Virus record (IMG/VR): IMGVR_UViG_3300045988_142085
Coordinates: 1-64,000 of that record
Length of the DNA: 64,000 bases
Strand: one strand, 5' to 3'
From: a virus
The number at the start of each line of letters is the position of its first letter. Positions within the stretch are counted from its first letter, which is position 1. The translations under genes and the position numbers were made by a program. Positions 1 through 64,000 of the stretch are shown here, in pieces. The notes under the pieces are model-generated. The model had not been told where the DNA came from. It saw only the letters and a program-made list of their open reading frames with translations, and did no database searches.

Positions 1-1597
1 AAAGAGCGTATACAGTATCAAAGTCACCTTCGCCTAGATAGTCCATCTCGTCGAGTGAAATCCAGTCAGCTCTCCAGCCCCGAATAGAGGCTGCACTCAT
101 ACCTGAGTTAGCACCTGTCGTAAAGCCAACAATTTTGGAGCCATTTGAAAATTCGAATAAATATGGATTTGTTGTCGCTCTCGTTACTTCTTTTTTGATA
201 AGAGCAGAACTATCTATTTTCTGACGAATATTATCGAAGATCATTCGTATCTGTGATTGATACGGTGTTACAAACATATGAATAAAGTTTTTACGAGTAA
301 AGACGTTATATAATGCCTCGACTACCATCGTTTCTGTTTTACCGGTATTATGTGAAATAATATCGTTAGCAATAAAGTTACGGTAGTGTGGCACCGATAC
401 ATCATATGTTTGTTGTTCACCAAGATATTCGATCGATACAACCGGATCCCAGAAGATATCACCATTAAGTACATCTTCGATTGATTCGAAGCCTAAATGC
501 TCGGCAAGTTCTTTTGCCTCGGCTTTATTAATCGTTTTAGATTCTAAATATTCTTCGAGTGTTAATCTTCCTGTTTTTAAATATTCAAAATTCGTTTTAC
601 CGACTTCGTGATATTTTAAATAAGATAAAAATAACTTATTAAGTTTATCAGTCATTGGTTGGAACTTATATGAATAATAAACAGAGAACATATTTTTATG
701 GGAATGATTTTTAATTCGATTATATTTTTTCTTGTCGACAAAACCTAAAAAATAAGAATTTCGCTCTTTAACGATTTTTACGACAATACCGAATCGCATT
801 AATAGATGAGCTAACTGATGTGCCAACTGACCTGATTCAGAACAATATAATCGGTTAATCGGAACTTCGTCTTCTTCCTTATATGCATCTTTAATTAATT
901 CAGAAACGAAGATTGACATCGACTCTTTATTTAAAGAAAATACTTCTTTCGGAATTGACTTGTCGGAAGATGTATCTTTGTTTAATTTCTGAGCCATCAA
1001 TTTCAATTCTGACTCTTCGATCGACTCATTTCCGAAATAATTAAGATGCATCGGAATAGCGATATTATCGCCGACCGTAAGATCTTTTAATTCTAACCAT
1101 CCTAATTCGGTTAAGAATGGATGGTTGTCGGTTGCATCGAATGTACGACCTGTATTAGTCGTAATACGATATACCGGTTTAATCCCGTTATCGTATACTT
1201 TAGCATTTTTAGCTATTTCAATTTGATAATTATCGTCGAGAGCAAGAATATTAAATTCTTTATTCTCGTCGAATAATTGTTTTACAGTTTTAAATAATCC
1301 TGTTTCTGGATCTTGTATTTTAAGATTACCAGTTACGCACCGACGGCCACATCGAAATACTTTACGAAGACTTCGATCACGAAGCATTTCGGCCTGGTAC
1401 CAACGTGGAGTCCAAGGGGCATATTTATCTAAATCGATATTATAAATCTGAATAAAAGATTTAGCCCACATAACTGGATCTCGTTTAATTACGACTAGCT
1501 TTCCTTTTTCACTGAGCTTAGTAAAATCTAATCTTACTAAGTCTTCCAAAGGCATTGCCATAAGTTCTTTTACAGAATAATCTTGTTCATTTTTCAT
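1..1597 (-). CDS. terL: terminase large subunit, N-terminal ATPase part; the gene runs off the window start and is interrupted in frame by an intein
   Basis: Minus-strand ORF starting at ATG 1597..1595, absent from the ORF track because it has no in-window stop. Translation reads MKNEQDYSVKEL...RKVFRCGRR[intein]TGKTETMVVEALYN...GWRADWISLDEMDYL. Joining the exteins gives a terminase Walker A (RCGRRTGKTE) and Walker B (WISLDEMD). Confidence 0.8.
   Translation of the reverse strand, partial: MKNEQDYSVKELMAMPLEDLVRLDFTKLSEKGKLVVIKRDPVMWAKSFIQIYNIDLDKYAPWTPRWYQAEMLRDRSLRKVFRCGRRCVTGNLKIQDPETGLFKTVKQLFDENKEFNILALDDNYQIEIAKNAKVYDNGIKPVYRITTNTGRTFDATDNHPFLTELGWLELKDLTVGDNIAIPMHLNYFGNESIEESELKLMAQKLNKDTSSDKSIPKEVFSLNKESMSIFVSELIKDAYKEEDEVPINRLYCSESGQLAHQLAHLLMRFGIVVKIVKERNSYFLGFVDKKKYNRIKNHSHKNMFSVYYSYKFQPMTDKLNKLFLSYLKYHEVGKTNFEYLKTGRLTLEEYLESKTINKAEAKELAEHLGFESIEDVLNGDIFWDPVVSIEYLGEQQTYDVSVPHYRNFIANDIISHNTGKTETMVVEALYNVFTRKNFIHMFVTPYQSQIRMIFDNIRQKIDSSALIKKEVTRATTNPYLFEFSNGSKIVGFTTGANSGMSAASIRGWRADWISLDEMDYLGEGDFDTVYAL
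347..1339 (-). mobile_element. intein (Hint domain plus LAGLIDADG-type homing endonuclease domain) inserted in the terminase P-loop codons
   Basis: Begins CVTGNLKIQDPETGLF (block A). Contains TDNHPFLT (block B, TxxH) and LAHQLAHLLMRFGIV (LAGLIDADG-like). Ends YDVSVPHYRNFIANDIISHN, followed by T (block G: HN plus nucleophile). It is about 331 aa and in frame with no stop. Confidence 0.75.
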
Positions 1598-1602
1598 AAT
1601 TT

Positions 1603-2094
1603 CTATTTGTGGAACGCTTTACCTTCTTGACCCATCATAGTCGTTTGTAAACTATATTGGGACTGTTGAGCTAGGGCCATTCCTGCCTGTCTCATAGTTG
1701 CATATTGTTGTGAATTAACTGGATTAGTCCAAGAGAACGGACGATAATTTTGCTGCATTTGTTGTCGACCTTGTTGAGCTAAATCATTAGCAATGCCGAC
1801 TAAAGCTGGACCGCCATAATAAGCAGCTTGCACTGCCATACCGGCTAATGGACCTAACAATAAATCGGTACCCATACTAAAAGCAGCATCTTGTATTGCG
1901 TTTGCTTTCGTACCACCTTCATCGAGAGTATCGTTATAAGTCCATACTGCATTCGCAGTCGCTAAGCCTGCATTAATTTTATTATCCCAAATTAAATTGC
2001 CGGCTGTACCCATACTCTTAGTCGCATTACCGATATGTCCGACAGCAGATTTTACATTGCCAGTTAAACCTTTGCCTATATTTAATAAACCCAT
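1603..2094 (-). CDS. hypothetical protein, rich in Gly, Ala, Asn and Gln; possibly a virion or internal protein
   Basis: ORF in the track, tightly packed upstream of terL; no recognisable motif. Confidence 0.45.
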   Translation of the reverse strand: MGLLNIGKGLTGNVKSAVGHIGNATKSMGTAGNLIWDNKINAGLATANAVWTYNDTLDEGGTKANAIQDAAFSMGTDLLLGPLAGMAVQAAYYGGPALVGIANDLAQQGRQQMQQNYRPFSWTNPVNSQQYATMRQAGMALAQQSQYSLQTTMMGQEGKAFHK

Positions 2095-2669
2095 TATAAT
2101 GTACCTGGCGCCTTAATATTATTACGTCTTAGTGCAAAATTAATATCGCCAGATGCACCCATATTATCGAGTGCATTTTGTGGCGTTAGTCCAGAACTAG
2201 CCGATACGACAGGATTAACGGTGCCGACCGAAGCAATATTTGCTGTCGATGTCGGCTCCATTGCTGCATCGATCGTATTATTCATAGCACCTAATGCAGC
2301 AGTGCCACCTAATATCGTAGCACCATATCCTGTTAATTTGTATCGATCTGGAATAGAATAATTATCCGGATTAGTACTAACAAATTCTTTATTCACTCTA
2401 AAGTAATCATTAGCACCGTCTTTAATTGCTGGAACCGTATTACGCATAGGACGATATTTAGAGCTATAAGCTTCGACTTCTTCTTTTGAGTATTGACTAC
2501 CCATATCTCCAAGAACTGTTTTTTGTTTCTCGAGATTAGAAACTTGTTTATTAATAAATCTATTTGCTCCATTAGTTATCGTATCGTCAGTTTTTCTAGC
2601 GATATAACCAGCACCTTCGATAACTTTTTCACCGGCAGTTTTTACGCCTTTAACTATACCTTTAAGCAT
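2094..2669 (-). CDS. hypothetical protein
   Basis: ORF in the track, 191 aa, in an overlapping-start/stop operon arrangement. Confidence 0.45.
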   Translation of the reverse strand: MLKGIVKGVKTAGEKVIEGAGYIARKTDDTITNGANRFINKQVSNLEKQKTVLGDMGSQYSKEEVEAYSSKYRPMRNTVPAIKDGANDYFRVNKEFVSTNPDNYSIPDRYKLTGYGATILGGTAALGAMNNTIDAAMEPTSTANIASVGTVNPVVSASSGLTPQNALDNMGASGDINFALRRNNIKAPGTL

Positions 2670-2671
2670 AA

Positions 2672-3214
2672 TTAAATACCCGGAATACCGATAATATTAA
2701 ATTCGCCATTCTTATCACGATATAAACCGCCACCAGTAGCAACACGATAAGCGACACTACCTGCAACGACACCTTGAACACCGAGACGAGTCATGTCGTA
2801 TTTAGCATTATCTTTATAAAATGCAGATAATTCTTCTTTCGCAGCTTTAACGACTTCTTTGTCTTCACTACCCATACGTTGAGCAAATTCTGGCGACATA
2901 AATTTATTATCGAACATAGCTCTAGACTCTTTATTTAAATAAGAGTATTGTAGAGCCTGAGTTGTATCGAGACCGATCATTCTACTCTTAGCCATTTGAC
3001 CTAATGTATAATTAGGACTAGCAATTCTTTCAATGGAACCAATTTGATCTAAACTATCATTCATGATTTTCATGCCTGATGCAAACGCTTCAGAACCAGT
3101 CTTACCAATCTCTTTAGCAATAGTATTAGATCCATTAAAAGCTAATTTGCCGATTTCCATTGTTTTACTGATATTACCAGTAATAAGCTCTAATGCATTA
3201 CTCAAGTTCGCCAT
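2672..3214 (-). CDS. hypothetical protein
   Basis: ORF in the track, 180 aa. Confidence 0.45.
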   Translation of the reverse strand: MANLSNALELITGNISKTMEIGKLAFNGSNTIAKEIGKTGSEAFASGMKIMNDSLDQIGSIERIASPNYTLGQMAKSRMIGLDTTQALQYSYLNKESRAMFDNKFMSPEFAQRMGSEDKEVVKAAKEELSAFYKDNAKYDMTRLGVQGVVAGSVAYRVATGGGLYRDKNGEFNIIGIPGI

Positions 3215-3890
3215 AAGCGCTTAACCTCGAATTTCTTTCTTCCTCGATTTGTTCTTGTGACAAGAAGAAATCAGGATCATTAAGACTATTAATGAGGGCA
3301 GTGTCATGATTTGCGTCGTCGACATTATTACGAATTTTATCTTTTCTAGTCGCAGCTAATAACTCAAATACTTTATCTCGCTTTTGTACGAGAGTCGTAT
3401 ATAATTCAATACCTTTAGAAATCATCGGTTGAGTTATTTCTTGACCAGTTTCAGTTATATTCGTGACAACATCGATAACAGGATCATAATCTTTATTATT
3501 GATATATTGCATTGCCCTTGAAATTAGGAGGTCTAATGTAATTAATTCATGTACAAGAACATTATCGGTATAAGACGATTCATCGAGATTAAATTCTTTT
3601 TGATACTGCATAAATTTTTGAGCGATTAAAGTCGTTTCGCAAATACATGGCTCACCGACTTTAACGAGTCCTGCTTTATGTAACGGATCGTTTTTATAAA
3701 TACAATTTTCACCTTTACATAAGATCGGCATTTTAGCATAGATCGCATGATCGGTTGCTAACATATGCATAGCTTTATCGAAGATAATTTTGCCTTCTTC
3801 GCTGTAGCCCCAAGAATTATAATCTTGAACGAACTTATCCATCTGTTCGATAAGCTCTTGCTTTCTATTAGAAAGTTCTTTTTTTGACAT
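3198..3890 (-). CDS. hypothetical protein; a terminase small subunit cannot be excluded
   Basis: 230-aa ORF located upstream of terL; no diagnostic motif. Confidence 0.4.
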   Translation of the reverse strand: MSKKELSNRKQELIEQMDKFVQDYNSWGYSEEGKIIFDKAMHMLATDHAIYAKMPILCKGENCIYKNDPLHKAGLVKVGEPCICETTLIAQKFMQYQKEFNLDESSYTDNVLVHELITLDLLISRAMQYINNKDYDPVIDVVTNITETGQEITQPMISKGIELYTTLVQKRDKVFELLAATRKDKIRNNVDDANHDTALINSLNDPDFFLSQEQIEEERNSRLSAYGELE

Positions 3891-3904
3891 AAGGAATATC
3901 CCTC

Positions 3905-4585
3905 CTAATGCTCTATATTACCAGCATTACGAACTTTCTTGATTCTTTCCATAATATCGTCGACGGTAATTTCTAAATTTTCTTCTTCGCGGTCGACAGA
4001 TTTAATAGGTTTAGACTTATCAGGTTCTGGTTCACCTTGATTTTTCCAGTCAATCCAAGCCGCCATTTTATCGGCAAAATCTTTAGCCGTTACTACTTTA
4101 TTGTATAAATTATAATAGATATGCATTAATGCTTCGATTTTTAATGGCTCCATAGAATCTTTAATAAAGCCATAAATATTTTCTTCGACTTCGTTATCGA
4201 AAGATAAATCGGCTTCTGTCCATACAGAAGTACCATCATCTTCATAATGGAATTCAGAAATAACGACTTCATGAGTTTTCTTATCTTCTTCGGATGCAAT
4301 ATTATTACTTTCGTTTAGAGTAAGAATTTCGTCTTCTTCAAAGATGTTATTAGCACCGAATTGAGGAATGTTAAATAAACCATACGGTTCATATGCATCT
4401 TTTACGGATTGCAAATACGGGCCGAATTCTTCTGTTTCAATAAACTCTTCATCAAAAAACGGAGCATCGAGTTTAAACTTATGAAGTTCGTTCATAAAGA
4501 ATAATACAAAGTTTAACTTATACATATTAAGATCTTTATAATCTGTGCATGCACGTTTACATGCTTTAGTAAGATTGTTAATCAT
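3905..4585 (-). CDS. hypothetical acidic protein
   Basis: 226-aa ORF, rich in Glu and Asp. Confidence 0.45.
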   Translation of the reverse strand: MINNLTKACKRACTDYKDLNMYKLNFVLFFMNELHKFKLDAPFFDEEFIETEEFGPYLQSVKDAYEPYGLFNIPQFGANNIFEEDEILTLNESNNIASEEDKKTHEVVISEFHYEDDGTSVWTEADLSFDNEVEENIYGFIKDSMEPLKIEALMHIYYNLYNKVVTAKDFADKMAAWIDWKNQGEPEPDKSKPIKSVDREEENLEITVDDIMERIKKVRNAGNIEH

Positions 4586-4656
4586 TTCTTAACCTTTCTT
4601 GAGCAGCAAAAAAGACGATATAATAATAAATAAATACATCGTCTTAGTTAGCATTA

Positions 4657-5097
4657 TTAAATTCCGGTACTGCCAATACCGCCGGTACGTTCGCCGTCTG
4701 CATCATCGTCATCCGTAATTAAAAATTTATGAAATACGCCTTGAGCAACACATTCACCTTTTTTAATATGAACGACATCATCGTTATGAGATAACAAGCC
4801 TAAAGAAATTTCACCTTCATTAGTTTCGTTATTATAAAAGTCGCTATCGATAACGGCGACACTATTAATCATACGTACTCCACGTTTAAATGCTGCCGAA
4901 GATCGAATATGAAGATATAACACTTCATCGTCTTCCATTGCTGCTTTAACACCGGTCGGCAATACGTATAATTTGTTCGGATATAATTTAATGTCTTCGA
5001 TAGCAAAGAAATCATATCCTGCAGATTTCTTAGTTTTGCGTTTAGGAAGTTTTACTTCCATGTTTTTACATCGAGATACTACTTCAAATTTTCTCAC
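4657..5097 (-). CDS. dut: dUTP diphosphatase (trimeric dUTPase)
   Basis: dUTPase motifs: AGYDF (motif I), RSS (II), VIDSDFY (III), and the C-terminal RTGGIGSTG (V). Confidence 0.85.
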   Translation of the reverse strand: MRKFEVVSRCKNMEVKLPKRKTKKSAGYDFFAIEDIKLYPNKLYVLPTGVKAAMEDDEVLYLHIRSSAAFKRGVRMINSVAVIDSDFYNNETNEGEISLGLLSHNDDVVHIKKGECVAQGVFHKFLITDDDDADGERTGGIGSTGI

Positions 5098-5099
5098 TT

Positions 5100-5366
5100 T
5101 TATTTACCTGCAATCTTGTCTACTTCTTTAGAAATCTCGTTCATTAGCAAAGTTAATTCACTAACGGCAAATTCTTTTGAAATGCATCCATTAGTATATA
5201 ACAATGAATATGCTTTTACATGATCATAAGATAAATCAGAACAGAATTGGTCGACAATCTTTTTGTTTGGCCAATCTGTATCTAAAATACTATATACGAT
5301 CTTATCTTTAGGATCATCCAAAAAAATTAAGATTTCGTCAGGAGAATACGCTACGTATTTCTTCAT
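5100..5366 (-). CDS. hypothetical protein
   Basis: 88-aa ORF, preceded on the minus strand by an extended -10 promoter (TGTGTATAAT, near 5425..5436). Confidence 0.4.
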   Translation of the reverse strand: MKKYVAYSPDEILIFLDDPKDKIVYSILDTDWPNKKIVDQFCSDLSYDHVKAYSLLYTNGCISKEFAVSELTLLMNEISKEVDKIAGK

Positions 5367-5455
5367 TCAATTTCCTTTCGCTAATTAAAATATATATTGT
5401 AATTACACTTTAATTATACACGATTTTTTGATTGTAAGCAAATAAAGGGAAGAAA

Positions 5456-5502
5456 GGGAGGGAACGGTGCCGCGAAAGCGGTGCCGGATCCTCCCAAATG
5501 AG
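5456..5502 (-). terminator. GC-rich hairpin with a GAAA tetraloop followed by a T-tract; intrinsic terminator
   Basis: GGGAGG...GGTGCCGC-GAAA-GCGGTGCC...CCTCCC. On the minus strand it is followed by TTTCTTCCCTTTATTT, downstream of the 5508..5702 gene. Confidence 0.5.
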
Positions 5503-5507
5503 AAACA

Positions 5508-5702
5508 TTAGTGTTCTTCTATAGATTCCAATAATCTTTTCGGAATGCATTCTTCTGACAAAACAATCTTTTGTTTACCATCTTTAATGTACTGAATGTC
5601 GATAGCTGTATTTTTGATATCGACAAGGCCTATGAAGACAGCTGGTTTTTTGCCATGCAAAATAATTTCACCAGGTTGTACATCATTCCAATTAACTTTC
5701 AT
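5508..5702 (-). CDS. hypothetical small protein
   Basis: 64-aa ORF. Confidence 0.35.
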   Translation of the reverse strand: MKVNWNDVQPGEIILHGKKPAVFIGLVDIKNTAIDIQYIKDGKQKIVLSEECIPKRLLESIEEH

Positions 5703-5870
5703 TATCGTCCTCGTAACTTATTGTATAAGAACACTAATATATATATTAATGTAACAATAATAAAAGTATAAAATACTGTTATCAATTGTCCGTTAAATAT
5801 ATTATATTGTGCTTCTACTATTTGCAATAAGCTAATAGCTAGAGATAATACAAATAAGTAATCTTTCATA

Positions 5871-6080
5871 TTAACAAGTAGTTAAATAATTTTCGAGCTC
5901 CTCAATAGATTTTAATTCGACTTGTTCATTGATCCCGTCGAATGCTAAAATAATATCCTGATAAATATCGAAGTACCATGTATTATTATTTTTGCTAGCA
6001 ATTACACGAGTACAATGATCTTTTTCAGAAATAATAGGAGACTCGAAACATTCAATGATTTTATTTAAAGCTAATTCCAT
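5871..6080 (-). CDS. hypothetical small protein
   Basis: 69-aa ORF. Confidence 0.35.
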   Translation of the reverse strand: MELALNKIIECFESPIISEKDHCTRVIASKNNNTWYFDIYQDIILAFDGINEQVELKSIEELENYLTTC

Positions 6081-6179
6081 TATTTAAATTTCTCTTTCTT
6101 AAATGTGTATGCATACCGTGGGCCCATATCTCTACGTATATCTCGACTCATTGTACCGATATGCATACAGTCTTTTATA

Positions 6180-6692
6180 TTACATAAATTCTTTATATTC
6201 GTCAATAATAATTTTATTATCTTTATAAGTTACTTTCCAGATATTCTGATTAGAAGATCCTCTAAATTTTAAGGATGGATCTTTTAATTCGTCGATAAAC
6301 TTACCATCGACTAAAGCATCGACTAATTTTAATAGCTCGACCTTTTTAGGATCCATAATAATTTGATCGATCGTATATCCAGAGTAACACCAGATATCTT
6401 TATTCTTGAACCAGTCCTGATCTTTTAAATATTTATTAATAAAAGATACGAGACCATCGACATTCTCAAATGGTTCACCACCTAATATGGTTAAACCAGA
6501 TACTTGAGGATGTTTTAAATAATCGACAAGCCTATGCGCAGCTACTTCATCGAATAATTCTCCAGCACTATGATCCCAGTATTCTTGATTAAAACAATTG
6601 TAACAATGATGAGAACATCCTGTTACAAATAATGTGGCTCGAATGCCGGGCCCATTTGCAATATCGTATTCACGAATTTGTCCGTAATTCAT
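6180..6692 (-). CDS. nrdG: anaerobic ribonucleoside-triphosphate reductase activating protein (radical SAM)
   Basis: YDIANGPGIRATLFVTGCSHHCYNCFN (CxxxCxxC cluster); GLTILGGEP; C-terminal ...LKDPSLKFRGSSNQNIW, typical of NrdG. Confidence 0.85.
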   Translation of the reverse strand: MNYGQIREYDIANGPGIRATLFVTGCSHHCYNCFNQEYWDHSAGELFDEVAAHRLVDYLKHPQVSGLTILGGEPFENVDGLVSFINKYLKDQDWFKNKDIWCYSGYTIDQIIMDPKKVELLKLVDALVDGKFIDELKDPSLKFRGSSNQNIWKVTYKDNKIIIDEYKEFM

Positions 6693-7024
6693 TACTTTTC
6701 AACAACCTTCAACAATCCATTTTCGCTTCGCACAGAGATATGAGGAATTTCGTAAATCTTAGCAGTATGATGTTCAATAATACAACCACGATATTGATTC
6801 CAATCATCTAAGAAAACAGCTAAATCGGCCTTTGCTAATTCTTTAATAGAATCGCCGAGTGCGACTAAAGGCTCTTTATTTTTATTTTTAGGAGAATAAC
6901 TTTCGATAATTTCAACATTAGTAGAATCAAGATACTTAGTTAAGAATTCTTGGACTTCACGAATATTACTTAAAATTTCTTCGTGTGTTTTACCACGCAT
7001 TGGCTGAGATAGAAATACTTTCAT
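6692..7024 (-). CDS. protein of the nucleoside 2-deoxyribosyltransferase-like fold (DUF4406-like)
   Basis: MKVFLSQPMRGKT...LAVFLDDWNQYRGCIIEHHTAKIYEIP matches the NDT-like family pattern; a paralog lies at 39111..39446. Confidence 0.45.
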   Translation of the reverse strand: MKVFLSQPMRGKTHEEILSNIREVQEFLTKYLDSTNVEIIESYSPKNKNKEPLVALGDSIKELAKADLAVFLDDWNQYRGCIIEHHTAKIYEIPHISVRSENGLLKVVEK

Positions 7025-7035
7025 AGCTTTTTCTC

Positions 7036-7377
7036 CTATCGAATAATATGTTGTGTATTAATTAAAATCATATCTTCACTTATTAAATTTTTATTAATAT
7101 ACTCTTGGCGCTTTTCTTCTGCTTTATCTAAAGATTGAAATACACCCAACACAGAGTTATCATAATCATCAGAATAAGTAAATAATATATAAACCGTATC
7201 AACCATATCTACCTTTTTATATAAATTGTCAATTGCAATTTCTAAATCTTCCATGATACCGAGATAATCATCGTCAGGCGCATAACCAGAAACTTCTTTA
7301 TCTAATCTATCAAGCTCTAAAGCTATAGACATTTTTTCATTATATAAAGGATCTTTTTTGTCTAACATATTAATCAC
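7036..7377 (-). CDS. hypothetical protein
   Basis: 113-aa ORF. Confidence 0.4.
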   Translation of the reverse strand: MINMLDKKDPLYNEKMSIALELDRLDKEVSGYAPDDDYLGIMEDLEIAIDNLYKKVDMVDTVYILFTYSDDYDNSVLGVFQSLDKAEEKRQEYINKNLISEDMILINTQHIIR

Positions 7378-7541
7378 TCATTAAAATCATTAATATAACA
7401 AGTTTTTACGTAGATTTGATCTTCGGTATAACCGTCTTCTAAAAAATTCTGATATTCTTCATGAATATTTTGTTCGTTATACCAAAGAGATTCGATTTTA
7501 TCATCGACCATTAAAATAAATACTTTTTCAGGGTTATTCAT
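7378..7541 (-). CDS. hypothetical small protein (about 53 aa); not in the ORF track
   Basis: ATG overlaps the tmk stop (TAATG); sequence MNNPEKVFILMVDDKIESLWYNEQNIHEEYQNFLEDGYTEDQIYVKTCYINDFNE. Confidence 0.3.
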
Positions 7542-8244
7542 TAAGCACTCCACACTCCTTAACCTTTTTTAATACTTCCTTTGCGATCACATCGATATCA
7601 CGAATAACTTTACGATCAGCACAATTAATCATAATTGTACTATATCGATTAGCTATTTTTTGATACGCATGATCGACTTTTTTTAAATATTCAATATCGT
7701 TTTCATGAATATCGCCAGTATTACCGCCAGTCTTGCCTTTCCGTTCTGCAAGTAAGTTTAACCGAATTCTAATAGGGAGGCGTAACATAATAAGTAAATC
7801 CGGTTTAGGTAATTGCAATAAACGATATTCAAAATTTTCAAGCCATTGCAGAAACTGATCTTGAGCAGTTGCTTTTTCATAGCGAACGACTTGATATAAC
7901 TCATTAGATGTTGTATATCGATCACAAATAAGAATTGCGTCGTCTTGATTTAATAATTCTTTATATTTGGTTTGAAATGCTGCATAGCGATCCATCGCAA
8001 AGAAAAGGGAGGCAATTTTGGGATTAACGGCGCCATTTTCACCAAATGTTCCATCTAAATAAGATTTAACGAATGCTGAATATTCAGATTCATAATCAGG
8101 AAAACTAATTAAATGAACATTGTAGTTTTCTTTCTTTAAAGACTCATATAGTTTATTAGCTTGAGTTGCTTTACCACAACCATCGCCACCATCAAGAACT
8201 ATTAATTTCATATAGTCATCCTTTGATAATATAAAAGGCTCCAA
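7534..8244 (-). CDS. tmk: thymidylate (dNMP) kinase
   Basis: P-loop IVLDGGDGCGKATQ; DRY motif ILICDRYTTS; C-terminal lid region. The true start may be the internal Met at about 8208 (MKLIVLDGG). Confidence 0.75.
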   Translation of the reverse strand: MEPFILSKDDYMKLIVLDGGDGCGKATQANKLYESLKKENYNVHLISFPDYESEYSAFVKSYLDGTFGENGAVNPKIASLFFAMDRYAAFQTKYKELLNQDDAILICDRYTTSNELYQVVRYEKATAQDQFLQWLENFEYRLLQLPKPDLLIMLRLPIRIRLNLLAERKGKTGGNTGDIHENDIEYLKKVDHAYQKIANRYSTIMINCADRKVIRDIDVIAKEVLKKVKECGVLNE

Positions 8245-8258
8245 TAAGGAGCCTTTAT

Positions 8259-10148
8259 TTAAAATAAGAAATTAAAACTATCTTTTGCAAGATTAGTTTC
8301 GTTTAAATTATAATCGGCTTCTTCTGGATTATCTGTAATAAGACCACCACACATACCGATTAAATCTTCTAACATTAATCGATTATCGATTGTAGAATTA
8401 ATGGCAGAAGCGATACCATCCATTACGCTATCATATTTAGAAACAATACGATCGCCTAATCGGCTACTATAAAAGATAAAATCTTTTTTGCCGGTTTCAT
8501 CAGATCGAATAATGCCCAACATTGTTTCATCATCTTCAATAACAAAATCTTTAATATACAAAGAATCAGAGTTAATATCAAGAATAGTATTTCTGTCTAA
8601 TACATTACCATGGTCAAACCAATTAAAGAATAAATTAGCTATCACATCATCTGTCGACATAAAGTTATTTACAGTAATAACAGCAATATCATCGACAAAT
8701 CGATCTTTAAAATAAACGGCTTCTGCACCACCGTTAGGCAATGGAGCATTAGTAACGTCTCCAGTGTGAACTGCTTCATTATTTCTTAAATCACAATTCC
8801 AACCGATATGTAATCTTTTAGATTCAGCATGCAAATCTAAATCGACACGGCTATTAGGCTGATTAAACCAATGAATACCAAAAGAAAAATTATCGGTAGC
8901 ATTAATTTTAGAACACATCGGAATATTCCCGATAAAGTTCTTTTCCGATGTCGGTACTGCATATTGAACATATTTAGATAATAAGAATTTTTTACCTTCG
9001 ACTTTATCTTTAAGATCTTCTCTAATACTATTAACAATAAGAACTAATCGACGAGCAGCAACAGACGGATATCGTCTTTCGCCAGATTCCTTGACGAAGA
9101 TTTTACCGTTACGGATATTATATAATTTGTATTCAGATGGAGTTAACTCATTAAGAATATAATTATATAAAGAAATCTTCTTAAAAACAGTAACCTTTTT
9201 AAGTTCTTTTGTTACGTCTTGATCCATAACAAACGGACTTAAGATATTATCTAATGGTAATGGTTTACAAGGAACGTTTAATGTCTTTGCTAACTTAGAT
9301 GCTTTATTAATAATCTTAGCATTAGCTTTGCTATCTTTTTTTAAAAGAATCCAAAAATCGCGATAACGATTAAATGTTCTTGCTATAGTTTCGATACCAT
9401 AATTTTCAGTAAAAGAAGCTAGAAGTTCAGAGCTATCATAATGGAAACGTGTAACATCAAACATTATTTTTTGCTGTTTACTGCTGATAAATAAAGTGCT
9501 TCCGGTTCTTTTATAATAAATATAACGAATTAAATCCGTAGCCGTAGACGGAGTATAATATCCAGCGTCGATTAATAAAGCTTTAATTTCTTTATTCTTA
9601 AAATCATCGATAGAAAATCTATTAGTATAAGACGGGATAATTTCCATCAATAATTCAATAGTTTCTTGTTTTAATGCAATACCAGATACAAGACCTTTAA
9701 TTTTCTCGACAAGTTCATCGACCGTAATTGGATAAATGATTGTAAATTTAATAGGATCCTGATCCTTATCTAAACCCAAATATTCATTAGGTAAATATGT
9801 AGATTCTTTATCGACAGGAATAGTACCGAAACAACTTCCGTCTTCTTGATGAGTAAATACAGATAAATAATGTAAAACTTGATGTAATTTTAATTCTTCT
9901 AAATTCATAATATCGACAGCTTTAATAGATCCATGTAATGTAGATTTATTAATTTGATCGATATATTGATTACCGTATTCACTTACTAACGTATTACTAT
10001 CATTAGCTGTTAAATAATTTATGGCCTCGTCGACAAGATAGATGCCACTTTTAAACAGCTTATCTCGTTTAACTGGATTAACGCCGTCTTCGATTAAAAT
10101 TCTTTTGAATAAACGAATAATCACATCACGTTTCTTTTGATTGATCAT
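8259..10148 (-). CDS. large hypothetical protein (629 aa) inside the nucleotide-metabolism block
   Basis: Long ORF with a strong coding signature and no motif I can assign. Confidence 0.5.
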   Translation of the reverse strand: MINQKKRDVIIRLFKRILIEDGVNPVKRDKLFKSGIYLVDEAINYLTANDSNTLVSEYGNQYIDQINKSTLHGSIKAVDIMNLEELKLHQVLHYLSVFTHQEDGSCFGTIPVDKESTYLPNEYLGLDKDQDPIKFTIIYPITVDELVEKIKGLVSGIALKQETIELLMEIIPSYTNRFSIDDFKNKEIKALLIDAGYYTPSTATDLIRYIYYKRTGSTLFISSKQQKIMFDVTRFHYDSSELLASFTENYGIETIARTFNRYRDFWILLKKDSKANAKIINKASKLAKTLNVPCKPLPLDNILSPFVMDQDVTKELKKVTVFKKISLYNYILNELTPSEYKLYNIRNGKIFVKESGERRYPSVAARRLVLIVNSIREDLKDKVEGKKFLLSKYVQYAVPTSEKNFIGNIPMCSKINATDNFSFGIHWFNQPNSRVDLDLHAESKRLHIGWNCDLRNNEAVHTGDVTNAPLPNGGAEAVYFKDRFVDDIAVITVNNFMSTDDVIANLFFNWFDHGNVLDRNTILDINSDSLYIKDFVIEDDETMLGIIRSDETGKKDFIFYSSRLGDRIVSKYDSVMDGIASAINSTIDNRLMLEDLIGMCGGLITDNPEEADYNLNETNLAKDSFNFLF

Positions 10149-10168
10149 ATCTTTTCCTCCATATTTTT

Positions 10169-10585
10169 TTATTTAATTCCGTAATATTCTAACAATTGTT
10201 TTACTGAAAAAGATGTTAATTCAATACTGTATTCTTTTAAAACATCTTTTAAAAACTGTTCATCAAATTGATCTTCTTCTTGATATTTACATGCTCTAAA
10301 AAGACAATCATCCAAGTAACTACTAAAACTTCGATGACTATCTAACCATTTTCCAATACGTTTTTGCAAAGCTTTCTTTTTCTTTGCATCAGATTTACTG
10401 TTGTGTTGCTTATAATAAAAAGCAGCAAATGCCTTTTTTACTGTTTTATATCCATAACCTTGAGCATCATCTAATATCTCTCCAGTGCGAGTATCAATCA
10501 TTACATATCTATTATCATATGGTTTTGACAGCTCATCACTTTGAACAGCTTTTAAATATTTGTTTTCTATCTTTTCTTTCATCAT
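10169..10585 (-). CDS. hypothetical protein (start trimmed to MMKEK...)
   Basis: The track ORF 10169..10645 runs upstream into a 9-bp hairpin with a T-tract (10640..10680), which looks like the nrdD terminator. The internal Met is the more likely start. Confidence 0.4.
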   Translation of the reverse strand: MMKEKIENKYLKAVQSDELSKPYDNRYVMIDTRTGEILDDAQGYGYKTVKKAFAAFYYKQHNSKSDAKKKKALQKRIGKWLDSHRSFSSYLDDCLFRACKYQEEDQFDEQFLKDVLKEYSIELTSFSVKQLLEYYGIK

Positions 10586-10866
10586 TGTTAGCATCACTTT
10601 TAACCAGTATAATAAAAAAATGATGACTGTGACAAACAAAGACATAAAAGACCTTATTTGTCACAGCCATCATTCTTAAGATAATTGTCGGCGAGAAGTA
10701 AGATCATCCAATATAATAATTATAAAAGGAACTTCTTTATGCCGACAGTTAAAATAATAATTAGGCGAAGAGTAAATCATTTTCTTCAACTTTTTATAAT
10801 TAAAAGGAACTCTTTTATGCCTAAGCTTATTATACTATCTTTAATAGTTAAATGCAACTATTAATT

Positions 10867-10956
10867 TTAAATATGGAGTACTCTAGATTGAATTTCTTTA
10901 GTCCGACCTTCGTTCCAGAAATTATCTCCTAAATAACCACCTACAATACCGCTAGT
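10867..10956 (-). CDS. nrdD: anaerobic ribonucleotide reductase NrdD, exon 3 (glycyl-radical tail); the 5' boundary is approximate
   Basis: Encodes ...(S)GIVGGYLGDNFWNEGRTKEIQSRVLHI*. GGYLG is the glycyl radical motif (compare RVCGYLG...RVKH in characterised NrdD). It lies 250 nt downstream of the apparent stop of exon 2. Confidence 0.6.
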   Translation of the reverse strand, partial: TSGIVGGYLGDNFWNEGRTKEIQSRVLHI

Positions 10957-11202
10957 TTCCTAGTACTTTAACTCTATTTAAATAGACGGTCTGGACTATA
11001 CCACACAAATAAATTGCCAGCTATGGTAGTCTCTGAGGGTTCATCTAAACGATGCTTCCCTGCGGATTACCCAATCTTTAATCTTTTTACTCTACCAAGG
11101 TAATTATTCTTGCCACTATTTTCTTTCGTTAATAGCTTAGTAATTAAAGCTCTAAGGGACTTCCCGCATATAAGCTGTTTATAGAACGCATGGTTTTGTT
11201 TA
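10957..11202 (-). ncRNA. group I intron (phage IA-like, ORF-less), nrdD intron 2; coordinates approximate
   Basis: Lies between the zinc-ribbon end of NrdD (CPKCGNQDHNTLKVIRRT) and the GYLG exon. Minus strand carries P-like AAUCCGCAGGGAAGC, R CUCAGAGACUACCAUAGC and S GGUAUAGUCCAGACC. Confidence 0.6.
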
Positions 11203-12078
11203 CGTTCTTCGAATAACTTTTAATGTATTATGATCTTGATTTCCACACTTAGGACAAATCCAATCACCATGACCATCAGGCAAAATTTCGCCGTCAAAAC
11301 CACATTTCATACAATGATCGAGCTTAGTATTAAATTCCCAATACATAGCATTATCATAAATATATTGAATAATAGTTTCTAATGCTTCAATGTTATTCGT
11401 CATATTAGGAATTTCACCATATCCAATAAATCCGCCAGTAGCGTTTTCTTGGAAAGGTGCTTCAAAATCTATTTTATCAAAGATATTAATATTTTCTCTC
11501 ACATCAATGTGGTGTGAGTTGGTATAATAACCTTTATCGGTTACATCTTTAATTTCACCGAATTGTTCTTTATCTAATTTAGCAAATCTATAACATAAAC
11601 TTTCTGCCGGAGTACTATATAAAGAATAGCCATAATTCTCTTGAGCATTCCACTCAAGACATTTGTCGGCCATATACTTAGTAATCTTTAATGCTAAATC
11701 TTGATGCTTAGTATTAGATTCACCTGTTAATAATTTAATAGTTTCATATAAGCCAATATATCCTAGGCTTAATGTTGAATAACCGCCAACCATTAAATCA
11801 TCAAGAGTATCTTCTGCATTTTTTCTTGCATAACAACCATACATCCATAGCAATGGAGATATTTTAGCTTTTACTCCAAGTAATCTTTCAGTTTTAAATT
11901 TAAGTGCTTTGTGGCACAACTCTAAACGTTCATCTAGAATTTTCCAGAATTTATCAATATCACCATCTGCTACAATTGCACATTGAGGAAGATTCAATGT
12001 TACAACACCTTTATTAAAGCGTCCATCTATAATAGGTTTATTTTCTTTATCATACCAAACTGATAAGAAACTTCTACA
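11203..12078 (-). CDS. nrdD: NrdD, exon 2
   Basis: Begins CRSFLSVWYDKENKPIIDGRFNKGVVTLNLPQCAI (compare E. coli NrdD MGCRSFL...GR.N.GVV.LNLP). Ends at the C4 zinc ribbon CMKCGF...CPKCGN. Confidence 0.8.
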
Positions 12079-12310
12079 CAACTTAATTAATTAAGCTGGA
12101 CTATCTCTTCATTTATTTTAAATAAATGCGATGCGCATCGAGTAGCACGTCTCTACTCTACTTGGCTACATTCATCACCAATAGTCTCTACACTTTCGTA
12201 ATAATACGATTAGCACGGTATTACCATTAAGGGTTCACCGTTAGCCCCGAATAAGGGACACCTGTTTTGTGATACAGTTCACATCGTTTTATATGGGCCG
12301 TTATGTGTTA
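12079..12310 (-). ncRNA. group I intron (ORF-less, 232 nt), nrdD intron 1
   Basis: Exon 1 ends ...VFGPMG (GGU) and exon 2 starts CRSFL..., which rebuilds the conserved PMGCRSFL. The 5' exon ends in U and the intron ends in G. Minus strand carries R GUAGAGACUAUUGG and S GAGAUAGUCCAGC. Confidence 0.75.
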
Positions 12311-13462
12311 ACCCATCGGGCCAAATACTTGACCATCTTTTACTTTTCGCATAATTTTAGCCGATACATAATCAGGCATCATTCGTTTAGCTGTACATTC
12401 TGCAGCAAGTTTAGTTAAATAATAATATTTACTGCCTGGCTTAGCATTATGTTCATCTAATGCATACACTAACTTAGGGAATGTTGGGCTAATCGTAACA
12501 CCGTCCGGGCCTTTCATGCCTTCAATTCTTTGACGAAGAATCTCTTCTGTAATCATAGCACATTCTTCTTCATACTCTGAACCTGGCATAAAATGCATAA
12601 ATAATGTTATAAAAGGTGACTGCCCATTAACCGTCATGAGTGTGTTTATCTGATACTGTAATGTTTGAATGCCATCTTTTAATTCTTTTTTCAACATTGT
12701 TGCAACGAGTGCATCTTTATTTTGCTCATTATTAAAAATCTCTTCATATTTTTCTTTAGATCTTCTTAAATAAGGAGCTAAAATTTCTTCAATGTTATTC
12801 GCTGTTTGCCCTCCCAGCTGGTTCGATGCAACTCCAGCGAAGAGCTGACTTAATACTGTACACGCAACTTGAAAAGATTTTGGTGATTCAATTTTCTTTT
12901 TGTTTACAACAGTTCCATTTGAAAGCATATCTTTAAAATTTGGCAATCCACAATTATGCATTTTTTGCAACTGGTAGTCCATATCATGCATATGAAGAAT
13001 ACCTTTATCATGAGCATTTACAATATCGATCGGAATTATTTTTCTTCTAGATATATCCTTAGATACTTCACCCGCAATCAAATCACGTTGAGTAGAAATA
13101 ATATATGCATCTTTATTTGAATTCTCATTAAGTGCTTCTTTATTAGTTGCATCAATTAATGTAAGTATGTCATCATCTGATGTATTATTTACTCGTTGAT
13201 ACTCACGTACTGCTCGATATGCTTCATAAGCACGAGCCACATCTTTTTGTTTATGTTTAACGAGGAGATCGAATACCATCTTTTCGATACGTTTAATATC
13301 CAGTTCCTGAAGCATAAGAGCTTCTTGTGTTATTTCTTCGGCAATAGCATTAGCTATTTTTTCATTATCTTTAAGTAAAGAATGTTGTGCCTTACCTATA
13401 GCTACAACGATCTTAGATTTGTCGAAATCGACCTTGCGGCCGTCTCTCTTAATTACGATCAT
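12311..13462 (-). CDS. nrdD: NrdD, exon 1 (ATP-cone and N-terminal barrel)
   Basis: Starts MIVIKRDGRKVDFDKSKIVVAI (ATP-cone); long ORF ending ...DGQVFGPMG. Confidence 0.85.
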
Positions 13463-13465
13463 TAA

Positions 13466-13882
13466 TTAATCAACCTCATTCTTAATTAATAGTTCGAAAC
13501 CTTCGACGATAACAGAACGAGATCCTGTAGCAAATTCGATCGAGTATGCGTCTTCTACGGTATCGGTAATATCGATTACCTTCCAACCTTTATCGTATGT
13601 ATTGAAACGAATAATATCGTTAACTTGTATATCGGTTTTTTCTGTATTCTCGGTCATCCAACTGACGTTAGGAGTAACCGTAACGATTCTTGTGTCTTCA
13701 GCATATAAATGCTTTAACATATAAACCTTTAAAGGTTGTTGCCCTTCGTATTTAAAACGTACATACTGTAGATTTCCGTTTGCATTAGGAATAAGCTCGT
13801 CCATACCTTCGATAAAGGTTCCGATCATCCTAGTGTCATTAGGTAGAGATATCCGGTTATCTCCGCCAAATAATACTTTCAT
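13466..13882 (-). CDS. hypothetical protein
   Basis: 138-aa ORF, with stop and start nearly coupled to nrdD. Confidence 0.45.
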   Translation of the reverse strand: MKVLFGGDNRISLPNDTRMIGTFIEGMDELIPNANGNLQYVRFKYEGQQPLKVYMLKHLYAEDTRIVTVTPNVSWMTENTEKTDIQVNDIIRFNTYDKGWKVIDITDTVEDAYSIEFATGSRSVIVEGFELLIKNEVD

Positions 13883-14143
13883 ATTACTAATCCTTTCTTG
13901 TTAATCGCGATATATAAAAGAAAGTGTTCTATGCAATAGAGCAGAATATATATTACGCACAATATACTACATCTTGTATTTAATAAAACATAGAACTACC
14001 AAATCTATTATACCAAATCTGTATAACACAAACAAATGATTCTATGGTATAGAAATCTCTTCATATATTTTACATGTGCCGAAAAATAAGATATAATAGT
14101 AATAGTTAATTATACTTATTTGATATGAGGTATTTTAAATAAT

Positions 14144-15322
14144 ATGGCAAATATAAACTATGAATCATTGTTCGCGGCAGAGCCAAACGAAGATTTAGTT
14201 TCTTGGTTATATCGCATGTATCTTGCTAAGCAAGAAAACAATAAATTAACAGTAAAAAGAATTAGTGGATTGGCTAAGACTTTTTTTGAAATAGATCTTG
14301 ATGTTACAACGATTAATAGTTACTTCAACGATTTTAAGAAAAATCTTACACCGGCATCTACCGACGAAAAATTAACGTCGGCAGCTGTAGATATGCTTCT
14401 TAACGCTCATGCTAAAAACGTGAATAGTAAAAACCGATCTGAACTTAATAAACACTTAAAATCGATTAGTGATCAATTCTTGTTAAAAGAATTAATCGTC
14501 GAGGCAATTTCCAAAATTGAACCTCTTAAATACGAATTTAAAGATCTCCAAAGCGGCGAGTCTGAAGCTGTACTATTATTAAGTGATTGGCATCGTGGAC
14601 AAGTAAGCGATAATTTCTTTAATAAATTCAATAATGAAATCTTCGACGAACGTGTCGAAAAATTAATGAATAAAACAAGAGAATATTGCTTACTAAATAA
14701 TATTAAAACTATTCACATTTTAACGTTAGGCGATATGATTAACGGCGGTATTCATGTACAAACACGAATCGAATCTCAAGAAAATCTTATCGAACAAACT
14801 ATCGGTGTAACAGAAGCACTAAGTCATTTATTTAACAATCTTAGCCAAGAATTTAATTTAGAATTATATTTCTGCCGCGGCAATCACGATCGTGTCACTC
14901 CTTCTAAAGAAGAAGCTATGAACGGTGAATCGTTTAGTGATATCATTCCTTGGTTCTTAAAAGAACGATTAAAAGGGAACAATCGTATTCACTTTAACGA
15001 AAACACTGTCGACGATGAAATTATCACGGCCGAGGTTTGTGGACAACGTATTGTCGGTGTCCATGGTCATAAAGATAATTTTAATAAAGCTATCGATAAC
15101 CTAGCATTATTTACGAAACAGATACCAGACTATATCGTAATGGGTCATTTCCATCATTCAAGAGAAGCTGACCTTAAAGGCGTCGAAATGATCATTAATC
15201 CATCGCTTTGCGGTAGTGATCGTTATGCAGTAGACGGACGTAAATTTTCTAAAGCCGGTCAAAAGCTTTTAATGTTAAATAAAGAAGATGGTCGATATGC
15301 CACTTACTTTATTAGTTTTTAA
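14144..15322 (+). CDS. calcineurin-like metallophosphoesterase with a 150-aa N-terminal extension
   Basis: This is the only substantial plus-strand gene. Motifs LSDWHRG (DxH), LGDMINGG (GD), CRGNHD (GNHD/E), GHFHH (GHxH). Upstream -10 TATAAT at about 14088 and RBS GAGGT. Confidence 0.65.
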   Translation: MANINYESLFAAEPNEDLVSWLYRMYLAKQENNKLTVKRISGLAKTFFEIDLDVTTINSYFNDFKKNLTPASTDEKLTSAAVDMLLNAHAKNVNSKNRSELNKHLKSISDQFLLKELIVEAISKIEPLKYEFKDLQSGESEAVLLLSDWHRGQVSDNFFNKFNNEIFDERVEKLMNKTREYCLLNNIKTIHILTLGDMINGGIHVQTRIESQENLIEQTIGVTEALSHLFNNLSQEFNLELYFCRGNHDRVTPSKEEAMNGESFSDIIPWFLKERLKGNNRIHFNENTVDDEIITAEVCGQRIVGVHGHKDNFNKAIDNLALFTKQIPDYIVMGHFHHSREADLKGVEMIINPSLCGSDRYAVDGRKFSKAGQKLLMLNKEDGRYATYFISF

Positions 15323-15397
15323 ACACCCGATAAAAATAAGTTATCATAGAGATTATAAATACTAAAAAGAAAAAATCGGCTATGCCTTTCATATTAT

Positions 15398-15441
15398 TTT
15401 CTCCAATCAAAAAAGCTTCCTATTTTTTAGGAAGCTTAATT
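15398..15441. terminator. bidirectional intrinsic terminator between convergent genes
   Basis: AAGCTTCCT-ATTTTTT-AGGAAGCTT hairpin, flanked by A-runs and T-runs on both strands. Confidence 0.55.
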
Positions 15442-15740
15442 TTTTTTACAATTTTTTCTAACGTATCAGGATTATTATTTAAACCAAATATAGTATCGAT
15501 ACCAAATATTTCTATCACGTATGATGCAGCGCCTATAACAATAACAAGGAACGCAATCGATAATAATATAGCTGATATTAAAGCAATCGGCATCAATAAT
15601 ATACTGAAAAACGAATTAAATAATTCAAAGAATTGACCGAGAATCCCGAATCCTAATGTTAAAAATAAATACAAATAAAAACAAAATTGTTTAGTCTTCT
15701 TTGTCATATCCAGAACCTGTGCTGTTGTGCAAACTAACAA
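15420..15740 (-). CDS. small hydrophobic membrane protein
   Basis: 106-aa ORF, mostly transmembrane-like segments. A second short membrane ORF sits at about 15890..16035. Confidence 0.35.
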   Translation of the reverse strand: MLVCTTAQVLDMTKKTKQFCFYLYLFLTLGFGILGQFFELFNSFFSILLMPIALISAILLSIAFLVIVIGAASYVIEIFGIDTIFGLNNNPDTLEKIVKKIKLPKK

Positions 15741-16080
15741 TCAGACAACAGATCATAACTGAAAAGAATAAAATTATTAAACTCATTAAAACTGCTGAAA
15801 TAACCAATTTGCTATCACCTTTAATATTAAAATAACGATACTTATATATTACTTTTTATCTTAGAAGCTCAGATATAAGAATTGAAAGAAAACTAACACA
15901 AAATAGTACAATAAAAATTCTATGTTGACGATTTTCAGATTCTTTAAGACTAAATAATCCTTGAAGACCGCCATAAATAACTGTTATTGCACACATAAAT
16001 AAACCGATATCAAATAGAATTTCAGATAACATAAAACACTCCTTATTTAAAATTCAATACTAAATTTATTTTTTATTATC

Positions 16081-16302
16081 TTATTTTTTAAACGAAAAGA
16101 ATATAACCATCTTACATGCTTTTACGTGATTTAAATGTCTAAATTTATGAATCTTCTGTGGATTAATACCACTTGCCGTTTTGTATACAATAGTTTTACC
16201 GTTTAATTCTCCCGAAACACGAGGAACGACATGTTCTATCGCATATTCAGAACAGCATCGATACATCTTATGACTATTTTTTCTTCTTAGCTTTCGTATC
16301 AT
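16081..16302 (-). CDS. hypothetical small basic protein
   Basis: 73-aa ORF. Confidence 0.3.
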   Translation of the reverse strand: MIRKLRRKNSHKMYRCCSEYAIEHVVPRVSGELNGKTIVYKTASGINPQKIHKFRHLNHVKACKMVIFFSFKK

Positions 16303-16304
16303 AA

Positions 16305-16709
16305 TCAGTTATCCTCAAAAACTTCTTCAAAAATTTTCTTTAATTCTTCTGCTGAAATATTTTTTAATCTTTCTTTGAATCTTGCTTTGTAAAGATCGAT
16401 CATGTCGTCATGTTCAGATTTTGCTTCTTCCATGGCCTCTTCATAACCATCGTCATGCCCTTGATCGTATCCATCGTCATAAGAAACATCAGGATATCTT
16501 TTTTCTTCGACATTATTTTCTAGCCACAAAGCAAGTTCTTCCTTATTATCTTCATTTCTTAGATCATAAATAATATCTTCGAGTGAAGTATTATTTGTAA
16601 GATTTCTCATAACATTATCTCCTTTTAAATATAAAATACGCAGCACTAAAAAAAATGTATAATGTATAAGCAGTTTTATATATGCAGATAGGTTACTTTT
16701 AATGCTCAC
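16305..16709 (-). CDS. hypothetical acidic protein
   Basis: 134-aa ORF with a Glu/Asp-rich C-terminus. Confidence 0.4.
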   Translation of the reverse strand: MSIKSNLSAYIKLLIHYTFFLVLRILYLKGDNVMRNLTNNTSLEDIIYDLRNEDNKEELALWLENNVEEKRYPDVSYDDGYDQGHDDGYEEAMEEAKSEHDDMIDLYKARFKERLKNISAEELKKIFEEVFEDN

Positions 16710-16862
16710 CTTTCTGTAATCAAATAAAACTAAATAGTGCTGCGTATTATAAAAATATCTTATTGCAATATATGTTTTATGCTTTGGGGAAACATTTTAA
16801 TATAATGCAGTAAGACATAATGGTGCTCCCACCTGGGATCAAACCAGGGACCCTCCGGTTAT

Positions 16863-17795
16863 CTTACTACTATAATTTTCATTACCATTAAAATAAATGT
16901 TTGTAGTCTGGACTATATCTTCACCATTTCAGGTGTCCACGTGTAGTCTCTACGGAGTCTCTTTTTACAAGAGTTCCCTCGGTATTAGCATATGTTACCA
17001 CTTAGCCTTCACCGATACAGTGGATTACTTACATAGAGTTTCTAATTCCTCTTTACGTAGCTCAATATCCCTTTTTCTAAAAGGTAAACCATAATATTTA
17101 CACCATTTTCTTACTGCATTATCTGAAACATTATATTTTCTACCTATTTCAAGAAAAGAAGTAGTTAATATTAGTCCAGCCAAAGTTTTTTTGTCTGGAC
17201 GAGAAACTTTTCTTAATTTTAAATTTGGCGTATATTTGCGTTTATTAATAATTCCTTTTTTCTTGTTACATTTTTTACAATATACAGATTTGGAATTGTG
17301 ATTCATTTTTTTGCCACAACATTTACACCTTGGTTTAATAGTTTTTCCATAAAATTTAGCAGATTTTATTTGATTTTCAGAATGAGTAAGTAATTCCAAA
17401 TTTTCTAAAGAATTATTATCTTTATTATGATCTATATGATTAATTTCCATACTAGACGGGATAACACCAACAAAAGTCCTATACACCAAACGATGTACGT
17501 ATAAATGTTTTCCTGATATTTTTACTGCATTATATCCAACATTATTTTTATAAATCTTCATTTTTCTAAAAATCATATTGTTTTTAATGCAAAAAATATT
17601 TTCATCTAACTCTTTTTCTGGCTTGCCATATTTATGAGAACGATGATACATTGTATTATTAATAATAATATAATAATCTGGATTGCATTTTTTTAATACG
17701 CTATCTCCAGATTTATTAATATAATACAATGGAGAAAATTCTATTTGTTTGTAATCATTCATGAAACCTCACATATAAATATATGAGTAAGATTT
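16863..17795 (-). mobile_element. group I intron carrying an HNH homing endonuclease ORF
   Basis: Core lies downstream of the ORF: R CGUAGAGACUACACG and S AAGAUAUAGUCCAGAC, then a P9-like hairpin, ending ...GUAG UAAG directly before the tRNA 3' half. The ORF starts 35 nt after the 5' splice site and has its own SD (GAGG). Confidence 0.65.
17025..17762 (-). CDS. intron-encoded HNH homing endonuclease with a C-terminal HTH
   Basis: HLYVHRLVYRTFVGVIPSSMEINHIDHNKDNNSLENLELLTHSEN (HNH_3/NUMOD-type); zinc ribbon CKCCGKK...CKKC; C-terminal helix-turn-helix. Confidence 0.8.
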   Translation of the reverse strand: MNDYKQIEFSPLYYINKSGDSVLKKCNPDYYIIINNTMYHRSHKYGKPEKELDENIFCIKNNMIFRKMKIYKNNVGYNAVKISGKHLYVHRLVYRTFVGVIPSSMEINHIDHNKDNNSLENLELLTHSENQIKSAKFYGKTIKPRCKCCGKKMNHNSKSVYCKKCNKKKGIINKRKYTPNLKLRKVSRPDKKTLAGLILTTSFLEIGRKYNVSDNAVRKWCKYYGLPFRKRDIELRKEELETLCK

Positions 17796-17883
17796 GAGCC
17801 GGTCGCTCTATCTCTGAGCTATAGGAGCATATAAAAACGGCACATAGAATTTAATATAACTCTATATGCCGTAGATTAAAATA

Positions 17884-17971
17884 TGGAGGAGAAGGTGAGA
17901 TTCGAACTCACGGTACGTTTCCGCACGACAGTTTTCAAGACTGTAGCCTTAATCCTCTCGGCCACTTCTCC
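17884..17971 (-). tRNA. tRNA-Ser (anticodon UGA), type II with a long variable arm
   Basis: GGAGAAGTGGCCGAGAGGATTAAGGCTACAGTCTTGAAAACTGTCGTGCGGAAACGTACCGTGAGTTCGAATCTCACCTTCTCCTCCA: acceptor, D arm, anticodon loop CTTGAAA, long extra arm, T arm, CCA. Confidence 0.8.
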
Positions 17972-17973
17972 AT

Positions 17974-18037
17974 GGTCGCAGAGAATGGAGTCAAACCATT
18001 TTAGTATGGGCGCATTTCCATACTATTTTACTCTGCA
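17974..18037 (-). ncRNA. aberrant tRNA-like element: acceptor stem plus T arm, no D arm, and an 8-bp stem with an 8-nt loop in place of the anticodon arm
   Basis: TGCAGAG-TAAAA-TAGTATGG-AAATGCGC-CCATACTA-A-AATGG-TTTGACT-CCATT-CTCTGCG-A-CCA. The T loop has U instead of the conserved C56, which fits the loss of the D loop. It sits 1 nt upstream of tRNA-Ser. Confidence 0.35.
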
Positions 18038-18171
18038 ATGATGGGAGCGGGCATTTTACATTATATCAAAATAATGTTTTATGAAGTTTTTAATATGTCT
18101 CAAAAACTTTCAAAGGAGTAAATGTTAAATCCTATACTAGCTGGCTTAAAGCATCGCTAATTAATTAATAA

Positions 18172-18249
18172 TGGGAGCGGGAATGGGATTTGAACCCATA
18201 CTAGACGAGCTTATGAGACTCGTGTCTCTGCCATTTGGACTATCCCGCT
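18172..18249 (-). tRNA. tRNA-Met/fMet/Ile2 (anticodon CAU), uninterrupted
   Basis: AGCGGGATAGTCCAAATGGCAGAGACACGAGTCTCATAAGCTCGTCTAGTATGGGTTCAAATCCCATTCCCGCTCCCA: acceptor AGCGGGA/TCCCGCT, anticodon stem CGAGT/GCTCG, loop CTCATAA, T loop TTCAAAT. Confidence 0.7.
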
Positions 18250-18439
18250 AAGGAGCTGCGTATGCAGACCACAAGACAATTTATATAAGGAGAAAGGAGT
18301 TTATTATGAAACTTTAGTTTATTTATGTTAGAAAGGGAGGCAAACTAAACAGAAGACATGGGGGAGTGTCAATTTTCATATTTAGGAGGTTTGTCTTGTT
18401 TACGCACGATCTACATACGCATTTGTAGAGGAGGAAAAG

Positions 18440-18582
18440 TATGATAGGCACCTTGAAGACAGGGTTCCTTCATAGGTGCCATGGAAGTCCCTGAACACGG
18501 GGGGACGTTCAGGGATACTCCTATTGTATTCAAGGGGAAAGGCATCTTGAATACAATTATATTATACAGTAATTATTTAAAT
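18440..18582. promoter_or_regulatory. cluster of three consecutive G+C-rich hairpins (terminators or a small structured RNA) between the lysin gene and the tRNA cluster
   Basis: AGGCACC...GGTGCCA; TCCCTGAAC-ACGGGGGGACG-TTCAGGGA; ATTGTATTCAAG-GGGAAAGGCATC-TTGAATACAAT. Local GC is far above the genome background. Confidence 0.4.
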
Positions 18583-18595
18583 AATGCAAGTATTA

Positions 18596-21500
18596 TTATT
18601 TTTTAAAATCGGCAAAGTTTAATTGCTGACCAGTTTTCATATATGCATTACAATAATCTTGGAATACACCAGGATACAAATCACCGATAGACCCATAAGA
18701 TCCGCCACGATTAGGTTCAGACCACACTTCGATATGAAGATGTTCATCATAATCGTTAGGACCACCAGGGCCAGTGCCACCGATAATGCCGATTGGCTGA
18801 CCACGCTTAATTGTATCGCCAGGCTTAACAAATATCTGAGACATATGCATATATATAATAGTTTTATTTGTTCCGTTAGAAGCATTTACAGCAACTGCGT
18901 TGTAGCCCCATCCAGTATCGAATACATATCCGTCACATATCGATAGAATTTCAGGCTTAGGAGAATCAGGAATAAATACGACGTCCATACCTTGATGTGT
19001 GTGACTCGAACGAACTTCACCAGGGAAACCAGATAAGCTAATAGACGGAATGTATTCTGGAGCAAAGAAGAATCCCCACTTATCGTTATCGAACTCTGTC
19101 GCATAGAATTCTTTAGATAATTCTTTATAAGCTACACATAATTCGATAAGCTTTTCTAAAGAATTATGCGGATCCATTGGTTCTTCACGTTTACCGGTAA
19201 CGTTAATCGTATATGGTTCCCAGAATTGAGATAACGTCCAAGATGCTTGATTCTTAATATCGAGATTAAAATACTTCTTAGATTGACCGCCACTATTATT
19301 ATTACCAGAGTTATTTTGTAAAGCATATACGAAATCTAAACGAGTCTTAAGATCTTCGTGCTTAGCAAGCTCTTTTGTTTCGTCTTTAGTCGGTTTGTCA
19401 CCAATGATATAAGCTTCGTTATAATAATACGATAACATTACTAATAGTGGATTATCGATTAAAGACTCATCTTTAAGTTTCTTAGTAACGCTTTTAATCT
19501 TTTCGATAATGCTACTATAATCAGACGTATTAAGTAAACACATTAATACAGCAATAATAACTGAATTAATATCTTTATGAACACCGGCATTCTTAACAGC
19601 ATCAGCCATCTTAACATAAGTATCCTTAGCTTTAGCAATATTCTTCGCTTGATCTTTATAGTCTTTAATTTTATTGACGGCAGATTCTGCAGCTTTTTTA
19701 AATAATGGAATCTGAGATTTAGCACATTCTTCAGCTGTTAAATAAAATAAGTTATTAGTATCGCCAGTCATTGCAGCTCCAGCAGCTAAACCAGATCCAT
19801 ACATTGAAGGAGAATTCATTAACTTAGAACCGTCGTCGATAATCGATTGACGCCAGTTAATAATAGGCACCTGTTCTTCGACCGGAACGAGCTTCCAATC
19901 CATCTTAAATCCTTCAGGCCATTGATCTTTAAGATCTTTATGTGTATCGCTCTTAGTAAGGGATGCACCTTCTGCAATATTCGCAAGCTTAAGAGGCTCT
20001 TGATACCGTTTAATATCGATTAAATCGCAATAGTGTTTCATATCGGAATACGATAACTGATTGTTGTCCAATAAGACACTAAGATTAGCACCGACCTGAT
20101 TAAGAATTTCGTAAACTTGACCGATAATCGGTTCGATACGAGTACTCGTCATATACTGATCGATTTGGGTTTGCATACCGTCGGCAACTCTATCATCCGT
20201 AAGCTGACGAATAGCTCGATATTTTTCGTATAAGCTATTGCCACCATAATACATATCGTTAATCGGGATAATACTAGCTAATCTAAATAGATAGCGAGTT
20301 ACGGTCGATAGATGATTTTCGACTTGAACCATACGTTTTTCGACGTCGCCACCCATCTCTAAAAGAGCTTTAGCCGTATTAAGCTCAAACTCAGTAGCCT
20401 TAATACTCTCTTTTACGATACGAGGCATATGTAATTCTAGATCTCGAATACGTAAATCGGTCGGAAATGGATCAGACGGATTAGGTACCATACCAGGAGT
20501 CGGAACTTTAACGGCATTATCGTGCTTAGTCGGATCGAACTGAATCTGACGCTGAGCAATAGACTGCATACGAGTCATCTGATACTTAGCGGCTTCACTA
20601 CCGTAAGCAGCTACCGACGTAATCGGCAATCCGACATTAAAACAATCATCGACATTAATTGTATCGTAAGCATATAATGGAGGATTTAATTTCTGAGGCG
20701 TTTTATCTTGAGCACTTAATGTATTGTTCTCGACTTTAGCATCTTCAGGCTTTTTGCTTTTATCGTCTTTATTAACTTGATCTTCTTTTTTAGCTTCGGT
20801 AGTATTTTTATCGGACGAAGTTTTAGTTACATCACTTGTTGTATTGCTATCTTTAGTGATAGTAACCTTAATTTTATCTGGAGCATTACCAATATTGGTG
20901 ACGCCTTCCTTAGAGTCGTCTTTCTTATCTTTACTAAAAGATACTTTGCCAGAACTTAAAGAATCAAAGCTAGTTTTACCGTCTTTAAGAGAAACCGACT
21001 TAACTTCGGTGGCATCTTTAACTTCTTTATTGTCGGCAGTCGTTTTATCTAACGTTGTACCTAAAGCCCATTCAGGAACTTGATTATATACCGATACAAT
21101 ATCTGGATAGATAGGCTGACACGGAGTTTTGCCGATTGCTAATTTCTGAGTATTATAAATAGTATAGTACTTAGGAGTTTTCTTTTTACCGGAGAATGTA
21201 CTTCTAACACCGGTATCTGAAGGAGCCGTAGCATTATAAACGCCACCTTTACCTACACCACCTGTACTAGAACCAGATGAAGCCGGAACTTCGGCTAACA
21301 TATCGTCACTTAAAGGTTTACCGTTAACGAAATGATCATAAATCATTTGAGCATAACCTTGACGTTCAGGAACGTTAGCTCCACCAGATCGTTCGAAGCA
21401 TTGTTCGAATGCCAATGTCGCTTGTGCAACATCGGTCATCTGTTTAATTTCGGGCCACTTAGGATAACCGTCACCATTAACCGGGGTCCATTCTAAAGGA

Positions 21501-21760
21501 CCGTTTTCTAATTCCCATAAACCGAAATTAAGTTGATCTTCTAGATTATCTTCATTGCCTTTAAACTCGTTAAGAAAATGAGGCCAACGATAATCTTTAT
21601 CCCATTGGCATAAACCACGATGATCGCCATTATCGGCATGAAGATTCCAAGTCGACTCTTGCATGATATTACCGAACCAAGCAGCTCTAGCTACTTCTGG
21701 AATATTCTTAGTGCCGAGATGTTTCCAAGCCTGTTCTATTAATTGAGATATTTGAGCCAT
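18596..21760 (-). CDS. tail-associated peptidoglycan hydrolase: N-terminal lytic transglycosylase (SLT) domain, Ser/Thr/Lys-rich linker, C-terminal M23 (LytM) metallopeptidase
   Basis: N-terminus GNIMQESTWNLHADNGDHRGLCQW (SLT ES...GLxQ motif). C-terminus HTHQGMDVV...DYDEHLHIEVW (M23 HxxxD...HxH). Same architecture as phi29 gp13-type tail lysins. Confidence 0.8.
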   Translation of the reverse strand: MAQISQLIEQAWKHLGTKNIPEVARAAWFGNIMQESTWNLHADNGDHRGLCQWDKDYRWPHFLNEFKGNEDNLEDQLNFGLWELENGPLEWTPVNGDGYPKWPEIKQMTDVAQATLAFEQCFERSGGANVPERQGYAQMIYDHFVNGKPLSDDMLAEVPASSGSSTGGVGKGGVYNATAPSDTGVRSTFSGKKKTPKYYTIYNTQKLAIGKTPCQPIYPDIVSVYNQVPEWALGTTLDKTTADNKEVKDATEVKSVSLKDGKTSFDSLSSGKVSFSKDKKDDSKEGVTNIGNAPDKIKVTITKDSNTTSDVTKTSSDKNTTEAKKEDQVNKDDKSKKPEDAKVENNTLSAQDKTPQKLNPPLYAYDTINVDDCFNVGLPITSVAAYGSEAAKYQMTRMQSIAQRQIQFDPTKHDNAVKVPTPGMVPNPSDPFPTDLRIRDLELHMPRIVKESIKATEFELNTAKALLEMGGDVEKRMVQVENHLSTVTRYLFRLASIIPINDMYYGGNSLYEKYRAIRQLTDDRVADGMQTQIDQYMTSTRIEPIIGQVYEILNQVGANLSVLLDNNQLSYSDMKHYCDLIDIKRYQEPLKLANIAEGASLTKSDTHKDLKDQWPEGFKMDWKLVPVEEQVPIINWRQSIIDDGSKLMNSPSMYGSGLAAGAAMTGDTNNLFYLTAEECAKSQIPLFKKAAESAVNKIKDYKDQAKNIAKAKDTYVKMADAVKNAGVHKDINSVIIAVLMCLLNTSDYSSIIEKIKSVTKKLKDESLIDNPLLVMLSYYYNEAYIIGDKPTKDETKELAKHEDLKTRLDFVYALQNNSGNNNSGGQSKKYFNLDIKNQASWTLSQFWEPYTINVTGKREEPMDPHNSLEKLIELCVAYKELSKEFYATEFDNDKWGFFFAPEYIPSISLSGFPGEVRSSHTHQGMDVVFIPDSPKPEILSICDGYVFDTGWGYNAVAVNASNGTNKTIIYMHMSQIFVKPGDTIKRGQPIGIIGGTGPGGPNDYDEHLHIEVWSEPNRGGSYGSIGDLYPGVFQDYCNAYMKTGQQLNFADFKK

Positions 21761-21763
21761 ATA

Positions 21764-22207
21764 TTATTTCCCTTCAAAACACTCGTATACTATACGATTA
21801 TATTCTTGATTTAAACAAATTAGTTCTTTTGGGATTATCTTAATATGATCTCGACAATGCTTCTTAGTTGTAGTATAATCGAGAGATTGATTTGATATTC
21901 TTTCTAGAAAATCTTCTGAGTAACTACGATAGTTAGATAATGATTCACTAATATAATTTTTGATCACAGAGTCTAATCGACTGCTATCTCCATCAGTATC
22001 ATATAATACAAATTCTGATGTATATCCTAACGGCATTGGTCCATTATATTCAACATAAAATTGACTAGTGAACAACTCTTCATAGTCATCTTCTATAGCG
22101 GTTAAATAATCAGCATATAATAAATATAACAGATGTCGTAGCTTCTTAGGAGAAACATTTGGCAACTGTTCTTTAATATACTGAATAACGTCTTCTATAT
22201 GATTCAT
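21764..22207 (-). CDS. hypothetical protein
   Basis: 147-aa ORF immediately downstream of the lysin. Confidence 0.45.
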   Translation of the reverse strand: MNHIEDVIQYIKEQLPNVSPKKLRHLLYLLYADYLTAIEDDYEELFTSQFYVEYNGPMPLGYTSEFVLYDTDGDSSRLDSVIKNYISESLSNYRSYSEDFLERISNQSLDYTTTKKHCRDHIKIIPKELICLNQEYNRIVYECFEGK

Positions 22208-22221
22208 TAAAATTCTCCATG

Positions 22222-22252
22222 AAAAAAGCCCTCATTCAAGGGCTTTAAAATA
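22222..22252 (-). terminator. intrinsic terminator
   Basis: AAGCCCT-TGAATGA-GGGCTT followed by TTTTTTCAT on the minus strand. It ends a 37-aa ORF at about 22239..22352 that is not in the track. Confidence 0.5.
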
Positions 22253-22549
22253 TTCAGCAGCTTCTTTATATTCTAAAGAGTCCTGATTACATAATAATAA
22301 ATCGATTAAATAATTGCATGCATCTTCTAGATTCATAATATGATATACCTTTTTAAATAATAAGAACTAATACTATAGTTAGAGTATATCATATTTATTT
22401 AAATAAAAAAAGAGCATCCTAGCGGGGGACTCATGAATACAATGCCATTTTGCGGAAAAACATCTATTCAAATGCTAGAACACTCTTTTCTGTAGTTATA
22501 TCGAAAGGATGTGAAGATATCACCTAACTACATACTTATTATAGCACGA

Positions 22550-22951
22550 TTATTTTTTATCGTCAACTGCAACAAGTTCTCCACCGACAACTTTCCAGAT
22601 TCTACCATCGGCAGCATCTTTGCCGATAATATCTTCTCGAGACATATAATCGAGAGAATCGTTAAAATCGTCATAGATTTCTTCGAGACCATCTTTAATA
22701 TAGTTATTCATAAAAACACTTTTATCGGGATATGGATCGACAAAAGCTTCTTCGATTTGACCTTTGCGAATACGATTATATTCTTCCATCGTCATAATAC
22801 ATCCAGTATTAACATGTTCGATAAAGAATTCTGGATAGCGAATTTGATCACCACTTAAACTCGAATAGAATCGGTCACCTTGCCAGATGACTCTTCGTAT
22901 TTGATATGCATCACGCATAATATCACCTTTATTTAAATAATATAGATTCAA
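22550..22951 (-). CDS. hypothetical protein
   Basis: 133-aa ORF; first gene downstream of the 1.8-kb non-coding region. Confidence 0.45.
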   Translation of the reverse strand: MNLYYLNKGDIMRDAYQIRRVIWQGDRFYSSLSGDQIRYPEFFIEHVNTGCIMTMEEYNRIRKGQIEEAFVDPYPDKSVFMNNYIKDGLEEIYDDFNDSLDYMSREDIIGKDAADGRIWKVVGGELVAVDDKK

Positions 22952-23490
22952 TTTGAAAGCATCTATATATTACTTATATCTTATTTCAATCGACTATATT
23001 TATCACATAATCGACTCAAATAAGATATTGTACTACCAGATAAAAGGTGTGTGTATGCAAATTATCGAAACACTGGTAGTACAAATCTTAAATTTTTGTT
23101 ACGTAATTTAAATAAAATATTAAATATCACTAATTATTTTTGGCCGCAAGGATAGCCTTTAAATATTCTTTAAATATAAGCAAATTAGATTAAGTTTTCT
23201 TAAGATCGCAACCAATCCATAAATTGTTATTACTATATCAATCTGGAGACGCTCATGTAAAGTATGAAACTGTTAAAAATCGGATTACATTAGCATCGTA
23301 ACTTAATCATCGTAATCTGCTTAAATTATTTAACCTATCCTAACAGGAAACGTTTGTAAGTACTAAACGTAATCTTATAGCTTAAATATTATATTCTACA
23401 CAATAATAACTTTCCTGCGAGAGAAACGTTTAACTGCAGCTTATTAAGGAATCGCCGCCAGCTTATTTTAGAAGATTCATTCGCATTATC

Positions 23491-23596
23491 TAACACTCGA
23501 GCGACTGGCCAGAAATTGTAAATTAAAAAGATGTTATGTGTGCAATCATAACATCTCATTATTTAAACCGTTTAAGCTGCCAGTCGAATCAAACGT
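23491..23596. repeat. structured repeat unit, copy 1: outer stem CGACTGGC/GCCAGTCG enclosing inner hairpin GATGTTATG-TGTGCAATC-CATAACATC
   Basis: About 78% identical to copy 2. The inner hairpin differs by paired compensatory substitutions (GAUGUUAUG/CAUAACAUC versus GAAGUUAUG/CAUAACUUC). Confidence 0.6.
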
Positions 23597-23674
23597 TCTT
23601 AGCGAATGAATCATAGGATTCAGAATCATCAATATTGTATAGAGTATGATATTCTTGGTCACTCGCCATCATAT

Positions 23675-23776
23675 AACATTCAAGCGACTGGCGAGAGGTT
23701 GTAAATTAAAAGAAGTTATGTTGTGCAGCATAACTTCTCATTATTTAACACTCATAAGCGCCAGTCGAATCAAACC
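23675..23776. repeat. structured repeat unit, copy 2
   Basis: CAAGCGACTGGCGAGAGGTTGTAAATTAAAAGAAGTTATGTTGTGCAGCATAACTTCTCATTATTTAACACTCATAAGCGCCAGTCGAATCAAAC; outer stem of 9 bp. Confidence 0.6.
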
Positions 23777-23829
23777 TAAATGGCGAGTGAAAGCTATTCA
23801 AGATTTTTTATATCATATAAAATAGTGTA

Positions 23830-24760
23830 TTTTGTTTTCCTGTTTTATATAGACTAATCCCGTGCGGCAGCACGAATTAGTTAAAAATATATATACTATA
23901 TATTAATATAGTATAGTTTTGCTTCACTAGAAGTAATTGTTTCTTTATTACTAAAGCTCTTGACTACTTCCTACGATATTAGTCTGTAGAATACTCACGT
24001 ATTCCTCTCGTCTTTCCCGACATTTAGCGTTTCCGCACAATCGTAGATCCCGTCCTATTGCTGTATTCACCAATGAGGAGTGTCCTCTTATTTTTGTTTA
24101 AGAGGAACAACGAGTCCCCCCGGGTCTTATTTAACCATGGTAACTTTCTAAACTTAATTAACATTCTGTATCTTAACTGCAATGTTTTGTGCATTCGCTA
24201 CTTTAGGCTGTATACGGACTTATAACCTATTTGCCCGCTGACGTTGATCCTGCTAGTTCCGACTTGAGTACACAAAATTACTCTTGCTGGTCCGGGATAT
24301 AAACGGTATCGTATAGCTATCCTCTATATCCTATCCAACCACAAATCGCTATCGTTAACGACTACAGATCCTCTGATTTCTTATCAAATATCGGTCCGCA
24401 AAATGTAGCTGATCACCGAGTCGATTTTCCTAGATGCGCTCGACTACACACCGTTGTTACGCCTAACCTATATTAACCAATTAAGGCAGGACAGCATTAT
24501 CATCACGACAAGGCTTTCATGTCCTTTATAGGCTCGTAACCCGCGCCATCGGGGTCCATACTATAGAGTTCTTAAATACAGGGCCTCTATAATACAATGC
24601 CTTCCATTACGTTTCCATATGTATATTTGCACTCATACGTTGCAACTAGTGACATATTTCCATCGTCTATCCCTATGAAGACACAAGATAGTTTCGAAAT
24701 ACGATATATTAAATTGTTAACTTTATTATAAGATATAATTCGACGGTTGTCAAACTATAT
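23830..24760. ncRNA. candidate large structured non-coding RNA (alternatively part of a replication origin); about 900 nt, ORF-free in all six frames, GC about 45% against a background near 30%
   Basis: No ORF of 60 aa or more anywhere in 22952..24771. The strongly elevated GC and many local GC-rich hairpins (for example CGTGCGGCAGCACG and CCTCTTA-TTTTTGT-TTAAGAGG) suggest selection for RNA structure. Strand undetermined. Confidence 0.3.
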
Positions 24761-24771
24761 ATTACACGAAA

Positions 24772-27700
24772 TTAAAAACTTGACACAAAATTTTGCAATT
24801 CTTTTTTGTACGAATTTTCATACCGATATAACTTTTGGTTATGACTAAATCGAGTCCGCACGTCAAGAAGTAAATGATATTGGTTATCAAGATTAATCTT
24901 TTGTTTCTTTAACGGCTTCTTTGCCAAAACGATTCGTTCAAGTTTGAAGCTATCCATATCAACGATCTTTTCGACCTTATCGGCATACTTGTTGATCGAG
25001 ATAACATCGTCGTCATTTTCATATTCGACTTTATCTAACATATCTCTATAGATAGCATTAGTATTATCTTGATTGCCGCTAACAAGACTACTTAAACCTT
25101 CATCGTCGAAATCGCCTTCAAGAACTTTTACGCTCTTAAGCTTTTCGGCCATGAACTTAATTAATGTTTCTTGAACGGTGCCAGCATAATACATGTAATA
25201 GATGCTTACATTATTCTTTTGATTTAATCGATAACTTCTTCGAGCTGCTTGACGCATCGTAAAGAAATTCTGATCGAGTTCATAAAATACGATCGTCGTA
25301 AAATCTAATAAGTCTAAACCAGTATCGACCATACCAGGATTACAGATTACGACACGGACGCCTTCTGCTTTTTTCTTCTCGAACCATTCGATTCGTTTCA
25401 TGGCAGAAGTCGAGCTTTTAAGAATAGCTGTTTTAATACCTTCTTGTTGTAATCTGTCATAGATTATACTATTGATATCATTATTTGTATCGTAATAAGT
25501 ATATACTAAAACACATTCCTGATCATGGTGATTAATGATCTTCATTAGTTCGTCGAGCTTATGATTATCGCGAACACCGGTACCGCGATATTCGATATAA
25601 TCGTCGGCGATGAAGCATGGATTATCACTCCAAGCTGCAAGTTTTTTAATCTCCTGATGTTTATATCGAGCCGGAACAGTAGCATTAGATAAATTACTTA
25701 TTAAATTATTATAGGCTTCAATATTTTCTTTATTTAACTCACATTTAATAATAGATTCATTATAGGCCGGTAGTTCAGAACTAACGTCGTCCATTGACAT
25801 AAATACACAACAGTTACTTAATAACTTAATAAAGATATTAGGATTAATACCAGGAGCATCTTTTGTCTTAGTCGTACATTCGACATTAGCAGTAGTATTA
25901 CCTAATTTATCTTTTTCTAAGAACTGAACATTTAAATAGCGACCCCAGTTATGATTAATATACGTAAAGTCGACAGCATTTTCAAGTTTATACAACTGAT
26001 TTTCATAAGGAGTATATTCAACTTCCTTATAGCTATAACGATCTTTAAATTGCTTTTTCATGCCTCCACGGAAGTCTGGATTTCGCTTCATATATTCTTC
26101 GTATTCATTTTTAATCTTCTCAGGATAAAAATACAAGAACATATTATATAAATTTTCAGCATAACCATTAAATAGTGTACCGGTTAATCCTAATATTTTC
26201 TTAGCACAAGAAGCTAATCGTTGTACACCATGACCTTGCGCACTATTCGTCAAGAATTCGTGCATTTCATCGACAATTAACATATCGACATTATGACGAC
26301 CCTTACGTTGAATATACCAGTCTAGACTAGCAAAATTAGCAGCTTTTTGTTCGCTAATATCGATCGCTTTAACAATTTGATCGATATCATAACTCATGAT
26401 ATTCTTGTTATCGATCTTTTTAGTATCGATTAAAGAAGCACATGCTTTAACTTTAGGAGCATCTAAGTAATCTCGATAACGAATTGTTTCTTCACGATCG
26501 CCTTTTTTGTGCTCAGACTTAGAATGAATTCTTAAATATCGAATATAGCCCCATTCATTTCGACCATCGACTAAAATAATACTATCCTTTTTTTCTTTAT
26601 CTAATACATTCTTAACATGTTTTAAACAATCGATACTAGTATTTCTAGTTTTAATAACGGATTGTTTAATGCAATTAGGATTAACAAGAATATAATTAGT
26701 CGATAATCGTTTATTAATTTCTGGTTCAATATGTTCGATATATTCTTTGGTGCTATTACATTCATAGATTTTAGCATTAGGAGCCAAGATATTAATATCT
26801 TTACTCCATTTTTTAATTAAATGAGTCGGGCATACAACGAATACATTTTTATTTAAACCGCTTTTCCATAAACTAGCAATACTAATAGCCATACTAGTTT
26901 TACCGGTACCTGGTTGAGAAATTAAAAAGCCAGCTTTTTCTTTTTTAAGATGGCGATGCATCGCATTAATGATATTCTTTTGATTTGTAAACAGATTAAA
27001 ATCACGTTTATAACCTAAATAATCACTAAATGCTTGGACTTCAGGATCGAAACCTTTGTTAGGATCGAATGTAATATTAGTCGATTTATTTACAGTTGCC
27101 GATAAATCGTTAATATTATTATAAATGAAATCGTTAATTGTCATGTCTTCATGAATATAATCGGCATTTTCACCGTCATCGGCATCCCTAACAATATCTT
27201 CGACACTGTCGGTATAATATCCGTAAGCCGGCATTTTGAATATCGTAAATTCTAATTCTTTATTTTCGATAACATAAGAATTATCGAGAGCTTTATTAGT
27301 ATTAAAGAATAAATCGACAAGGTTTTCGTTAAAGAATGAGCCATTAGCCTCTTTATTTAAATACTCGATATAGTTAGCGACTAGAATTTCTTTATTTTCA
27401 CGAATATAGTCGGATTTTAAAAAATCTTTTTTATACTCTAAAATAACGCTATCCTTATTGTCGCCTAGTAAAAATAATACATAGAATTTATTCTTAGTTT
27501 CAGCATAAAACCTATGCATATTATATGGAAGATTAGATAAATTATTGTTAGATGTTATTGTACAATCTCTTATTTCTTTACGAAATTCATAATTATATGC
27601 TTTCTCAAAATACTCGAGAGTGTCTTTTATTTTTTTGTTATAAGACTTAGATCCTGTACTATAGAGATCTAATAATACAAACGTATCAAAATCTGTAAAT

Positions 27701-27798
27701 ACTTTAGCGGCTAAGTCTTTATATTTTTTATCGAAATTAAAAAAGGCTCTACCAGATTTCTTGGAGAGCTTTTTAATTTGATTAATATCTATTTTCAT
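24772..27798 (-). CDS. SNF2-family (SF2) DNA helicase/translocase with a 290-aa N-terminal domain
   Basis: Walker A ISQPGTGKTSMAI; DEMHE (DExH); SNF2 motif III-IV LGLTGTLFNGYAENLYNMFLYF; motif VI MRQAARRSYRLNQ. Confidence 0.75.
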   Translation of the reverse strand: MKIDINQIKKLSKKSGRAFFNFDKKYKDLAAKVFTDFDTFVLLDLYSTGSKSYNKKIKDTLEYFEKAYNYEFRKEIRDCTITSNNNLSNLPYNMHRFYAETKNKFYVLFLLGDNKDSVILEYKKDFLKSDYIRENKEILVANYIEYLNKEANGSFFNENLVDLFFNTNKALDNSYVIENKELEFTIFKMPAYGYYTDSVEDIVRDADDGENADYIHEDMTINDFIYNNINDLSATVNKSTNITFDPNKGFDPEVQAFSDYLGYKRDFNLFTNQKNIINAMHRHLKKEKAGFLISQPGTGKTSMAISIASLWKSGLNKNVFVVCPTHLIKKWSKDINILAPNAKIYECNSTKEYIEHIEPEINKRLSTNYILVNPNCIKQSVIKTRNTSIDCLKHVKNVLDKEKKDSIILVDGRNEWGYIRYLRIHSKSEHKKGDREETIRYRDYLDAPKVKACASLIDTKKIDNKNIMSYDIDQIVKAIDISEQKAANFASLDWYIQRKGRHNVDMLIVDEMHEFLTNSAQGHGVQRLASCAKKILGLTGTLFNGYAENLYNMFLYFYPEKIKNEYEEYMKRNPDFRGGMKKQFKDRYSYKEVEYTPYENQLYKLENAVDFTYINHNWGRYLNVQFLEKDKLGNTTANVECTTKTKDAPGINPNIFIKLLSNCCVFMSMDDVSSELPAYNESIIKCELNKENIEAYNNLISNLSNATVPARYKHQEIKKLAAWSDNPCFIADDYIEYRGTGVRDNHKLDELMKIINHHDQECVLVYTYYDTNNDINSIIYDRLQQEGIKTAILKSSTSAMKRIEWFEKKKAEGVRVVICNPGMVDTGLDLLDFTTIVFYELDQNFFTMRQAARRSYRLNQKNNVSIYYMYYAGTVQETLIKFMAEKLKSVKVLEGDFDDEGLSSLVSGNQDNTNAIYRDMLDKVEYENDDDVISINKYADKVEKIVDMDSFKLERIVLAKKPLKKQKINLDNQYHLLLDVRTRFSHNQKLYRYENSYKKELQNFVSSF

Positions 27799-28283
27799 TA
27801 GTATAAATTACCTTTTTCAATCTTATTAATATAGTTGATATAAGGTCGACCAGACTCAGTCGATTTAAATTTATTGTCGCCAATATATTCGAAATTAGTA
27901 AATTTCTTAGAACCACCAACAATATAATTGCCGGCGATTTTATTTTTTAGTTTATCGCTTAACATATATAAAGCAATATATTTCTTATCGACTGGCAATA
28001 GAGAATTAAATGGCTTCTCTTTAATTTCGCCTGTCGAAAACTGAATATCGACAGCTTCATCGAGATAATCATTATAATTAGTATTATTAGCGTATACGAA
28101 TTCAGGAATGTCGGTAAGAGAGAATACTTTGATGCCTTCTCGTTCACCGATTAATTCGCCATTACTAATATCGACTTTACTGTCGATAAAAATAATATAC
28201 TTTTCTTCGCCATGATTAAGATCTTTTGGTTGCGGATTACTGAACCTCATATAATTAAAATCATATGATTCTAAAAATAACAT
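27798..28283 (-). CDS. hypothetical protein
   Basis: 161-aa ORF; its ATG lies 29 nt after the tnpB stop. Confidence 0.45.
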   Translation of the reverse strand: MLFLESYDFNYMRFSNPQPKDLNHGEEKYIIFIDSKVDISNGELIGEREGIKVFSLTDIPEFVYANNTNYNDYLDEAVDIQFSTGEIKEKPFNSLLPVDKKYIALYMLSDKLKNKIAGNYIVGGSKKFTNFEYIGDNKFKSTESGRPYINYINKIEKGNLY

Positions 28284-28312
28284 AAAGTTATTTTATTAAG
28301 AAGTTTGATTTT

Positions 28313-29575
28313 CTAAGAAACCCTTATTCTTTTAGGCGTGTCCAGTTCGCCTCTACTGCATAAGATTGTTAAATCTACAGCGCTACTTTTGCGAAGAATA
28401 TTTAATGCTCCATTACAATCTGCATTAAAAAGATAACCATCTTTAGTTTTATATAAACCTCTTTTAACGCGTTTACCACTAAAATCATAAGTTTGTGGAT
28501 TATCCATATTATAAACAGGCAATTCATCATTATCAAAAAAACTAGCTTTAGACGTATAAGATTCTTCTTGTAAGATATAATTAATATTATATCGTTTACA
28601 TAAATATTCTAATTTTTCTCTTATTTTACCGAATGGCAACTGAGTAAAAATTTGATTAGTTTTTTTACCTAAGTTAGTTTTATTTTGAAATGATTGATTG
28701 TAACCAATTACTAAAGTACCAATATCATTAATTAAACAATAGTTAATAATATAACGACATGCTTTATTGATATAATCATCAACTCTATTTTTTCTCTTAC
28801 GAGAAATTAAATATTGTTGTTTTGTATGTCGTCTAATATTTTGTTTATCTTTGATAGATTGTAATTTTGCATTTTGCTTATTAAAGAATTGATTAATAGA
28901 CTTTAATTTTCTTCCATCAATGATAAAAGATTTACCTGTACTAGTAACACAAGTACATAGATTATTTACGCCTAAATCAATAGCCAGTGCATTGTTAGTA
29001 TTTAATTGTATATCTTCTTCTTGAATTTCGTAAGTATACTGAATCTCGAAGAACCTAGCATTAAATTTAGGAATAATTTGAATTTCTTTTATCTTCTTAT
29101 CTTCTAATACTTTAGGAATTTTAATTTGAATTTTAGTTTCATATTTTTTCTTAAAAGTATTAGAATATGGAATTGTTAAAACATTGTCTTTTCTAAGCCT
29201 AATTTGACCAATTATTAAATTTGAATAACTATTTTTAGGTAAATATTTTGGCATTCTAATATGTTTAAAGCTATATTTACCTTGCTTAGCTAATTTAATT
29301 AGAGTAAAAAATGATTTGAACATTGCGTCAACGTCTTTAAGGGTTTGTTGGGCCATATTGGAATTTAACAATTTATAATTATCAGAATTCTTTAATTCGT
29401 GATAATTAGATTCATATCTTAAATATTGCTTTTCTTGCAAATAATGTTGTCGAACATTATATATTGCTTGATTAGTTAAATTCTTAGCTATTCTACACAA
29501 CTCTCTTAAAACATTATATTCTTCTTTAGTTAAGTGTTTTACTTGTTGCTTTATCGTTAGATACATTATGATCAC
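28313..29575 (-). CDS. tnpB: TnpB (OrfB) RNA-guided endonuclease of the IS200/IS605 family
   Basis: RuvC-I AIDLGVNN, RuvC-II QEESYTSK, RuvC-III NADCNGALNILRK; N-terminal OrfB_IS605 helical region; 420 aa with no frameshift. Confidence 0.85.
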   Translation of the reverse strand: MIIMYLTIKQQVKHLTKEEYNVLRELCRIAKNLTNQAIYNVRQHYLQEKQYLRYESNYHELKNSDNYKLLNSNMAQQTLKDVDAMFKSFFTLIKLAKQGKYSFKHIRMPKYLPKNSYSNLIIGQIRLRKDNVLTIPYSNTFKKKYETKIQIKIPKVLEDKKIKEIQIIPKFNARFFEIQYTYEIQEEDIQLNTNNALAIDLGVNNLCTCVTSTGKSFIIDGRKLKSINQFFNKQNAKLQSIKDKQNIRRHTKQQYLISRKRKNRVDDYINKACRYIINYCLINDIGTLVIGYNQSFQNKTNLGKKTNQIFTQLPFGKIREKLEYLCKRYNINYILQEESYTSKASFFDNDELPVYNMDNPQTYDFSGKRVKRGLYKTKDGYLFNADCNGALNILRKSSAVDLTILCSRGELDTPKRIRVS

Positions 29576-29689
29576 CTCGCTTTCTAATATTATATTACAA
29601 GCTAATCATAACATATATTTACTGAAAAAGCAACTTTTTAGTAAAATTTTTACAGGACATTTTAGAACCATATTTCTAAAATCAATTAG

Positions 29690-30105
29690 AGGTCTCGTTC
29701 AGCCAAAGACGCTACTCTTTGACCGGCACCATTACATGCACCTTTAGCTTTCACTAAAGCACAGACTATATCTTATCCATATTATATTTTCATATAACTT
29801 AGGCGACACCACTTCCCCGGGCTTCCGGGTACGACCCTCACGAGGTCTAGTCGTTGAACCTTTCCTTAACAAAATATTAAGGCTTGGCTGCTGATCGTCC
29901 ATTATTACAAGACTTAGGGTTTAACCTTATCTCATCTCAGAAATTTATTTCTACTTTCGTAACTCGTGCAGCTAAGCCGCACAAGTATTCTGAGCTTTAG
30001 AAGTTTCCAGCAATTCAGTGTCTTTGTCGGACGGGTAAGAACCGTCACTACCTACTAGTTTCCCAATAGGCTTACTATTTTGTTAAAATATATCTTATGA
30101 TTAAA
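29690..30105 (-). ncRNA. group I intron catalytic core (the 5' module of the IStron)
   Basis: Minus strand carries P GAAUUGCUGGAAAC, Q GAUCAGCAGCC, R GGUUCAACGACUAGACC (close to the canonical GUUCACAGACUAAAUG), S AAGAUAUAGUCUGUGC (canonical AAGAUAUAGUC), and a P2 hairpin GACGG-UUCUUAC-CCGUC. Confidence 0.6.
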
Positions 30106-30115
30106 ATCACAAGTG

Positions 30116-30814
30116 TTATTTTGACATCTTAATAACTATATCATTAGTCCATATACTTCTATCGTAATAACCATCACAGTAAAAATCAATAAAAGATGAT
30201 GGCTTAACATTATCTTTTATCTTTTTAAGGTTTTTAAATAATACGATATCATAATCTGTATTGACCCAAAATTCTACAGATCGTGGTATTTTGTTTTTTA
30301 CAAAACTATATGGATTAAATTTAATATTTTCATAATCACAAAAATCTAAAATGATATTAGATAGATCGCTAATGAATCCTTCTTTAATATCACCACAAAT
30401 ATTCATGATTTCAGAATATATCTCCCAGATTACGGAACGATAAAAAATAAAACGATGTAATGAATTTTCACCTAAGAAATTAGAATATAATCTAATTTGA
30501 TTACCAAATTCTTTTTTAATAGATTCATTGTTAAATTGAACGAGATATCCCATTAACACTTCTTCAAATCGTTCATGATTATTTCTATCTTCATGTGTAA
30601 AATCTACTTCTTCTAAATATTGATATAGCATTATATTTTCATATTCAGTTTCGAATACATCGAGACGTTTGCAAATTCTATCGATAATGAAAAATCGTGT
30701 AAGAATTTGTGAATAGAAGCTAATTCCTCTTTTGCAGAAGTAATATTCTTTAATTTTTAAATCTGGAAAATATTTTGAGAACAGTGAATTAAACTGTTTT
30801 ATTGACTCTTTCAT
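30116..30814 (-). CDS. hypothetical protein; overlaps the 3' end of the polymerase ORF by 26 nt in another frame
   Basis: 232-aa ORF whose stop lies about 20 nt before the intron module. Confidence 0.45.
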   Translation of the reverse strand: MKESIKQFNSLFSKYFPDLKIKEYYFCKRGISFYSQILTRFFIIDRICKRLDVFETEYENIMLYQYLEEVDFTHEDRNNHERFEEVLMGYLVQFNNESIKKEFGNQIRLYSNFLGENSLHRFIFYRSVIWEIYSEIMNICGDIKEGFISDLSNIILDFCDYENIKFNPYSFVKNKIPRSVEFWVNTDYDIVLFKNLKKIKDNVKPSSFIDFYCDGYYDRSIWTNDIVIKMSK

Positions 30815-32261
30815 AGTATTTTAAATACTCCCCGTTCTTATCAAAATATTCTAAACGTTTGTTAATGCCGCAAAAATCATAATAACAATTAACACAGTCT
30901 ACATTATTTAAACATAACATATCTTCATAGACACCCATCGCTAATAATTTTACAGCTGTTTTTTCTGGTAGAGATTTTAATTTAATTAAAATATCTTTCT
31001 TAGTAATCGATTTTATTTTTTGATATGTTTCTTTATCGACTAAAATATCGAAACCGAATACAAGTTCATCGTCGACAAAAACACTATTATAATTACTAGT
31101 ATTTTTAATTTCTTTCCAGCGACGATCAGGCTCCGCCTTGTTTTCTTTTTGTTCTTCGACTTTAAAGAATTCATCTTTAAAGTAATATCGCAAATAAGCA
31201 CCGATATAAATCATATAAGCATAAGCTATACCATGACTTTTATTATAGCTATAACTAGTCGTATCAAGATATATATCGACAAGTTCTTTAATGTTATTGT
31301 CTTTAGCGATCTTCTCGACATCTTTAAGATACTTATGGTCTTTATCTTTCATTAAACGATATGCACTTTCTCCAGTTACATATTGTTCCATGATCTGAAT
31401 AAATTGTTCTTGGTATACGACTATTCCGTATGTTTTTGCAGTATAGTCATATAAACTAGTCTTCAAAAACTTTTTTTGGCCGTTTTTTCTTTTTATATAT
31501 GTATCTTTATGTTTAGATCGAATAATCGCTAGACTATCGCTAAGCTCTTCGATACTACAAGGCTTAACTTGCTTAATACAAGCAGAGCTATAATCAGTGT
31601 CGATTTGAAATAACCCCTTAGCAGATTGCCATATCGACTTCCACACATCGACATCATTAAAATTAACAACGACGTTATGTTCATCGATAATATTCTGATA
31701 TTTTCCGACAATAGAAGAACTCAATATGTCATATTTAGGAATGCTCTCAGATTGCAAAATTGCCATCTCTCCGCTCACTTCTTCAGGCTCGTATATATTA
31801 TACCTATCGATACAATAACTCACCGGATTAAGGCGTTTTTTACCGTTTTTATCGATAGTATATACTCGCCAGATATGACCTTTATATTTACGATATAAAT
31901 AACTAATTAATTCTTCTCTTCGACTAGCATCGACATCTAGATCGATATCAGGCTTATGGCCACCAATAAATCGAGTAAAGCTTAATCCATATTTAATCGG
32001 ATCCACTTTCGTGATCTCTAATAGCCAAACAACGAGACTCCCGACGCTACTGCCTCTACCATAGCCAGTAGCGATCTTTTTATCTCGACAAAATTTACAA
32101 TAGTCGAATACTATTAACAAGTATTCTTCCATGTTTAATTTAAATAATGTATTTAATTCGTCCTGCAAACGATCGACATATTCACCAGATAACTCTAGTT
32201 TATTTAAACGATCCCAGCAGTAATCCGAAATGAATTTTTGAATATCGTTCATACAGGCCAC
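30789..32261 (-). CDS. dnaE: DnaE-type (Pol III alpha, C-family) DNA polymerase catalytic core: palm, thumb and fingers only, with no N-terminal PHP domain and no C-terminal OB/tau-binding region
   Basis: YLLIVFDYCKFCRDKKIATGYGRGSSVGSLVVWLLEITKVDPIKYGL (compare E. coli [22 protein letters not shown]); catalytic HKPDIDLDVD (compare PDFDVDF); VVYQEQFIQIMEQ (YQEQVMQIA); SYNKSHGIAYAYMIYIGAYLRYYF ([24 protein letters not shown]). Real start is probably MNDIQKF. Confidence 0.75.
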   Translation of the reverse strand: MACMNDIQKFISDYCWDRLNKLELSGEYVDRLQDELNTLFKLNMEEYLLIVFDYCKFCRDKKIATGYGRGSSVGSLVVWLLEITKVDPIKYGLSFTRFIGGHKPDIDLDVDASRREELISYLYRKYKGHIWRVYTIDKNGKKRLNPVSYCIDRYNIYEPEEVSGEMAILQSESIPKYDILSSSIVGKYQNIIDEHNVVVNFNDVDVWKSIWQSAKGLFQIDTDYSSACIKQVKPCSIEELSDSLAIIRSKHKDTYIKRKNGQKKFLKTSLYDYTAKTYGIVVYQEQFIQIMEQYVTGESAYRLMKDKDHKYLKDVEKIAKDNNIKELVDIYLDTTSYSYNKSHGIAYAYMIYIGAYLRYYFKDEFFKVEEQKENKAEPDRRWKEIKNTSNYNSVFVDDELVFGFDILVDKETYQKIKSITKKDILIKLKSLPEKTAVKLLAMGVYEDMLCLNNVDCVNCYYDFCGINKRLEYFDKNGEYLKYYERVNKTV

Positions 32262-32271
32262 CTTTCTTTCC

Positions 32272-32302
32272 TAACAAAAAAGAGCTCCAAAAAGGAGCTC
32301 TT
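32272..32302 (-). terminator. intrinsic terminator separating the primase operon from the polymerase gene
   Basis: Minus strand AGAGCTCC-TTTTT-GGAGCTCT followed by TTTTTGTTAGG. Confidence 0.6.
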
Positions 32303-32598
32303 CATCACATATAAATGTGCGTAAATACTTATATCTAATGATTAGGATAACTTAGAACTTACATTATATACATGATATTGAATTTGACCGAGAATCTCGA
32401 ACATCTCTCTTGACGTATTAATGTTACTTGTCGTAACAAAAATATCGTTATTATCGGTAACTTCGATTGTAAATTTTTTATTTGTATTTTCTTTTTTAGA
32501 TCGTTTTTTCATAATAGACACCTGCTAACACTAACAGCTAACATTAGCCGTTAATGTTAGCATTTAATTCTATATGTATATTTTAACATATTTTTTGT

Positions 32599-32805
32599 TT
32601 ACCAGCAATCCGGACAAACAATTTTTTTAGTGTCTAAATCGTATACAGCGCAATCGTCGCAAATTACTTTGCCACACTTACTGCACACCATTTTATATTC
32701 TTCTTCGCATGGCTGACCACATTGTTCACATCGGAAATACCCTTCAGGAACTGGAGGTTGATCCGACGTTAATTTGTGCCACCATGCTTTAATTTTTTTA
32801 ATCAT
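32599..32805 (-). CDS. small C4 zinc-ribbon protein
   Basis: CEQCGQPC...CSKCGKVICDDC...CPDCW; 68 aa; its start overlaps the primase stop. Confidence 0.45.
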   Translation of the reverse strand: MIKKIKAWWHKLTSDQPPVPEGYFRCEQCGQPCEEEYKMVCSKCGKVICDDCAVYDLDTKKIVCPDCW

Positions 32806-33947
32806 AGGCCATACCTTTTAAGCTCTTTCTCGAGAATTATTTTAGCAGCAGAATCTTCTTCGACACTCTTTATTGCTATACTCAGTTGATCTTTATATTT
32901 ATTAAGAACACGTTGACGATTGTCTTCGTATTCATTACTAAAATCTTTAAGCACGTGTCGATAATATGGAACTTGTCTACCTTTAACAATACTAGGCAGT
33001 TCATATTTATATTTATTTGCCATATCGGCCAAATCTAAATCTTTGTCGAGCCATACAATATCGGGATACAGATCATATTTGCCGAACATTTCGATAGCTT
33101 GATCGACATCTTTTTCGCCATGCCAATCACGATCATATACGATAACGGGCTTCAGCCCTGTCGATTCGATTAGATTAACATGTTTATCGTCTAATATGGT
33201 TCCCATCGTGCAAACGCAATTTTGAAGACCATATTTGGTTGCCAAAATAACGTCGAAACAGCCTTCTGTTAAATAAATATAATCGAGACTATAATTAATT
33301 TTATTTAAACCATATAAATAACGACTCTTAGTAAAGAATTTGTTCTTATTATCGACAAAATATTTATTAGCAACTTCATCGTCGATAGCTCTTTTACAGA
33401 AGCTAACTAAATGATTATATGCATCATATAACGGAATAGTGATACGACCTCTAACGTCGTAACCTAAACCCCATTCACGAACATCGCTACCAACTAATCC
33501 ACGGCTTAAAATATACTTCTGAGCTTTTTCGCTTTGCTTAAGATCTTCGATATACCTTTGATTTTCCTTTTCATTCGATTCAAGATAAGCAGTTTCTTCA
33601 TTCTGAGGTTTTAATCCAGTAATTTGAATTGCTTTCTCGATGGCATCTTGGAAGCTTGCTTTTTTGTCGCCATGGTTCATCATCCACCAGATAAATGCTA
33701 TAGCATTACTGCCGAATAATCTTTTTTCGGTGTTTTGTTTACCGACATGACAACCAAAGCAAGCCCAAGTTTGAGCGCCATGTTTATTCCAAATTTTAAA
33801 ACTCGGAGTTTTATCGTTATGATCTGGATGAGGACAAGAAGCTTGCCATAAATTACCAACTTTTTGAACTTTGGTATATTGACTGGCAAGCTTAACAATG
33901 TCTATTTTTTCATTTAATCTTCGGATAAACTCTGTAGTATATTTCAT
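32802..33947 (-). CDS. DnaG-type DNA primase (CHC2 zinc finger plus TOPRIM)
   Basis: Zinc finger SCPHPDHNDKTPSFKI...CFGCHVGK; TOPRIM YLTEGCFDVILATKYG...VIVYDRDWHGEKD. Confidence 0.8.
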   Translation of the reverse strand: MKYTTEFIRRLNEKIDIVKLASQYTKVQKVGNLWQASCPHPDHNDKTPSFKIWNKHGAQTWACFGCHVGKQNTEKRLFGSNAIAFIWWMMNHGDKKASFQDAIEKAIQITGLKPQNEETAYLESNEKENQRYIEDLKQSEKAQKYILSRGLVGSDVREWGLGYDVRGRITIPLYDAYNHLVSFCKRAIDDEVANKYFVDNKNKFFTKSRYLYGLNKINYSLDYIYLTEGCFDVILATKYGLQNCVCTMGTILDDKHVNLIESTGLKPVIVYDRDWHGEKDVDQAIEMFGKYDLYPDIVWLDKDLDLADMANKYKYELPSIVKGRQVPYYRHVLKDFSNEYEDNRQRVLNKYKDQLSIAIKSVEEDSAAKIILEKELKRYGL

Positions 33948-33962
33948 TATTTATCCTTAAAT

Positions 33963-34538
33963 TTATTTAACATAGAAAGCATCATCACGATCTTCATATC
34001 GAACATTAGTTAATTCTTTACCGTTAAGTAATACTTTACCGTCGACAAATTCAAGATCTTTTTTAAGATTAGACCAAGAGAATTTAGTAACAGTTTTAAA
34101 GTATTTTTCATCGTCAATACCTTTAACTTCTTTTTCGAGTTCGACATCATCGTGATCGATAAGTTTTTCTTGTTTACGATAGCCTGCAGTACCCTCGATA
34201 AATTTAACAGACTTTTTACCGGTTTGTTCAAGACTAGATTGAATGTACGGTTCTAACATTTGTTGTAACCGTTCAATTTCAAAATCGTAAGAACTGCATT
34301 TGCTATCGACAAACATTTTAACTTTATCTTTATAAAGTTTTAACATTCTTTCGGCTTCAGCAATGTCGTGTTCTTTTTGTTCTTGAAGCTCTTTAATGCG
34401 ACGAATCGTATAGTTTGCTTCATTGATAGTGCTGACAACAGCTAAATTTCGATTTTCCTCGTCGATGAAATTCTGAAGCTCTTCGGTAAAACCGAGTTCA
34501 GAATTCTTTTCATCTTCGATAAGATTTAATCCTAACAT
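33963..34538 (-). CDS. hypothetical protein; a Mu Gam-like protein is possible
   Basis: 191-aa coiled-coil-rich ORF between the primase and helicase genes. Confidence 0.35.
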   Translation of the reverse strand: MLGLNLIEDEKNSELGFTEELQNFIDEENRNLAVVSTINEANYTIRRIKELQEQKEHDIAEAERMLKLYKDKVKMFVDSKCSSYDFEIERLQQMLEPYIQSSLEQTGKKSVKFIEGTAGYRKQEKLIDHDDVELEKEVKGIDDEKYFKTVTKFSWSNLKKDLEFVDGKVLLNGKELTNVRYEDRDDAFYVK

Positions 34539-34539
34539 A

Positions 34540-34772
34540 CTAATTATCCTTTCTTATAATACGAGAATGATATCCTTCTTTTTTATTCACAATCTTTAAT
34601 GCGATTTCATCGTAGCTGTCAGTCGCTATTAACTGATATACGAATACTGTATCGTGATTGCTGCTTGCGCGTTCAATTCGTCCATGACGCTGAGTCTGGA
34701 TCAAATAACTATCGGCTGGTTCCATCTCGATGAGGTACTTAGCCGATTGGCAATTCATCATTCTTGTGTTAA
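34540..34772 (-). CDS. SNF2-family helicase, exon 2 (motif VI)
   Basis: ...NTRMMNCQSAKYLIEMEPADSYLIQTQRHGRIERASSNHDTVFVYQLIATDSYDE (QxxGRxxR motif VI). In frame with exon 1 once the 263-nt intron is removed. Confidence 0.65.
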
Positions 34773-35035
34773 CTTACTATTTCTAGTAAGATCGGACTCT
34801 ATCTTTAATTTTTTATTTAAAAATTATTTCCTGTTCAATGTATACATTGTTTACTTATATCTTATTAAGATACTTTCAATAGTCTCTGAACCTTTATCTT
34901 TGTCACCAAAGATACTTGGCTGCGGATTGTCCAATCTTAATCTTTTTTACTGTATCAAGATAATTACTCTTGCCCCATATTATATCACTATATATGGTTA
35001 GTAGATTAAGCTCTAAGGAGATCCCCGTCAATTTA
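34773..35035 (-). ncRNA. group I intron (ORF-less, about 263 nt) in the helicase gene
   Basis: Minus strand carries R GGUUCAGAGACUAUUG (34892..34877), S AAAGAUAGAGUCCGAUC (34802..34786) and a P9 hairpin CUUACUAGAAAUAGUAAG ending in G. The 5' exon ends ...GCCCUCU (U). Splicing joins ...EQTHAL to FNTRMMNCQSAKYLIEMEP. Confidence 0.6.
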
Positions 35036-36321
35036 GGAAATTTAAAGAGGGCATGAGTTTGTTCACCCTCTGCGCCAGCGTTAGAAGCAATTAGGACATT
35101 ACATTCTTGTGTATTATTAAATTTTTGTAATTGATTATATCGTTCTTCACTTGAGTGAGAGCCATTAATAAAGGCGATTTGAATTCCTTTAAAACGATTT
35201 TCTAAATACGTTTTAAGAATTCCTTGTGCTGTTCTATACTTACAGAACACAACAACTTTTTCACCTTCACTTAAAATACTCTCGACTAAGTCTAAGAACA
35301 ATTCAATCTTTTCAGATTTTTCGCCAGTCACATATTCTTGTGCCGCTTTACTATCGCTTAGTAATAATAACTCATCACTAATAGTAAGCTCTTGAGCAAA
35401 TGTTTGTTTCATTAAGATCATATTATCGATCTTATTAAATTCTTCATTCTTTCTAGCTTCTTCGATCGAATTAAACCGTTCAAGCATAACTTCTTGTTGT
35501 GCTTTAAGATCTTTGATTTCTTCGAGGAGCTTATCACTCATAGCTTGTACTTTTCTACCTAAAGAGCAAAATTTTTGAGCGACGACAAGTTTAGGTAAAT
35601 GACTGCTTACTTCTTCTTTCGTTCGGATAATTAAATTATGTTTAATTTTATCGGTTAATTCTCGTTCATTACGAGAACCGATAATATATCCGAGACTATT
35701 CTTTTTGACATATTGTTTATCGAATTTATTTATATTAGTAAACAAATCTTTTTTGATAAATCTATATATGCCAAATATATCTCGAGGATTTTTTTGAATC
35801 GGAGTTGCTGTTGCTCCGAAAGTATACTTTATATTATTAAATTTATATAGGCTTTTACTTCGTTTGGCTTGATAGCTTTTTACATATTGTACTTCGTCGG
35901 CAAAAATATATTCTAATTTCATTGCCAACAAACGTTCTCGAACTTTTTCGTCGTTAAGCGTTTCATAGTTACAAATAAGTAAATCGCCAACAAACTGATT
36001 ATCGAAGTTTTTCTTAGCCTTTGCTGAAGTTTCTAAAATGCTCGGAATCAGATCACTAAACTTCTGAACTTCATGGAACCATTGAACTTTTAAACTACTT
36101 TTAACTACGATTAATCCTGGACCTTTTATTTTCTTACGGTCTAAAAGTTCTAGATAAAGATCGATCGCTATTAAAGTTTTGCCAGCCCCGCAGCTTGCGA
36201 CGATTAAGCTACCTTCATCAATATCGAGAAGTTCTTTTACGGCTGTCTTTTGATAATTATAGAGTTCATATTTACATTTACCGATACCTTCGATGCTAAA
36301 ATTCGGACAATATAATAGCAA
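35036..36321 (-). CDS. SNF2-family helicase, exon 1 (motifs I to V)
   Basis: Walker A SCGAGKTLIAID; DEVQ box FADEVQY; SNF2 signature FGATATPIQKNPRDIFGIYRFI; motif V IASNAGAEG. The track ORF 34903..36321 continues about 40 codons into the intron. Confidence 0.75.
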
Positions 36322-36551
36322 TCGATGGATATCGTTAACTTTCCATTTACCTTGTTCGACGAAGTTGGATGTCTTTCCGAGCCCATAAAGAATTTTATTT
36401 AAATCTTCTTTATTTAAATTTTGAGGAACGACAACATTATTTAATTTGTCAATTATCAGATTATCACCACCTTTAATAATATATAATACTATTATACACT
36501 ATTTAGATCTTAATCTTCAATTGATTTATCGAAATTTCAATACCGGCAACA

Positions 36552-36806
36552 TTAAGCTTTATACCGTCTTCTTGATGTTTCCGGTATGTATACTTTTTCC
36601 AGGGCTTTTTCAAGCTTTTGTAATTTTTCCATGTTTTGTTTGATGCATTCATGATCTGTATGTACCTTCAACAATCTTTTAATGCCGCCAATATATGACA
36701 TAATGTCAAGAATTTGTTGCCGAGTTGTATAATACTGATTTTTCAACATAGTTTCTTCCTCAGCAATAAATTGACTTATTTCATAGTTGATATCTCTTGT
36801 TAACAT
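36552..36806 (-). CDS. hypothetical protein
   Basis: 84-aa ORF overlapping the Pnkp start. Confidence 0.35.
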   Translation of the reverse strand: MLTRDINYEISQFIAEEETMLKNQYYTTRQQILDIMSYIGGIKRLLKVHTDHECIKQNMEKLQKLEKALEKVYIPETSRRRYKA

Positions 36807-46810: not shown

Positions 46811-47650
46811 CTAAAAATCGACCATTGTCAATTTTTTGTTTTGTTTTTTAATAAAATTCTTTAATCGAACATTTTCTTGATTAAGGTCTTTTGCTAAAGA
46901 TATTAAAGTATCTACTTTAGACTGAATATCTTCGTTATTTTTAATATATTTATTAACCAACTCGGAGAGCTGAGCGACTTCTTTTTTAAGCCGTTCATTT
47001 TCTAATTGATACATATTAAGTTCGGCTTTAATGTTATTTTTCTTAGAGCCAGACTTAATAATTTGTTGTAAATTATAAGAAATTGCTTGCCTCGATACTC
47101 CGTATTGACTAGCGATATATTCTAAAGTGTGTCCTTTCAAATAAAGCTCGCTGCGCTTCTTTCGAACAGGATCTAAAGAATTTAAGTCGACATATTTCAT
47201 TCGATCTTTTCTTTCTTTAAGCTCTTTCTTAGAACAAATGTCTTGTTCTGAAAGTTTTTGTTTGCATTTTAAACAAACATTGCCTTTACTGTTTGGCCCA
47301 AGCAAAGTACCACACTCTTTACAGTATTTAGATTCTTTTTTATATTTAACAACAAGATTATCTAAATTAGTATTCTTATTGTCGCCATCTTTAAAGCTAA
47401 TAGAATATATCGGCTTTCCTTCGGCTAAAAAAGCTTTAGCTTTTAAATGAGACACAGCAAAACGTTTATTATCTGAACTTCTCATTACGACGTAGCCACG
47501 TCGCGGATCATAAGTTCCTTTATTGACGGTATAACCAAAATGATTGGTAAATTGTACTATTTTATCACGATAAACATAGAAACCATCGACAATGATACAA
47601 TCTCCATTTTCAAGATCGTCATTAACCTGTAATGATGTTAATCTAAACAT
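46811..47650 (-). CDS. homing-endonuclease-related DNA-binding protein (NUMOD/HNH-like N-terminus lacking the catalytic HNN, zinc ribbon, HTH, coiled coil)
   Basis: N-terminus ...YTVNKGTYDPRRGYVVMRSSDNKRFAVSHLKAKAFL resembles the DNA-recognition part of the HNH endonuclease at 17025..17762. Zinc ribbon CKECG...CLKC; HTH LEYIASQYGVSRQAISYNLQQI. Free-standing, not inside an intron. Confidence 0.4.
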   Translation of the reverse strand: MFRLTSLQVNDDLENGDCIIVDGFYVYRDKIVQFTNHFGYTVNKGTYDPRRGYVVMRSSDNKRFAVSHLKAKAFLAEGKPIYSISFKDGDNKNTNLDNLVVKYKKESKYCKECGTLLGPNSKGNVCLKCKQKLSEQDICSKKELKERKDRMKYVDLNSLDPVRKKRSELYLKGHTLEYIASQYGVSRQAISYNLQQIIKSGSKKNNIKAELNMYQLENERLKKEVAQLSELVNKYIKNNEDIQSKVDTLISLAKDLNQENVRLKNFIKKQNKKLTMVDF

Positions 47651-47883
47651 TGCTTCACCCCGTCATAATATTCTTTCGGTGTAATGCCTCGAATATATTT
47701 ATAAATAATACTATGCTTAATTGCTTTATTAAGCTCTTTAATTCTCTTATCGTCTAGATTAGTTAAGTCAGACCAAGATACTTTTAAATAACGAGTAATT
47801 CTACATTCTTTTACTATATAGTAGAAAGAAATTTCTTGGCCGACAGTTTTACTAATTATCGATACATTATTTAACTTATCCAT
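47638..47883 (-). CDS. hypothetical protein
   Basis: 81-aa ORF. Confidence 0.35.
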   Translation of the reverse strand: MDKLNNVSIISKTVGQEISFYYIVKECRITRYLKVSWSDLTNLDDKRIKELNKAIKHSIIYKYIRGITPKEYYDGVKQCLD

Positions 47884-48100
47884 TAGATCTCTTTTCCATT
47901 TCTAGCATATTATTATAATCAAATTCGTCGTAAGTATTCAACGCTACCCCGAGAATTGTATCTAGTTTATTCTTAATATGAAAATAAGCAGGATCATGGA
48001 TTTTAGCATAATAGTCTTTTTTGTGCTCTTCATTTAACCAGTCTAATAGATTAGCAGAAATGTTCTCGATAATTTCTAGACGAGTTTCTTTATTTGCCAT
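47876..48100 (-). CDS. hypothetical protein
   Basis: 74-aa ORF. Confidence 0.35.
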   Translation of the reverse strand: MANKETRLEIIENISANLLDWLNEEHKKDYYAKIHDPAYFHIKNKLDTILGVALNTYDEFDYNNMLEMEKRSNG

Positions 48101-48915
48101 TATCTTAATCTTCCTCGATATTTAAACTTAATAGGAACGAGATCGTATTTCATAAATGGGCGAATATGCCCTTCTAGTCTTAACGCTTTTTGTCGATTTC
48201 GAATTCTACCAAAACTATAGTCACTAATTTCTAAATAACGAGATGTGCTAAAATATGGAGACGGCCATGTCCAAGATTCCCATAAAAATTTTTCTTTTTC
48301 ATATTTATTATTTAAAGTTTTAAATACTTCAAAGAAATCGTTATATAGTTTTTGTTTCTCTAACACATCACATTCAACTGGTTCACCATTAGGATATGTA
48401 TAAGCACTGTCAATATCTTCTAAGCTATCAGAATTAGTGCCGTATTCAGCTCCGATAACGATAATATATTTATCGTTAGTTTCTTTATCGGTAATGATAT
48501 ATTTACATAGACGACCATCATAATTTTTAATGCCGGGAGTTTCTGTCGTCATGATAATATGAATATCTTCATTTTCATATTCGATAGTATATTCTTTTTT
48601 ATCACGATATTTTAACCATACAATACTACAGTCTCGATTAAGCAGACTATCTAAACGATTCGGAATTAAAAGTTTATTTTGATGATCTATCAAGGTTAAA
48701 AAGCAACAATCATCTTTTAATACGGATAGAACAAAGTTTTTTCCAAAAACTGCTCCATGTCCATCGACAAGCCTAGCATCTTTATTAAAAGCTTTTACAG
48801 AATATCCTTTTTCTTTTAAAGAGTTGATATATTCTCTAGCTTTATTATTTTGATCTCTTGGTAGCAATAGCTCATCATTTTTCCAAATGTAACAGCCGTA
48901 ATCAATAAATGCCAT
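48100..48915 (-). CDS. hypothetical protein
   Basis: 271-aa ORF. Confidence 0.45.
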   Translation of the reverse strand: MAFIDYGCYIWKNDELLLPRDQNNKAREYINSLKEKGYSVKAFNKDARLVDGHGAVFGKNFVLSVLKDDCCFLTLIDHQNKLLIPNRLDSLLNRDCSIVWLKYRDKKEYTIEYENEDIHIIMTTETPGIKNYDGRLCKYIITDKETNDKYIIVIGAEYGTNSDSLEDIDSAYTYPNGEPVECDVLEKQKLYNDFFEVFKTLNNKYEKEKFLWESWTWPSPYFSTSRYLEISDYSFGRIRNRQKALRLEGHIRPFMKYDLVPIKFKYRGRLR

Positions 48916-48930
48916 TATATAACCTCCTTT

Positions 48931-49173
48931 CTAATATCCTAATAAAACTACTGTTATTTTTGTTATCAATATAATTAAAGCAAATATAATTAAAATAGTT
49001 AAAAATCCAAAAGATAATATCATTACAGCAATTGTTAATCTTCTTAAATATTTAAATGCTAAATTTTTATCAGCTTTTTCTTTATCGATAAAAAGATAGA
49101 ATAAATTTGAAAGTAATCCAATTAAAAAGATTATTAAGGATCCTGGAATAACAATTTGATTAGGATCTAACAT
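48931..49173 (-). CDS. small membrane protein
   Basis: 80 aa with two hydrophobic helices. Confidence 0.35.
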   Translation of the reverse strand: MLDPNQIVIPGSLIIFLIGLLSNLFYLFIDKEKADKNLAFKYLRRLTIAVMILSFGFLTILIIFALIILITKITVVLLGY

Positions 49174-49475
49174 GTTTCACCACCTGTTTTCTTTAGTTCT
49201 CTATACTTTCTTCGCCAATTTAAATTATGGCTTCTTTCTCGTATAATACAATGAGCCAGTTCGTGAATAAAAGTATCTTCGATTTCACCGGCATCGAAAT
49301 TAATATTAATAATAGCTGGACCATTCTCGAAGAATATAGATTCTCCGTATACAGAATCTTTTTTAGTCTCTCCGATCATAACCTCAAGATCACAGCTATT
49401 TTTATATTTTTCAGCAATATGTTGAAACTCTTTTATTCGTTTTTTTCTTAATTTATGATCGTAATATATTTCCAT
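49167..49475 (-). CDS. small HExxH zinc-metallopeptidase-like protein (ImmA/IrrE or SprT-like)
   Basis: FIHELAHCIIRERSHN contains HExxH. It sits adjacent to an XRE-family HTH protein. Confidence 0.35.
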   Translation of the reverse strand: MEIYYDHKLRKKRIKEFQHIAEKYKNSCDLEVMIGETKKDSVYGESIFFENGPAIININFDAGEIEDTFIHELAHCIIRERSHNLNWRRKYRELKKTGGETC

Positions 49476-49515
49476 TATTTTTTACATAAAAAAAGACGAC
49501 CCACAAAGGGTCGCC

Positions 49516-49839
49516 TTAATCATAACCTACTAATTTATTGATACTATTTTTTATTCTCAAAGGAAACTTATCTAAAATTAACTGACTATATTTGTATGCT
49601 TTATACTCCCAGAAGATATCATGCCATTCTCTGTATGGTACTTTAGTTAGTAAACTTAATTTAGCTAACATACTGAATGGCATATCTTTTTTACAATTAC
49701 AAATTTTATTTAATTCTAATGGGCTAATATTTAATAGCTTAGAAAAATCTTTAACGGTATATCCACAAGATTTAATATATTCATTAAGAATTGATCCGGG
49801 ATTAATTACTTGACACATTATTTTTGGTACGCTGTCCAC
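49516..49839 (-). CDS. XRE-family helix-turn-helix transcriptional regulator
   Basis: YTVKDFSKLLNISPLELNKICNCKKDMPFSMLAKLSLL has the HTH_XRE pattern. Confidence 0.5.
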   Translation of the reverse strand: MDSVPKIMCQVINPGSILNEYIKSCGYTVKDFSKLLNISPLELNKICNCKKDMPFSMLAKLSLLTKVPYREWHDIFWEYKAYKYSQLILDKFPLRIKNSINKLVGYD

Positions 49840-50447
49840 ATGATAGTTCCACCATCAATATGGCCAGGGTTCATATCTTTAGTATGCACAATACCTTCGA
49901 CACGCTTATATTGAACACCGTAGTTAACATAAGCTTTATTATCGAGATATGTTGCACCGACTTTAACTTTTAATTTCTTTTCATGATTAATCTTGTAGAC
50001 ATCGACAGATTTTTCTTCTTCGATAATTTTAGTTTCGTCAGATTTTTCTTGAATTTTAGATTGAGTATCTTGAGAAATATAATTTGAACGTCCGCCACGA
50101 GCAACTTGTTGAACTTCTTTAACGACAGTTACAGGTTGTTCTCCTTGAATATATTGTGTTCGAACAATTTCTTGTACAATAGGAGTACTACGTTGAGAGA
50201 TTAAATCTCGACGTTCATTTTCAAATTTTAGCTTAGCGCCACCAGTTAATCGTGCTTGGTCTTCTAAACTATAAGTCGTAACATGGTATTTATCGTCATA
50301 ATATTTTTCTTGTAATTGATCGTATTTCTGTTTAAGACTTACTCCCCATGTAAGGACAGCAACAAAAACAATAATAATTGCTAAACACGCAAATACAAGC
50401 TTCTTATGTTCTTTAATCCACGTTACAAAAGAAGTAAATGTAAACAT
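49818..50447 (-). CDS. membrane-anchored protein (N-terminal transmembrane segment plus coiled coil); an i-spanin-like lysis or envelope protein is possible
   Basis: MFTFTSFVTWIKEHKKLVFACLAIIIVFVAVLTWGVSL followed by a charged coiled coil. Confidence 0.4.
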   Translation of the reverse strand: MFTFTSFVTWIKEHKKLVFACLAIIIVFVAVLTWGVSLKQKYDQLQEKYYDDKYHVTTYSLEDQARLTGGAKLKFENERRDLISQRSTPIVQEIVRTQYIQGEQPVTVVKEVQQVARGGRSNYISQDTQSKIQEKSDETKIIEEEKSVDVYKINHEKKLKVKVGATYLDNKAYVNYGVQYKRVEGIVHTKDMNPGHIDGGTIMWTAYQK

Positions 50448-50512
50448 AATTCTAATCCTTATTTAAATAAAATTTAAACTTTATCATAAGCACTATGTAT
50501 ATTACCAATGAA

Positions 50513-52348
50513 TTAGAATACGTCGTTTAACTCGTTTACTTTTTCGACTTTAGGAGTTTCACTGTTATAAGATTTAAATACTTTATATTCGGCCGGGATT
50601 TCTTTAACAAAACGGCTTGGTTGCATACGTTTAGGCACACCACCAATAACACAATAATTAAAGTAACTAATCATTAGCATTTCTTTCGCACGAGTCATCG
50701 CTACATACCATAGGCGACGTTCTTCTTCGATGCCGTGTGGTTCGTCGTAAGAGAACATATGCGGGAATAGACTTTCATTGCCACCGATAATGAAGACAGC
50801 TTCAAACTCTAATCCTTTAGAGGCATGAATAGTCATCATGCTTACTGCATTTTTCTCTTCGTCGATTTCGACGTCCAAGCTAGTGGACATAGTTGCTTCA
50901 AGAACTTCCGGGATTGTTTCGAAAGCATCGGCAACACGAATTAATTCGCGAACGTTAACCATGCGCTCCATAGTATTGCCATATACTGGAGCAACATGAG
51001 ACTCTTGATAATTAAATAATTCTAAGTATTTACGAATGATAAGACCAGGTAATACATTTTCTTCGGCATAAGCTTTAAGTTCATTCCATTTAGATAAAAA
51101 TGTTTTCACGCCGGCATATGCTTTACCTTTAATATCGTTAAGATTAGAATTGGCTTTATTTAACACATTATTAGATTCCCCTACCATTAATTTATTAAAA
51201 GTAGCTTCACCGATACCGGCTTTAGGAATATTAATAATACGTTCTAATGCTTCTTCATCGCATTCATTTAATAATAATCTTAATACACATAACAAGTCTT
51301 TAACTTCTTTACGAGTACAGAATTGCACACCAGAAATTAAATCGTATGGGATAGCATTACGTAAGAAAGCTTTTTCTACTAGATCAAATTGTTTCTTAGT
51401 ACGAGCCAAGATAGCAATATCTTTATAATCAAAACCATTGCGTAATAAAGATTTAATACCGCGAACGATATAGTTAGCTTCATCTTTATCGGATTTAACT
51501 TCTTTAATAAATACAGGAGCACCTTTTTCTTGCTCAGAGAAGGCTTTTTTGTCGATAATCTTAGGATTGTTATCGACAACAGCATTGCTAGCTTCTACGA
51601 TAGTGGACGTAGAGCGATAGTTTTGTTCCAATACATATTGCTCGAAACCATCATCAACAAGAGACTGACATAAAAAATCAATATCAGCACCACGAAATGC
51701 ATAAATACTTTGATTATTATCCATTACTGCGCATAAATTACCATTCTCACGAATGATCCAATTGATATATTCCCAATCTTTACGCCCAGAATCTTGAAAT
51801 TCGTCAGCTATGACATATGTATATTTATTCCAAACATATTCCTGAACTTCGCTATACTTACTAATTAATTCTAAACCATAATTTGCTAAATCGCCGAAAT
51901 CCATCATATTATCGTTACGAAGTTTTTGTTGATATTTTTCGTAAACTAAAAATACTGTGAAGTGATCGTTTTGAATTATTTTATCGTTACGAGCAACGTC
52001 GACTGTAATACCGTGAGTTTTCCAGTCAGGAATTTGAGTTTTTGCGATATCGTATAACTTAGAATTTTTACCGCAAAACTCTTTAATAATTTTTTCTGTA
52101 TCGTCGCTATCTGCAATAGTAAAATTCTTTTCGTAGCCAACAAGATGAGCGAAACGACGAAGTAGCATAGAACTGAAAGCATGATATGTACAAATTGTAA
52201 CGGCCTTAGCTTGCGGGCCAATTTTGGCGATCATACGCTCTTTCATTTCCATTGCAGCTTTACGAGTAAAAGTAAACATAAGGATAGAACCAGGATTAAT
52301 ACCTTGTTCGATCATATATGCTGTACGAGTAACGATAGTGCTAGTTTT
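50513..52348 (-). CDS. uvrD: UvrD/PcrA/Rep-family SF1 DNA helicase, exon 2
   Basis: Starts KTSTIVTRTAYMIEQGINPGSILMFTFTRKAAMEMKERM (motifs I and Ia). Later motifs present: DEFQD-type VIADEFQDSGR, and the C-terminal ...MTIHASKGLEFEAVFI...YVAMTRAKE. Confidence 0.85.
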   Translation of the reverse strand, partial: KTSTIVTRTAYMIEQGINPGSILMFTFTRKAAMEMKERMIAKIGPQAKAVTICTYHAFSSMLLRRFAHLVGYEKNFTIADSDDTEKIIKEFCGKNSKLYDIAKTQIPDWKTHGITVDVARNDKIIQNDHFTVFLVYEKYQQKLRNDNMMDFGDLANYGLELISKYSEVQEYVWNKYTYVIADEFQDSGRKDWEYINWIIRENGNLCAVMDNNQSIYAFRGADIDFLCQSLVDDGFEQYVLEQNYRSTSTIVEASNAVVDNNPKIIDKKAFSEQEKGAPVFIKEVKSDKDEANYIVRGIKSLLRNGFDYKDIAILARTKKQFDLVEKAFLRNAIPYDLISGVQFCTRKEVKDLLCVLRLLLNECDEEALERIINIPKAGIGEATFNKLMVGESNNVLNKANSNLNDIKGKAYAGVKTFLSKWNELKAYAEENVLPGLIIRKYLELFNYQESHVAPVYGNTMERMVNVRELIRVADAFETIPEVLEATMSTSLDVEIDEEKNAVSMMTIHASKGLEFEAVFIIGGNESLFPHMFSYDEPHGIEEERRLWYVAMTRAKEMLMISYFNYCVIGGVPKRMQPSRFVKEIPAEYKVFKSYNSETPKVEKVNELNDVF

Positions 52349-52692
52349 CAGATAGTTATTATCGCTGAGCTTTTTATCTCAGCCTCTGGAGATTTCTCTC
52401 ATTTTCATCGACTAGTCAGTTCTAGTCCAGCTTAGCGTACCTTTTCATCTCTTCCTAAATAGGACAAAAGTCTAAACAAGTGATGGGGCCTCTTGGAGAT
52501 ATTATATTCTTTATTTAAATAAAGGTTCAATCTCTACGCGTTGCGCCTGTTAATAATTTTAACTATTAACTTCGGTCTCTGATTAGCATATGTTTTTACA
52601 CTTAGCCTTCCAGTTTAATTCCCCATTAATAATCTAAGATCTTCGTTTAGAAGTTGATCTTAGACGGCAATAAATTTTTATAAAATTTCTTT
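52349..52692 (-). ncRNA. self-splicing intron (group I-like, second family, ORF-less, 344 nt) splitting the uvrD Walker A codons
   Basis: Exon 1 ends ...NAGAGSG (GGU) and exon 2 starts KTSTIVTRTAY, which restores GAGSGKT. The 5' exon ends in U and the intron ends in G. Long blocks are shared with the AAA-ATPase intron, including a P-like CUGGAAGGCUAAG. Confidence 0.65.
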
Positions 52693-52788
52693 ACCAGATC
52701 CAGCACCTGCATTAACGATAAATTTACCTTCAAATTTCTTCGCGACAGGCAGTTGTTGTTCATTTAAATTTTTTAATAATTCTGACAT
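52693..52788 (-). CDS. uvrD: UvrD helicase, exon 1
   Basis: MSELLKNLNEQQLPVAKKFEGKFIVNAGAGSG with an SD AGGAGG-like sequence upstream; too short to appear in the ORF track. Confidence 0.7.
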
Positions 52789-52903
52789 AGTATAATCCTC
52801 TCTAAATATTTTAATTACTTAGGCATACATCTTATTATATTATAGGCCATATGCCTAAATAATTAAAGCCGATAGAAATTAATCTATCGGCTCTTATAAT
52901 ATA

Positions 52904-53134
52904 TTAAATATTGTTAATGAATTCAGGTACACCATCATAGAATTCTTTTTTCTTAGAATCTTCTTCGGTTTTACCGTTCAACATAATTTTTTGAATTTCT
53001 TCTTGACAAGTTTGACCTACAAAACCTTGAGTTTCATATTCAACAGTACCGTCAGCCTTAATAGTAACTTCGATTTTTTTCATTTGAAAACCTCCTAAAA
53101 ATAAAATAGCGGGGAACGAGTCCCCGCATATCAT
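52904..53134 (-). CDS. hypothetical small protein
   Basis: 76-aa ORF. Confidence 0.35.
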   Translation of the reverse strand: MICGDSFPAILFLGGFQMKKIEVTIKADGTVEYETQGFVGQTCQEEIQKIMLNGKTEEDSKKKEFYDGVPEFINNI

Positions 53135-53135
53135 T
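53098..53135 (-). terminator. intrinsic terminator
   Basis: GCGGGGACTCGTTCCCCGC followed by TATTTTATTTTTAG on the minus strand, downstream of 53146..53562. Confidence 0.55.
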
Positions 53136-53145
53136 ATTTAAATTA

Positions 53146-53562
53146 TTATGCCAAGCATTCCAATTTAATTTCTTGGTTACTTTGAGCAATGATATTAACC
53201 ATATAACCAGCAGAACGAGCAGCTTTAACTACTTTATAAGAGTTATAGATCATACCAAGCTTTTCACTAAATTGTTTAATATTAGTGCCAGAACCATAGA
53301 AATCACCACGAACTTCAACAGAAAAATCATCGTTAAATACGAGACCTACATGAGCTTTATGATTGCGATCATGGAAAGATACAGTAGCATTAACTTCACG
53401 TTGGTCACGAGGAATAACGATCATACCAGAAGCATCGAGAGTTTTACCGTCGAAATCGATATCGAAGTCTTTATTAAATTCTTTGTCCATCATTGCTTCC
53501 ATGAAATCTTTGCGAGATACATCTTTAAGAGTTTCTACTTTTTGTTTTAAATATTGAGACAT
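53146..53562 (-). CDS. hypothetical protein
   Basis: 138-aa ORF. Confidence 0.45.
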   Translation of the reverse strand: MSQYLKQKVETLKDVSRKDFMEAMMDKEFNKDFDIDFDGKTLDASGMIVIPRDQREVNATVSFHDRNHKAHVGLVFNDDFSVEVRGDFYGSGTNIKQFSEKLGMIYNSYKVVKAARSAGYMVNIIAQSNQEIKLECLA

Positions 53563-53626
53563 TATAATGTCCTCCTTTGAAAAATGTATAGATATCTATA
53601 TGCAAACGGCGACATGCCGTAATTGC

Positions 53627-53995
53627 TTAACTATTCTTACGAACAAATTCAAATTCTTTAGGAAAATATTTCTTAATGAATTCTTTTTTAACTGTATTTC
53701 TAATGTTTTCACTGTCAACACTATTATAATGCGGATTGCCAGGCGTGTCAAGAAATATGTTATTAACACTAGACAATAGATCGACTAAAGTACTATATAC
53801 AGGAACTGTTTGCTCAGTTAAGACTTTAAAATCTGAAATATTCTGAAGACAAATATTAACGTCTCGAATTAAGATATCGAGCTCTTTTTTCATTTGTTCT
53901 TCCGCTTTTTTATCTAACTTTTCAAACAGTAATTCTGCCTTTTTGCGATTACTTATTTGTCGATTACTATTAGGATCGAAAGTAACGATTGCCAA
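53627..53995 (-). CDS. hypothetical protein
   Basis: 122-aa ORF. Confidence 0.4.
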   Translation of the reverse strand: MAIVTFDPNSNRQISNRKKAELLFEKLDKKAEEQMKKELDILIRDVNICLQNISDFKVLTEQTVPVYSTLVDLLSSVNNIFLDTPGNPHYNSVDSENIRNTVKKEFIKKYFPKEFEFVRKNS

Positions 53996-54009
53996 ATTAA
54001 AAATCCTTT

Positions 54010-54549
54010 CTATTCAGTTAAATAATTAGATTTGCTAGACTTTTTTACTGGCTCGAGTAAGCTCGCTTTCTTTTCACTTGCATATACTGCAAATTTACGA
54101 GCATGTTCTTCGAGTGCTGCAATAGAATCAGAAGAACTTTTAGCTACAGGAACAATTGTCATTACGGCTTCTTCGATAAGACCTTGAGTAACTTCTTTAC
54201 GGTCATTAACGAATAATACGCGTTGAAGATTAATGATAGTTTGTTCGATCTCAGCACCAGTAAAACGATCGATAGCATTAACGAGATATTCTAAATCTGC
54301 TTTAGATTTGAATTTCAAGCCATATTTTTTAATATAAATAGATAGGATTTCTTGAGCTTCTTCATTATTAGGGATAGAGAAGTACCATTGAGTATCTAGA
54401 CGACCAGCACGCATTAATTCTGGAGGCAACTTGGTGATATCATTACTAGTGAATACAGAAAAGCTGTTTTCATTTTCATGCAGGAATGTCAATAAACGAC
54501 TCATTACACGAGCAAGAGTGCCAGCATCACTTTGATGGCTAGATGCATA
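54010..54549 (-). CDS. AAA+ ATPase, exon 2 (sensor 1, arginine finger, C-terminal helical lid)
   Basis: YASSHQSDAGTLARVMSRLLTFL...LPPELMRAGRLDTQWYF (compare the AAA motifs ...TLNQLLTEMDGF...ALLRPGRFD). Confidence 0.7.
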   Translation of the reverse strand, partial: YASSHQSDAGTLARVMSRLLTFLHENENSFSVFTSNDITKLPPELMRAGRLDTQWYFSIPNNEEAQEILSIYIKKYGLKFKSKADLEYLVNAIDRFTGAEIEQTIINLQRVLFVNDRKEVTQGLIEEAVMTIVPVAKSSSDSIAALEEHARKFAVYASEKKASLLEPVKKSSKSNYLTE

Positions 54550-56061
54550 CAAATGTTATTAACCTGTATATTTTTACATACAGCTCTGGAGGTTTTCCTC
54601 ATTTTCATCGATTAGTTAATTCTAATCCAGTTTAGCGTAACTTTTCACCTTAATTAAGATTCATAGGGTTGGGGCCTCTTGGTAGGATTATATCTTTTCA
54701 CCTACTACGCGTTGCGGCTGGCTTAACTTTGTTAAGCCTTCACCTCTGATTAGCATATTGTATATTAATACAACTTAGCCTTCCAGATTTTTTCCCCAAA
54801 GCTAGTCATCATCTTCTGAATCTGTTGATGACGACACGGCTATGCTATTTACAAATTGTCCTTTTTGATTTCTCATCCAAGGATGTTCTTTTTGATGGCA
54901 TTCTGTACATAATGAAAGACCATTTTTAAGATCATTAAATTCTATACTTTTAACAATGTCATCTAAATTATTATTATATTTTTGTACTATGCTATAAAGT
55001 TGTTCGATATGATGAACTATTATATCGGATCGTGATCCACATTTTTGACATGTATAATTGTCTCTTTTTAAACAAGAATTTTTCCAAATTTCATATTCTG
55101 TAGTGCTTCTTAAATAATGAGCAACTTCTGTATATGTTTCTTTTTCTTTATGTAAATATAATTTTTTATGCTCGTTACAACAAAAATGTTTTTTATGATT
55201 TTTAAATTTAGATTCTATTATTTCATATTTTTTATTACAATAATCACAAGAAACTTCAACACGTTTTTTTCGTGCCTCATGTGAACATTTACTAGAACAA
55301 TAGATATGTTTATTTTTTCCTTCAAAAAAATTTTTTAATGCGCCAATTGGCTTATTTATTTTTTCTCCGCAGAAATCACATTTTAATTCTTCTATTGTTT
55401 TTTTATTTTTTTCTTTTATATCTATTGCGTTATGATGCATACATTCTATTGAACAATATGATATATTTTGATTTCTTTTAGTTTGTTTTTTTACATAACT
55501 ATTTGGTAATTTAAATTTTTTTTGACAAAATTTACATGTAAACTCTGTAAAATTACCACGTATATCATTTTCTTTGTTGTAAATTTTGCAACATTCAGAA
55601 GAGCAGAAATAATGCTTTTTATTTTTTAATTTTTGCTGAACCTTAAATTCTTTTCCGCAACAATCACATTTTACATTTAATTGATTGCGCCCCCAATGTT
55701 TATCTTTACACTCTCGGGAACAAAATTTTATAGGTTGATTTTTTTTATTAGCATTTTTAATTTCTCGTTCACTTCTTTGAAACATATTACCACATTCAAG
55801 ACAAATATAATCATGATATACAATATTTTTATGCGCGTATTCATGCATACATTTCTTTGAACAAAATTGTGGTTCAAAATTTGGATTTTTTCTTTTTTGA
55901 AAATCAACTTCACATTTTCTTCTTTTAAAATCAGACATGCAGTTCTTGCATGCATAGTACAACCATATATTTTCTTTATTTTTCATAATTATCTCCTGTT
56001 AATATTCAGTATACATCTATATATTACAGGAGTTTCTTCAATTTGTAAATTTTAAAATTTA
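54550..56061 (-). mobile_element. self-splicing intron (same family as the uvrD intron) carrying an HNH endonuclease ORF, inserted just after the AAA Walker B region
   Basis: Exon 1 ends ...ILIDEAEKVLGG (GGU) and exon 2 starts YASSHQ. Its 5' end (UAAAUUUUAAAAUUUACAAAUUG) and its 3' 250 nt are homologous to the uvrD intron, with compensatory hairpin changes (GGAUUAG/CUAAUC versus GGACUAG/CUAGUC). Confidence 0.6.
54802..55986 (-). CDS. intron-encoded HNH endonuclease with six N-terminal Cys-rich (FCSxxC-type) zinc-finger repeats
   Basis: C-terminus CQKCGSRSDIIVHHIEQL...LCTECHQKEHP (HNHc). Repeats FCSKKCMHEY, FCSRECKDKHW, FCSSECCKIY, YCSIECMHHN, YCSSKCSHEA, FCCNEHKKLY. Confidence 0.75.
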   Translation of the reverse strand: MKNKENIWLYYACKNCMSDFKRRKCEVDFQKRKNPNFEPQFCSKKCMHEYAHKNIVYHDYICLECGNMFQRSEREIKNANKKNQPIKFCSRECKDKHWGRNQLNVKCDCCGKEFKVQQKLKNKKHYFCSSECCKIYNKENDIRGNFTEFTCKFCQKKFKLPNSYVKKQTKRNQNISYCSIECMHHNAIDIKEKNKKTIEELKCDFCGEKINKPIGALKNFFEGKNKHIYCSSKCSHEARKKRVEVSCDYCNKKYEIIESKFKNHKKHFCCNEHKKLYLHKEKETYTEVAHYLRSTTEYEIWKNSCLKRDNYTCQKCGSRSDIIVHHIEQLYSIVQKYNNNLDDIVKSIEFNDLKNGLSLCTECHQKEHPWMRNQKGQFVNSIAVSSSTDSEDDD

Positions 56062-57123
56062 ACCGCCGAGGACTTTTTCCGCTTCATCGATTAGGATAAC
56101 ACATTGTTTAAGTTCTCTTACTTGATTTAAGGCTCGTTCCATATTGCCTTCAGATGCGCCGACTAGACCTTGCATAATTTTACTTAAGTTAATATTTACT
56201 AATGGTACTTTTAACGTAGCTGCAATAATACTAGCTGCTACAGTTTTAGAACAACCAGGAACACCGAAAGCAATAAAGCCTTTAGGTTTCTTAATGCCGA
56301 GTTGTTTTGCTTCGTCTGTATAGAATTTAGGTAAAGTGGAAACATATTTTTTAAAAGCATGATAGCCACCCATGTCATTCAAAGACATTGTTGGATGAGA
56401 AATTTCTAACATACTTCCGTCGAAGTTTTCAGTTTTAAACTTATGAATATCGGCTACGCTTATATTACCAGATTTTGAACAATATTCTAAACATTGAAGC
56501 ATTTGAATATATGTTAAACCTAATAGTGCTTCGACACATTGTAATTTTTCGTCGCCAGTATGATACTTATTGAGATAAAGCTCGATTTCTTTAGCTGTCA
56601 AAGCATCTAAAGAAATACGATAAGCATAGTCAGCAAGCTCTTCAGGTGGAGCAAATGTTGCGACTACAAATACTGGAGCACCATTGCCTTTAAATGCCAA
56701 TACATCTAATAAAATTTTAGAATACATTGGATTTTTAAGGGCCATAGGTTCTACAAATAGATGAGGCGTATCTTTTTTATCTGGATTACCGACTTCTAAA
56801 AGATACTGATCATATTTATTTAAATCCGGTGTTACTTCACTTTTAATATCTTTAAGATAATTGAAGGAACACTGTTTATTATTTGCTACTAATTTTTTAA
56901 GATCGATAGATCCATAAGGATATCGTTGTGTACTAAGATATACTTTCTTAGTTTCAGAATTACCAAATGCAGCATCGAGAGAAAAATCTTCAAGATTTTG
57001 ACCTGCATCACTTAAAGAATTTAAAACGTAAGACATACCGCGTTCTAATTCTTCTGTTTGAATCCAAATTAATGGATTATATCCGCTTTTAAGACCAGAT
57101 TTAGATAACTTATTAAATTCCAT
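56062..57123 (-). CDS. AAA+ ATPase, exon 1 (N-terminal domain, Walker A, Walker B)
   Basis: Walker A GFIAFGVPGCSKTVAAS; Walker B CVILIDEAEK. Confidence 0.75.
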
Positions 57124-57137
57124 ATTTTCCCTTCCTT

Positions 57138-57608
57138 TTAGCCTACGAATTGAACTTGTTCGTCTTCAGGTAATACTGTATTAATTTTTTCAATGAAATT
57201 GATTACATTAGCTGCTGTTTCAGATACATCGACTTTAGCAGCTCGTGTTGTAGAATCTTGAGGCCAAGATTCGATTTCTTTATACATAGCCTTAAAGTCT
57301 TTGTCACATAGCTCCCATACTTTTTCCATAAGATTACGAGCCAAGAATAAATTAATGAAATTTTGATATTCATTCATGTTTTCGAGTGCTACTTTTTTAA
57401 CGATAGCTTGTTTAATTAGTGTTTCAATTTCGTTATCCCAATCGAAATGATGCTCGACTTCGATATTTTCATCGTTGACAACACCAGTAATTTTAAGTAC
57501 AGCATCGTCTTTATCTATGGTTAATACAGAATTTAATTTAAATGCTTTTTCTTGCTGATCGAAATTAAAAGTCTTATTAAAATAAGTGTCTTTAATGATT
57601 ACTTCCAA
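57138..57608 (-). CDS. hypothetical protein
   Basis: 156-aa ORF. Confidence 0.45.
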   Translation of the reverse strand: MEVIIKDTYFNKTFNFDQQEKAFKLNSVLTIDKDDAVLKITGVVNDENIEVEHHFDWDNEIETLIKQAIVKKVALENMNEYQNFINLFLARNLMEKVWELCDKDFKAMYKEIESWPQDSTTRAAKVDVSETAANVINFIEKINTVLPEDEQVQFVG

Positions 57609-58204
57609 AACTCAACGCCTCCATCTTTTTTAATCCCCATATCGGAATATTGATTAATATTATTATATACTTTAATAGTTTTATTATCTAAACTATATTG
57701 ACTTAAGTCGACTACTTTTTGATTATTACTACCGATGAAACTACGCATTACATTCGTATGTGTATCGTCATAAATACGTTGATGTTCATCATATTGTCCA
57801 TCGACTAATACATCGATAGTATTAAATAATTCTTCATATTGCTCTGGATTTTCTTTTAACATATCTTCATATGTATGCCAACTAATCACAAGGATATGAT
57901 AATTATATTTTTTAAGTAGCTTACAAAGTTCGATTAAGCCTTCTAATTGATCTGTAGGTTCGCCGCCAACTATTGTTACGCTCTTAACGCTACACATGTC
58001 TTCTAGGCGATCTACGATAGATTGAATTGATACATGAGAACCTTGTTCTCGCTGCCATAGTTCATAATTAAAACAACCGCGACAAGGATCACCTTCTTCG
58101 GCTTTACGACAGCCAGCGAAGTATAGTTCACTCCTAAGATTATCTTGAACACTTGGGCCTGCAGTCCGAATGTTGATGCGATAATCGTATAAATTAATAT
58201 TCAT
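57599..58204 (-). CDS. radical-SAM-like protein with a 4Fe-4S single-cluster domain (an NrdG/QueE-like activase)
   Basis: YFAGCRKAEEGDPCRGCFN has spaced Cys; TIVGGEP matches the GGEP SAM-binding motif. Distinct from nrdG at 6180..6692. Confidence 0.4.
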   Translation of the reverse strand: MNINLYDYRINIRTAGPSVQDNLRSELYFAGCRKAEEGDPCRGCFNYELWQREQGSHVSIQSIVDRLEDMCSVKSVTIVGGEPTDQLEGLIELCKLLKKYNYHILVISWHTYEDMLKENPEQYEELFNTIDVLVDGQYDEHQRIYDDTHTNVMRSFIGSNNQKVVDLSQYSLDNKTIKVYNNINQYSDMGIKKDGGVEFWK

Positions 58205-58236
58205 ACTAATTCTCCATAAATAAAAAAGCCAGACCC

Positions 58237-58437
58237 TTATCGGATCTGACTTTTCTCAACATCATGCTTACAATTTAGACATCGGAAGATATCTTTATTC
58301 TTAAGTTGTAAGAATTCTTTTTGTCGAGCATTATATCGAAACTCATAAGTTTCGACTTTCTCGAAAGTTCGTCCTCCACAACGAGGACATTTAAAATACA
58401 GTTTATCTTCAGGATCTGTAATTAACATATTATTCAC
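58237..58437 (-). CDS. small zinc-ribbon protein
   Basis: CPRCGG...CLNCKH; 66 aa. Confidence 0.4.
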   Translation of the reverse strand: MNNMLITDPEDKLYFKCPRCGGRTFEKVETYEFRYNARQKEFLQLKNKDIFRCLNCKHDVEKSQIR

Positions 58438-59047
58438 CTAAGAAATCTAAGAATAAACCAGCATATTTTGCCGTTAATACATCGTTTGGATCAATACCTT
58501 TTTCTTGTGTAAATTCAATTAACTTTGTATTAAATTCTTTACCCATTTTATTTTTAAGGGTAACGATTTTCTTCATGTTAACAAAGTTTTTAATCATTTC
58601 GACATCTTCTGGTTTAAGGACGTCGATATCGAGATTAGCAGCACAACCTTTAAGGGCACTACTTACTGCTGATTTATATCCACTTGCATAGTCGAAACGA
58701 CCTTTTTTATCGGATTTACGCGGACAGTTAGAACCAATATCTTCTTTAACGATAGTAATTGGTTCGCCTTTTTTATTATAAGTATTAATAGTCAAACGAC
58801 CTTGAACATAAAAATACTGATCGCTAATATCTTCCTTGCCTTGAACTTTTTCTTTATCGTAAGCCTGATAAACTTCAGTCCAGCTTTTAATAATCTCGAA
58901 TGACCATTCGCCATCAAATAATTGATTAAGCAATACGGTAACATCACCGATACTTAAATATTTGGCACCTTGGTTTAAATATTGATTAGATTTAAAAAAG
59001 TTGGCATTGACATTATCGGTTCTGAAAATATCTTTTAATGTAATCAT
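58430..59047 (-). CDS. hypothetical protein; a single-strand annealing protein is possible
   Basis: 205-aa ORF in the recombination and repair neighbourhood. Confidence 0.35.
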   Translation of the reverse strand: MITLKDIFRTDNVNANFFKSNQYLNQGAKYLSIGDVTVLLNQLFDGEWSFEIIKSWTEVYQAYDKEKVQGKEDISDQYFYVQGRLTINTYNKKGEPITIVKEDIGSNCPRKSDKKGRFDYASGYKSAVSSALKGCAANLDIDVLKPEDVEMIKNFVNMKKIVTLKNKMGKEFNTKLIEFTQEKGIDPNDVLTAKYAGLFLDFLGE

Positions 59048-59113
59048 GACAAAATCCTTTCTGTTAAAATACTAATTTATACATAGTATTATAGCAGAAA
59101 GGATAGATTTTGT

Positions 59114-59914
59114 CTACTTATTTAGAACTTTTAATGCAGAACTTACGGTAATTAACAATTCTTTTTTGAATTGAATTTGTTTTAAAATTCCATCAAGGAA
59201 GTTATAACGACCACGAGTTTCAGCAATTAGCTGGAATAAATCGACAGTATTTTTACCGATTTTATATTTTTGAGCGGCAGTAACGCCAGATGCTTTACGC
59301 TCTGTTTCGTTAGAGCCTTTAGCATTAGTTGCTTTTACGACAGTAAGAACACCGTCTTCTTTATTTGTTAAATTATCTAACGCCGTTTTTGTTTCCATAA
59401 ACTTATCATGGATATAGCTATGTAAGCTATCTAGTTCAGATGATACTAATAACACAACGTTAGGTGGAATATTCGATTTAATTTTAATACCGTCGATACG
59501 AGTTAGGATTTCATTCTTAAGAGCCTCCCAATCAGGATCGGCAATCGGATTAGAGAAGAAATCAATGACGTTATTAAAAGAATCTCCCTTAGTTTTTTGT
59601 TTGTCTGTTTGTTCACAAGATACAGTTTCCTTTTCGACCTCATCGACAACAAGTTCTTCTTTAGCGTCAGAAACAGTTTCGTCGGTTTCAGCAACTGCTT
59701 CAGCCTTCTTTTCTTCTTCTTCGATTATAGGAGCAGCTTCTTTCTCAGGAGTTTCTTCTGCTAATAGATCGAGAGAGTCTTCTTTTGTGTCATCTACTGT
59801 GTCATCAGCTAAAAGATCGATAGGTTCTTCTTTTGTTTCCACAACTTCATTATCGTTTTCATTAACGATAATATCTTCCATATCGGCGAAAATATCAAAA
59901 CCTTTTTCACTCAT
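59114..59914 (-). CDS. hypothetical protein with a highly acidic low-complexity N-terminal half
   Basis: 266-aa ORF rich in Glu, Asp, Thr and Val; an SSB-like acidic tail cannot be excluded. Confidence 0.4.
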   Translation of the reverse strand: MSEKGFDIFADMEDIIVNENDNEVVETKEEPIDLLADDTVDDTKEDSLDLLAEETPEKEAAPIIEEEEKKAEAVAETDETVSDAKEELVVDEVEKETVSCEQTDKQKTKGDSFNNVIDFFSNPIADPDWEALKNEILTRIDGIKIKSNIPPNVVLLVSSELDSLHSYIHDKFMETKTALDNLTNKEDGVLTVVKATNAKGSNETERKASGVTAAQKYKIGKNTVDLFQLIAETRGRYNFLDGILKQIQFKKELLITVSSALKVLNK

Positions 59915-60553
59915 TTACTTTTCCCCTTTTATTAATTCAGGATGATGCTCTTTGATATCATCAATTAAAGCATCGATATCTTTCAATAATTCAGCTTGGA
60001 CAGCGTTTTTATTTTCTCCGTCGAAAGTAGCTAGATAATTCAAGCTATATAACGGGAAGAAATCGTTGCCAAGTAAATTAAATTTTTTACCATGCTCTTC
60101 TAAAATAGAAGGGCCATCTTTAAACATCTTTAATGAAATATTGCCAAAAAGAACAATCATTTTCGGCTTCATGTTATCTATTAAAGCGTTTAGATATTGT
60201 TTAGCGATAGCTTGTTCAGAAGTGTTAGGCGGGCGAACTTTTATTTCTTCGCCGACTTTAACTTCTGGGCAATACGGAATACAATCAATCCAGATACTAG
60301 ATTCTAATTTTAAATTCTTAGATTGAAGATATTTTAGAATATTATAGTATTTGGAATCTTTCCCGAGAACTACAGATTCGCTTGCCATCGGATCTTTAAT
60401 AAAGAGAATGTCACAACCGAATTCTTTATTTAAATTAATAGGAGTAGTTCTACGTTTAATACTCTCAGGAATAGGATATTGATTGTAAGCTTCAAGGAAC
60501 TCGCTATACAGTTCCTTCGCGCTATCTTTTCTATATTGTTTCAGTAGGCTCAT
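59915..60553 (-). CDS. hypothetical protein; weak resemblance to the uracil-DNA glycosylase superfamily
   Basis: 212-aa ORF with CDILFIKDPMASE...G..KYYNIL loosely like a family-4 UDG N-terminus; low confidence. Confidence 0.3.
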   Translation of the reverse strand: MSLLKQYRKDSAKELYSEFLEAYNQYPIPESIKRRTTPINLNKEFGCDILFIKDPMASESVVLGKDSKYYNILKYLQSKNLKLESSIWIDCIPYCPEVKVGEEIKVRPPNTSEQAIAKQYLNALIDNMKPKMIVLFGNISLKMFKDGPSILEEHGKKFNLLGNDFFPLYSLNYLATFDGENKNAVQAELLKDIDALIDDIKEHHPELIKGEK

Positions 60554-61157
60554 TTAACTTTTCCTTTAAAAGAGCAATCTCGGCTCTCAATAAATTATTT
60601 TCAGCTATTGCCTTATCTTTTTCTAATGTAGCAAGCTTAATAAGATGATCGGCTCCTTGAGCCTTTCTCCTGTCTTCGATCATAGTCTTAATCATCGACA
60701 TTATAATCTCTTGATCGACTACGACGAATACATCGTCATCTGTTTCATGAAAACAAAATTTTAAATAATAGAACTCTTTATCTTGAGATTCTCGCTTAAG
60801 CTTATCTAACCATTCTTTATGGATAGTAAATGTTTTCTTTCCGCGAGCTTTATCAGCTACTTTAGTTTTTAATTCTTCACTTATGCTAATAATACCTTTA
60901 ATCTCTTGATCGCCTTTAATCTTACCTGCTCCACTGTTAGGAGTCATACGATTAACAACGTCATGAATTAATGCTTCATTAGCATTGTGATTTTTCATCT
61001 CAAAAACAGAGCCCATCCTATTATCAGGACGGGCTTTGAATTTGACTTGTTTTCTTTTATTCTTTGCGAGTTCATTATCGTGTTTAATGCATTCGGTACA
61101 TTTATTACCGGTAATGCTTAAACATGAATACCAGTCGTCGCCAAATAAACAAGACAT
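60531..61157 (-). CDS. hypothetical protein (N-terminal Cys cluster, C-terminal coiled coil)
   Basis: 208-aa ORF. Confidence 0.4.
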   Translation of the reverse strand: MSCLFGDDWYSCLSITGNKCTECIKHDNELAKNKRKQVKFKARPDNRMGSVFEMKNHNANEALIHDVVNRMTPNSGAGKIKGDQEIKGIISISEELKTKVADKARGKKTFTIHKEWLDKLKRESQDKEFYYLKFCFHETDDDVFVVVDQEIIMSMIKTMIEDRRKAQGADHLIKLATLEKDKAIAENNLLRAEIALLKEKLNEPTETI

Positions 61158-61159
61158 AA

Positions 61160-61757
61160 TTAACTTTCTTCTAGTTCTTCGAGCTTAGCTTCAGAATCAC
61201 GAATTTCTTCGACTTCTTTTTCGCTAAGATCTTCAAATGTACCAGAAACCATATTAAGCAACTTTTTAAACTTATCTGGATTAGCAAGCATATCTTCACG
61301 GAACGCCATTTTACCGTTCCATTTATCTAACACTTCTCCAGTGTTAGGATCAATTTGTTGCATCCATGCACCAGCTTTATGAATGATGCCCATATCGACT
61401 AATTCATCGAGCGTACTTAAAATTTGTTCAATGCCTTGACCAAATATAGCAAAGTAGCTAAATTTACGATACGGGAATTCACCTGGAATAGCGTGATTTT
61501 TAGTAATCTTACAGTTAATTTTAATACCGTCTTCTTTACCGATAGGATCACTATCTAAGATACTACCTTTACGCATTTCGACAATCATTATACTGCCGGT
61601 TCTAATTGCTAGACCACCAGCTAATACAAGATTGTCGCCATACATACTAAAACCACCGATATTCGTAGTCAAATGCTGGATGAGAATCATAGCCGTGTGA
61701 TATTTACTAATTAAAGAAACAAATTTTGCTATAATTCTACTATTCATACGCGCTTGG
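61160..61757 (-). CDS. recA: RecA recombinase, exon 3
   Basis: (L)QARMNSRIIAKFVSLISKYHTAMILIQHLTTNIGGFSMYGDNLVLAGGLAIRTGSIMIVEMRKG (compare E. coli [63 protein letters not shown]). Confidence 0.75.
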
Positions 61758-62121
61758 CTTTTTGCCGTGGACTATATCATTATCCTATTATATATAGGAT
61801 ACCTAGTTTTTGGATTTAATGGGATTTCACCAACCCTAGATTAGGGCCCTACTCCTTTTGCCATATTTATATCTTAGCGTCTGGCCAATGGGATAGTCTC
61901 TGAACTTTATTCCTTTAAGAATATTAGCTGCTGATTATCTATTGTTATGTCACTTAGCACTGTCTCTAGCTTTTATTTCAGCATATGACAAACTAATTAT
62001 TTTTTCTGTCTTTCGACAACATTCACATTTATTATTTCTAATTATGTTGTAGTTAATTAGTTATTAAGAACTTCCAGCAATTTACTAGGTTTTCACATTG
62101 TATTACTACAATATGCCTTCC
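61758..62121 (-). ncRNA. group I intron (ORF-less, about 364 nt), recA intron 2
   Basis: Minus strand carries P AAAUUGCUGGAAG, Q AAUCAGCAGC, R GUUCAGAGACUAUCCC, S AAUGAUAUAGUCCACGG. The 5' exon ends ...CACGUGCU (U) and the intron ends in G. Splicing gives SKHVLQARMNS. Confidence 0.65.
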
Positions 62122-62438
62122 AGCACGTGTTTGGAGGCGACGCTTACGTCTTTAAGACTCTTATTAGCTTCGGATTCAGGAACCAAAGCTTTTAGAGTAT
62201 TAATACAGAACAAGTCTATAGCACCAGTTTGAATTAATGCTTCAGCTTGATCGATACAGTCTTCTGCAGTATGATCTCGATCATATTGAATGAAATAAAA
62301 TCGTTCTGGATCGATACCAAATTGATTGACCATATAATCTAAGCTTAAAGATGCTTCACTTTCAATCCATAAGGCAAAATGTCCTTCTGGATTTTCACGA
62401 TGCATTTTACCGATTGTTTCAAGCACTAAACTAGTTTT
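62122..62438 (-). CDS. recA: RecA, exon 2
   Basis: KTSLVLETIGKMHRENPEGHFALWIESEASLSLDYMVNQFGID...AIDLFCINTLKALVPESE (compare E. coli ...LDPIYARKLGVD...VDVIVVDSVAALTPKAE). Confidence 0.75.
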
Positions 62439-62652
62439 CCTTTATACCCTCGGTTTCCCGATATTTATTAGGGGAGTAGACTATATCATCATCTTAATTA
62501 AGATGTTCTGCGCTTCCGTTACGAATGTAACGTACTCCTTTCGGATAGTCGTTGGGGCGCAATTAAGCTGCCTGCTGATTACCTCGATGGGCTTCCCAGC
62601 ATATCACAGAATTTGCATATAATTATCACTAATTATAGGGGCAAAATTAATT
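62439..62652 (-). ncRNA. group I intron (ORF-less, about 214 nt), recA intron 1, inserted in the Walker A codons
   Basis: Exon 1 ends ...IAGVADSG (GGU) and exon 2 starts KTSLVL, which restores GxxxSGKTS. Minus strand carries P AUAUGCUGGGAAGCC, Q AAUCAGCAGG, R CCCAACGACUAUCCG, S GAUGAUAUAGUCUACUCC. The intron ends ...AAAGG. Confidence 0.65.
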
Positions 62653-62922
62653 ACCCGAGTCTGCAACGCCAGCGATAGTCGTAATTTTCCCAATCGGAAA
62701 ACCACCGCCAGTTGCTGCATTAAAGTTAACAGATGGTGTCGGAATAAATCGAATATTAAGCTGTTCCTGAACTTTAGGATCACTTAATCGACCGACAACC
62801 ATGTTGTTCTTTTTCTTAGCCAAGTTAGCCATTACAAGATCTAATCGCTTACGTCTTTCGACGTCAGTTAAGACTTGAGAATTGCTAGCTTCGACAATTG
62901 GTTCAGCTTTCTTTCTTGCCAC
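62653..62922 (-). CDS. recA: RecA, exon 1
   Basis: MARKKAEPIV...RKRLDLVMANLAKKKNNMVVGRLSD...NFNAATGGGFPIGKITTIAGVADSG (compare E. coli ...[31 protein letters not shown]). Confidence 0.75.
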
Positions 62923-63238
62923 TTGTACTTCCTTTCTTGTCCTTAAATGACTTAATGATATTATCTAAAAGATTGATAGCTTGAACGTAATCTTTATTAA
63001 TTTCGCCAGTAGCTTCTTCATAAAGATTATTTCGTTCTACTAAGTATCTTAATGATACACCAAGTACGGGTACAATTGCAAGGTCTTTTTCTGTTCCTTC
63101 AGCATTAAGAAGTTCTTCGATAACTTCAGAAAAAGCTTGAATAATTTGCTTATTCTTTTCTGTAATATCGCCTTCTAATACTTCTGAGAACATACCGACA
63201 TAAGATGCTAAACTCTGTTTAATTGCGTCGAGTTTCAA
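62903..63238 (-). CDS. hypothetical protein
   Basis: 111-aa ORF. Confidence 0.4.
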   Translation of the reverse strand: MKLDAIKQSLASYVGMFSEVLEGDITEKNKQIIQAFSEVIEELLNAEGTEKDLAIVPVLGVSLRYLVERNNLYEEATGEINKDYVQAINLLDNIIKSFKDKKGSTSGKKES

Positions 63239-63990
63239 TATTTTACACCTTTCACGAGTTCGTATTCTTCATACTCAAGTCCGTTAAATAATGGATGTAT
63301 TTTATACATACCATTATACTTTTTCTTGTATAATTCGAAATCTTTATATTTAAGTAAGGTAATTTTGTAATCGACGCCTAAAATATTATTATTTAAATTT
63401 GACATAACTAATGCAAATTTAAGTTTAGTTTTACCTAATGGTTTAGGAACTTTGCCTAGCTTACGCATAGGACCGTCGTCAATTAATTTAACGTTATTAA
63501 ATTCATCGATTAATAATAGGCTATTAATCGACATATCTTCGTTAAATTTATTAACGACTCTATATATTTCTTCTTTCGGCTCGAGCTTAACAAAATTAGC
63601 CTTACCTGATGATTTTTCTGTAATCCGAAGATGTTCGGTTTTAAATCCGATATCGACAATTAGCATACGATTTTGCGTCGTTAAACAGTAAAAGTAATTA
63701 GTATATATCGGGCAAATACTGCAAATAGCATCGCCTTCTTCCAATTTGATTACTTTCTTTGTTCTTGTGATATCGAACATAACGCCAGGAACACATTTAT
63801 AATAGCCGTGTTTTGTTACGATAAGATAGTTAACATCTCTATCGTAATTCAAATAATTATTGTCTTTTGTATAAAAATAATATACACGATCTTCTATCTT
63901 TAAATATGTTTCTGGATTTTGTGCTACACGAAATACTTCGGCACCAGAAAAACGAATAATAGGTTTATTTAGATTTATCATCTGGTTCAC
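63235..63990 (-). CDS. hypothetical protein
   Basis: 251-aa ORF. Confidence 0.45.
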   Translation of the reverse strand: MNQMINLNKPIIRFSGAEVFRVAQNPETYLKIEDRVYYFYTKDNNYLNYDRDVNYLIVTKHGYYKCVPGVMFDITRTKKVIKLEEGDAICSICPIYTNYFYCLTTQNRMLIVDIGFKTEHLRITEKSSGKANFVKLEPKEEIYRVVNKFNEDMSINSLLLIDEFNNVKLIDDGPMRKLGKVPKPLGKTKLKFALVMSNLNNNILGVDYKITLLKYKDFELYKKKYNGMYKIHPLFNGLEYEEYELVKGVKY

Positions 63991-64000
63991 CTATCAATGT

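Follow-up and report, generated by a model that had tools for sequence, protein, structure and literature searches.

Conserved genes in the 64-kb window (the whole stretch of DNA analysed, 64,000 nucleotides) are repeatedly interrupted, which raises the question of whether the interruptions are mobile self-splicing elements and what governs where they sit. The window originates from a ~236-kb metagenome-assembled genome (236,270 bp; ENA ERZ27263288, contig k119_70580) of a jumbo phage in a clade with many near-identical IMG/VR relatives. The first-pass annotation had claimed at least nine introns plus one intein; consistent with this, we mapped nine group I introns and one intein to the base, every element on the minus strand. 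The introns interrupt recA (two), nrdD (two), uvrD, and the genes for an AAA-ATPase, an SNF2 helicase, a protein of unknown function and tRNA(CAU); one is fused to a transposon (the IStron) and one lies within the tRNA gene. Together they total 6070 nt, or 9.5% of the window (11% including the intein). The claimed cargo (two HNH ORFs and one tnpB) and the division into two sequence families were likewise borne out, and neither motif scans nor comparison with relatives revealed additional introns in the window.

All nine intron positions were empty, to the exact base, in some IMG/VR relatives (88–98% identical, mostly 90–98%), so that the comparison with intron-less relatives suggested earlier yielded clean empty alleles at every intron site. 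An indel scan of the window against relatives returned, as window insertions, exactly these nine introns plus four unrelated indels. Joining the exons reproduced the proteins of uninterrupted relatives, usually at equal length, and the predicted spliced products regained DSGKT, GSGKT, PMGCRS, RRTCGYLG, AGAEG-x-N and a 75-nt tRNA. In further relatives the same introns are present, some copies encoding a LAGLIDADG or HNH endonuclease and others not. The introns are optional in the clade. Continuous homologues at the same positions, which had been proposed as grounds for rejecting introns, do exist, but as intron-less alleles in near-identical phages; this fits the prediction for optional mobile introns rather than refuting it, and the claim stands.

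The recA and SNF2-type helicase genes are arranged as follows.

62653..62922, minus strand: recA exon 1, ending ...AGVADSG (first half of Walker A); Pfam RecA, profile positions 2–64.
62652..62439, minus strand: recA intron 1, 214 nt, ORF-less group I, junction DSG/KT between the Walker A G and K codons.
62134..62438, minus strand: recA exon 2, KTSLVLE...DVSVAS; Pfam RecA, profile positions 78–160.
62133..61758, minus strand: recA intron 2, 376 nt, ORF-less group I, junction VAS/QAR, ending in G.
61160..61757, minus strand: recA exon 3; Pfam RecA, profile positions 164–261.
35065..36321, minus strand: SNF2-type helicase exon 1, ending ...LIASNAGAEG (motif V); Pfam SNF2-rel_dom and Helicase_C, profile positions 2–78.
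35064..34759, minus strand: SNF2 intron, 306 nt, ORF-less group I, junction AGAEG/MN.
34540..34758, minus strand: SNF2 helicase exon 2, with motif VI (QTQRHGRIER) read from the translation.

The junction of the first recA intron was set by comparison with an intron-less allele (L120), with whose protein the spliced recA product is collinear and 98% identical. In this intron base −1 is U and the terminal base G, with P1 GGGU/GCCC and P10 AAAA/UUUU; among the recA loci (L120–L152) the intron was absent from 18 and present in nine, and one locus (L139) has a longer variant (1259 nt) that includes a LAGLIDADG ORF. For the second recA intron, which falls in the stretch flanking RecA loop L1, the intron-less protein is recovered by one join only; this places a C at the 5′ splice site, where it faces an A in P1 (GCCUC/AAGGC; P10 CCA/UGG); a form of 375–377 nt occurs in seven recA loci and is absent from the others. 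The SNF2 join (AGAEG/MNCQSAKYL) gives a length equal to that of intron-less alleles, with P1 GAGGGU/GCCCUC containing a U-G wobble and P10 AUGA/UCAU; this site was empty in nine relatives and held the 306-nt intron in three and a ~1300-nt LAGLIDADG-ORF form in two.

Two introns split nrdD, and the intein lies in terL at the window edge.

12311..13462, minus strand: nrdD exon 1, ATP-cone and N-terminal half, ending ...FGPMG; Pfam NRDD, profile positions 1–250, and ATP-cone.
12310..12079, minus strand: nrdD intron 1, 232 nt, ORF-less group I, junction PMG/CRS.
11202..12078, minus strand: nrdD exon 2; Pfam NRDD, profile positions 264–539, and Gly_radical.
11201..10941, minus strand: nrdD intron 2, 261 nt, ORF-less group I, junction RRT/CGYLG.
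10867..10940, minus strand: nrdD exon 3, ..GYLGDNFWNEGRTKEIQSRVLHI*.
1..1597, minus strand: terL coding region, N-extein 1597..1340 and C-extein 346..1, running off the window edge.
1339..347, minus strand: terL intein, 331 aa, inside Walker A (GRR/C...HN/TGKT).

Both nrdD introns have U...G boundaries, with P1 AUGGGU/GCCCAU in the first and AGAACGU/GCGUUCU in the second, which splits the Cys codon (T/GT) of the glycyl-radical motif RRTCGYLG. The first site was empty in L177, L178 and L181, and held an intron of about 232 nt in L174 and L184 and a 732-nt HNH-ORF form in L179. The second was empty in four relatives and held an intron of ~261 nt in eight, a 657-nt form in five (HNH-like ORF read in L168) and a ~983-nt form in two (240-aa LAGLIDADG-like ORF read in L169). 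The terL element, with Cys1, terminal His-Asn, Thr+1 and a central LAGLIDADG-like region, is predicted to be a class-1 intein (Pfam Intein_splicing, 93.5 bits; weak LAGLIDADG_3 match, E=0.003). It was present in 18 of 18 informative relatives with unchanged 993-nt spacing, and the exteins, once joined, have hits to Pfam Terminase_6N and to the PHROG terminase large subunit (1e-14).

The intron in the tRNA gene and the IStron both carry ORFs.

17796..17828, minus strand: tRNA(CAU) 5′ half, ending at C34.
17795..16863, minus strand: tRNA intron, 933 nt, group I, between anticodon bases 34 and 35, ending in G.
16821..16862, minus strand: tRNA(CAU) 3′ half, including CCA.
30814..30132 and 28239..27798, minus strand: exons of the IStron-interrupted 374-aa gene of unknown function.
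30131..28240, minus strand: IStron, 1892 nt; 5′ part (about 30131–29740) a group I ribozyme, then tnpB.
29575..28313, minus strand: tnpB within the IStron, 420 aa; Pfam OrfB_IS605 and Cas12f1-like_TNB.

An HNH_3 ORF (17762..17025; Pfam HNH_3, 1e-16) occupies the P1 loop of the tRNA intron, and the guide GAGCU, inside the 3′ end of this ORF, pairs with exon GGCUC, giving a C-G pair at the cleavage site where the U-G wobble would be expected. The insertion site was empty in 11 relatives, the intron-less allele in L184 reading ...GGCTCATAACCGG..., and the same intron interrupts other phage tRNAs, in which base −1 is U for tRNA-Ile(UAU) and C for tRNA(CAU). ARAGORN called the spliced 75-nt product tRNA-Met(cat), in agreement with the host gene originally proposed, but a CAU tRNA could also be tRNA-Ile2.

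The IStron is inserted after AGTTAT, with its 3′ splice site at the right end of the element (...GAGGTTCAG/). Its site was empty in 15 of 15 relatives, and the join reproduces their ...DIVINPQPKD... sequence. In relatives, copies occupy about eight further sites, of which six immediately follow a TTAT (NTTAT), and all those whose right end was recovered end in GAGGTTCAG. Set against the insertion and end rules in PMC4227781, the element is a group A IStron, in which a group I ribozyme is joined to an IS200/IS605 element with tnpB only; unlike the active-site introns it inserts after a TTAT target, and it ends in TCAG.

With the Rfam Intron_gpI model that had been suggested as a check, four introns reached threshold: the IStron (75.5 bits on a short stretch), SNF2 (66.2 bits), recA-1 (64.8 bits) and the tRNA intron (54.9 bits, core 17097–16890). 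Three scored below it: recA-2 (44.7 bits, E=3e-10 on a short stretch), nrdD-2 (30.6 bits, E=1.5e-5) and nrdD-1 (28.6 bits, E=5.7e-5 on a short stretch). The uvrD and AAA-ATPase introns gave no match. The seven matching introns form family 1, for which a near-identical core had been claimed. This holds for R (seven of seven, at most two mismatches) and S (seven of seven, at most one mismatch) but not for P and Q: good matches to P (AAUUGCUGGAAG) are confined to recA-2 (exact) and the IStron (one mismatch), and Q is within one mismatch in five, with P4 covarying in the other two. Overall similarity between introns is low (mean column identity 35%). S-like decamers are enriched (12 observed versus 3.7 expected; 12 reached in 0 of 100 shuffles); R patterns by themselves were not enriched over chance. 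Across both families the terminal intron base is G and P1 guide pairing is readable in all nine introns, and base −1 is U in seven. The C at the 5′ splice sites of the recA-2 and tRNA introns could reduce or abolish the first splicing step.

The two introns of family 2 are as follows.

56062..57123, minus strand: AAA-ATPase exon 1, ending ...VILIDEAEKVLGG; Pfam AAA, profile positions 4–70.
56061..54550, minus strand: AAA-ATPase intron, 1512 nt, family 2 group I, junction ILIDEAEKVLGG/YASSHQ, boundaries U...G.
54010..54549, minus strand: AAA-ATPase exon 2, YASSHQSDAGT...; Pfam AAA, profile positions 74–129.
52693..52788, minus strand: uvrD exon 1, M...NAGAGSG, read from the sequence (intron-less alleles have AGSGKTSTIV).
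52692..52349, minus strand: uvrD intron, 344 nt, ORF-less, family 2 group I, junction GSG/KT between the Walker A G and K codons.
50513..52348, minus strand: uvrD exon 2, KTSTIV...; Pfam UvrD-helicase from profile position 40, plus UvrD_C.

Despite the lack of an Rfam match, both are predicted to fold as group I introns. All 42 proposed pairs were paired in 100% of cells, compared with 31–42% when partners were slid, and 16 pairs were compensatory, with P3/P7 in pseudoknot order (seven sequences in two site groups, so few events). The uvrD intron has P1 UGGU/GCCG and U...G boundaries; the AAA intron carries an HNH ORF (55986..54802; match to PHROG HNH at 1e-20) in its P1 loop, the 3′ end of which overlaps the guide GCCGU and P2. 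Among L153–L166, the AAA site was empty in five relatives and held an ORF-less intron of 299–307 nt in eight and the ORF form in one, and other IMG/VR loci (for example, L071) have a 362-nt form; the uvrD site was empty in nine and held a 341–344-nt intron in four and a 1307-nt LAGLIDADG-ORF form in one.

The base-level junctions confirmed the insertion points first read in uvrD (GSG/KT), recA (DSG/KT) and terL (GRR/TGKT) and past Walker B in the AAA-ATPase, although the last, described as just after Walker B, lies seven codons past its DE. Recurrent homing into ATPase-motif DNA proved too narrow a description: four of ten elements lie at or near NTP-binding motifs, but of the others two interrupt NrdD motifs (the Cys-loop and the glycyl-radical site), one helicase motif V, one the stretch flanking RecA loop L1 and one the anticodon, with the IStron at TTAT. 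The insertions cluster in conserved catalytic motifs, of which Walker A is one case and not a special rule.

We also considered whether one endonuclease or intron lineage recognises G-K-T P-loop DNA and jumped among uvrD, recA, terL and the AAA-ATPase gene. The uvrD and recA-1 introns split the identical codon junction in nearly identical exon contexts, TCNGGT/AAAACTAG (uvrD TCTGGT/AAAACTAGC; recA-1 TCGGGT/AAAACTAGT), and these sites in relatives hold intron variants with related LAGLIDADG endonucleases, which share 38% identity with each other (E=2e-31) against 27% with the SNF2-site enzyme. However, the two introns come from separate sequence families, terL is interrupted by an intein at another P-loop position, and the AAA intron, beyond Walker B, encodes an HNH rather than a LAGLIDADG enzyme. 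Five of the six remaining elements are in non-ATPase functional motifs, the sixth being the IStron. Moreover, insertion at conserved functional or active sites is established for introns (PMC12908238), as is a P-loop and active-site bias for inteins (PMC5050341, PMC4760082), so that such bias is a general property of these elements. We therefore regard Walker-A-specific targeting as unlikely.

Under the broader reading of mobile elements in catalytic motifs, the introns would be excised exactly by guanosine-initiated transesterification, restoring the reading frame or, in the tRNA, the anticodon loop, and the intein would be removed after translation. For spread, a homing endonuclease would cut empty alleles in co-infected cells, and recombinational repair would follow; we infer such homing because LAGLIDADG- and HNH-bearing variants share the sites in relatives and the intron-flanking exons are synonymously recoded, which would reflect co-conversion. 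An endonuclease gene is absent from six of the nine window copies, which would thus rely on the enzymes of co-infecting phages or be immobile.

This absence, together with the C at −1 in two introns, would also suit decaying relics that have lost splicing and left their genes or tRNA non-functional in this phage. In addition, the tRNA intron copy of one relative (L205) lacks P3′-P8-P7′, and a second, intact CAU tRNA lies 300 nt from the split one, which could therefore be dispensable. Nonetheless, P3, P4, P7, the terminal G and the guide sequence are intact in all nine introns, the exons keep open and conserved reading frames, recA, nrdD and uvrD, among the genes interrupted, are conserved in all relatives, and at several sites the form most often seen in relatives is an ORF-less intron, leaving decay a distinctly improbable account. 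Finally, gene fragments, frameshifts or assembly chimeras, for which the raw split-ORF appearance is the sole point in favour, can be dismissed, given insertions with identical boundaries that recur across independent assemblies (both recA introns, for instance, in L143 and L145), clean empty sites in close relatives, insertions with either a hit to the group I covariance model or a covarying group I fold, and exon joins that give the relatives' own proteins, which rules out frameshifted fragments.

Overall, the window is, with high confidence, best explained as a mosaic of mobile self-splicing elements very frequently exchanged within the phage clade. Its less ordinary details are C for U at the 5′ splice sites of two introns, a phage tRNA intron that encodes an endonuclease and an IStron site that differs between relatives.

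With respect to known systems, the uvrD intron aligns across 85% of its length, at ~70% identity, with sequence lying between joined pieces of gyrA, a three-piece CDS in Bacillus phage AR9. The earlier impression that the intron load is unmatched among phages was not upheld, because comparable loads are published for the crAss-like Zeta phages, with up to 14 introns and three inteins per 145–192-kb genome (PMC7886860), and for the Jug phages, with a mean of 18.5 group I introns per genome (PMC12880540).

The window lies within contig k119_70580 of ENA ERZ27263288, which at 236,270 bp is of jumbo-phage size. Every gene in the window is on the minus strand, the G+C content is ~32%, and among its genes are those for a terminase and a tail lysozyme and others for replication and repair. 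A megablast search of INPHARED with 50 kb of the window gave essentially no match and no close relative there; IMG/VR holds dozens of relatives, many of them 200–236 kb long, at 88–98% identity in the regions compared. Pfam bore out the gene assignments that a first-pass annotation had made by eye and found the following genes, several of them interrupted:

nrdD: three pieces
recA: three pieces
uvrD: first 40 profile positions missing
AAA-ATPase gene: interrupted after Walker B
SNF2 helicase gene: cut off within Helicase_C
tnpB gene and HNH_3 ORF: both present

Exon 3 of nrdD is a 74-nt piece at 10940..10867, and the ORF at 10169..10645 (minus strand, 158 aa), just downstream of nrdD, was ruled out for this role. 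This ORF is a variable extra gene, with a ~450-nt gap in 17 relatives and short direct repeats on its flanks, and an informative domain match to it was not found. A motif hit at 16295/16282 was likewise rejected as an extra intron core, being the start of an ordinary small ORF.

The interruptions were compared with uninterrupted alleles by locating 150 nt of exon flank on either side of each suspected element in ~90 related loci. For all nine introns the two flanks are directly adjacent in some relatives, and reading these empty alleles fixed each intron boundary to the base. At the DNA level, the comparison with intron-less relatives upholds the proposed introns: all nine joins match uninterrupted alleles and conserved motifs. 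Further, in an unbiased search for indels between the window and its relatives, the window-specific insertions are exactly the nine introns plus four non-intron insertions. Because identical insertions recur in independent assemblies (both recA introns in loci L143 and L145, for example), assembly artefacts are ruled out.

Allele states at the nine intron sites in relatives (number empty; number with an ORF-less intron; number with an endonuclease ORF)
recA-1: 18; 9; 1 (LAGLIDADG)
recA-2: ~21; 7; none seen
AAA: 5; 8 (299–307 nt); 1 (HNH)
uvrD: 9; 4; 1 (LAGLIDADG)
SNF2: 9; 3; 2 (LAGLIDADG)
nrdD-1: 3; 2; 1 (HNH)
nrdD-2: 4; 8; 5 HNH-like and 2 LAGLIDADG-like
tRNA: 11; 0; 0
IStron: 15; 0; 0

The AAA intron also exists in a 362-nt form in other IMG/VR loci such as L071. 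Across ~45 relatives, at least 18–20 distinct group I insertion sites fall within this 64-kb region. At positions where the window has no element, the related loci L153–L202 carry insertions of 0.7–3.5 kb, most with the R and S motifs of the group I core, at these window equivalents:

~60300, 54400, 52400, 51800, 51000, 36500, 27800, 12600, 5200 and 1600

With these ~ten extra sites, the clade's pool of intron sites here is about twice that of the window. The insertions at the 27800, 5200 and 1600 equivalents end in the right end of the IStron, GAGGTTCAG, and those at 5200 and 1600 are IStron-sized as well.

Group I introns have a P3–P8 core, a 5′ exon ending in a U that forms a U-G wobble with the internal guide in P1, and a terminal G, and they self-splice in a guanosine-dependent manner. 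The terminal G is present in all nine introns, in each case at the sole join that reproduces the intron-less allele, and in seven of the nine the base at −1 is a U able to wobble with a readable guide sequence. In SNF2, P1 pairs GAGGGU with GCCCUC and P10 pairs AUGA with UCAU; in nrdD-2, P1 pairs AGAACGU with GCGUUCU. For SNF2, the P1 given by Rfam is wrong, a U...G pair picked by eye causes a frameshift, and the true 3′ site lies 14 nt further on. The other two introns have a C at −1. In recA-2, TC/C is the one join that recreates the protein of intron-less alleles, placing C opposite A in P1 with a 3-bp P10 adjoining; U/G boundaries were ruled out because they add two residues that the intron-less allele lacks. 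In the tRNA(CAU) intron, the −1 base is a C paired with G in P1, and only a split between C34 and A35 both leaves a G at the intron's end and recreates the empty allele's anticodon loop, CUCAUAA (a join shifted by 2 nt yields a false tRNA-Phe call). The guide of this intron, GAGCU, lies inside the 3′ end of its HNH ORF, and Rfam aligns it to the guide G of the model. Homologous introns on other phage contigs occupy the same 34/35 position in tRNA-Ile(UAU), where the −1 base is the usual U.

A copy of the tRNA intron in L205 (IMGVR_UViG_3300008279_000012, ~1930–2050) has no P3′-to-P7′ segment, apparently through a deletion between two GACTACA repeats, and the near-identical L206 keeps the segment; the L205 copy is probably an inactivated intron within a tRNA gene. 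Just upstream of the split tRNA, on the minus strand, are an intact second tRNA with a CAU anticodon (18172–18249) and a tRNA-Ser(UGA) (17884–17971), and, of the pair of CAU tRNAs, one may read AUA as a tRNA-Ile2.

The search with the Rfam Intron_gpI model (RF00028) that the first-pass annotation had named as a check gave matches of differing strength for seven introns and nothing for the other two. Four reach the 50-bit family threshold (IStron, 75.5; SNF2, 66.2; recA-1, 64.8; and the tRNA core, 54.9 bits), and three are sub-threshold but have small E-values when short stretches are searched (recA-2, 44.7; nrdD-2, 30.6; and nrdD-1, 28.6 bits). The uvrD and AAA introns, which form a second family, gave no match to RF00028, even on short stretches with relaxed thresholds. 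A scan of the whole window found two introns at the gathering threshold and three at E ≤ 10. Such a scan undercounts, as the speed filters dropped the IStron ribozyme, which scored its 75.5 bits when the stretch was searched alone.

For the second family, the uvrD and AAA copies of the window were aligned with five relatives using MAFFT, and a hand-drawn structure, with P7 added as a pseudoknot, was counted over the helices that MAFFT aligned consistently; P2, P5a, P6 and P8 were left out. Over 42 pairs, 294 of 294 cells hold standard pairs, compared with 31–42% when the partners are slid, and 16 of the 42 pairs have changed on both sides. Independently, RNAalifold recovered P3, P4 and P5 together with several hairpins. 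The P7 strands are GCGUA/UACGC in the second family and GACUA/UAGUC in the first, a difference at two compensated positions, and the tRNA intron bridges the two families in having P4–P5 of the second type and P7 of the first. A reading of the uvrD and AAA elements as group II introns was ruled out because they have no GUGYG start or AY end and their fold is that of group I. The conserved P3–P8 core with the P3/P7 pseudoknot is found in all nine, through covariance-model matches, three of them sub-threshold, or, for uvrD and AAA, a covarying fold. Subgroup IA2 is marked by the peripheral helices P7.1 and P7.2 between P7 and P3′; at this place the second family has a covarying hairpin (helix 4), and hairpins are visible there in recA-1. 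Overall, judged from sequence and covariation, the nine elements are group I introns, and the original observation was real and well read.

The first-pass annotation had also proposed recurrent homing into DNA encoding ATPase motifs. The four insertions at nucleotide-binding sites (uvrD, recA-1, terL and AAA) are positioned as it described, and a narrower link does exist between the Walker A sites of uvrD and recA: their exon contexts are near-identical, and related LAGLIDADG enzymes are found there in relatives. As an explanation for the whole set, the idea is too narrow, as the other elements lie in other functional motifs, namely the Cys loop and glycyl-radical motif of NrdD, motif V of the helicase, the segment that follows loop L1 in RecA and, for the tRNA, the anticodon. 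Insertion into functional motifs is an established general pattern (PMC12908238, PMC4760082, PMC5050341).

The IStron is 1892 nt long and begins, 5′, with a group I ribozyme, which is followed by a tnpB gene (OrfB_IS605 and a Cas12f1-like TNB domain), ~75 nt and the 3′ splice site. It is inserted after AGTTAT and ends in GAGGTTCAG, and the join ...GTTAT/TAATCC... reproduces the empty alleles. The window's site is occupied in none of the 15 relatives. Relatives carry copies at about eight other sites, six of them after TTAT (NTTAT), and one further site, in L169, L173, L177 and L178, is not readable to the base; every copy whose right end was recovered ends in the same GAGGTTCAG. These differing locations suggest that the IStron is mobile, and tnpA is absent from it. 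With a 5′ group I ribozyme joined to an IS200/IS605-family element and the 3′ splice site at the right end of the IS, the window's IStron, on its sequence, fits the definition of group A (PMC4227781), whose members include CdISt1 of C. difficile, FnISt1 of Fusobacterium and LbISt1 of Leptotrichia. The likeness extends to a tnpB of IS200/IS605 type without tnpA, a length of ~1.8–1.9 kb, a T-rich pentanucleotide target ending in TTAT, a 3′ end of TCAG and several copies at different sites (PMC4227781). However, these group A IStrons are in bacterial chromosomes, whereas this one sits in a ~236-kb phage genome and its relatives, and the phage IStrons known previously (C. botulinum phage c-st) are of group B, the IS607 type. 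A host assignment through TnpB was rejected. Its best match (83% identity), the closest in the bacterial genome collection, is at the start of L203 (USNF01000001.1), a 208-kb contig of an 'uncultured Gemella sp.' MAG that is possibly phage itself; this contig may be a related phage and not host DNA.

The tenth self-splicing element is the intein in terL, an ORF that overruns the left edge of the window and contains GRR-C...SHN-TGKT. Its match to Pfam Intein_splicing scores 93.5 bits, and it shows the Cys1, His-Asn end and Thr+1 of class 1 inteins; once joined, the exteins match both Terminase_6N (T4-type) and the PHROG family of terminases across GRRTGKT. Each of the 18 informative relatives has the intein, and a continuous terminase across the site is suggested by the match of the joined exteins. 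Like the mycobacteriophage TerL1-a/b inteins (PMC5050341), it is of class 1, lies in the TerL Walker A motif, has Thr at +1 and carries an endonuclease-like insert. Unlike them, it enters at GRR/TGKT, which lies four residues further upstream than the 'classic' K/T site, is in a T4-type terminase (Terminase_6N) and is fixed in the 18 of 18 relatives examined.

Several other features of the window, all on the minus strand, were recorded:

24753..~23850: ORF-free stretch of ~800 nt directly after a perfect TTGACA-17-TATAAT promoter (24753–24725), with a hairpin near its end
23790–23660 and 23600–23480: two ~130-nt direct repeats, each ending in a strong terminator-like hairpin (23739–23710; 23557–23528)
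36781..39114: one 777-aa protein with AAA_33 kinase-like, metallophosphatase and T4 Rnl1-type RNA ligase parts
41816..44209 and 44225..45511: two proteins with YadA head, stalk and membrane-anchor domains

The ORF-free stretch is 88–94% conserved in 14 of 14 relatives (mean column identity, 94%) and has no Rfam match, even when searched as a short stretch. In RNAalifold it forms 245 pairs, of which 16 are compensatory, and 14 of 2446 cells are broken; this modeled fold marks the stretch as a candidate for a large, structured non-coding RNA in a jumbo phage. The direct repeats may be small RNA genes. The 777-aa protein is built like an RNA (tRNA) repair enzyme, and the genome that encodes it has an intron in a tRNA gene of its own. 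The YadA set is the architecture of a trimeric autotransporter adhesin; the two proteins probably act as fibres or adhesins, and they may point to a host that has an outer membrane.

Phage group I introns, IStrons, P-loop inteins and intron-rich large phages are all well described, and the finding is therefore of a known kind. We regard it as possible, although somewhat doubtful, that this undescribed clade is the most intron-dense phage lineage to date and holds three features that, if functional, would be new to phages: natural group I introns using C at the 5′ splice site (C-A in recA-2 and C-G in the tRNA), an endonuclease-carrying group I intron moving between phage tRNA-Ile(UAU) and tRNA(CAU), and a group A IStron moving between sites within lytic-type jumbo phage genomes. 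Worth following are the splice sites with C(−1), the intron in a phage tRNA and the group A IStron carried by a phage. The two C(−1) sites offer a natural test of how strict the need for the U-G wobble is, and the IStron poses the questions of whether maintenance by an RNA-guided TnpB occurs in phage genomes and how the element moves without tnpA. Further, the data set is unusually clean, with dozens of near-identical genomes that are empty, ORF-less or endonuclease-bearing, in every combination, at the nine sites of the window and ~ten more in relatives. Because all allele states are present, existing metagenomes could be used to measure directly homing, the length of co-conversion tracts, the gain and loss of endonucleases and the decay of introns. 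Because the whole-window Rfam scan finds two of the nine introns at its threshold, standard annotation of such phages will fragment the recA, nrdD, uvrD, helicase and tRNA genes.

The introns of T4 (td, nrdB and nrdD, three in all), SPO1 and Twort are of the IA2 type. Like these, the window's introns are short ribozymes in DNA-metabolism genes (nrdD, recA-like genes and helicases) with conserved R and S core motifs, endonuclease ORFs in peripheral loops, insertion at catalytic motifs and intron-less alleles in close relatives. Unlike T4 with its total of three, the window has nine in 64 kb, two of them with C at the 5′ splice site; two also differ from the T4, SPO1 and Twort introns in having an ORF in the P1 loop that overlaps the guide sequence. 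Over 85% of its length, the uvrD intron shares ~70% nucleotide identity with sequence lying within gyrA of Bacillus phage AR9, also a jumbo phage, where the CDS is annotated as joined from three pieces. Like AR9, the Bacillus jumbo phage PBS1 has such a sequence between its gyrA pieces, and Yersinia phage phiR1-37 has a similar element; in contrast to AR9/PBS1, the host genes here are uvrD and the AAA-ATPase gene, and the window's copies escape RF00028. As in cyanobacterial tRNA-Leu(UAA) (34/35) and Patescibacteria tRNA introns (PMC13011429), the tRNA intron lies at the 34/35 site of the anticodon loop, which the join restores exactly, but unlike bacterial tRNA introns it is phage-encoded, carries an HNH ORF, a feature uncommon among them (PMC13011429), and has C34 instead of U at −1.

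Together the nine introns occupy 9.5% of the window, and self-splicing elements occur once per ~6.4 kb. The first-pass annotation knew of no phage with a comparable intron load, a view contradicted by the intron-dense crAss-like Zeta group (PMC7886860) and the Jug phages (PMC12880540). Like these, the window comes from a large genome in which many core genes (terL, nrdD and polymerases among the groups as a whole) are split by group I introns or inteins; unlike them, it comes from a separate, so far undescribed clade, to which INPHARED has nothing close. At one element per 6.4 kb, against ~1 per 11 kb for the Zeta maximum and ~1 per 20 kb for the Jug average, figures that set a window-level against a genome-level density and are not strictly comparable, the element density of the window is at the upper end of the reported range.

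Follow-up and report, generated by a model that had tools for sequence, protein, structure and literature searches.

Several described systems of phages and plasmids combine structured RNAs, promoters and hairpins in ways that resemble the locus reported here. In phage lambda, pR', the 6S RNA and tR' join a strong consensus promoter to a noncoding transcript and to a stem-loop with a U-run, placed before genes of the same strand. The RNase III hairpins R0.3 to R1.3 of the T7 early region are paralogous intergenic hairpins with internal loops, five in number and spread out along a polycistronic transcript, in which the loop sequences are conserved and the stems covary. The put RNAs of phage HK022 are cis-acting structured phage RNAs, present in two copies, that govern terminator read-through; put is about 70 nt long, is made of two adjacent stem-loops, and occurs at two different operons. 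A promoter, a long structured RNA and a strand-specific hairpin of about 100-150 nt with invariant blocks, all located in a replication region, are found with ColE1 RNA II and the primosome assembly site, G4-type ssi sites and ssoA, the last of which carries a conserved CS-6 (TAGCGT) in its terminal loop. Finally, GOLLD and ROOL are very large, highly structured RNAs without coding potential (PMC12286853, PMC5737381), which occur in phages and prophages, often near tRNA genes (PMC5737381).

Our locus lies in a stretch of 64,000 nucleotides of viral DNA (IMG/VR record IMGVR_UViG_3300045988_142085, positions 1 to 64,000; hereafter the window), which is part of a large phage genome with ORFs almost all on the minus strand. 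The genes of the window include those for a DnaG primase, a split Pol III alpha, SNF2 and UvrD helicases, a Pnkp/RNA-ligase protein, NrdD and YadA-like adhesins, and two group I introns and two tRNA genes were called in it. Within a replication block (Gam, DnaG primase, Pol III alpha, helicase), a gap of 1.8 kb (22952-24771) without any ORF of at least 100 aa extends from the stop codon of a helicase gene (1008 aa, 24772-27798, minus strand) to the start codon of ORF133 (133 aa, 22550-22951, minus strand); ORF133 and a lysin gene are the genes downstream of the gap on the minus strand. Among relatives, the gap is better conserved than its flanking genes (92-93% identity vs 86-88%). It gave no DNA match among GenBank phages with megablast or blastn (tblastn with the helicase returned remote matches only) and no match in Rfam 15 at the gathering threshold, with just microRNA and snoRNA noise at E<=10, and our literature searches found no earlier description.

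Some other features of the window may be recorded here. Two adjacent ORFs (41816-45511) code for YadA-like trimeric autotransporter adhesins that comprise head, stalk and membrane-anchor domains; this suggests a diderm host and an unusual phage-borne adhesin. The two group I introns (Rfam RF00028) are located at 34773-35094 and 62457-62662 (66 and 65 bits); in the direction of transcription, the former precedes the DnaG primase gene (32802-33947) by about 0.7 kb, and it overlaps an uncharacterised 472-aa ORF (34903-36321) at that ORF's 3' end. An apparent split tRNA gene is present at 16820-17836 on the minus strand: its 5' half (GCTCCTATAGCTCAGAGATAGAGCGACCGGCTCAAAT, about 17836-17800) and its 3' half (CCGGAGGGTCCCTGGTTTGATCCCAGGTGGGAGCACCA, about 16858-16820) are about 940 nt apart with an HNH endonuclease ORF (17025-17762) in between, the anticodon loop reads CAA (Leu), and neither ARAGORN nor Rfam calls it. 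An insertion of about 1.9 kb (28240-30130), missing from most relatives, carries a tnpB gene (28313-29575, minus strand) with OrfB_IS605 and Cas12f-like TNB domains, and the break at 28239/28240 fits the right end and guide boundary of the omega RNA of this element. In one relative (L005), a copy 85.6% identical is inserted about 440 nt away, so the tnpB element has moved within the phage clade.

The gap holds both copies of a hairpin element. The features of these two units are as follows.

23468-23618, minus strand: unit 1, the first copy of the original prediction and the distal one in the transcript (covariance model R1, 175.8 bits)
23474-23484/23602-23612, minus strand: P1 of unit 1, GATTCATTCGC/GCGAATGAATC, 11 Watson-Crick pairs read from the sequence, invariant among orthologues
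23502-23509/23579-23586, minus strand: P2 of unit 1, CGACTGGC/GCCAGTCG, sequence-invariant in 33/33 distinct copies
23528-23557, minus strand: apical P3 of unit 1, an 11-bp stem with an 8-nt loop, flagged as terminator-like (ΔG -11.7 kcal/mol)
23518-23527, minus strand: U-run after P3 of unit 1, UUUAAUUUAC
23654-23795, minus strand: unit 2, the proximal copy and a paralogue that has diverged to 77-80% identity with unit 1 (R1, 85.8 bits)
23659-23669/23780-23790, minus strand: P1 of unit 2, TCACTCGCCAT/ATGGCGAGTGA, read from the sequence
23685-23692/23760-23767, minus strand: P2 of unit 2, CGACTGGC/GCCAGTCG, invariant
23710-23739, minus strand: apical P3 of unit 2, flagged as terminator-like (ΔG -11.5 kcal/mol)
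23700-23709, minus strand: U-run after P3 of unit 2, UUAAUUUACA

Each unit is a single nested rod of about 150 nt (P1-P1b-P2-P2b-P3), in which 47 pairs form four stacked helices; it thus contains the near-continuous double-stranded RNA of at least about 20 bp, with internal loops, that is typical of T7-type RNase III sites. The original prediction had described two copies of a double hairpin of about 100 nt, repeated with a period of about 185 nt and read on the plus strand. Both copies, with the stems CGACTGGC/GCCAGTCG that it took as outer ones, are indeed read in the sequence, and the measured period is 181-183 nt. The U:A to A:U swap that it noted between the inner 9-bp stems (GATGTTATG/CATAACATC in copy 1 and GAAGTTATG/CATAACTTC in copy 2) is real, and the loops differ too. 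Its size and its shape have to be revised to a longer, single rod closed by an outer P1; the conserved segments that it considered single-stranded are partly paired in the fold, the hairpin folds best on the minus strand, and the large RNA, the promoter and the terminator-like apex at the locus had escaped it.

Sequence is invariant in P2, in the segments that flank it (GUUUGAUUCGACUGGC, GCCAGUCGCU) and in the U-run after P3. The loop of P3 is free to vary (AUUGCACA, UGCACAA, UAUA), as expected for a structural hairpin. Between unit 1 and unit 2, P1 shows a compensated change from U:A to C:G, and in two relatives (L039 and L050) P1 of unit 2 reads UUACUCGCC/GGCGAGUAA, a swap from C-G to U-A. 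A direct repeat of about 20 nt (plus strand CATTATNTAAACCGTTNAAGC; in RNA form GCUU(A)AACGGUUUA(A/G)AUAAUG) is present twice in each unit, once on each arm (23484-23502, 23557-23577, 23667-23685 and 23739-23759), which suggests that the hairpin may have grown via an older internal duplication. Two other candidate features were discarded. A 56-aa ORF (23389-23559, minus strand) is not a gene, as its frame meets a TAA after 20 codons in most relatives and also suffers indels not divisible by three, and the motif AGCGACTGGC only looked enriched (nine sites vs 0.9 expected), the other sites being unrelated coding or tRNA sequence.

Folded as minus-strand RNA, unit 1 and unit 2 have minimum free energies of -49.3 kcal/mol (z -7.1) and -53.6 kcal/mol (z -8.1), and the minus-strand RNA is more stable than the plus-strand RNA in 21 of 22 units. 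This difference in energy is partly an effect of base composition, and we therefore counted the specific pair cells that depart from Watson-Crick pairing: 116 are G·U on the minus strand vs five A·C (which would be G·U on the plus strand). Helix P1b exists on the minus strand only. As DNA, the minus strand folds with -26.7 and -28.9 kcal/mol (z -6.2 and -7.1) and the plus strand with -25.1 and -28.8 kcal/mol.

In a model-based alignment of the 33 distinct copies, 94.5% of the pair cells are paired, and double changes occur in 14 pairs (52 cells), a number reached in none of 500 shuffles, with slid controls giving at most three. Because the structure guided this alignment, and because P1 of unit 2 has an uncertain register in it, the double-change counts in P1 are partly inflated and should be taken as upper bounds. 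It was used instead of a minus-strand MAFFT alignment (A3) that misaligned unit 2 and in which RNAalifold lost P3. A MAFFT alignment of 17 orthologues has 95.5% of its pair cells standard and four pairs with double changes. In P3, 4-5 positions change with compensation in independent lineages, producing variants such as GAUGUUAUG/CAUAACAUC, GAGAUUGUG/CACAAUCUC, GAAGUUAUG/CAUAACUUC and GAGGUCAUG/CAUGAUCUC. Considering the fold z-scores, the roughly 30 contigs that carry the element and a covariation that exceeds both shuffled and slid controls, the unit is not a chance feature, and selection on base pairing, as the original prediction had proposed, is strongly supported. That prediction admitted either an RNA or a single-stranded DNA hairpin as the carrier of the structure. 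We think that RNA is the better-supported of the two, because the G·U pairs exist on the minus strand only, because the units follow a demonstrably structured RNA of that strand at a distance of about 55 nt, and because this upstream RNA itself follows a perfect consensus promoter.

The relatives used in these comparisons were obtained by scanning IMG/VR with a pattern and with the helicase, and by one metagenome scan; together, these recovered about 30 contigs of one phage clade (genomes of about 150-232 kb, helicase identity 83-92%). Contrary to what the window suggested at first reading, two copies are not the rule: a single unit, orthologous to unit 1, is present in 12 of 16 IMG/VR relatives, and two units are found in the window, in L001-L004 and in several metagenome contigs. 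The paralogues are 77-80% identical and the orthologues 89-99%; as the former are far less alike than the latter, the two-copy state goes back to an old tandem duplication of 183 nt. This duplication is confined to a subclade, both copies still fold, and where a genome has two units, conservation is higher in the distal one. The covariance model R1 detected no further copy in the 64-kb window, in the searched flanks or in a sister clade, its matches elsewhere being only at the syntenic locus. In a pattern scan of 185,579 species genomes there was one match (L057), in a lake Betaproteobacteria MAG, presumably due to chance. Three other pattern matches (L024, L025 and L042) fall in GC-rich coding sequence and are chance matches; another (L048), of the same match length as L042 and under the model threshold, is presumed to be one too.

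The part of the gap upstream of the units, in the sense of transcription, contains the following features.

24725-24753, minus strand: sigma-70 consensus promoter TTGACA-17-TATAAT, 12/12 matches
23851-24684, minus strand: core of a large structured noncoding RNA, about 830-870 nt (RNAalifold, 242 predicted pairs)
23817-23835, minus strand: small hairpin between the RNA core and unit 2, with two covarying pairs

The promoter is located 19 nt past the stop codon of the helicase gene and about 900 nt upstream of the units; it is the sole 12/12 match in 20 kb and is conserved in 17 of 17 aligned genomes. In the upstream RNA, 99.6% of the pair cells are paired across 17 genomes and 21 pairs show double changes (vs 9.1 in shuffles and at most one in slid controls), in an alignment that is nearly invariant. 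The small hairpin that follows has UA changed to CG in four sequences and GC changed to AU in seven. The RNA of about 850 nt has no Rfam match even at E<=10. It resembles GOLLD and ROOL in being very large, highly structured and devoid of coding potential, but it is unrelated to them in sequence and matches neither family in Rfam. We consider it a large structured phage RNA that had not been described before. As a discovery, it arguably outweighs the hairpin.

In a sister clade, with a helicase 41% identical, the gene order is kept around a gap of 1.9 kb. A promoter (TTGACG...TATAAT) directly follows the helicase stop, in the same position as in the window, and GC-richer sequence extends over the next 650 nt or so, before a canonical terminator and two long hairpins (z -7.9 and -4.9); the positional analogue of the RNA of about 850 nt is found at 11128-11825 of L035. 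No homology between the gap of the window and that of the sister clade was detected by blastn, nhmmer or k-mers (21 shared 8-mers vs 15 expected, with shuffles reaching 36), and the sister-clade gap has no Rfam match. The architecture is thus conserved between the two clades although the sequence is not.

Downstream of the units, the last part of the gap shows the following.

23432-23463, minus strand: small hairpin AGCUG...CAGCU just downstream of unit 1, with GC changed to AU in three sequences and CG to UA in one
22952-23430, minus strand: AT-rich end portion of the gap, containing the short direct repeats TTACGAT and TAGGATAAATAAT
23257-23289 (approximate), minus strand: hairpin UGUAAUC...GAUUACA-like that encloses the invariant CCGAUUUUUAACAGUUUCA, two pairs with compensatory changes
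23232-23261, minus strand: promoter-like site, 10/12 positions, with TG before the second hexamer, overlapping the preceding hairpin
22976-23028: 22-nt palindrome just before ORF133 (inverted repeat I1)

The short repeats (23300-23430 in the window, 10270-10400 in L009) form modules of 35-50 nt whose number varies from relative to relative (indels of about 55 and 115 nt), and they look iteron-like. In both clades, the first ORF past the gap is directly preceded by a near-perfect palindrome of 22-34 nt (22976-23028 in the window, 12990-13064 in L035), which might serve as an operator or as a 5' hairpin. A weak sigma-70-like match, TCGACT-17/18-AATAAT (9/12), is present in the 5' arm of both units; 9/12 matches occur at chance frequency (12.8 expected in 2.6 kb).

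From the promoter to the start codon of ORF133, the minus strand has no terminator-like site other than the two P3 hairpins. By its anatomy, P3 resembles an intrinsic terminator, with a stable stem that contains some G-C pairs and an immediate U-run: its ΔG lies between -9 and -13.6 kcal/mol in 32 of the 33 distinct copies, and UU(U)UUAAUUU stands directly 3' of the stem in all 33. These values are comparable with those of the other terminator-like hairpins of the phage, which range from -12.6 to -20 kcal/mol, and with the -9.4 of the terminator that follows the RNA of the sister clade. We favour, tentatively and somewhat short of an even chance, the idea that the unit functions as a domain of an RNA, either a leaky or conditional terminator or a processing hairpin, that separates the noncoding RNA from the downstream genes. 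A minus-strand transcript, or leader, would start at the promoter 24753-24725 and would include the unit as one of its domains; the polymerase would first make the structured RNA of about 850 nt and then reach the unit or units, where P3 and its invariant U-run would cause leaky or conditional intrinsic termination. In the transcripts that read through, the basal strands of P1, P1b and P2 would pair, completing the rod of about 47 bp with its invariant internal loops, which may be a site for a double-strand-specific nuclease or for a binding protein that trims or stabilises the 3' end. The net effect would be to fix where the noncoding RNA ends, to set it apart from ORF133 and the lysin gene and to limit the output of the strong promoter into them. 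From this arrangement we infer that the promoter is active, that P3 causes termination, and that some factor processes or binds the rod. P3 cannot terminate efficiently, since the conserved and covarying 3' strands of P1 and P2 lie past the U-run and need frequent read-through; such read-through is also indicated by the two compensated small hairpins downstream of the unit and by the better conservation of the distal copy. Against even a leaky terminator, one can argue that a plain terminator does not require an invariant P2 and invariant internal loops, and that the stem of P3 has just three G-C pairs and an 8-nt loop. The arrangement differs from that of lambda tR' in that the noncoding transcript is about 1 kb long and elaborately structured and that the terminator-like hairpin is nested in a rod of 150 nt whose 3' half lies past the U-run; no Q-like or N-like factor is known here. 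Compared with put of HK022, the unit is a single nested hairpin of 150 nt, in tandem copies, with its own terminator-like apex.

The apex could also be deceptive, the terminator look being incidental to a hairpin devoted purely to RNase III-type processing or stability, in which a cut in the rod would free the noncoding RNA and leave protective hairpins. The interrupted duplex of about 47 bp with conserved internal loops, the conservation of the full hairpin, including the strands past the U-run, and the structured RNA that continues downstream all fit this proposal, as does the fact that the paralogues keep their internal-loop sequences while their stems covary, just as T7 sites do (the units being, however, about three times longer than the T7 hairpins and present in one or two copies at a single locus). 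We nevertheless hold it to be unlikely, as it leaves the invariant U-run right after P3 unexplained, and as the sister clade has a separate canonical terminator beside its long hairpins, which suggests that termination is part of the design. The same structural features could be read in another way, as a protein-binding RNA or as a decoy or regulator acting in trans whose dose was raised by the duplication. The invariance of P2 and of the loop sequences, the retention of a tandem duplication with both copies structured, and the internal direct repeat of about 20 nt, twice in each unit, are compatible with such a role; given that each genome has a single locus, that neither a dedicated promoter nor a partner gene was identified, and that there is no likeness to any Rfam family, CRISPR repeat or ToxI-like repeat, it appears improbable to us.

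Other hypotheses place the function in DNA. We regard as unlikely that the unit is a single-stranded DNA hairpin (an ssi, primosome-loading or sso-like site) at a transcription-primed origin, where the strong promoter would make a structured primer RNA, as with ColE1 RNA II, DNA synthesis would displace the non-template strand (identical in sequence to the RNA), and the hairpin on this displaced strand would attract primase or helicase to act for the opposite one. The location of the locus inside the replication block is in line with this model, under which the favoured strand would be the one displaced by a transcription-primed fork; so are the minus-strand DNA folds (z -6.2 and -7.1), the invariance of P2 and of the loops, as expected for a site recognised by a protein, and the AT-rich DNA with short direct repeats of variable copy number after the units. 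The 9/12 sigma-70-like match in the 5' arm of both units recalls single-stranded DNA promoters, but its frequency is that of chance. The helices, moreover, lean on G·U pairs (three of nine in P1b of unit 1, and the closing pairs of P3), which are weak as G·T in DNA, the plus-strand DNA folds nearly as well, and the small covarying hairpins that flank the units are more typical of RNA. There is no turn of the cumulative GC skew at the gap, although the skew is uninformative when all genes are on one strand, and no initiator protein or replicative helicase loader was identified nearby. Unlike in ColE1, ssi or ssoA, neither an RNase H site nor a CS-6 or RSB-like consensus was identified, the loops of the units reading AUUGCACA, UGCACAA and UAUA. 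A broader version, in which the whole gap is the transcription-primed origin of the phage of about 230 kb, with the promoter leading to a folded primer RNA of about 0.9 kb, the hairpin serving as priming or loading site on the displaced strand, the iteron-like repeats coming next and the duplication tuning the origin, is in our opinion distinctly unlikely. It is highly improbable that the units act as double-stranded DNA, either as operator or iteron sites or with the 5' arm as promoter for the downstream genes: the invariant GACTGGC/GCCAGTC half-sites, the four copies of the 20-nt direct repeat (at 23484, 23557, 23667 and 23739) and the promoter-like match in each unit could be so interpreted, but a protein site does not explain about ten compensated stem positions with G·U intermediates on one strand, the half-sites are about 70 bp apart, and the second direct repeat is without a -35 element. 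Finally, the shape of a long imperfect palindrome and the mobile tnpB element 4.5 kb away evoke a selfish miniature inverted-repeat element or an IS200/IS605-end remnant related to this tnpB. We give this almost no credence: the unit is always at the same locus, with no other copy in the 64-kb window or in the searched flanks and hence not the multiple dispersed copies of such elements; it is absent from the 185,579 species genomes save for the Betaproteobacteria match presumed to be chance; it does not match the ends of the tnpB element; and its copies arose via local tandem duplication.

The hairpin matches no described family and, by its likely mechanism, is a variant of terminator or processing hairpins. 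It is a well-supported new structured element of about 150 nt, with heavy covariation, invariant internal loops and no Rfam family, and it is the visible tip of a noncoding locus of 1.8 kb kept in two distantly related clades of phages of about 230 kb from human-associated metagenomes. To our knowledge, phages have few large structured RNAs such as GOLLD and ROOL, whose functions are unknown. The new large RNA has a clear promoter, its 3' module is defined and copy-number variants exist in nature, which makes it a tractable system. As a conditional terminator, the hairpin would reveal how these phages gate transcription at the edge of the replication block; as a single-stranded DNA site, it would instead locate their origin.

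Follow-up and report, generated by a model that had tools for sequence, protein, structure and literature searches.

A probable new family of large structured RNAs encoded next to replication genes in a lineage of jumbo phages

Results

An ORF-free locus downstream of replication genes

We analyzed a 64-kb stretch of phage DNA, here referred to as the window. The longest ORF-free gap in the window spans 1,820 nt (22952..24771), and the longest ORF on either strand of this gap is 59 aa, in agreement with an initial sequence-only reading that had reported no ORF of ≥60 aa in this interval. The gene order around the gap is fixed in the three phage clades described below, i.e., primase, Pol III alpha, and a SNF2-type helicase are followed by the RNA characterized here and then by a small conserved ORF, and in all three clades the RNA locus is immediately downstream of the three replication genes. 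In the window, the next ORF downstream on the same strand is a conserved neighbor of 133 aa. The distance between the terminator and the next ORF comprises 0.5-1.1 kb of additional non-coding DNA, the content of which differs between clades; this DNA 3' of the RNA is AT-rich and contains inverted repeats, and the repeat units hold more terminator-like hairpins. Genes for tRNA-Ser and tRNA-Met are located 5.6-6 kb downstream of the RNA on the same strand, and ARAGORN identified no tRNA- or tmRNA-like element inside the gap. A TnpB gene (28313-29575) lies 3.5 kb upstream of the RNA, beyond the helicase gene, and an Rfam scan of the window identified two group I introns (34773-35094 and 62457-62662).

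The GC content of the block 23830-24760 is 38.0% versus 32.2% for the window, which places the block among the top 5% of 900-nt windows; its richest 300-nt sub-windows reach 0.41-0.44. The elevation noticed in the sequence-only reading is therefore real, but the figures given there (~45% versus ~30%) were too high. Because several coding stretches in the window are equally GC-rich, e.g., around 19800 and around 1600, GC content alone would not single out this block.

Promoter and terminator signals flank the block on the minus strand

Starting 19 nt after the helicase stop codon, the minus strand contains a predicted sigma-70-type promoter (24725..24753) with TTGACA (24753-24748) and TATAAT (24730-24725) separated by a 17-nt spacer. 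This promoter matches the consensus at 12/12 positions, and there are only two such sites in the window. In the four clade-1 relatives compared, the hexamers are conserved and the spacer varies. The clade-3 orthologue also has a 12/12 promoter, and the clade-2 promoter reads TTGACG-17-TACTAT (9/12 at 17-nt spacing) with a perfect TATAAT 3 nt further on. Using the −10 box to place the 5' end and the T-run to place the 3' end, we infer a large structured RNA of ~835 nt (23884..24718, minus strand), which has no ORF and no codon periodicity and displays covariation (see below). The coordinates chosen in the sequence-only reading, 23830-24760, enclose this transcript and were well placed.

The probable 3' end in the window is a weak one, consisting of an AT-only hairpin (inverted repeat I3) followed by a T-run (23883..23916, minus strand). 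The long AT hairpin is an insertion in 5 sequences of a 17-sequence clade-1 alignment; the others have a 5-bp AT hairpin followed by T5-8. A terminator scan identified a clear intrinsic terminator at the equivalent place in clade 2 (AGCATAC..GTATGCT followed by T7), and reading the clade-3 sequence directly revealed a bulged hairpin followed by U8. The clade-1 terminator is AT-only and not conserved in form, and transcription could continue past it into the hairpin units that lie downstream. Promoter and terminator signals are thus present on the strand of the structure, as for an independent bacterial-type transcription unit, at the level of sequence signals. The host RNA polymerase would start the RNA at the consensus sigma-70 promoter that directly follows the stop codon of the helicase gene and would end it at the hairpin and U-run.

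The same features could suggest a cis-acting leader, i.e., a giant 5' untranslated region, riboswitch, or antitermination element controlling read-through into the 133-aa ORF and onward. The RNA shares its strand with the genes downstream, the terminator-like end could serve as an expression platform, and in clade 1 this end is weak and is followed by the hairpins of the repeat units. We consider this explanation very unlikely, however, because the 0.5-1.1 kb before the next ORF is non-coding and clade-variable, because a conserved core of ~370 nt with tertiary motifs is far beyond known leaders, and because, as read directly in clades 2 and 3, the terminator stems have no alternative pairing to the core.

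The block lacks signatures of translation

Among the relatives, the variable columns in the RNA region are distributed over the three codon phases as 40/54/43, i.e., without codon periodicity, whereas the flanking genes have a strong excess at the third position (12/6/50 and 9/10/48). Every minus-strand frame contains 17-26 stop codons of all three kinds, and the plus-strand frames contain 11-22. Because all six frames carry TAA, TAG, and TGA, stop-codon reassignment rescues no ORF; with any single stop reassigned, the longest stop-free run is 136 codons. The flanking genes translate normally with table 11. Judged by codon phases and stop codons, the block is not translated.

Comparison with the relatives shows that the RNA region is under purifying selection that is stronger than on its coding neighbors, as the core (24370..23925) is 94-100% identical and without indels in 16 relatives, compared to 81-97% identity for the flanking coding sequence. 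High, indel-free conservation is what a hidden protein-coding gene, disguised by a frameshift, an alternative genetic code, or an intron, would also display. The flat codon phases next to neighbors with a strong third-position excess, and the stops of all three kinds in every frame next to genes that read normally in table 11, leave a hidden or recoded gene with practically no probability, and we rejected it on these grounds.

Compensatory changes support an RNA fold on one strand

The sequence-only reading had proposed a homology search in related phages combined with covariation analysis, and we performed both. For clade 1, the fold is based on 26 distinct orthologues with 231 consensus pairs and 6,001 pair cells, of which 99.4% are paired. 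Compensatory double changes were observed in 28 pairs compared to 10.8 ± 1.8 in shuffles, which ignore relatedness and of which 0/500 reached 28. When the partner was slid, 0-3 pairs with double changes were found, and pairing dropped to 34-46%. Twenty-eight of the 231 pairs are mostly G·U, and the complementary strand would pair 87.0% instead of 99.4%. These G·U pairs are A·C mismatches in the other strand and, therefore, fix the strand, which argues for RNA and not DNA. The minimum free energy is −220 kcal/mol (z = −3.0) for the minus strand and −178 kcal/mol (z = −2.2) for the plus strand. We note that identity within each clade is 94-98% and that many helices, e.g., helices 24 and 31, are invariant; since these helices never vary, they provide no evidence either way. 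Also, the consensus fold changed in part, e.g., in the pairing around GACCCG, between the 17- and the 26-sequence alignments. Taken at the level of the alignment, these data show that base pairs are kept by compensatory changes on one strand only.

The many short GC-rich helices described in the sequence-only reading are borne out and much strengthened by the covariation. The central proposal of that reading, that the block is a large structured ncRNA and neither a gene nor an origin nor a pac site, is likewise supported by the flat codon phases, the strand-specific covariation, and the dedicated promoter and terminator.

Three clades share the locus

The RNA is present at the same, syntenic locus in three clades with lengths of ~835 nt (clade 1), ~655 nt (clade 2), and ~465 nt (clade 3). 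The flanking helicase of clade 2 is 40-42% identical. Using nhmmer, clades 2 and 3 were linked with E = 1e-19, clades 1 and 3 only with E = 0.1-0.5, and clades 1 and 2 not at all. A covariance model built from clade 1 alone and covering part of the core (127 positions) matched clade 3 with E = 6.4e-7 and clade 2 with E of ~1e-3 (rough E-values). These matches were full-length and at the expected place, and the best control match had E = 0.98. In the cross-clade alignment, which was fitted to the model, pairing is 98.7% versus 75.8% in shuffles, and the covariation score is 0.523 versus 0.198 in shuffles (0/500). The homology of clade 1 to the other two clades is accordingly based on shared anchor motifs, synteny, and the covariance model, as plain sequence profiles failed to detect it.

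Among 2.9 million viral contigs, only these phages match a pattern of three anchors, and the exact core motif was found only in the same 16 contigs. A degenerate pattern had 39 matches in metagenomes, of which 35 are real and all from the same three clades, and 3 matches in the genomes of 185,579 species, all of which are chance matches. Using blastn, we found no similar DNA among 50,697 phage records, and helicase relatives among these records are only 27-30% identical. A more distant relative of the helicase (L053; 30% identity) has neither the gap nor the RNA. The RNA-bearing contigs are phage contigs of 150-230 kb, e.g., BNJV01000936, BNJT01000043, and IMG/VR UViGs. By these searches, the RNA family occurs only in a single lineage of jumbo phages of ~230 kb, which includes phages from human saliva. 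The full-text literature that could be searched contains no description of this RNA, and an IMG/VR motif catalogue with a mean length of 67 nt might hold fragments of it.

A variable 5' domain and a conserved 3' core

All elements described here are on the minus strand. The 5' domain (24296..24718) is specific to clade 1 and contains the covariation-supported helices 4, 8, 10, 11, 12, 14, and 18. No counterpart was detected in clades 2 and 3, in which the 5' regions are shorter and different; counted from the helicase stop codon, the first shared anchor is reached after 476 nt in clade 1, after ~165 nt in clade 2, and after 74 nt in clade 3. The 3' core of ~370 nt (23929..24295) is common to the three clades and contains five anchor motifs in fixed order, i.e., CCGGACCA, ACGUCAGSGG, AUGGUUAAA, AAUGUSRG, and ACUAAUAYC. 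All of the 32 distinct sequences in the initial set contain each anchor once, with the order preserved.

The anchor ACGUCAG is associated with hairpin H1 (GCGGGC...GUCCGU; 24214..24244; helix 23), in which CG/UA/UG and GU/AU variants occur. Stems equivalent to H1 but of different sequence were read directly in clade 2 (GGGGU/ACCUC) and clade 3 (GCGGU/ACCGU). Helix 28 is a long-range helix spanning ~95 nt, in which the 5' strand CUCGUU (24109..24114) pairs with the 3' strand GACGAG (24012-24007). Double changes occur in four of its six pairs, and the variants CUCGU/ACGAG, CUAGU/ACUAG, CUCAU/AUGAG, CUCAC/GUGAG, and CUUCC/GGAAG were observed. Covariation in the clade-1 alignment thus proves a long-range helix in the core.

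Three hairpins capped by tetraloops are located in the core. The first, AUUGUGCG-GAAA-CGCUAAAU (24022..24041), has an invariant loop, with no difference between the clade representatives read or within the cross-clade alignment. Between clades, covariation is seen at all three of the pairs next to the loop (GC/UA/AU, CG/UA/UG, and GC/CG/UA), giving stems of GCG/CGC, UUG/CGA, and UCC/GGA. The second, GGAAUAC-GUGA-GUAUUCU (23988..24005; helix 33), varies at the third pair (UA/AU/CG/GU); its place is taken in clade 3 by a shorter hairpin, GUUAG-AUAC-UUAAC, and clade 2 has no clear equivalent. The third (23929..23971; helices 34 and 35) is a two-tier hairpin with an invariant GUAA tetraloop; across the clades, double changes were observed in 6/9 outer and 5/5 inner pairs, and the loop stays GUAA. 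Between the second and third hairpins is the single-stranded conserved anchor ACUAAUAUC (23975..23983), which is ACUAAUAYC in all sequences of the three clades.

The core also contains an 11-nt GAAA-tetraloop-receptor-like motif (24135..24207), in which helix H2 (GUAGC/GUUAC) with its variable insert is enclosed by the halves CCUAAA (24207-24202) and CAUGG (24139-24135). The receptor is the canonical CCUAAG/UAUGG in 18/18 clade-2 sequences, CCUACG/UAUGG in 6/6 clade-3 sequences, and CCUAAA/CAUGG in 25/26 clade-1 sequences, the exception being L111 with UAUGG. The helix between the halves differs per clade (GUAGC/GCUAC, GGAUA/UAUCC, and UAAGCA/UGCUUA). In shuffles, the canonical arrangement arose by chance in 174/200,000 cases (~9e-4). 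The module known from group I introns, group II introns, and RNase P-type RNAs, namely, CCUAAG and UAUGG across a helix with a GAAA loop elsewhere, is thus found at the sequence level: the canonical receptor of clade 2 flanks a helix, and every clade has a GAAA-capped hairpin in which the stem covaries and the loop is fixed. The receptors of clades 1 and 3 differ in that they are variants that deviate from the canonical 11-nt motif. We emphasize that the module is a tertiary motif and does not define a family; the phage RNA has no exons, no match to an intron model, and no domain-V-like hairpin. The GAAA loop would dock into the receptor and lock a compact tertiary fold, and this docking could occur within one molecule or between copies.

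The location of the RNA next to the genes for primase, Pol III alpha, and helicase in all three clades, the strong promoter, and the AT-rich non-coding DNA with inverted repeats beyond the RNA would also fit a replication origin at which the promoter yields a structured primer or R-loop RNA, as for ColE1 RNA II or phage T4 origins. However, the cumulative GC skew falls monotonically throughout the 64 kb and does not inflect near 23-25 kb, and a search for iteron-like direct repeats found none. Moreover, selection acts on RNA pairing (including the 28 G·U pairs) and on the GNRA and receptor tertiary motifs, the latter of which are not needed by a primer. We therefore regard an origin as highly improbable, noting that the roles of origin and structured RNA are not strictly exclusive.

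Comparison with known RNA families

We searched Rfam 15 on the window at the gathering score and on 22700-25000 at E ≤ 10 with permissive filters, and found no family in the RNA, only noise. As a positive control, the same scan detected the two group I introns elsewhere in the window. The clade-2 loci gave only tRNAs at the gathering score, and the clade-3 locus gave no match to a known family at E ≤ 1. Specifically, the GOLLD model had no match in the window (gathering score), the region (E ≤ 10), the clade-2 loci (gathering score), or the clade-3 locus (E ≤ 1), and the ROOL, OLE, raiA, and HEARO models had none in the window (gathering score) or the region (E ≤ 10). The Infernal search against these five families, suggested in the sequence-only reading, thus returned no family match; the analogy to GOLLD and ROOL drawn there holds, but membership does not, as there is no Rfam match even at E ≤ 10.

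The phage RNA is like GOLLD in several respects. According to PMC12286853, GOLLD is phage-encoded, roughly 800 nt long, and an independent non-coding transcription unit, has a 3' region that is universally conserved and a 5' region with less conservation, has tRNA genes nearby, and is rich in long-range and tertiary contacts. A conserved 3' part, a variable 5' part, and a phage-borne location near tRNA genes are also found here, which is a resemblance and not membership. GOLLD occurs in prophages and phages, often beside tRNA islands, and forms a 14-mer cage. The phage RNA has other conserved motifs and no embedded tRNA, and it occupies a fixed locus behind the replication helicase in ~230-kb jumbo phages that look virulent, at least some of which come from the human mouth. 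ROOL is described in the same paper as a ~600-nt phage- or prophage-borne RNA with pseudoknots that can be very abundant (PMC12286853); it forms an octamer cage. The likeness is that of a large, protein-independent-looking structured RNA, and the clade-2 and clade-3 versions are of similar size; however, sequence and secondary structure are unrelated. Recent cryo-EM work revealed RNA-only cages for GOLLD and ROOL and a dimer for OLE, and the functions are still open (PMC12286853). From this comparison, we conclude that the phage RNA appears to resemble GOLLD and ROOL in kind and to be unrelated to them by family model.

A very divergent member of GOLLD, ROOL, OLE, raiA, or HEARO/omega RNA that escapes the Rfam models would be phage-encoded, ~0.5-0.85 kb long, and, as in GOLLD, composed of a 3' core that is conserved and a 5' region that varies, all of which apply here, as do the nearby tRNAs and the TnpB gene 3.5 kb upstream. 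Nevertheless, the absence of model matches at E ≤ 10 (region) or E ≤ 1 (clade-3 locus), and the presence of TnpB in only 3/36 related loci, make such a relationship extremely improbable.

We also considered and rejected three specific assignments. A group I intron was rejected because there is no model match in the region, the helicase ORF ends in a stop codon that is followed by the promoter, and there are no flanking ORF fragments. A group II intron was rejected because there is no Rfam match, the GAAA hairpin, read directly, has only 8-9 pairs and lacks the AGC triad and the 2-nt bulge of the 34-nt domain V, and there is no reverse-transcriptase ORF. Finally, a TnpB guide RNA (HEARO/omega RNA or reRNA) was rejected based on the lack of a HEARO match and on the sporadic, mobile nature of TnpB, which is 3.5 kb away. 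Among the 36 related loci checked, TnpB is present in 3, at a different position in at least two, the third copy being truncated where its contig stops; in the DNA fetched for clades 2 and 3, TnpB is absent. Because of this distribution, the RNA is not the guide of TnpB.

Discussion

As judged from the sequence comparisons, we estimate a probability of roughly 85% that the block gives rise to a genuine structured RNA that is transcribed independently and represents a new family. The ~835-nt minus-strand RNA would be the founding example of this family, whose members would share the ~370-nt 3' core and differ in their 5' regions.

How such an RNA would act can be addressed mainly by analogy. 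The mode of action that we tentatively consider most likely, with less than even confidence, is that the RNA acts in trans by its three-dimensional shape rather than as a message, a DNA site, or an antisense regulator. It would be an abundant scaffold or a self-assembling particle of the GOLLD/ROOL type and, during infection, would bind or enclose a component of the phage or of the host. The phi29 pRNA is an RNA of ~170 nt in small phi29-like phages that oligomerizes by loop-loop pairing on the portal. Like the RNA described here, it is a phage-encoded structured RNA with a strong promoter, and it acts through shape and RNA-RNA contacts between copies; however, there is no sequence or structural similarity between the two. 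More speculatively, and with considerable doubt on our part, the RNA could be a fourth giant ornate RNA class, after GOLLD, ROOL, and OLE, that is specific to jumbo phages of the human mouth, with copies assembling via GAAA/receptor contacts in trans and palindromic single strands (CCGG, ACGU, and UUAA) into an RNA-only particle, or a new ribozyme, involved in host takeover or genome replication.

A catalytic RNA of a new ribozyme class, which would be self-processing or would process RNA in trans, e.g., phage tRNAs or intron-containing transcripts, and would thus be no passive scaffold, seems unlikely to us. Large ribozymes such as group I/II introns and RNase P typically combine large size, an invariant single-stranded core, GNRA loops, and a GAAA/11-nt receptor. 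The phage RNA has the size, the invariant single-stranded core (CCGGACCA, ACGUCAG, AUGGUUAAA, AAUGU, and ACUAAUAYC), the GNRA loops, and a GAAA/11-nt-type receptor, and the phage carries two group I introns and tRNAs. Also, the absence of a strong terminator in clade 1 makes it conceivable that processing forms the 3' end. On the other hand, the Rfam scan that picked up the two genuine group I introns matched no ribozyme or intron model to the RNA even at E ≤ 10, flanking exons are absent, the GAAA hairpin does not resemble domain V of group II introns, and non-catalytic RNAs contain these tertiary motifs as well.

Few ncRNAs of bacteria and phages are known that exceed ~500 nt and have elaborate conserved folds; besides GOLLD, ROOL, and OLE, there are only some others. 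Another family, unrelated to these, would enlarge the class of giant ornate RNAs by one that comes in three sizes (~465, 655, and 835 nt) on one core and that brings a recognizable tetraloop/receptor module and a constant location next to the replication genes of abundant jumbo phages from the human mouth. The fixed neighborhood of helicase, primase, and polymerase provides a testable lead on function, and the 465-nt clade-3 RNA would be a natural minimal version for structural work. Jumbo phages have so far been studied for their proteins; the RNA described here suggests that they can spend ~0.4% of the genome on one structured RNA.

The gap next to the helicase gene is noncoding

The gap is bordered by a gene for a 1,008-aa helicase (24772–27798, minus strand) and an ORF of 133 aa (22550–22951, minus strand). 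Nowhere else in the 64-kb window is an ORF-free stretch as long as this one (1,820 nt); its longest ORF on either strand is 59 aa, in agreement with the sequence-only reading, which had reported no ORF of ≥60 aa in 22952–24771. That reading had also assigned ~45% GC to this region in a genome near 30%. The elevation is real but smaller: the block at 23830–24760 has 38.0% GC vs 32.2% window-wide, ranks among the top 5% of 900-nt windows, and reaches 0.41–0.44 in local 300-nt windows. Because some coding regions are as GC-rich as the block, composition alone is weak evidence. The predicted folding energy was −220 kcal/mol (z = −3.0) for the minus strand and −178 kcal/mol (z = −2.2) for the plus strand.

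A frameshifted gene, which the sequence-only reading had named among the outcomes that would refute it, was looked for in relatives and is not supported. Variable columns were distributed over the three codon phases as 12/6/50 and 9/10/48 in the flanking genes and as 40/54/43 in the block. All three stops (TAA, TAG, and TGA) are present in each of the six frames of the block, and reassigning any single one leaves ≤136 open codons. Based on the flat codon phases and the stops of all kinds in six frames, we rejected a hidden, frameshifted, or recoded gene.

The locus is kept in three clades of jumbo phages

Searches with the helicase identified 16 IMG/VR contigs (≤231 kb) in which this protein is 83–91% identical (clade 1, to which the window belongs), and the noncoding block is kept in 16/16 of these with 86–92% DNA identity. 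The segment 24370–23925 is 94–100% identical without indels; adjoining coding sequence is 81–97% identical. At the protein level, the helicase led to a second group (clade 2; 40–42% identity, contigs of 221–231 kb), via which a third (clade 3; helicase ~45% identical to that of clade 2) was reached. The three clades have a common gene order, i.e., DnaG primase, Pol III alpha, a 378-aa ORF, helicase, the ORF-free gap (1.8 kb in clade 1, ~1.9 kb in clade 2, and ~1.06 kb in clade 3), and a 120- to 133-aa ORF beginning with MRDAYQIR. In clades 1 and 2, this ORF is followed by a large lysozyme or glucosaminidase plus M23 protein and then tRNAs. The 133-aa ORF is conserved beside the RNA in the three clades, although it matches nothing in Pfam or PHROG. 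No gap is present at the locus of a more distant relative, whose helicase is 30% identical.

Covariation identifies a minus-strand RNA

In an alignment of 26 distinct clade 1 orthologues, metagenome sequences included, the RNAalifold consensus has 231 pairs in 36 helices, and 99.4% of 6,001 pair cells are paired. The sequences are close kin (mean column identity 94%), and many helices are invariant. Two-sided changes were found in 28 pairs vs 10.8 ± 1.8 in column shuffles, which ignore phylogeny and of which 0/500 reached 28; sliding the 3′ partners by 1–3 columns left 0–3 double-change pairs and lowered pairing to 34–46%. The double changes are spread over 16 helices. The clearest covarying helix is long range (24114–24109 with 24012–24007) and occurs in five variants, all complementary (CUCGU/ACGAG, CUAGU/ACUAG, CUCAU/AUGAG, CUCAC/GUGAG, and CUUCC/GGAAG). 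Around GACCCG, the predicted fold differs between alignments of 17 and 26 sequences.

At 28 pairs, most sequences have G·U, which would become A·C on the complementary strand, where pairing falls to 87.0%. Therefore, the functional form of the element is single-stranded and is read from the minus strand of the window, and it is an RNA of that strand rather than a cruciform in the DNA or a product of the plus strand. Covariation in related phages, which the sequence-only reading had proposed as a check, is thus present as compensatory, minus-strand-specific pairs and, together with the codon-phase counts, bears out its suggestion of a large structured RNA rather than a gene.

A 3′ core is common to the three clades

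Using nhmmer, clades 2 and 3 matched each other with E = 1e-19, the match between clades 1 and 3 was marginal (E = 0.1–0.5), and clades 1 and 2 did not match. Five short motifs (anchors) in the 3′ part of the RNA, i.e., CCGGACCA, ACGUCAGSGG, AUGGUUAAA, AAUGUSRG, and ACUAAUAYC, occur once each and in the same order in all sequences of the three clades. A covariance model of the 3′ 127 nt of this core, built from clade 1 sequences only, finds clade 3 (39.7 bits, E = 6.4e-7) and clade 2 (24–27 bits, E ~1e-3) with full-length matches at the syntenic position; the best E among control loci was 0.98. In the cross-clade alignment, which is fitted to the model and thus favors structure, 98.7% of cells are paired vs 75.8% when shuffled and 37–46% when slid, 16 of 27 pairs have double changes, and the covariation score is 0.523 vs 0.198 in shuffles (0/500). 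These data show that the block is an RNA gene whose fold is conserved. The clades have 5′ regions of different length and sequence; the family therefore combines a 3′ core that is conserved with a 5′ part that varies.

Among 2.9 million viral contigs, a three-anchor pattern had 32 matches, 32/32 in these phages. A looser pattern had three matches among 185,579 prokaryotic species (one genome each), all chance as the other anchors are absent, and 39 in metagenome contigs, of which 4 are chance and 35 are real and from the same three clades. In total, we obtained 50 distinct RNA sequences (26 from clade 1, 18 from clade 2, and 6 from clade 3). Two of the contigs, BNJT01... and BNJV01..., are from human-saliva assemblies (PMC7782811). 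Some others have Human Microbiome Project-style identifiers. Clade 2 phages carry, ~10 kb upstream of the helicase gene, genes for YadA-like trimeric autotransporter adhesins with head, stalk, and anchor domains (L033, 1–51; L034, 1–10; L036, 1–1543), an unusual phage cargo that hints at a diderm (outer-membrane) host.

The core contains a GAAA tetraloop and a tetraloop-receptor motif

Every clade has a GAAA-capped hairpin, in which all three loop-proximal pairs covary between clades (GCG/CGC, UUG/CGA, and UCC/GGA), and a GUAA-capped hairpin, in which 5/5 inner pairs covary. Upstream of the GAAA hairpin, clade 2 has CCUAAG, a helix, and UAUGG, i.e., the canonical 11-nt GAAA-tetraloop receptor, in 18/18 sequences; flanking a helix, this receptor arose in 174/200,000 composition-matched shuffles. 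The clade 3 variant is CCUACG/UAUGG (6/6), and that of clade 1 is CCUAAA/CAUGG (25/26, with UAUGG in one), so that the closing pair is G·U, A·C, or A-U. The helix between the receptor strands differs in sequence per clade and is always complementary. Large RNAs classically use a GAAA loop with its specific receptor to hold a compact fold together or to bind each other, and the motifs here suggest docking within one molecule or between copies.

The locus adjoins replication genes, a position suggestive of a replication origin or primer RNA. However, GC skew runs monotonically through the whole window, a search for iterons found none, and what selection maintains is RNA pairing and tertiary motifs.

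Promoter and terminator signals delimit the predicted RNA

A putative promoter, TTGACA-N17-TATAAT (24753–24725, minus strand; 12/12 match), lies 19 nt after the helicase stop codon and places the RNA start probably near 24718. Only two such perfect sites occur in 64 kb; the other is at 53723–53751 (minus strand), within or bordering ORF 53627–53995. In the four clade 1 relatives displayed, the hexamers are kept and the spacer is variable. An AT-only hairpin with a T-run (23916–23883, minus strand) would end the RNA. This long hairpin is an insertion in 5 sequences of the 17-sequence alignment; in the rest, a 5-bp AT hairpin precedes T5–8. Therefore, the clade 1 3′ end is uncertain. Clade 2 has TTGACG-17-TACTAT, with a perfect TATAAT 3 nt further on, and a clean terminator (L034, 13795–13814 plus T7), giving an RNA of ~655 nt. 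Clade 3 has a 12/12 promoter and, read directly, a bulged hairpin with U8, giving ~465 nt. From such signals, we infer the ends and abundance of the RNA. A cis-acting leader is unlikely because the next ORF is 0.5–1.1 kb away from the terminator, across noncoding DNA that is clade specific.

Directly after the terminator, all three clades have a GC-rich hairpin with an internal loop, unrelated in sequence (23853–23881, minus strand; L034, ~13838–13900; clade 3 locus L049, ~7170–7225). The 3′ arm of the clade 1 hairpin, AUUAGUCU, has an alternative partner in the core anchor AGACUAAU (23984–23977), and RNAalifold chose this pairing in the first alignment. Farther 3′ on the minus strand, a nested hairpin of ~130 nt is present in two copies, ~75–80% alike (23660–23789 and 23476–23610). 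Each has three stems: an outer one, which covaries between copies (C-G to U-A at two positions); a middle one, GACUGGC/GCCAGUC; and, at the apex, one that resembles a terminator, precedes UUUUAAUUU, and covaries between loci. Two copies are present in the window, L008, L011, L012, L014, L107, L074, and L096, and one in the other clade 1 loci; outside the gap, the test pattern had no match with up to 3 mismatches. This hairpin may be where the large RNA truly terminates in clade 1, or it may be a small RNA of its own or a site that acts as DNA.

The RNA resembles GOLLD and ROOL in organization

An Rfam 15 scan of the window matched two group I introns and two tRNAs, and nothing in the gap at the gathering score or, with permissive filters, at E ≤ 10. 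Within the reach of their models, this excludes GOLLD, ROOL, HEARO, OLE, and raiA, which the sequence-only reading had singled out, and the intron families. Using blastn against 50,697 phage records, the block had no match. In the literature covered by full-text searches, which includes a 2026 jumbo-phage review, we found no description of the RNA; fragments of it might be among the short motifs of a bulk IMG/VR catalogue. GOLLD is phage-borne and ~800 nt long, is conserved in its 3′ and variable in its 5′ region, and has tRNAs nearby and no known function (PMC12286853). The RNA here shares each feature of this organization (phage-borne, ~800 nt, 3′ conserved and 5′ variable, tRNAs nearby) and resembles ROOL in the same general way. 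Unlike GOLLD and ROOL, it is not matched by the family models, the sole testable criterion of membership, and their conserved sequence, as judged by these models, is absent. Together, these results strongly support a genuine family of large structured phage RNAs that has apparently not been described before.

For the RNA as a whole, function is a matter of analogy. Our best guess, to which we give roughly one chance in three, is a trans-acting RNA that would work through its shape, as a scaffold or self-assembling particle. It may also be a ribozyme, which would leave the conclusion of a shape-dependent RNA intact with a different activity. A guide RNA of TnpB was considered and rejected: the TnpB gene is found in only 3/36 related loci checked, at differing positions in at least two, and is absent from the clade 2 and 3 DNA covered, marking it as a passer-by.

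Other elements of the window

The TnpB-type protein (420 aa; 28313–29575, minus strand) has OrfB_IS605 and Cas12f1-like TNB domains, and its gene is just upstream of a 161-aa ORF that precedes the helicase gene. Homologues are present only in L001 and L002, at different sites, and in L009, where the copy is cut at the contig end. These sporadic, differently placed copies mark it as a mobile element, active or recently active, in these jumbo phages.

The remainder of the gap (22952–23475, minus strand) is noncoding and 78–93% conserved in clade 1. It contains a promoter-like site, TTTACA-18-TATAGT with an upstream TG (23261–23232, minus strand), and a 22-nt inverted repeat (22976–23028) that immediately precedes the 133-aa ORF. 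Other ORF-free stretches at 5098–6179 (1,082 nt), 52316–53145 (830 nt), and 29576–30115 (540 nt) had no Rfam match at the gathering score; local GC is up to 0.43 in the 540-nt stretch, which lies upstream of the TnpB gene. The group I introns, both on the minus strand, are at 34773–35094 (66.2 bits), between or overlapping ORFs 33963–34538 and 34903–36321, and at 62457–62662 (64.8 bits), between 62106–62426 and 62647–62922; based on this placement, both probably interrupt genes. Downstream of the lysozyme/M23 gene, tRNA-Ser(tga) (17884–17971) and tRNA-Met(cat) (18172–18249) are on the minus strand, and their clade 2 counterpart is a larger island of 5–6 tRNAs (L033/L034/L036, ~19700–20800).

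Follow-up and report, generated by a model that had tools for sequence, protein, structure and literature searches.

Group A IStrons carry an IA2 ribozyme at the 5′ end, an IS part located behind a GAACGA-type motif that comes after P9.2, and an inverted-repeat stem (PMC4227781). They are inserted 3′ of a T-rich motif (TTGAT, ATTAT, or TTTAT) without target duplication, the U•G at the junction is flanked by base pairs, and the terminus is TCAG (PMC4227781). In this group, represented by CdISt1 of C. difficile and the CdiIStrons, tnpA is commonly missing and the omega-RNA extends over the 3′ splice region (PMC4227781; 10.1101/2023.11.20.567912). IStrons in phages have been documented since 2014, in the C. 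botulinum phages c-st and D-1873 (PMC4227781); these elements, CbISt3 and CbISt4, belong to group B, are of the IS607 type, and are associated with a serine recombinase.

Here, we analyze an IStron located within a 64,000-nt stretch of viral DNA (the window) from an uncultured phage of approximately 236 kb; all features described below lie on the minus strand. An earlier note on this DNA had correctly recognized the IStron architecture, in which a group I ribozyme is joined to the 5′ side of an intact tnpB of the IS200/IS605 type, as well as the lack of tnpA in the element. With high confidence, we assign it to an already known class, as a well-preserved, non-autonomous IStron of group A (IS200/IS605-type). 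Nearly every defining feature of the group A IStrons of Tourasse is present, among them the hallmark TTAT target, GAACGA junction, and TCAG end (as defined in PMC4227781). Given the 2014 reports, the novelty that the note had attached to an IStron in a phage was overstated.

Borders, insertion sites, and distribution of copies

The borders of the element, defined as the positions where homology to more than 40 related copies begins and ends, place it at 28240..30131 (1892 bp), from the T of TAAGATG (30131) to the G of GGTTCAG (28240). The limits proposed earlier, 28286-30115, were off by 46 and 16 nt, respectively, and the two sequences quoted as flanks, CACTTGTGAT and AATCAAAC, are both internal, the first being an arm of the left-end hairpin and the second lying in the stem around the tnpB stop codon. 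Across copies, the left end is conserved as NTTAT followed at the border by TAAGAYGYYAAAATAAYA, and the right end as terminal GAGGTTCAG.

The insertion motif TTAT precedes 20 of the 22 distinct full copies (GTTAT in the window copy), and the 3′ flanks are unrelated between copies. This motif replaces the TTGAT-like target that had been expected. The site of the window copy is empty in the relatives L027 and L045-L049, in agreement with the borders given above. The same site may be filled in some relatives and empty in others, the empty alleles having no TTAT motif and bearing seed mismatches.

More than 20 distinct insertion sites were observed, and at these different sites the ribozyme and tnpB have common borders. 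A scenario considered in the earlier note, in which an ORF-less group I intron merely adjoins a decaying tnpB, draws on the fact that the window is rich in free-standing group I introns. It is contradicted by the single pair of borders, by the 3′ splice site being located downstream of tnpB and paired with the sequence directly after the ribozyme, and by the state of tnpB, which is intact and evolves under purifying selection throughout the copies (dN/dS 0.155 over 405 pairs); hence, we consider it hardly credible.

Each end of the element has a subterminal hairpin, and neither terminal inverted repeats nor a target duplication is present, as is typical of the IS200/IS605 family. The left-end hairpin (CTTGTGAT-TTTA-ATCATAAG, 30113-30094) and the right-end hairpin (28267-28248, then GAGGUUCAG) are alike in sequence, and compensatory changes were observed in both, affecting 6 of 8 pairs in the left one. 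The left-end hairpin is also similar to the hairpins of two relatives, L052 and L057.

The identity between copies at different sites is only about 84%, even within one genome, and thus the insertions are old. The divergence of copies occupying the same site is about equal to that of their flanks. Public data contain at least 120 TnpB protein clusters at 88–100% identity, mostly on contigs of 200–240 kb, and some relatives of the ~236-kb phage have two IStron copies per contig. A megablast search of the locus against GenBank phages yielded no match. The only hint of the host comes from the binning of a 208-kb contig as "uncultured Gemella sp."; this contig is probably the phage itself.

The interrupted phage gene

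The IStron sits in sense orientation inside one conserved 374-aa gene of the phage replication module. Exon 1 (30132..30814) ends with ...GAT ATA GTT AT, and exon 2 (27798..28239) begins with T AAT CCG. Hence, the element is not wedged between phage ORFs, as had been thought: the two ORFs are the exons of one split gene. The annotated 232-aa ORF consists of exon 1 and five intron codons, with the stop at 30116, whereas the annotated 161-aa ORF corresponds to exon 2, and its ATG (28283) falls within the element. Joining 30132 to 28239 yields a 374-aa ORF that is gap-free and collinear with uninterrupted homologs, and in relatives with an empty site the gene reads straight across.

This in-frame insertion within a gene is the strongest argument for splicing. 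Among the 22 distinct full copies, a sense-strand ORF spans the splice junction in 16, and one copy has only an antisense ORF. The spliced host protein had no match in Pfam or PHROG. Automatic annotation splits conserved genes carrying IStrons into two ORFs.

Ribozyme fold and predicted splice sites

The four core strings of the group I ribozyme reported earlier, P (GAATTGCTGGAAAC, 30016-30003), Q (CAGCAGCC, 29893-29886), R (GGTTCAACGACTAGACC, 29860-29844), and S (AAGATATAGTCTGTGC, 29774-29759), were all located on the minus strand, where they form P4 and P7 within a full group I fold. A search of a 491-nt slice matched Rfam family RF00028 at 29742-30095 (75.5 bits at a gathering score of 50; E 1.8e-19). 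Rfam scans of the whole window and of 2.4 kb did not pick up the ribozyme, which we attribute to speed filters; in practice, such ribozymes can escape Rfam scans of long windows.

The ribozyme occupies the first ~440 nt at the 5′ end of the element and belongs to class IA2 (P7.1, P7.2, and extended P9). Its body (29695..30070), supported by covariation, Rfam, and an nhmmer profile, comprises P2, P2.1, P3, P4, extended P5a-e, P6/6a, P7, P7.1, P7.2, P8, P9, P9.1, and P9.2, and is closed by the GAACGA motif at 29700-29695, after which the IS part comes. The fold was built by hand and tested for covariation in 28 diverged copies. Compensatory changes were found in 69 of 123 base pairs, and 93.9% of cells are paired, compared to 33–43% with the partners slid; none of 500 shuffles reached the observed values.

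The 5′ strand of P1 (30130..30135) consists of TTAT, i.e., the exon end and TAM, and TA from the intron start, which places the predicted 5′ splice site between 30132 and 30131. Its partner is the covariation-supported internal guide sequence 5′-UAGUAA (30077-30072). Pairing in P1 holds for 98% of cells, and 27 of the 28 copies have the U•G. The guide varies in step with the target, being UAGUCA with TTGAT in L052 and GUAA with ATTAT in L060. The exon pairing is short (4 bp of exon and 2 bp of intron), which counts against the splicing model. The P1 loop holds the nested left-end hairpin and, beside it, helix P1a (30125-30119 with 30088-30082). Two other candidates for P1, one formed by the arms CTTGTGAT and ATCATAAG of the hairpin and the other by AUAAC, were rejected since neither provides the U•G, and since the guide that covaries and matches the target is UAGUAA.

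On the 3′ side, GACCUC (29689..29694) forms a long-range stem with GAGGUU (28248-28243), with 99% of cells paired and double changes in two pairs. A 13-bp inverted repeat encloses the tnpB region; its 5′ arm UAUGGUUCUAAAA (29660..29672) pairs with 28276-28264, and 97% of cells are paired in the 28 copies. The TCAG terminus, common to all ribozyme-bearing copies, lies within GGTTCAG (28246-28240), and its last three nucleotides, CAG (28240..28242), provide the terminal G (omega-G), so that the predicted 3′ splice site is between 28240 and 28239. G is the last base of all 28 distinct copies with a ribozyme, whereas the ribozyme-less relatives L014/15, L024, and L057 have T or A there. From the collinear 374-aa ORF that results from joining 30132 to 28239, splicing is predicted to occur exactly at the DNA borders of the element.

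The four-nucleotide exon specificity of the guide coincides with the insertion motif. If the element reverse-spliced into RNA at UUAU and was then reverse-transcribed and recombined into DNA, no TnpA would be needed, and TnpA was not found in the 64-kb window. On the other hand, the same end hairpins and TCAG/TCAA ends are present in L057, which has no ribozyme and is incapable of reverse splicing, and the motif equally fits known IS200/IS605 targets (PMC4227781). Thus, spread by this route is very improbable.

The window copy retains 122 of the 123 ribozyme pairs, and its P4 and P7 match the consensus. It also has a C·A mismatch in P1a and four private substitutions (30028, 30001, 29919, and 29896, the last in J5/4) where conservation among the other copies is at least 96%, and these changes could reduce its activity. 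One may ask whether this copy is a dead insertion that does not splice, with the 232-aa and 161-aa ORFs being separate and possibly still functional proteins: both annotated fragments have start and stop codons, and the private changes would fit. However, nearly all pairs are intact, the frame is kept exactly across the junction, and the 161-aa ORF starts within the right end of the element merely owing to the insertion phase. Splicing of the window copy is therefore preferred, and its loss is improbable.

TnpB

The tnpB ORF was listed as 420 aa (28313-29575). The earlier claim of a complete protein holds in that the ORF is intact and has Pfam matches (OrfB_IS605, 6.8e-31; Cas12f1-like_TNB, 2.2e-08), but the protein is more likely 417 aa long, with translation from ATG 29566 behind the ribosome-binding site GAGGTG (29577-29572) to the stop TAG (28315-28313), i.e., tnpB at 28313..29566. 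An identical 417-aa protein, P0001, is present in public data.

Of the three RuvC motifs that had been claimed, two aspartates, D197 and D383, are indeed present, whereas alignment with QMEDL of a solved Cas12f shows that the canonical glutamate position of RuvC-II is occupied by Gly288. A candidate catalytic glutamate, Glu335 (in EESYTS), lies 47 residues downstream, and all four residues (D197, G288, E335, and D383) are invariant in the family. The C4 zinc finger is absent, the stretch from residue 335 to residue 383 being free of cysteines. By sequence, the protein appears to belong to a zinc-finger-less clade with a rearranged RuvC-II, which matches the "RuvC-II rearranged" type, and some TnpB branches are known to have lost the zinc finger (PMC10691335). 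Both departures count against the model; by analogy with the rearranged clades, for which the support comes from structure predictions rather than assays (PMC10691335), the window TnpB may be an active nuclease. A single-sequence PDB search produced nothing useful, and a family profile was needed; the latter matches Cas12f and ISDra2 TnpB chains (E 1e-12 to 1e-17). The closest phage TnpBs in GenBank are only ~38% identical.

The element has no homing-endonuclease ORF (LAGLIDADG, GIY-YIG, HNH, or His-Cys box), tnpB being its only ORF. Homing endonuclease genes are carried by classical phage group I introns, e.g., those of T4 td, nrdB, and nrdD and of Twort orf142, the latter with an IA2 fold similar to that of the window ribozyme. 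While these introns encode an HNH, GIY-YIG, or LAGLIDADG endonuclease, the cargo here is an RNA-guided TnpB together with transposon ends.

Putative omega-RNA

[quoted passage not shown] The putative scaffold (28240..28376) overlaps the 3′ end of tnpB and contains five conserved stem-loops: SL1 (28376-28363), SL2 (28351-28335), an outer stem with SL3 (28331-28298), SL4 (28293-28275), and SL5, which is the right-end hairpin (28267-28248). The stems show compensatory changes and are recovered by the minimum free energy fold. An Rfam search of this region gave chance-level matches only and no family. By analogy with the layout of IS605 and IStron omega-RNAs (10.1101/2023.11.20.567912), the guide portion is predicted to be UAAUCCGCAACCAAAAGAUC (28220..28239), which makes up approximately 20 nt at the start of exon 2.

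The 3′ arm of the inverted repeat (28264..28276) has 2 nt in common with SL4 and 4 nt with SL5. Since these nucleotides are shared, the stem that closes the intron and the hairpins of the omega-RNA, including the right-end one, cannot both form fully.

Comparison with related IStrons

The window copy shares with group A IStrons the 5′ IA2 ribozyme with P7.1/P7.2 and extended P9, GAACGA, the U•G, TCAG, and the inverted-repeat stem around the ORF, as well as the absence of tnpA and the predicted overlap of the omega-RNA with the 3′ splice region. Its end hairpins and terminal GAGGTTCAG are nearly identical to those of a CdISt1-type copy from Clostridioides phage ES-S-0173-01, whose IStron ribozyme is matched by our profile at E 1e-61. 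In contrast, CdISt1-type elements have the target TTGAT and guide UAGUCA, not TTAT and UAGUAA, and the window TnpB, which has Gly at the RuvC-II position and lacks a zinc finger, represents a distant clade and shares 25% identity with that of the Clostridioides phage over 191 aa; the host, the ~236-kb uncultured phage, differs as well.

The group B elements CbISt3 and CbISt4 are likewise phage-borne, and the ribozyme of the c-st IStron, CbISt4, is homologous to that of the window almost from end to end (nhmmer E 1e-41; also by blastn). Nevertheless, they are inserted after GG, end in CGG, and are associated with a serine recombinase, their TnpB has no significant similarity to the window TnpB, and c-st is a plasmid-like prophage.

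Two further relatives by TnpB come from chromosomal or metagenomic bacterial contexts, unlike the window phage. The bacterial IStron L060 (GCA_001998525.1, contig MDSP01000666.1) belongs to the same TnpB clade (52% identity), has a matching ribozyme (E 1.6e-61), and ends in ...GGGAGGTTCAG. The IS element L057 encodes a 56% identical TnpB and has the same end hairpins, but it lacks the ribozyme and ends in ...GGTTCAA, with no terminal G.

Proposed mechanism and mode of spread

The borders, the target motif, the conserved ribozyme fold and its homology to known IStron ribozymes, the exact restoration of the frame, and purifying selection on tnpB form the observed basis of a model that we hold to be very probable, namely, that a group A IStron is spliced from the 374-aa phage gene. 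The splicing, omega-RNA production, nuclease activity, and mode of spread outlined below are predictions of this model. The IStron would be co-transcribed with the host gene. The ribozyme would find the 5′ splice site by pairing ...UUAU of the exon and UA of the intron with the guide 5′-UAGUAA, the U•G marking the junction, while the GACCUC/GAGGUU stem and the 13-bp inverted repeat would loop out the 1.4-kb tnpB region and place the terminal ...UCAG beside the core. Splicing would remove all 1892 nt and restore the frame exactly (...D I V I/N P Q P...), the predicted ligated junction being ...GTTAT/TAATCC..., i.e., ...GATATAGTTAT/TAATCCGCAACC....

TnpB would be translated from its own strong ribosome-binding site. 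The omega-RNA, comprising the last ~140 nt of the element and ~20 nt of exon 2, would direct it to TTAT-flanked intron-less alleles. As the hairpin and the closing stem share nucleotides, one transcript would either splice or give the guide RNA.

No tnpA was found in the element or in any of the ~40 related copies, and the gap between the ribozyme and tnpB is only ~130 nt, here and in all relatives. A crude heuristic scan for an HUH motif in ORFs of at least 90 aa in the 64-kb window found none. Among annotated phage IS elements considered as a source of a Y1 TnpA probe, H24 is an IS607 element with a resolvase, and H23 has no tnpA. Since there is no Y1 (HUH) TnpA, the IStron is non-autonomous, and it would move to new TTAT sites only with a Y1 TnpA acting in trans; together with the ~84% identity between sites, this makes current mobility doubtful. 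Rather than transposing actively, it probably persists at present through splicing, which would make it harmless, and through retention or homing that depends on TnpB.

In a stronger version, transposition has ceased altogether, and the IStron spreads by RNA-guided homing: TnpB and its omega-RNA would cleave the intron-less alleles of related phages infecting the same cell, and recombination would then copy the IStron into them. TnpB would fill the role that protein homing endonucleases have in classical phage introns. Consistent with this, tnpB remains under purifying selection in every copy although tnpA was found in none of the ~40, same-site copies diverge approximately as their flanks do while the insertions at different sites are old, and presence or absence at the same site varies among relatives, with the empty alleles lacking TTAT and mismatched in the seed. 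TnpB-driven intron homing has been raised as an idea only (PMC13565253). At the same time, insertion after TTAT at more than 20 distinct sites and the IS200/IS605-type end hairpins point to past transposition by TnpA, and the nuclease activity of the rearranged TnpB is putative. Thus, homing as the sole mode of spread is a tentative reading that we do not favor over the broader model. It is likewise possible, if rather doubtful, that throughout the ~230-kb phage clade the TnpA-less IStrons are kept as RNA-guided homing introns, with the adjacent exon as the guide and the markers of competitors being excluded.

Implications

Besides clostridial or fusobacterial chromosomes and the prophages of C. 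botulinum, IS605-type IStrons also populate a clade of large uncultured phages; here they are abundant and interrupt conserved genes. The nucleotides that the stem closing the intron has in common with the hairpins of the omega-RNA offer a concrete handle on the choice between splicing and guide production, here in an element of the IS605 type whose catalytic site is rearranged. The combination of filled and empty sites with the lack of a transposase makes these phages a natural system for asking whether TnpB alone drives intron homing. If the IStrons are indeed homing introns, they would be a programmable counterpart of phage homing endonucleases, and this would account for the selection on tnpB at old, fixed sites.

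Element borders and the interrupted phage gene

With the TnpB protein as the query, we found 43 related loci in IMG/VR, located mostly on contigs of 200–236 kb, several of which carry two copies. Nucleotide similarity to these loci starts at window position 30135/30136 and stops at 28239/28240. As the earlier note had proposed, IStron-free relatives were compared, and these fix the borders. In the element-free contigs L045–L049, and in the related locus L027 at the window's position, both flanks align with few bases between them; the junction reads GAT ATA GTT AT/T AAT CCG in the window (the slash marks the element) versus GAT ATC GTA ATC AAT CCT in L027. The element therefore spans 30131..28240 on the minus strand (1892 bp), and the sequences previously quoted as its flanks, CACTTGTGAT and AATCAAAC, are both internal to it.

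Joining 30132 to 28239 yields a 374-aa ORF that aligns without gaps to uninterrupted homologues of 373/374 aa. Hence, the "232-aa" and "161-aa" ORFs, which public pipelines likewise call as separate genes, are best read as exons of one gene, and the element splits this gene rather than being wedged between phage ORFs. The host gene has no match in Pfam or PHROG and is flanked by a DnaE-like gene on one side and an SNF2-type helicase gene on the other. The DnaE-like ORF (30789–32261, minus strand) matches the pol III alpha profile solely in its NTPase and finger parts (PHROG 405, ~351–466 of 1190); no PHP-domain part adjoins it, and the 540 nt upstream (32262–32801) contain no long ORF. Another phage, represented by two loci from the same sample with a contig break within the element (L040, 2430; L042, 660), has no insertion at the window's site of this 374-aa host gene; its IStron lies downstream of that site by 141 nt, behind GAATTTATTTAT.

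Related copies all start with TAAGAYGYYAAAATAAYA after NTTAT; they end in GAGGTTCAG, beyond which the sequences are unrelated. The earlier expectation of a TTGAT-like target was not borne out, as TTAT precedes the element in 20 of 22 distinct full copies (pentamers TTTAT in 10, ATTAT in 5, GTTAT in 4). A sense-strand ORF extends at least 30 codons either side of the predicted splice junction in 16 of these 22 copies; the remainder are mostly near gene ends, and one has only an antisense ORF. Group A IStrons, the IS200/IS605-type class, are characterized by TTGAT, ATTAT, or TTTAT targets, a TCAG end, and an IS placed behind a GAACGA-type motif (PMC4227781), which in the window is found at 29700–29695 (minus strand). 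Judged from sequence, the target, end, and IS placement of the element correspond to these published hallmarks.

Group I ribozyme

All four group I core strings reported earlier were located on the minus strand, namely P (30016–30003), Q (29893–29886), R (29860–29844), and S (29774–29759). The Rfam group I model reported two other introns but not this ribozyme when the whole window was scanned, and gave no match at the element in a 2.4-kb segment (28000–30400) at E up to 10. The Infernal scan suggested in the earlier note succeeded on a 491-nt slice (29660–30150), where RF00028 scored 75.5 bits (gathering score 50; E 1.8e-19) at 29742–30095 (minus strand). We attribute both misses to filter artefacts; long-window Rfam scans can miss ribozymes with large peripheral insertions.

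An IA2-type structure was drawn by hand on the window copy and assessed in an alignment of 28 distinct copies. It comprises P1, P1a, a left-end hairpin, P2, P2.1, P3, P4, P5–P5e, P6/6a, P7, P7.1, P7.2, P8, P9, P9.1, and P9.2. Standard pairs occupy 93.9% of cells, versus 33–43% when partners are slid by 1–3 columns; both partners have changed in 69 of 123 pairs, P4 and P7 do not vary, and none of 500 shuffles reached the observed value for any measure. The ribozyme profile matches CbISt4 of Clostridium phage c-st (E 1.2e-41), the CdISt1-type element of Clostridioides phage ES-S-0173-01 (L052; E 1.3e-61), and a bacterial IStron (L060; E 1.6e-61), each over almost the full length. The group I ribozyme is real and conserved. 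The window copy keeps 122 of 123 pairs, a count biased by the drawing of the structure on that same copy. Four substitutions occur in it alone, at positions that are at least 96% conserved in the other copies: 30028, 30001, 29919, and 29896 (J5/4).

In the predicted P1, exon UUAU and intron UA pair with 5'-UAGUAA (30077–30072), and the splice-site U•G is found in 27 of 28 copies. The guide varies with the target, e.g., TTGAT with UAGUCA in L052 and ATTAT with GUAA in L060. Peripheral hairpins P5b, P6a, P7.2, and P8 (alignment columns ~180–225, 305–327, 360–385, and 400–428) exist as few discrete variants that are differently combined among copies, suggesting that IStron copies have recombined or undergone gene conversion with each other.

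Long-range stems and the putative omega-RNA

Directly after GAACGA, GACCUC (29694–29689) pairs with GAGGUU (28248–28243), which lies just before the terminal CAG; pairing in this stem reaches 99%, and some copies carry compensatory variants (e.g., AACUUC/GAAGUU). A 13-bp inverted repeat (29672–29660 with 28276–28264) is 97% paired. With both stems formed, the tnpB region would be looped out and the 3' splice site placed at the core. Five conserved stem-loops form in the final ~140 nt, and one of them surrounds the tnpB stop codon; this is the layout described for IS605/IStron omega-RNAs (10.1101/2023.11.20.567912). SL4 has double changes in 5 of 7 pairs, and SL5 is the right-end hairpin. The inverted repeat shares 2 nt of its 3' arm with SL4 and 4 nt with SL5, which may explain in structural terms why splicing and guide-RNA formation are reported to compete. 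The terminal G is present in all 28 distinct ribozyme-bearing copies and absent from the ribozyme-less relatives L014/15 (CAT), L024 (CAA), and L057 (CAA), as would be expected if the intron's omega-G constrains this position.

TnpB

The tnpB ORF (28313–29575, minus strand; 420 aa) is intact and matches Pfam OrfB_IS605 (6.8e-31) and Cas12f1-like_TNB (2.2e-08). The earlier description of a complete TnpB stands, except that the start is more likely the ATG at 29566 (417 aa), favoured by public gene calls and a GAGGTG ribosome-binding site. Intact ORFs occur in 29 distinct copies, with a median dN/dS of 0.155 at a median dS of 0.55 (405 pairs).

With an E cutoff of 0.001, an exhaustive search recovered 5397 representative clusters, and D197, G288, E335, and D383 are invariant in 46 diverse members (33–55% identity). 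Cas12f and ISDra2 TnpB chains of solved structure match the family profile at E 1e-12 to 1e-17. In the alignment to a solved Cas12f chain, AIDLG falls on the RuvC-I GIDLG, NADxNGA on the RuvC-III NADYNAA, and the invariant Gly on the Glu of QMEDL. Thus, of the three RuvC motifs claimed earlier, the RuvC-I and RuvC-III Asp residues (D197, D383) are confirmed, whereas the RuvC-II Glu position is occupied by Gly288. In "RuvC-II rearranged" TnpBs, Gly likewise replaces this Glu and another Glu is predicted to substitute (PMC10691335). The TnpB of the element appears to correspond to this type, and so its nuclease is plausibly active. A zinc finger is absent from the protein sequence.

Mobility and age of insertions

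As noted earlier, the element has no tnpA; no copy has room for it, the ribozyme–tnpB gap being ~130 nt everywhere, and a crude motif test found no HUH motif in ORFs of at least 90 aa in the 64-kb window. Many described group A copies also lack tnpA (PMC4227781). Between phages, copies that share a site resemble each other about as much as their flanks do, and those at different sites, even within one genome, are only ~84% identical, as is the overall median (83.9%); therefore, the insertions are old and mostly inherited in place. Decayed relatives were also observed: L019 (~2840–2890) keeps P2/P2.1 and has lost P3–P9.2; L027 (2863–4339) retains 18 nt of the left end, followed by a jump to the inverted-repeat arm, with nearly the whole ribozyme gone; and L014/15 and L024, whose right ends lost the terminal G, were counted in this category.

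Phage context and other selfish elements

The window is clearly phage DNA, given its gene content (tape-measure- and tail-like proteins, phage helicases, PNK-RNA ligase, HNH endonucleases) and the related contigs from IMG/VR. In a collection of species-representative genomes, the one close match is a 208-kb contig that belongs to a Gemella MAG (L050; USNF01000001.1, "uncultured Gemella sp. UMGS1894"); this contig is probably the phage genome binned with a bacterium, so that Gemella is only a weak hint of the host.

Selfish elements abound in the phage genome: the 64 kb contain at least five introns plus HNH ORFs, all on the minus strand. An SNF2/DEAD-like helicase gene (ORFs 34903–36321 and 34540–34761) contains a group I intron at 34773–35094 (RF00028, 66.2 bits). 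A recA-like gene (61160–62922) is in three pieces (62647–62922, 62106–62426, and 61160–61747), with group I introns at 62457–62662 (64.8 bits) and 61765–62143 (44.7 bits, under the Rfam threshold; E 2.7e-10), the latter also matched by the IStron-ribozyme profile. The anaerobic ribonucleotide reductase gene nrdD (11200–13462) is split into 12308–13462 and 11200–12081, and its 226-nt gap, with a weak group I match (12080–12221, 28.6 bits, E 1.6e-5), probably holds another intron, as in T4 nrdD. At 17025–17762 and 54802–55986 there are two HNH endonuclease ORFs (Pfam HNH_3; PHROG HNH endonuclease) that are free-standing.

Comparison with known IStrons

By every sequence-level criterion, the element is a group A IStron. 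Its occurrence in a phage, regarded earlier as notable for a virulent-type phage, has precedents on record since 2014, namely phages c-st and D-1873 (PMC4227781); no paper connecting "IStron" with "jumbo" phages turned up in our literature search. The CdISt1-type IStron L052 (2486–4385 of CP067352.1) is unannotated in its GenBank phage record and lies in-frame in a phage gene; it reads TTGAT/TAAAAA..., with guide UAGUCA and end GGGAGGTTCAG, and encodes a canonical 369-aa TnpB with a zinc finger. It has the ribozyme and both end hairpins in common with our element, and the CbISt4 ribozyme is homologous over almost its full length, whereas the TnpBs of both are almost unrelated to that of the element (25% over 191 aa for L052). 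One chassis therefore carries different TnpB cassettes. The element's own TnpB clade occurs with the ribozyme in the bacterial contig L060 and without it in the IS relative L057.

Modestly new are the abundance of the element in a clade of ~230-kb uncultured phages, the TTAT/UAGUAA specificity, and the rearranged zinc-finger-less TnpB. The natural filled/empty polymorphism, also modestly new, would let TnpB-driven intron homing be tested.

Follow-up and report, generated by a model that had tools for sequence, protein, structure and literature searches.

Group I introns are well known in the replication and repair genes of phages, recA included, and for that reason an intron-bearing phage recA is in itself an ordinary finding. 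In Bacillus thuringiensis phage 0305phi8-36, a group I intron in recA encodes the endonuclease I-Bth0305I (Taylor et al. 2011, PMC3239194). The recA gene of Bacillus anthracis and the B. cereus group also carries a group I intron (Ko et al. 2002, cited in PMC3984707), and in a survey of that group 20 of the 21 intron-carrying strains lacked a full endonuclease gene, with the intron still splicing, while one strain had kept it (PMC2504315). Two introns within a single phage gene are on record for nrdE of Staphylococcus phage Twort (Landthaler et al. 2002, cited in PMC3984707). An earlier report deals, by its title, with introns of this group that have C·G in place of U·G at the 5′ splice site (Hur & Waring 1995, Nucleic Acids Res 23:4466).

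The window analyzed here, a 64,000-nucleotide stretch from an uncultured phage of ∼230 kb, carries on its minus strand a recA gene (62922..61160) that is interrupted by two subgroup IA-like group I introns with the boundaries given in Table 1, both very probably self-splicing. An earlier note on this DNA had already proposed a recA with two group I introns, which the Rfam RF00028 matches at both sites and the compensatory base changes across relatives bear out. It also took the three ORFs on this strand (62922-62647, 62426-62106 and 61747-61160) for successive RecA segments, and they do match positions 2-64, 78-160 and 164-261, in that order, of the 262-position Pfam RecA profile (PF00154). 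The exon limits rest on this profile, on DNA alignment with the intronless L001 and on comparison of each junction with the intronless allele L136. We found 167 RecA homologues, the best at 90% identity (E 1.8e-234), and the predicted product aligns end to end with the proteins of L136 (98%) and P0001/L001 (about 90-91%). RecA spacing is identical in all 10 aligned homologues (43-91% identity), and L136 reads GVADSGKTSL and DVSVASQARMNS, exactly as the predicted ligated product does, which fixes the length of the protein at 390 aa. Among sequenced phages the RecA exons have no close relative (best match ∼31% identical). Megablast of the exons against these phages returned short intron-core matches or none, and 20 kb of flanking sequence returned no match. 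The phage has no cultured relative among those sequenced. Automatic annotation will split this recA into three fragments.

Table 1. Features of the intron-split recA locus, in window coordinates
Feature	Position	Strand	Description
recA pre-mRNA span	61160..62922	-	GTG start, GAAAGGAAG upstream of it
recA CDS	join of 62922..62653, 62438..62134, 61757..61160	-	1173 nt, 390 aa + stop
Exon 1	62653..62922	-	90 codons, 3′ end ...GCA GAC TCG GGT (A D S G)
Intron 1	62439..62652	-	group I, 214 nt, ORF-less
Intron 1 P1 hairpin	62639..62656	-	GGGU|AA (62656-62651) : UUGCCC (62644-62639)
Intron 1 P7 region	62479..62550	-	strands GACUA (62550-62546), UAGUC (62483-62479)
Exon 2	62134..62438	-	305 nt, AAA ACT AGT (K T S) through ...GTC GCC TC
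Intron 2	61758..62133	-	group I, 376 nt, ORF-less
Intron 2 P1	62115..62138	-	GCCUC|CA (62138-62132) : guide sequence UGGAAGGC (62122-62115)
Intron 2 P7 region	61770..61898	-	strands GACUA (61898-61894), UAGUC (61774-61770)
Insert point in sister genomes	61762..61764	-	1.45 kb, 449-aa homing endonuclease; absent from window
Exon 3	61160..61757	-	598 nt incl. stop, begins C CAA GCG CGT ATG (xxC Q A R M)

Intron 1 splits the Walker A motif between its Gly and Lys codons (GVADSG|KT, GGU|AAA), has the boundaries that had been noted for it, and meets an in-frame stop two codons inside (AAT TAA). Its excision joins DSG to KTSL, as had been claimed and as L136 and L001 (98% and 91% identical) read, and so restores the GVADSGKT of intronless alleles; in the six relatives that carry intron 1 alone, recA is longer by exactly the length of the intron. 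RF00028 matches 62662-62457 with 64.8 bits (E 3.7e-14, whole window), against a gathering score of 50. P1 presents a canonical 5′ splice site, with U62653·G62642 in nine of nine sequences, and the U run at 62646-62643, on the 5′ side of G62642, can pair with the 3′ exon AAAA as a candidate P10. The intron ends in its terminal guanosine (ωG), G62439, and a single G before AAAAC in L127 fixes the 3′ splice site. The P4 and P7 strands, which the earlier note had reported as P/Q/R/S elements, are found in both introns; those of P7 here enclose P3′ (62512-62506) and P8 (62505-62499 / 62496-62490). RNAalifold applied to the nine sequences draws 58 pairs, 8 of them with compensatory changes, and recovers P3, P4, P5, P6 and P8.

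Intron 2 interrupts the L1-loop region of RecA after the second base of a Ser codon (...DVSVAS|QARMNS, GCC UC|C CAA), and its excision gives ...DVSVASQARMNS..., identical to L136. The 3′ splice site follows ωG, here G61758, which is conserved in all copies and which had already been taken for the 3′ end. It is pinned by the conservation of AAAAG|CCA with and without an endonuclease gene, by the stop codon of the L003 endonuclease 8 nt upstream, by an in-frame TGA two codons upstream in L127, and by an A5/A6 length variant just upstream. With the 3′ end set, the reading frame and the intronless L136 place the 5′ splice after C62134. Shifting both sites by -1 keeps the frame but introduces Cys and leaves an intron ending in A, while a +1 shift leaves the mRNA unchanged but the intron ending in C; the chosen pair of sites is preferred over these because it alone keeps the terminal G. 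The ligated junctions predicted for the two introns are GACTCGGGT|AAAACTAGT and GTCGCCTC|CCAAGCGCG, or, in a second rendering, GCAGACTCGGGT|AAAACTAGTTTA and AAGCGTCGCCTC|CCAAGCGCGTATG. Looked for as DNA in IMG/VR, the exact ligated sequence GCCTCCCARGC... gave no match.

Two other junctions for intron 2 were tried and rejected. A splice after U62135 and G61765, the latter being the end of the Rfam alignment, adds two residues (...VASKSQARMNS); the corresponding G in L003 lies 1.4 kb upstream of exon 3, the A5/A6 indel falls inside the would-be exon, and U62135 pairs with A, not G. A 5′ splice after U62140 (DVSVQARMNS) makes the protein shorter by two residues, and L127/L002 lack the P1 that goes with it (AGCGU/GUGCU). 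The 3′ ends of the Rfam alignments fall 7-18 nt short for all three group I introns in the window.

Unlike intron 1, intron 2 stays below the gathering score of 50: the whole RF00028 model (1-253) aligns to 62143-61765 with 44.7 bits (E 3.6e-10, 601-nt search). The shortfall is in keeping with the lack of P9 and with the large insertions that P5 and the segment behind P7 contain. The P5 extension spans about 62062-61949 and the P7.1/P7.2-type hairpins about 61891-61817; the P7 strands enclose P3′ (61807-61802) and P8 (61801-61794 / 61788-61781), and in place of a P9 hairpin only 12 nt (CACGGCAAAAAG) stand between P7 and the 3′ splice site. The P3-P8 core, with its P3/P7 pseudoknot, is conserved nonetheless: across 12 distinct copies, pairing holds in 98.8% of cases for the 96 pairs of the fold, of which 15 show compensatory changes, a number reached by none of 500 shuffles and compared with 0-3 in slid controls. 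The compensatory pairs include members of P2, P3, P6 and P8, while P4 and P7 are invariant. When IMG/VR was scanned for copies, the 14-mer TGGAAGGCATATTG gave more than 120 matches, mostly chance, while a 26-mer taken from P2-P4 proved specific.

Intron 2 lacks the U·G wobble at its 5′ splice site, although P1 and its guide sequence are present and invariant. The splice-site nucleotide C62134 stands opposite A62119 (C·A), or pairs with G62120 if A62119 is bulged; the two other group I introns of the window have U·G in the place of this C·A. The guide sequences of those introns are complementary to the ligated exons without interruption, U·G falling at the junction, and that of intron 2, UGG-A-AGGC, likewise complements its own ligated exons, GCCUC|CCA, throughout, bar the C·A; its UGG (62122-62120) can pair with the start of the 3′ exon, CCA (61757-61755), as a candidate P10. 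All 17 copies, which come from two lineages that are 76% identical, share the stem GCCUCC/GGAAGGC unchanged, while their P1 loop differs in sequence and length. Because the stem does not vary, covariation does not tell the C·A register from the one with C-G and a bulged A; RNAalifold draws the latter, C·A being outside its scoring. Coding constraint does not force C62134, since homologues carry V, L or M at the residue adjoining the junction and the neighbouring codon would tolerate U. Intron 2 appears to splice after a C and not after the near-universal U, which is unusual, though with precedent. To our knowledge, group I introns with a non-U 5′ splice site are very rare, and those with C·G are reportedly fungal mitochondrial; a literature search for natural introns of this group with C·A at the site turned up nothing specific.

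That a natural C62134·A62119 pair replaces the U·G, kept in two diverged lineages without being imposed by the codon, is a reading we hold tentatively and put at a little under an even chance. If it is right, intron 2 would be the natural counterpart of the C·A substitutions engineered in ribozymes, and its splicing might depend on protonation of the adenine, and hence on pH, or alternatively on a shift of register in which the CCA:UGG pairing passes between the 5′ end of the intron (P1) and the 3′ exon (P10). Were splicing confirmed, the intron would offer a case, rare in nature, on which to test how strict the requirement for U·G is.

Near-identical phages, with RecA at least 96% identical, show all four intron states: no intron (L136), intron 1 only (six loci), intron 2 only (at least seven contigs) and both introns (the window, L003/L004, L126, L133 and L160). 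The double-intron state, which the earlier note held to be rare for recA or uvsX genes, is therefore not unique to the window within this phage lineage, and the co-existence of the four states is the presence/absence polymorphism expected of mobile (homing) introns. Both introns of the window are ORF-less, as the earlier note had it: no ORF of at least 60 aa lies within either, and neither holds a homing-endonuclease gene. Sister genomes do: a 304-aa LAGLIDADG gene lies in intron 1, and a 449-aa Vsr-like endonuclease gene lies in intron 2 on the insert carried by L003/L004, L133 and L135, with an endonuclease-gene insert at the corresponding place in L002, a separate lineage. The C-terminus of the L003 endonuclease matches PDB 3R3P, the catalytic domain of I-Bth0305I (E 1.7e-14), as well as Pfam DUF559, and its N-terminal part has HTH motifs. 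More distant relatives (L215, L216 and L218) bear an insertion in the L2 region of recA that the window does not have.

In the mechanism we propose, each intron either lost its homing-endonuclease gene or has always been without one. recA would be transcribed as one pre-mRNA in which each intron folds into a P1-P8 ribozyme core; exogenous guanosine would attack the 5′ splice site, which P1 holds in place, and the 5′ exon so released would then attack the bond after the terminal G of the intron, yielding the mRNA for the 390-aa RecA. Intron 1 would splice canonically, with U·G in P1, across the Walker A Gly-Lys junction, and intron 2 at GCC UC|C CAA, with C62134 presented by the guide sequence. 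That the introns splice, that they catalyze this themselves and which register intron 2 would use (C·A, or C-G with a bulged A) are predictions from sequence comparison.

It is possible, though unlikely, that intron 2 splices at this same site only poorly or under certain conditions, with the help of a protein cofactor or with the non-U site throttling RecA expression. Going by the ribozyme literature, self-splicing should be weakened by a non-U site as well as by the loss of P9, and in the Tetrahymena intron a non-U 5′ splice site is said to lower activity. The sequence holds no sign of a cofactor or of regulation, however, and the identity of P1 in two diverged lineages argues that the site functions adequately.

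Much less probable is a locus in which intron 2, or both introns, no longer splice and recA has become a pseudogene or is expressed as separate fragments. Such decay would agree with several features of intron 2 (C as the splice-site nucleotide, no P9, a sub-threshold Rfam score), with the lack of an endonuclease gene, and with an AAGGA motif upstream of the GTG at 62426. But the exons are intact, 96-99% identical to those of relatives and free of frameshifts and stops, compensatory substitutions between lineages maintain the intron fold, and endonuclease-free copies persist in many independent contigs; separate fragments, moreover, would cut the P-loop between Gly and Lys and leave it without ATP binding.

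The model of the earlier note, in which intron 2 is 62121..61758 (364 nt) and the splice after U62122 makes a 394-aa RecA with SKHVL before QARMNS (junction ...CACGTGCT|CCAAGC, that is ...GTGCT|CCAAGC), is hardly credible: it restores the reading frame, has a U at the splice site and allows a 5-bp hairpin GUGCU/GGCAU with U·G to be drawn, but its product, ...VASKHVLQARMNS..., is four residues longer than every aligned homologue and than the 98%-identical intronless allele (...VASQARMNS...). Its hairpin overlaps a 9-bp P2 stem that is itself supported by covariation, and the 12 nt by which its 5′ end is off vary in sequence and length (AAACACGUGCU, AAAUACAUGCU, AAAUACGUACU, GGGUUUU). U62122 is the first base of the guide sequence and lies in the variable P1 loop (AAACACGUGCU; GGGUUUU in L127/L002), and in L127/L002 the U before GGAAGG falls at codon position 1, where a splice of this type shifts the frame. 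The likeness of SKHV(L) to E. coli RecA was a misalignment; the intronless phage protein already has the E. coli distance between ARM and the Pro of ALxP.

With intron 2 set at 62133..61758, the locus can be compared with the described systems. Like Twort and the Herelleviridae intron family, it has several small IA-type introns inside one phage DNA-metabolism gene, and core parts of intron 1 share 86-95% DNA identity over about 60-80 nt with phage introns, while for intron 2 the identity is 69-76% over a stretch of about 150-200 nt that takes in the P5 extension; the phages with similar intron cores infect Staphylococcus, Listeria, Enterococcus, Lactococcus, Brochothrix and Bacillus. The host gene and the insertion sites differ. 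The introns of Hur & Waring likewise appear to have C as a natural 5′ splice-site nucleotide, with C·G according to the title, whereas in the contiguous P1/P10 register of intron 2 the C is opposite A, a wobble-compatible pair, and a C-G pairing would need a bulged A. The recA intron of the B. cereus group matches the relatives of the window in its cycle of gain and loss of the endonuclease gene, but it belongs to bacterial chromosomes and occupies only one location in recA. For intron gain, endonuclease-gene loss and co-conversion, the near-identical phages in public metagenomes offer a natural series. In 0305phi8-36, too, a group I intron sits at a conserved functional motif of a phage recA, and the encoded I-Bth0305I belongs to the Vsr-like family of the L003 intron 2 endonuclease. 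The ORF of that intron lies in P5, in contrast to the sister-genome intron 2 ORF at the 3′ end, in place of P9, and to the ORF-less copies of the window. Finally, the 0305phi8-36 intron is in the L2 loop (F224-G225-D226-P227; PMC3239194), to which the present locus adds two further recA insertion sites, one between Gly and Lys of Walker A and one in the L1-loop region.

The three ORFs of the recA region cover successive stretches of the Pfam RecA profile (2-64, 78-160 and 164-261 of 262) in a window whose G+C is 32%, and both gaps between them match Rfam family RF00028. The first match came from a whole-window search and scores above the gathering score of 50; the second came from a 601-nt search and scores below 50, with the full model aligned. 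The double-intron feature proposed for recA in the earlier note, two group I introns in one gene, is real and had been correctly recognised.

Positions of the features in the window, with predicted guides and ligated exons of the introns (↓, splice junction)
Feature	Positions	Strand	Basis or size	Guide	Ligated exons
recA region, three ORFs	62922..61160	minus	ORF calls		
RF00028 match, first recA gap	62662-62457	minus	64.8 bits, E 3.7e-14		
Intron 1 (Walker A site)	62652..62439	minus	214 nt	UUUU-G-CCC	GGGU↓AAAA
RF00028 match, second recA gap	62143-61765	minus	44.7 bits, E 3.6e-10		
Intron 2 (L1-loop region)	62133..61758	minus	376 nt	UGG-A-AGGC	GCCUC↓CCA
RF00028 match, SNF2 gene	35094-34773	minus	66.2 bits, same whole-window scan		
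Intron 3 (SNF2 gene)	35064..34759	minus	306 nt	CAU-G-CCCUCU	AGAGGGU↓AUG
ORFs flanking intron 3	34903-36321 and 34540-34761	minus			
394-aa ORF, many CxxC zinc-ribbon repeats	54802-55986	minus	within block 54846-56055		
tRNA gene, long variable arm	17887-17971	minus	RF00005, 56.6 bits		
tRNA gene	18175-18249	minus	RF00005, 50.0 bits		

For intron 1 the ends first proposed stand, borne out by intronless alleles and by the lengths of relatives. Joining the 5′ exon end GAC UCG GGU to the 3′ exon start AAA ACU restores a perfect Walker A motif, GVADSG↓KT, and the same junction occurs in the intronless relatives L136 (98% protein identity) and L001/P0001 (about 90%), while in the six relatives carrying intron 1 only, recA is longer than the intronless gene by exactly 214 nt. 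P1 pairs GGGU↓AA with UUGCCC, so that the splice site holds a U·G wobble, and a potential P10 joins the U run 5′ of the P1 splice-site G to the AAAA opening the 3′ exon. The 3′ splice site is fixed by the diverged copy L127, in which only one G precedes AAAAC. RNAalifold on nine distinct copies recovered P1-P6, P8 and a P9 hairpin, with compensatory changes at 8 of 58 pairs.

Comparative evidence indicates that intron 2 is a maintained ribozyme. In a count over a curated structure that treats P7 as a pseudoknot, 98.8% of cells across 12 distinct copies are paired. Compensatory double changes occur at 15/96 pairs, some of them in P2, P3, P6 and P8 and some in the long extension of P5; none of 500 shuffles attained this number, and slid controls gave 0-3. 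P4 (UGCUGG/UCAGCA) and P7 (GACUA/UAGUC) are invariant, and hairpins of the P7.1/P7.2 type, typical of subgroup IA, are present. The ORF-less intron lacks P9, with only 12 nt from P7 to the terminal G, which probably explains its sub-threshold Rfam score.

The earlier note had placed intron 2 at 61758..62121; relatives retrieved from public assemblies decide the matter, and the 3′ end holds while the 5′ end moves to 62133. Removing 61758..62121 yields ...VASKHVLQARMNS..., where all 10 aligned homologues (43-91% identity) have four residues fewer, their motif being DVSVA-x-QARMNS with V, A, S, L or M at x. At the 3′ end, AAAAG↓CCA is kept in all copies. The stop codon of the 1.45-kb endonuclease-gene insert in the intron 2 of relative L003 lies 8 nt upstream of the terminal G, L127 has an in-frame TGA two codons upstream of it, and A6 replaces A5 in some copies, so that the stretch just upstream is non-coding. 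The 3′ splice site is G61758, with exon 3 then opening at the third codon position (C CAA GCG).

At the 5′ end, the stem GCCUCC/GGAAGGC, drawn as P1 by both Rfam and RNAalifold, shows no variation among 17 copies from two lineages 76% identical, and the sequence and length between its strands vary (AAACACGUGCU, AAAUACAUGCU, AAAUACGUACU, GGGUUUU). The site first proposed sits at the 3′ edge of this variable P1 loop, and splicing after the equivalent U in L127/L002 would break the reading frame. The intronless L136 DNA reads ...AGT CTT AAA GAC GTG TCT GTA GCA TCT CAA GCC CGT ATG... (SLKDVSVASQARM). GCC UC↓C CAA is the sole junction keeping the terminal G, the reading frame and an L136-type protein, and it gives a predicted RecA of 390 aa rather than 394. 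The gene model stands apart from one boundary, which had shifted the protein by four residues, and the likeness to E. coli RecA seen at the junction was a misalignment, as the intronless phage protein already has the E. coli spacing.

A third group I intron splits an SNF2-family helicase gene within motif V (...SNAGAEG↓MNCQSAKYLIEMEP). Its P1 is AGAGGGU/GCCCUCU with a U·G, its P10 is AUG/CAU, and these pairings together with the reading frame set its ends; the Rfam 3′ end falls 14 nt short and would create a premature stop. Since RF00028 alignments end before the predicted 3′ splice site in all three window introns (by 18 nt at 62457, 7 nt at 61765 and 14 nt at 34773), exon junctions taken from Rfam coordinates alone would be wrong.

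The main point of interest is the predicted 5′ splice site of intron 2, where the final exon nucleotide is C62134 rather than U. In group I introns this position is almost always U, and the U:G pair has been called critical (PMC8395846). The guide of each window intron is a continuous complement to its ligated exons, with U·G in introns 1 and 3 versus C·A at the same place in intron 2. RNAalifold, which cannot score C·A pairs, draws C62134 paired with G62120 and leaves A62119 as a bulge; because P1 is invariant among copies, covariation cannot choose between the two registers. In the Tetrahymena ribozyme, a C·A wobble can partly stand in for U·G. A C at this position has precedent, since Hur and Waring reportedly described two group I introns with C·G at the 5′ splice site in 1995. 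Coding constraint does not explain C62134: many homologues have V, L or M as the junction residue, so the codon would have accepted U as its second base.

Intron states were called from a tblastn search in which the 390-aa product was compared with the retrieved loci of relatives. Where RecA is 96-99% identical, L136 has no intron, L143, L147, L149, L150, L151 and L154 have intron 1 only, at least seven contigs have intron 2 only, and the window, L003/L004, L126, L133 and L160 have both. At 60-81% identity, depending on the exon, L127 has both and L002 intron 2 only. Relatives at about 75% are mostly intronless, with the Walker A site filled in L155/L156, L157 and L191/L193, and this Gly↓Lys site holds insertions down to 41% identity (L213/L214, 41-44%). 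The L155/L156 intron (2744-4001) encodes a 304-aa LAGLIDADG ORF. Intron 2 of L003/L004 contains a 449-aa ORF, and L133, L135 and L002 have endonuclease-gene inserts at that same point; the L003 protein combines HTH motifs at its N-terminus with a DUF559 domain at its C-terminus, and matches the I-Bth0305I catalytic domain (PDB 3R3P, E 1.7e-14). A third recA site, at residues ~230-235 (L2 loop), is filled by insertions of 0.4-1.4 kb in the distant relatives L215, L216 and L218. The ORF-less pair in the window is thus one of the states that this mobile, polymorphic system takes. Several contigs measure 228-232 kb, which makes this a jumbo-sized phage. Sequenced phages include no close relative of it: within the phage collection its RecA matches nothing better than about 31% identity, and megablast with 20 kb of flanking DNA returned no hit.

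The 1.2-kb block 54846-56055 looks like a free-standing homing-endonuclease insertion because it is missing from L001 and L003; its 394-aa ORF ends in an HNH-like motif (HHIEQL...CTECHQKEH) and has weak zinc-ribbon matches alone in Pfam. L003 carries a TnpB/IS605 OrfB (Cas12f-like) gene at 15187-16443, between radical-SAM/156-aa genes and an AAA ATPase gene, that is missing at the window equivalent (about 57119-57156). Past window end 64000, a gyrB-like gene appears split in L003/L004 (1-2877) into an N-terminal piece (HATPase_c, DNA_gyraseB) and a C-terminal DNA_gyraseB_C piece of 55 aa, with a 213-aa HNH_3/AP2 ORF between them, probably a further intron with an endonuclease gene. A ~96-nt stretch is seemingly duplicated in the window (52355-52450 and about 54554-54649), both copies aligning to L001 12479-12574 (first ~85%) and L003 17783-17878.

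The novelty is modest: two more recA insertion sites, both at catalytic motifs, a series of naturally occurring states of introns and endonuclease genes, and the predicted non-U 5′ splice site. Group I introns often occur in phage DNA-metabolism genes (PMC3984707), recA introns have been described for B. anthracis and for the B. cereus group (PMC2504315, PMC3984707), and multi-intron genes are known from phage Twort (PMC3984707). The intron cores here resemble those in Herelleviridae and other Firmicutes phages, and the known recA intron of phage 0305phi8-36 (PMC3239194) lies in the same L2-loop region as the insertions in L215, L216 and L218.
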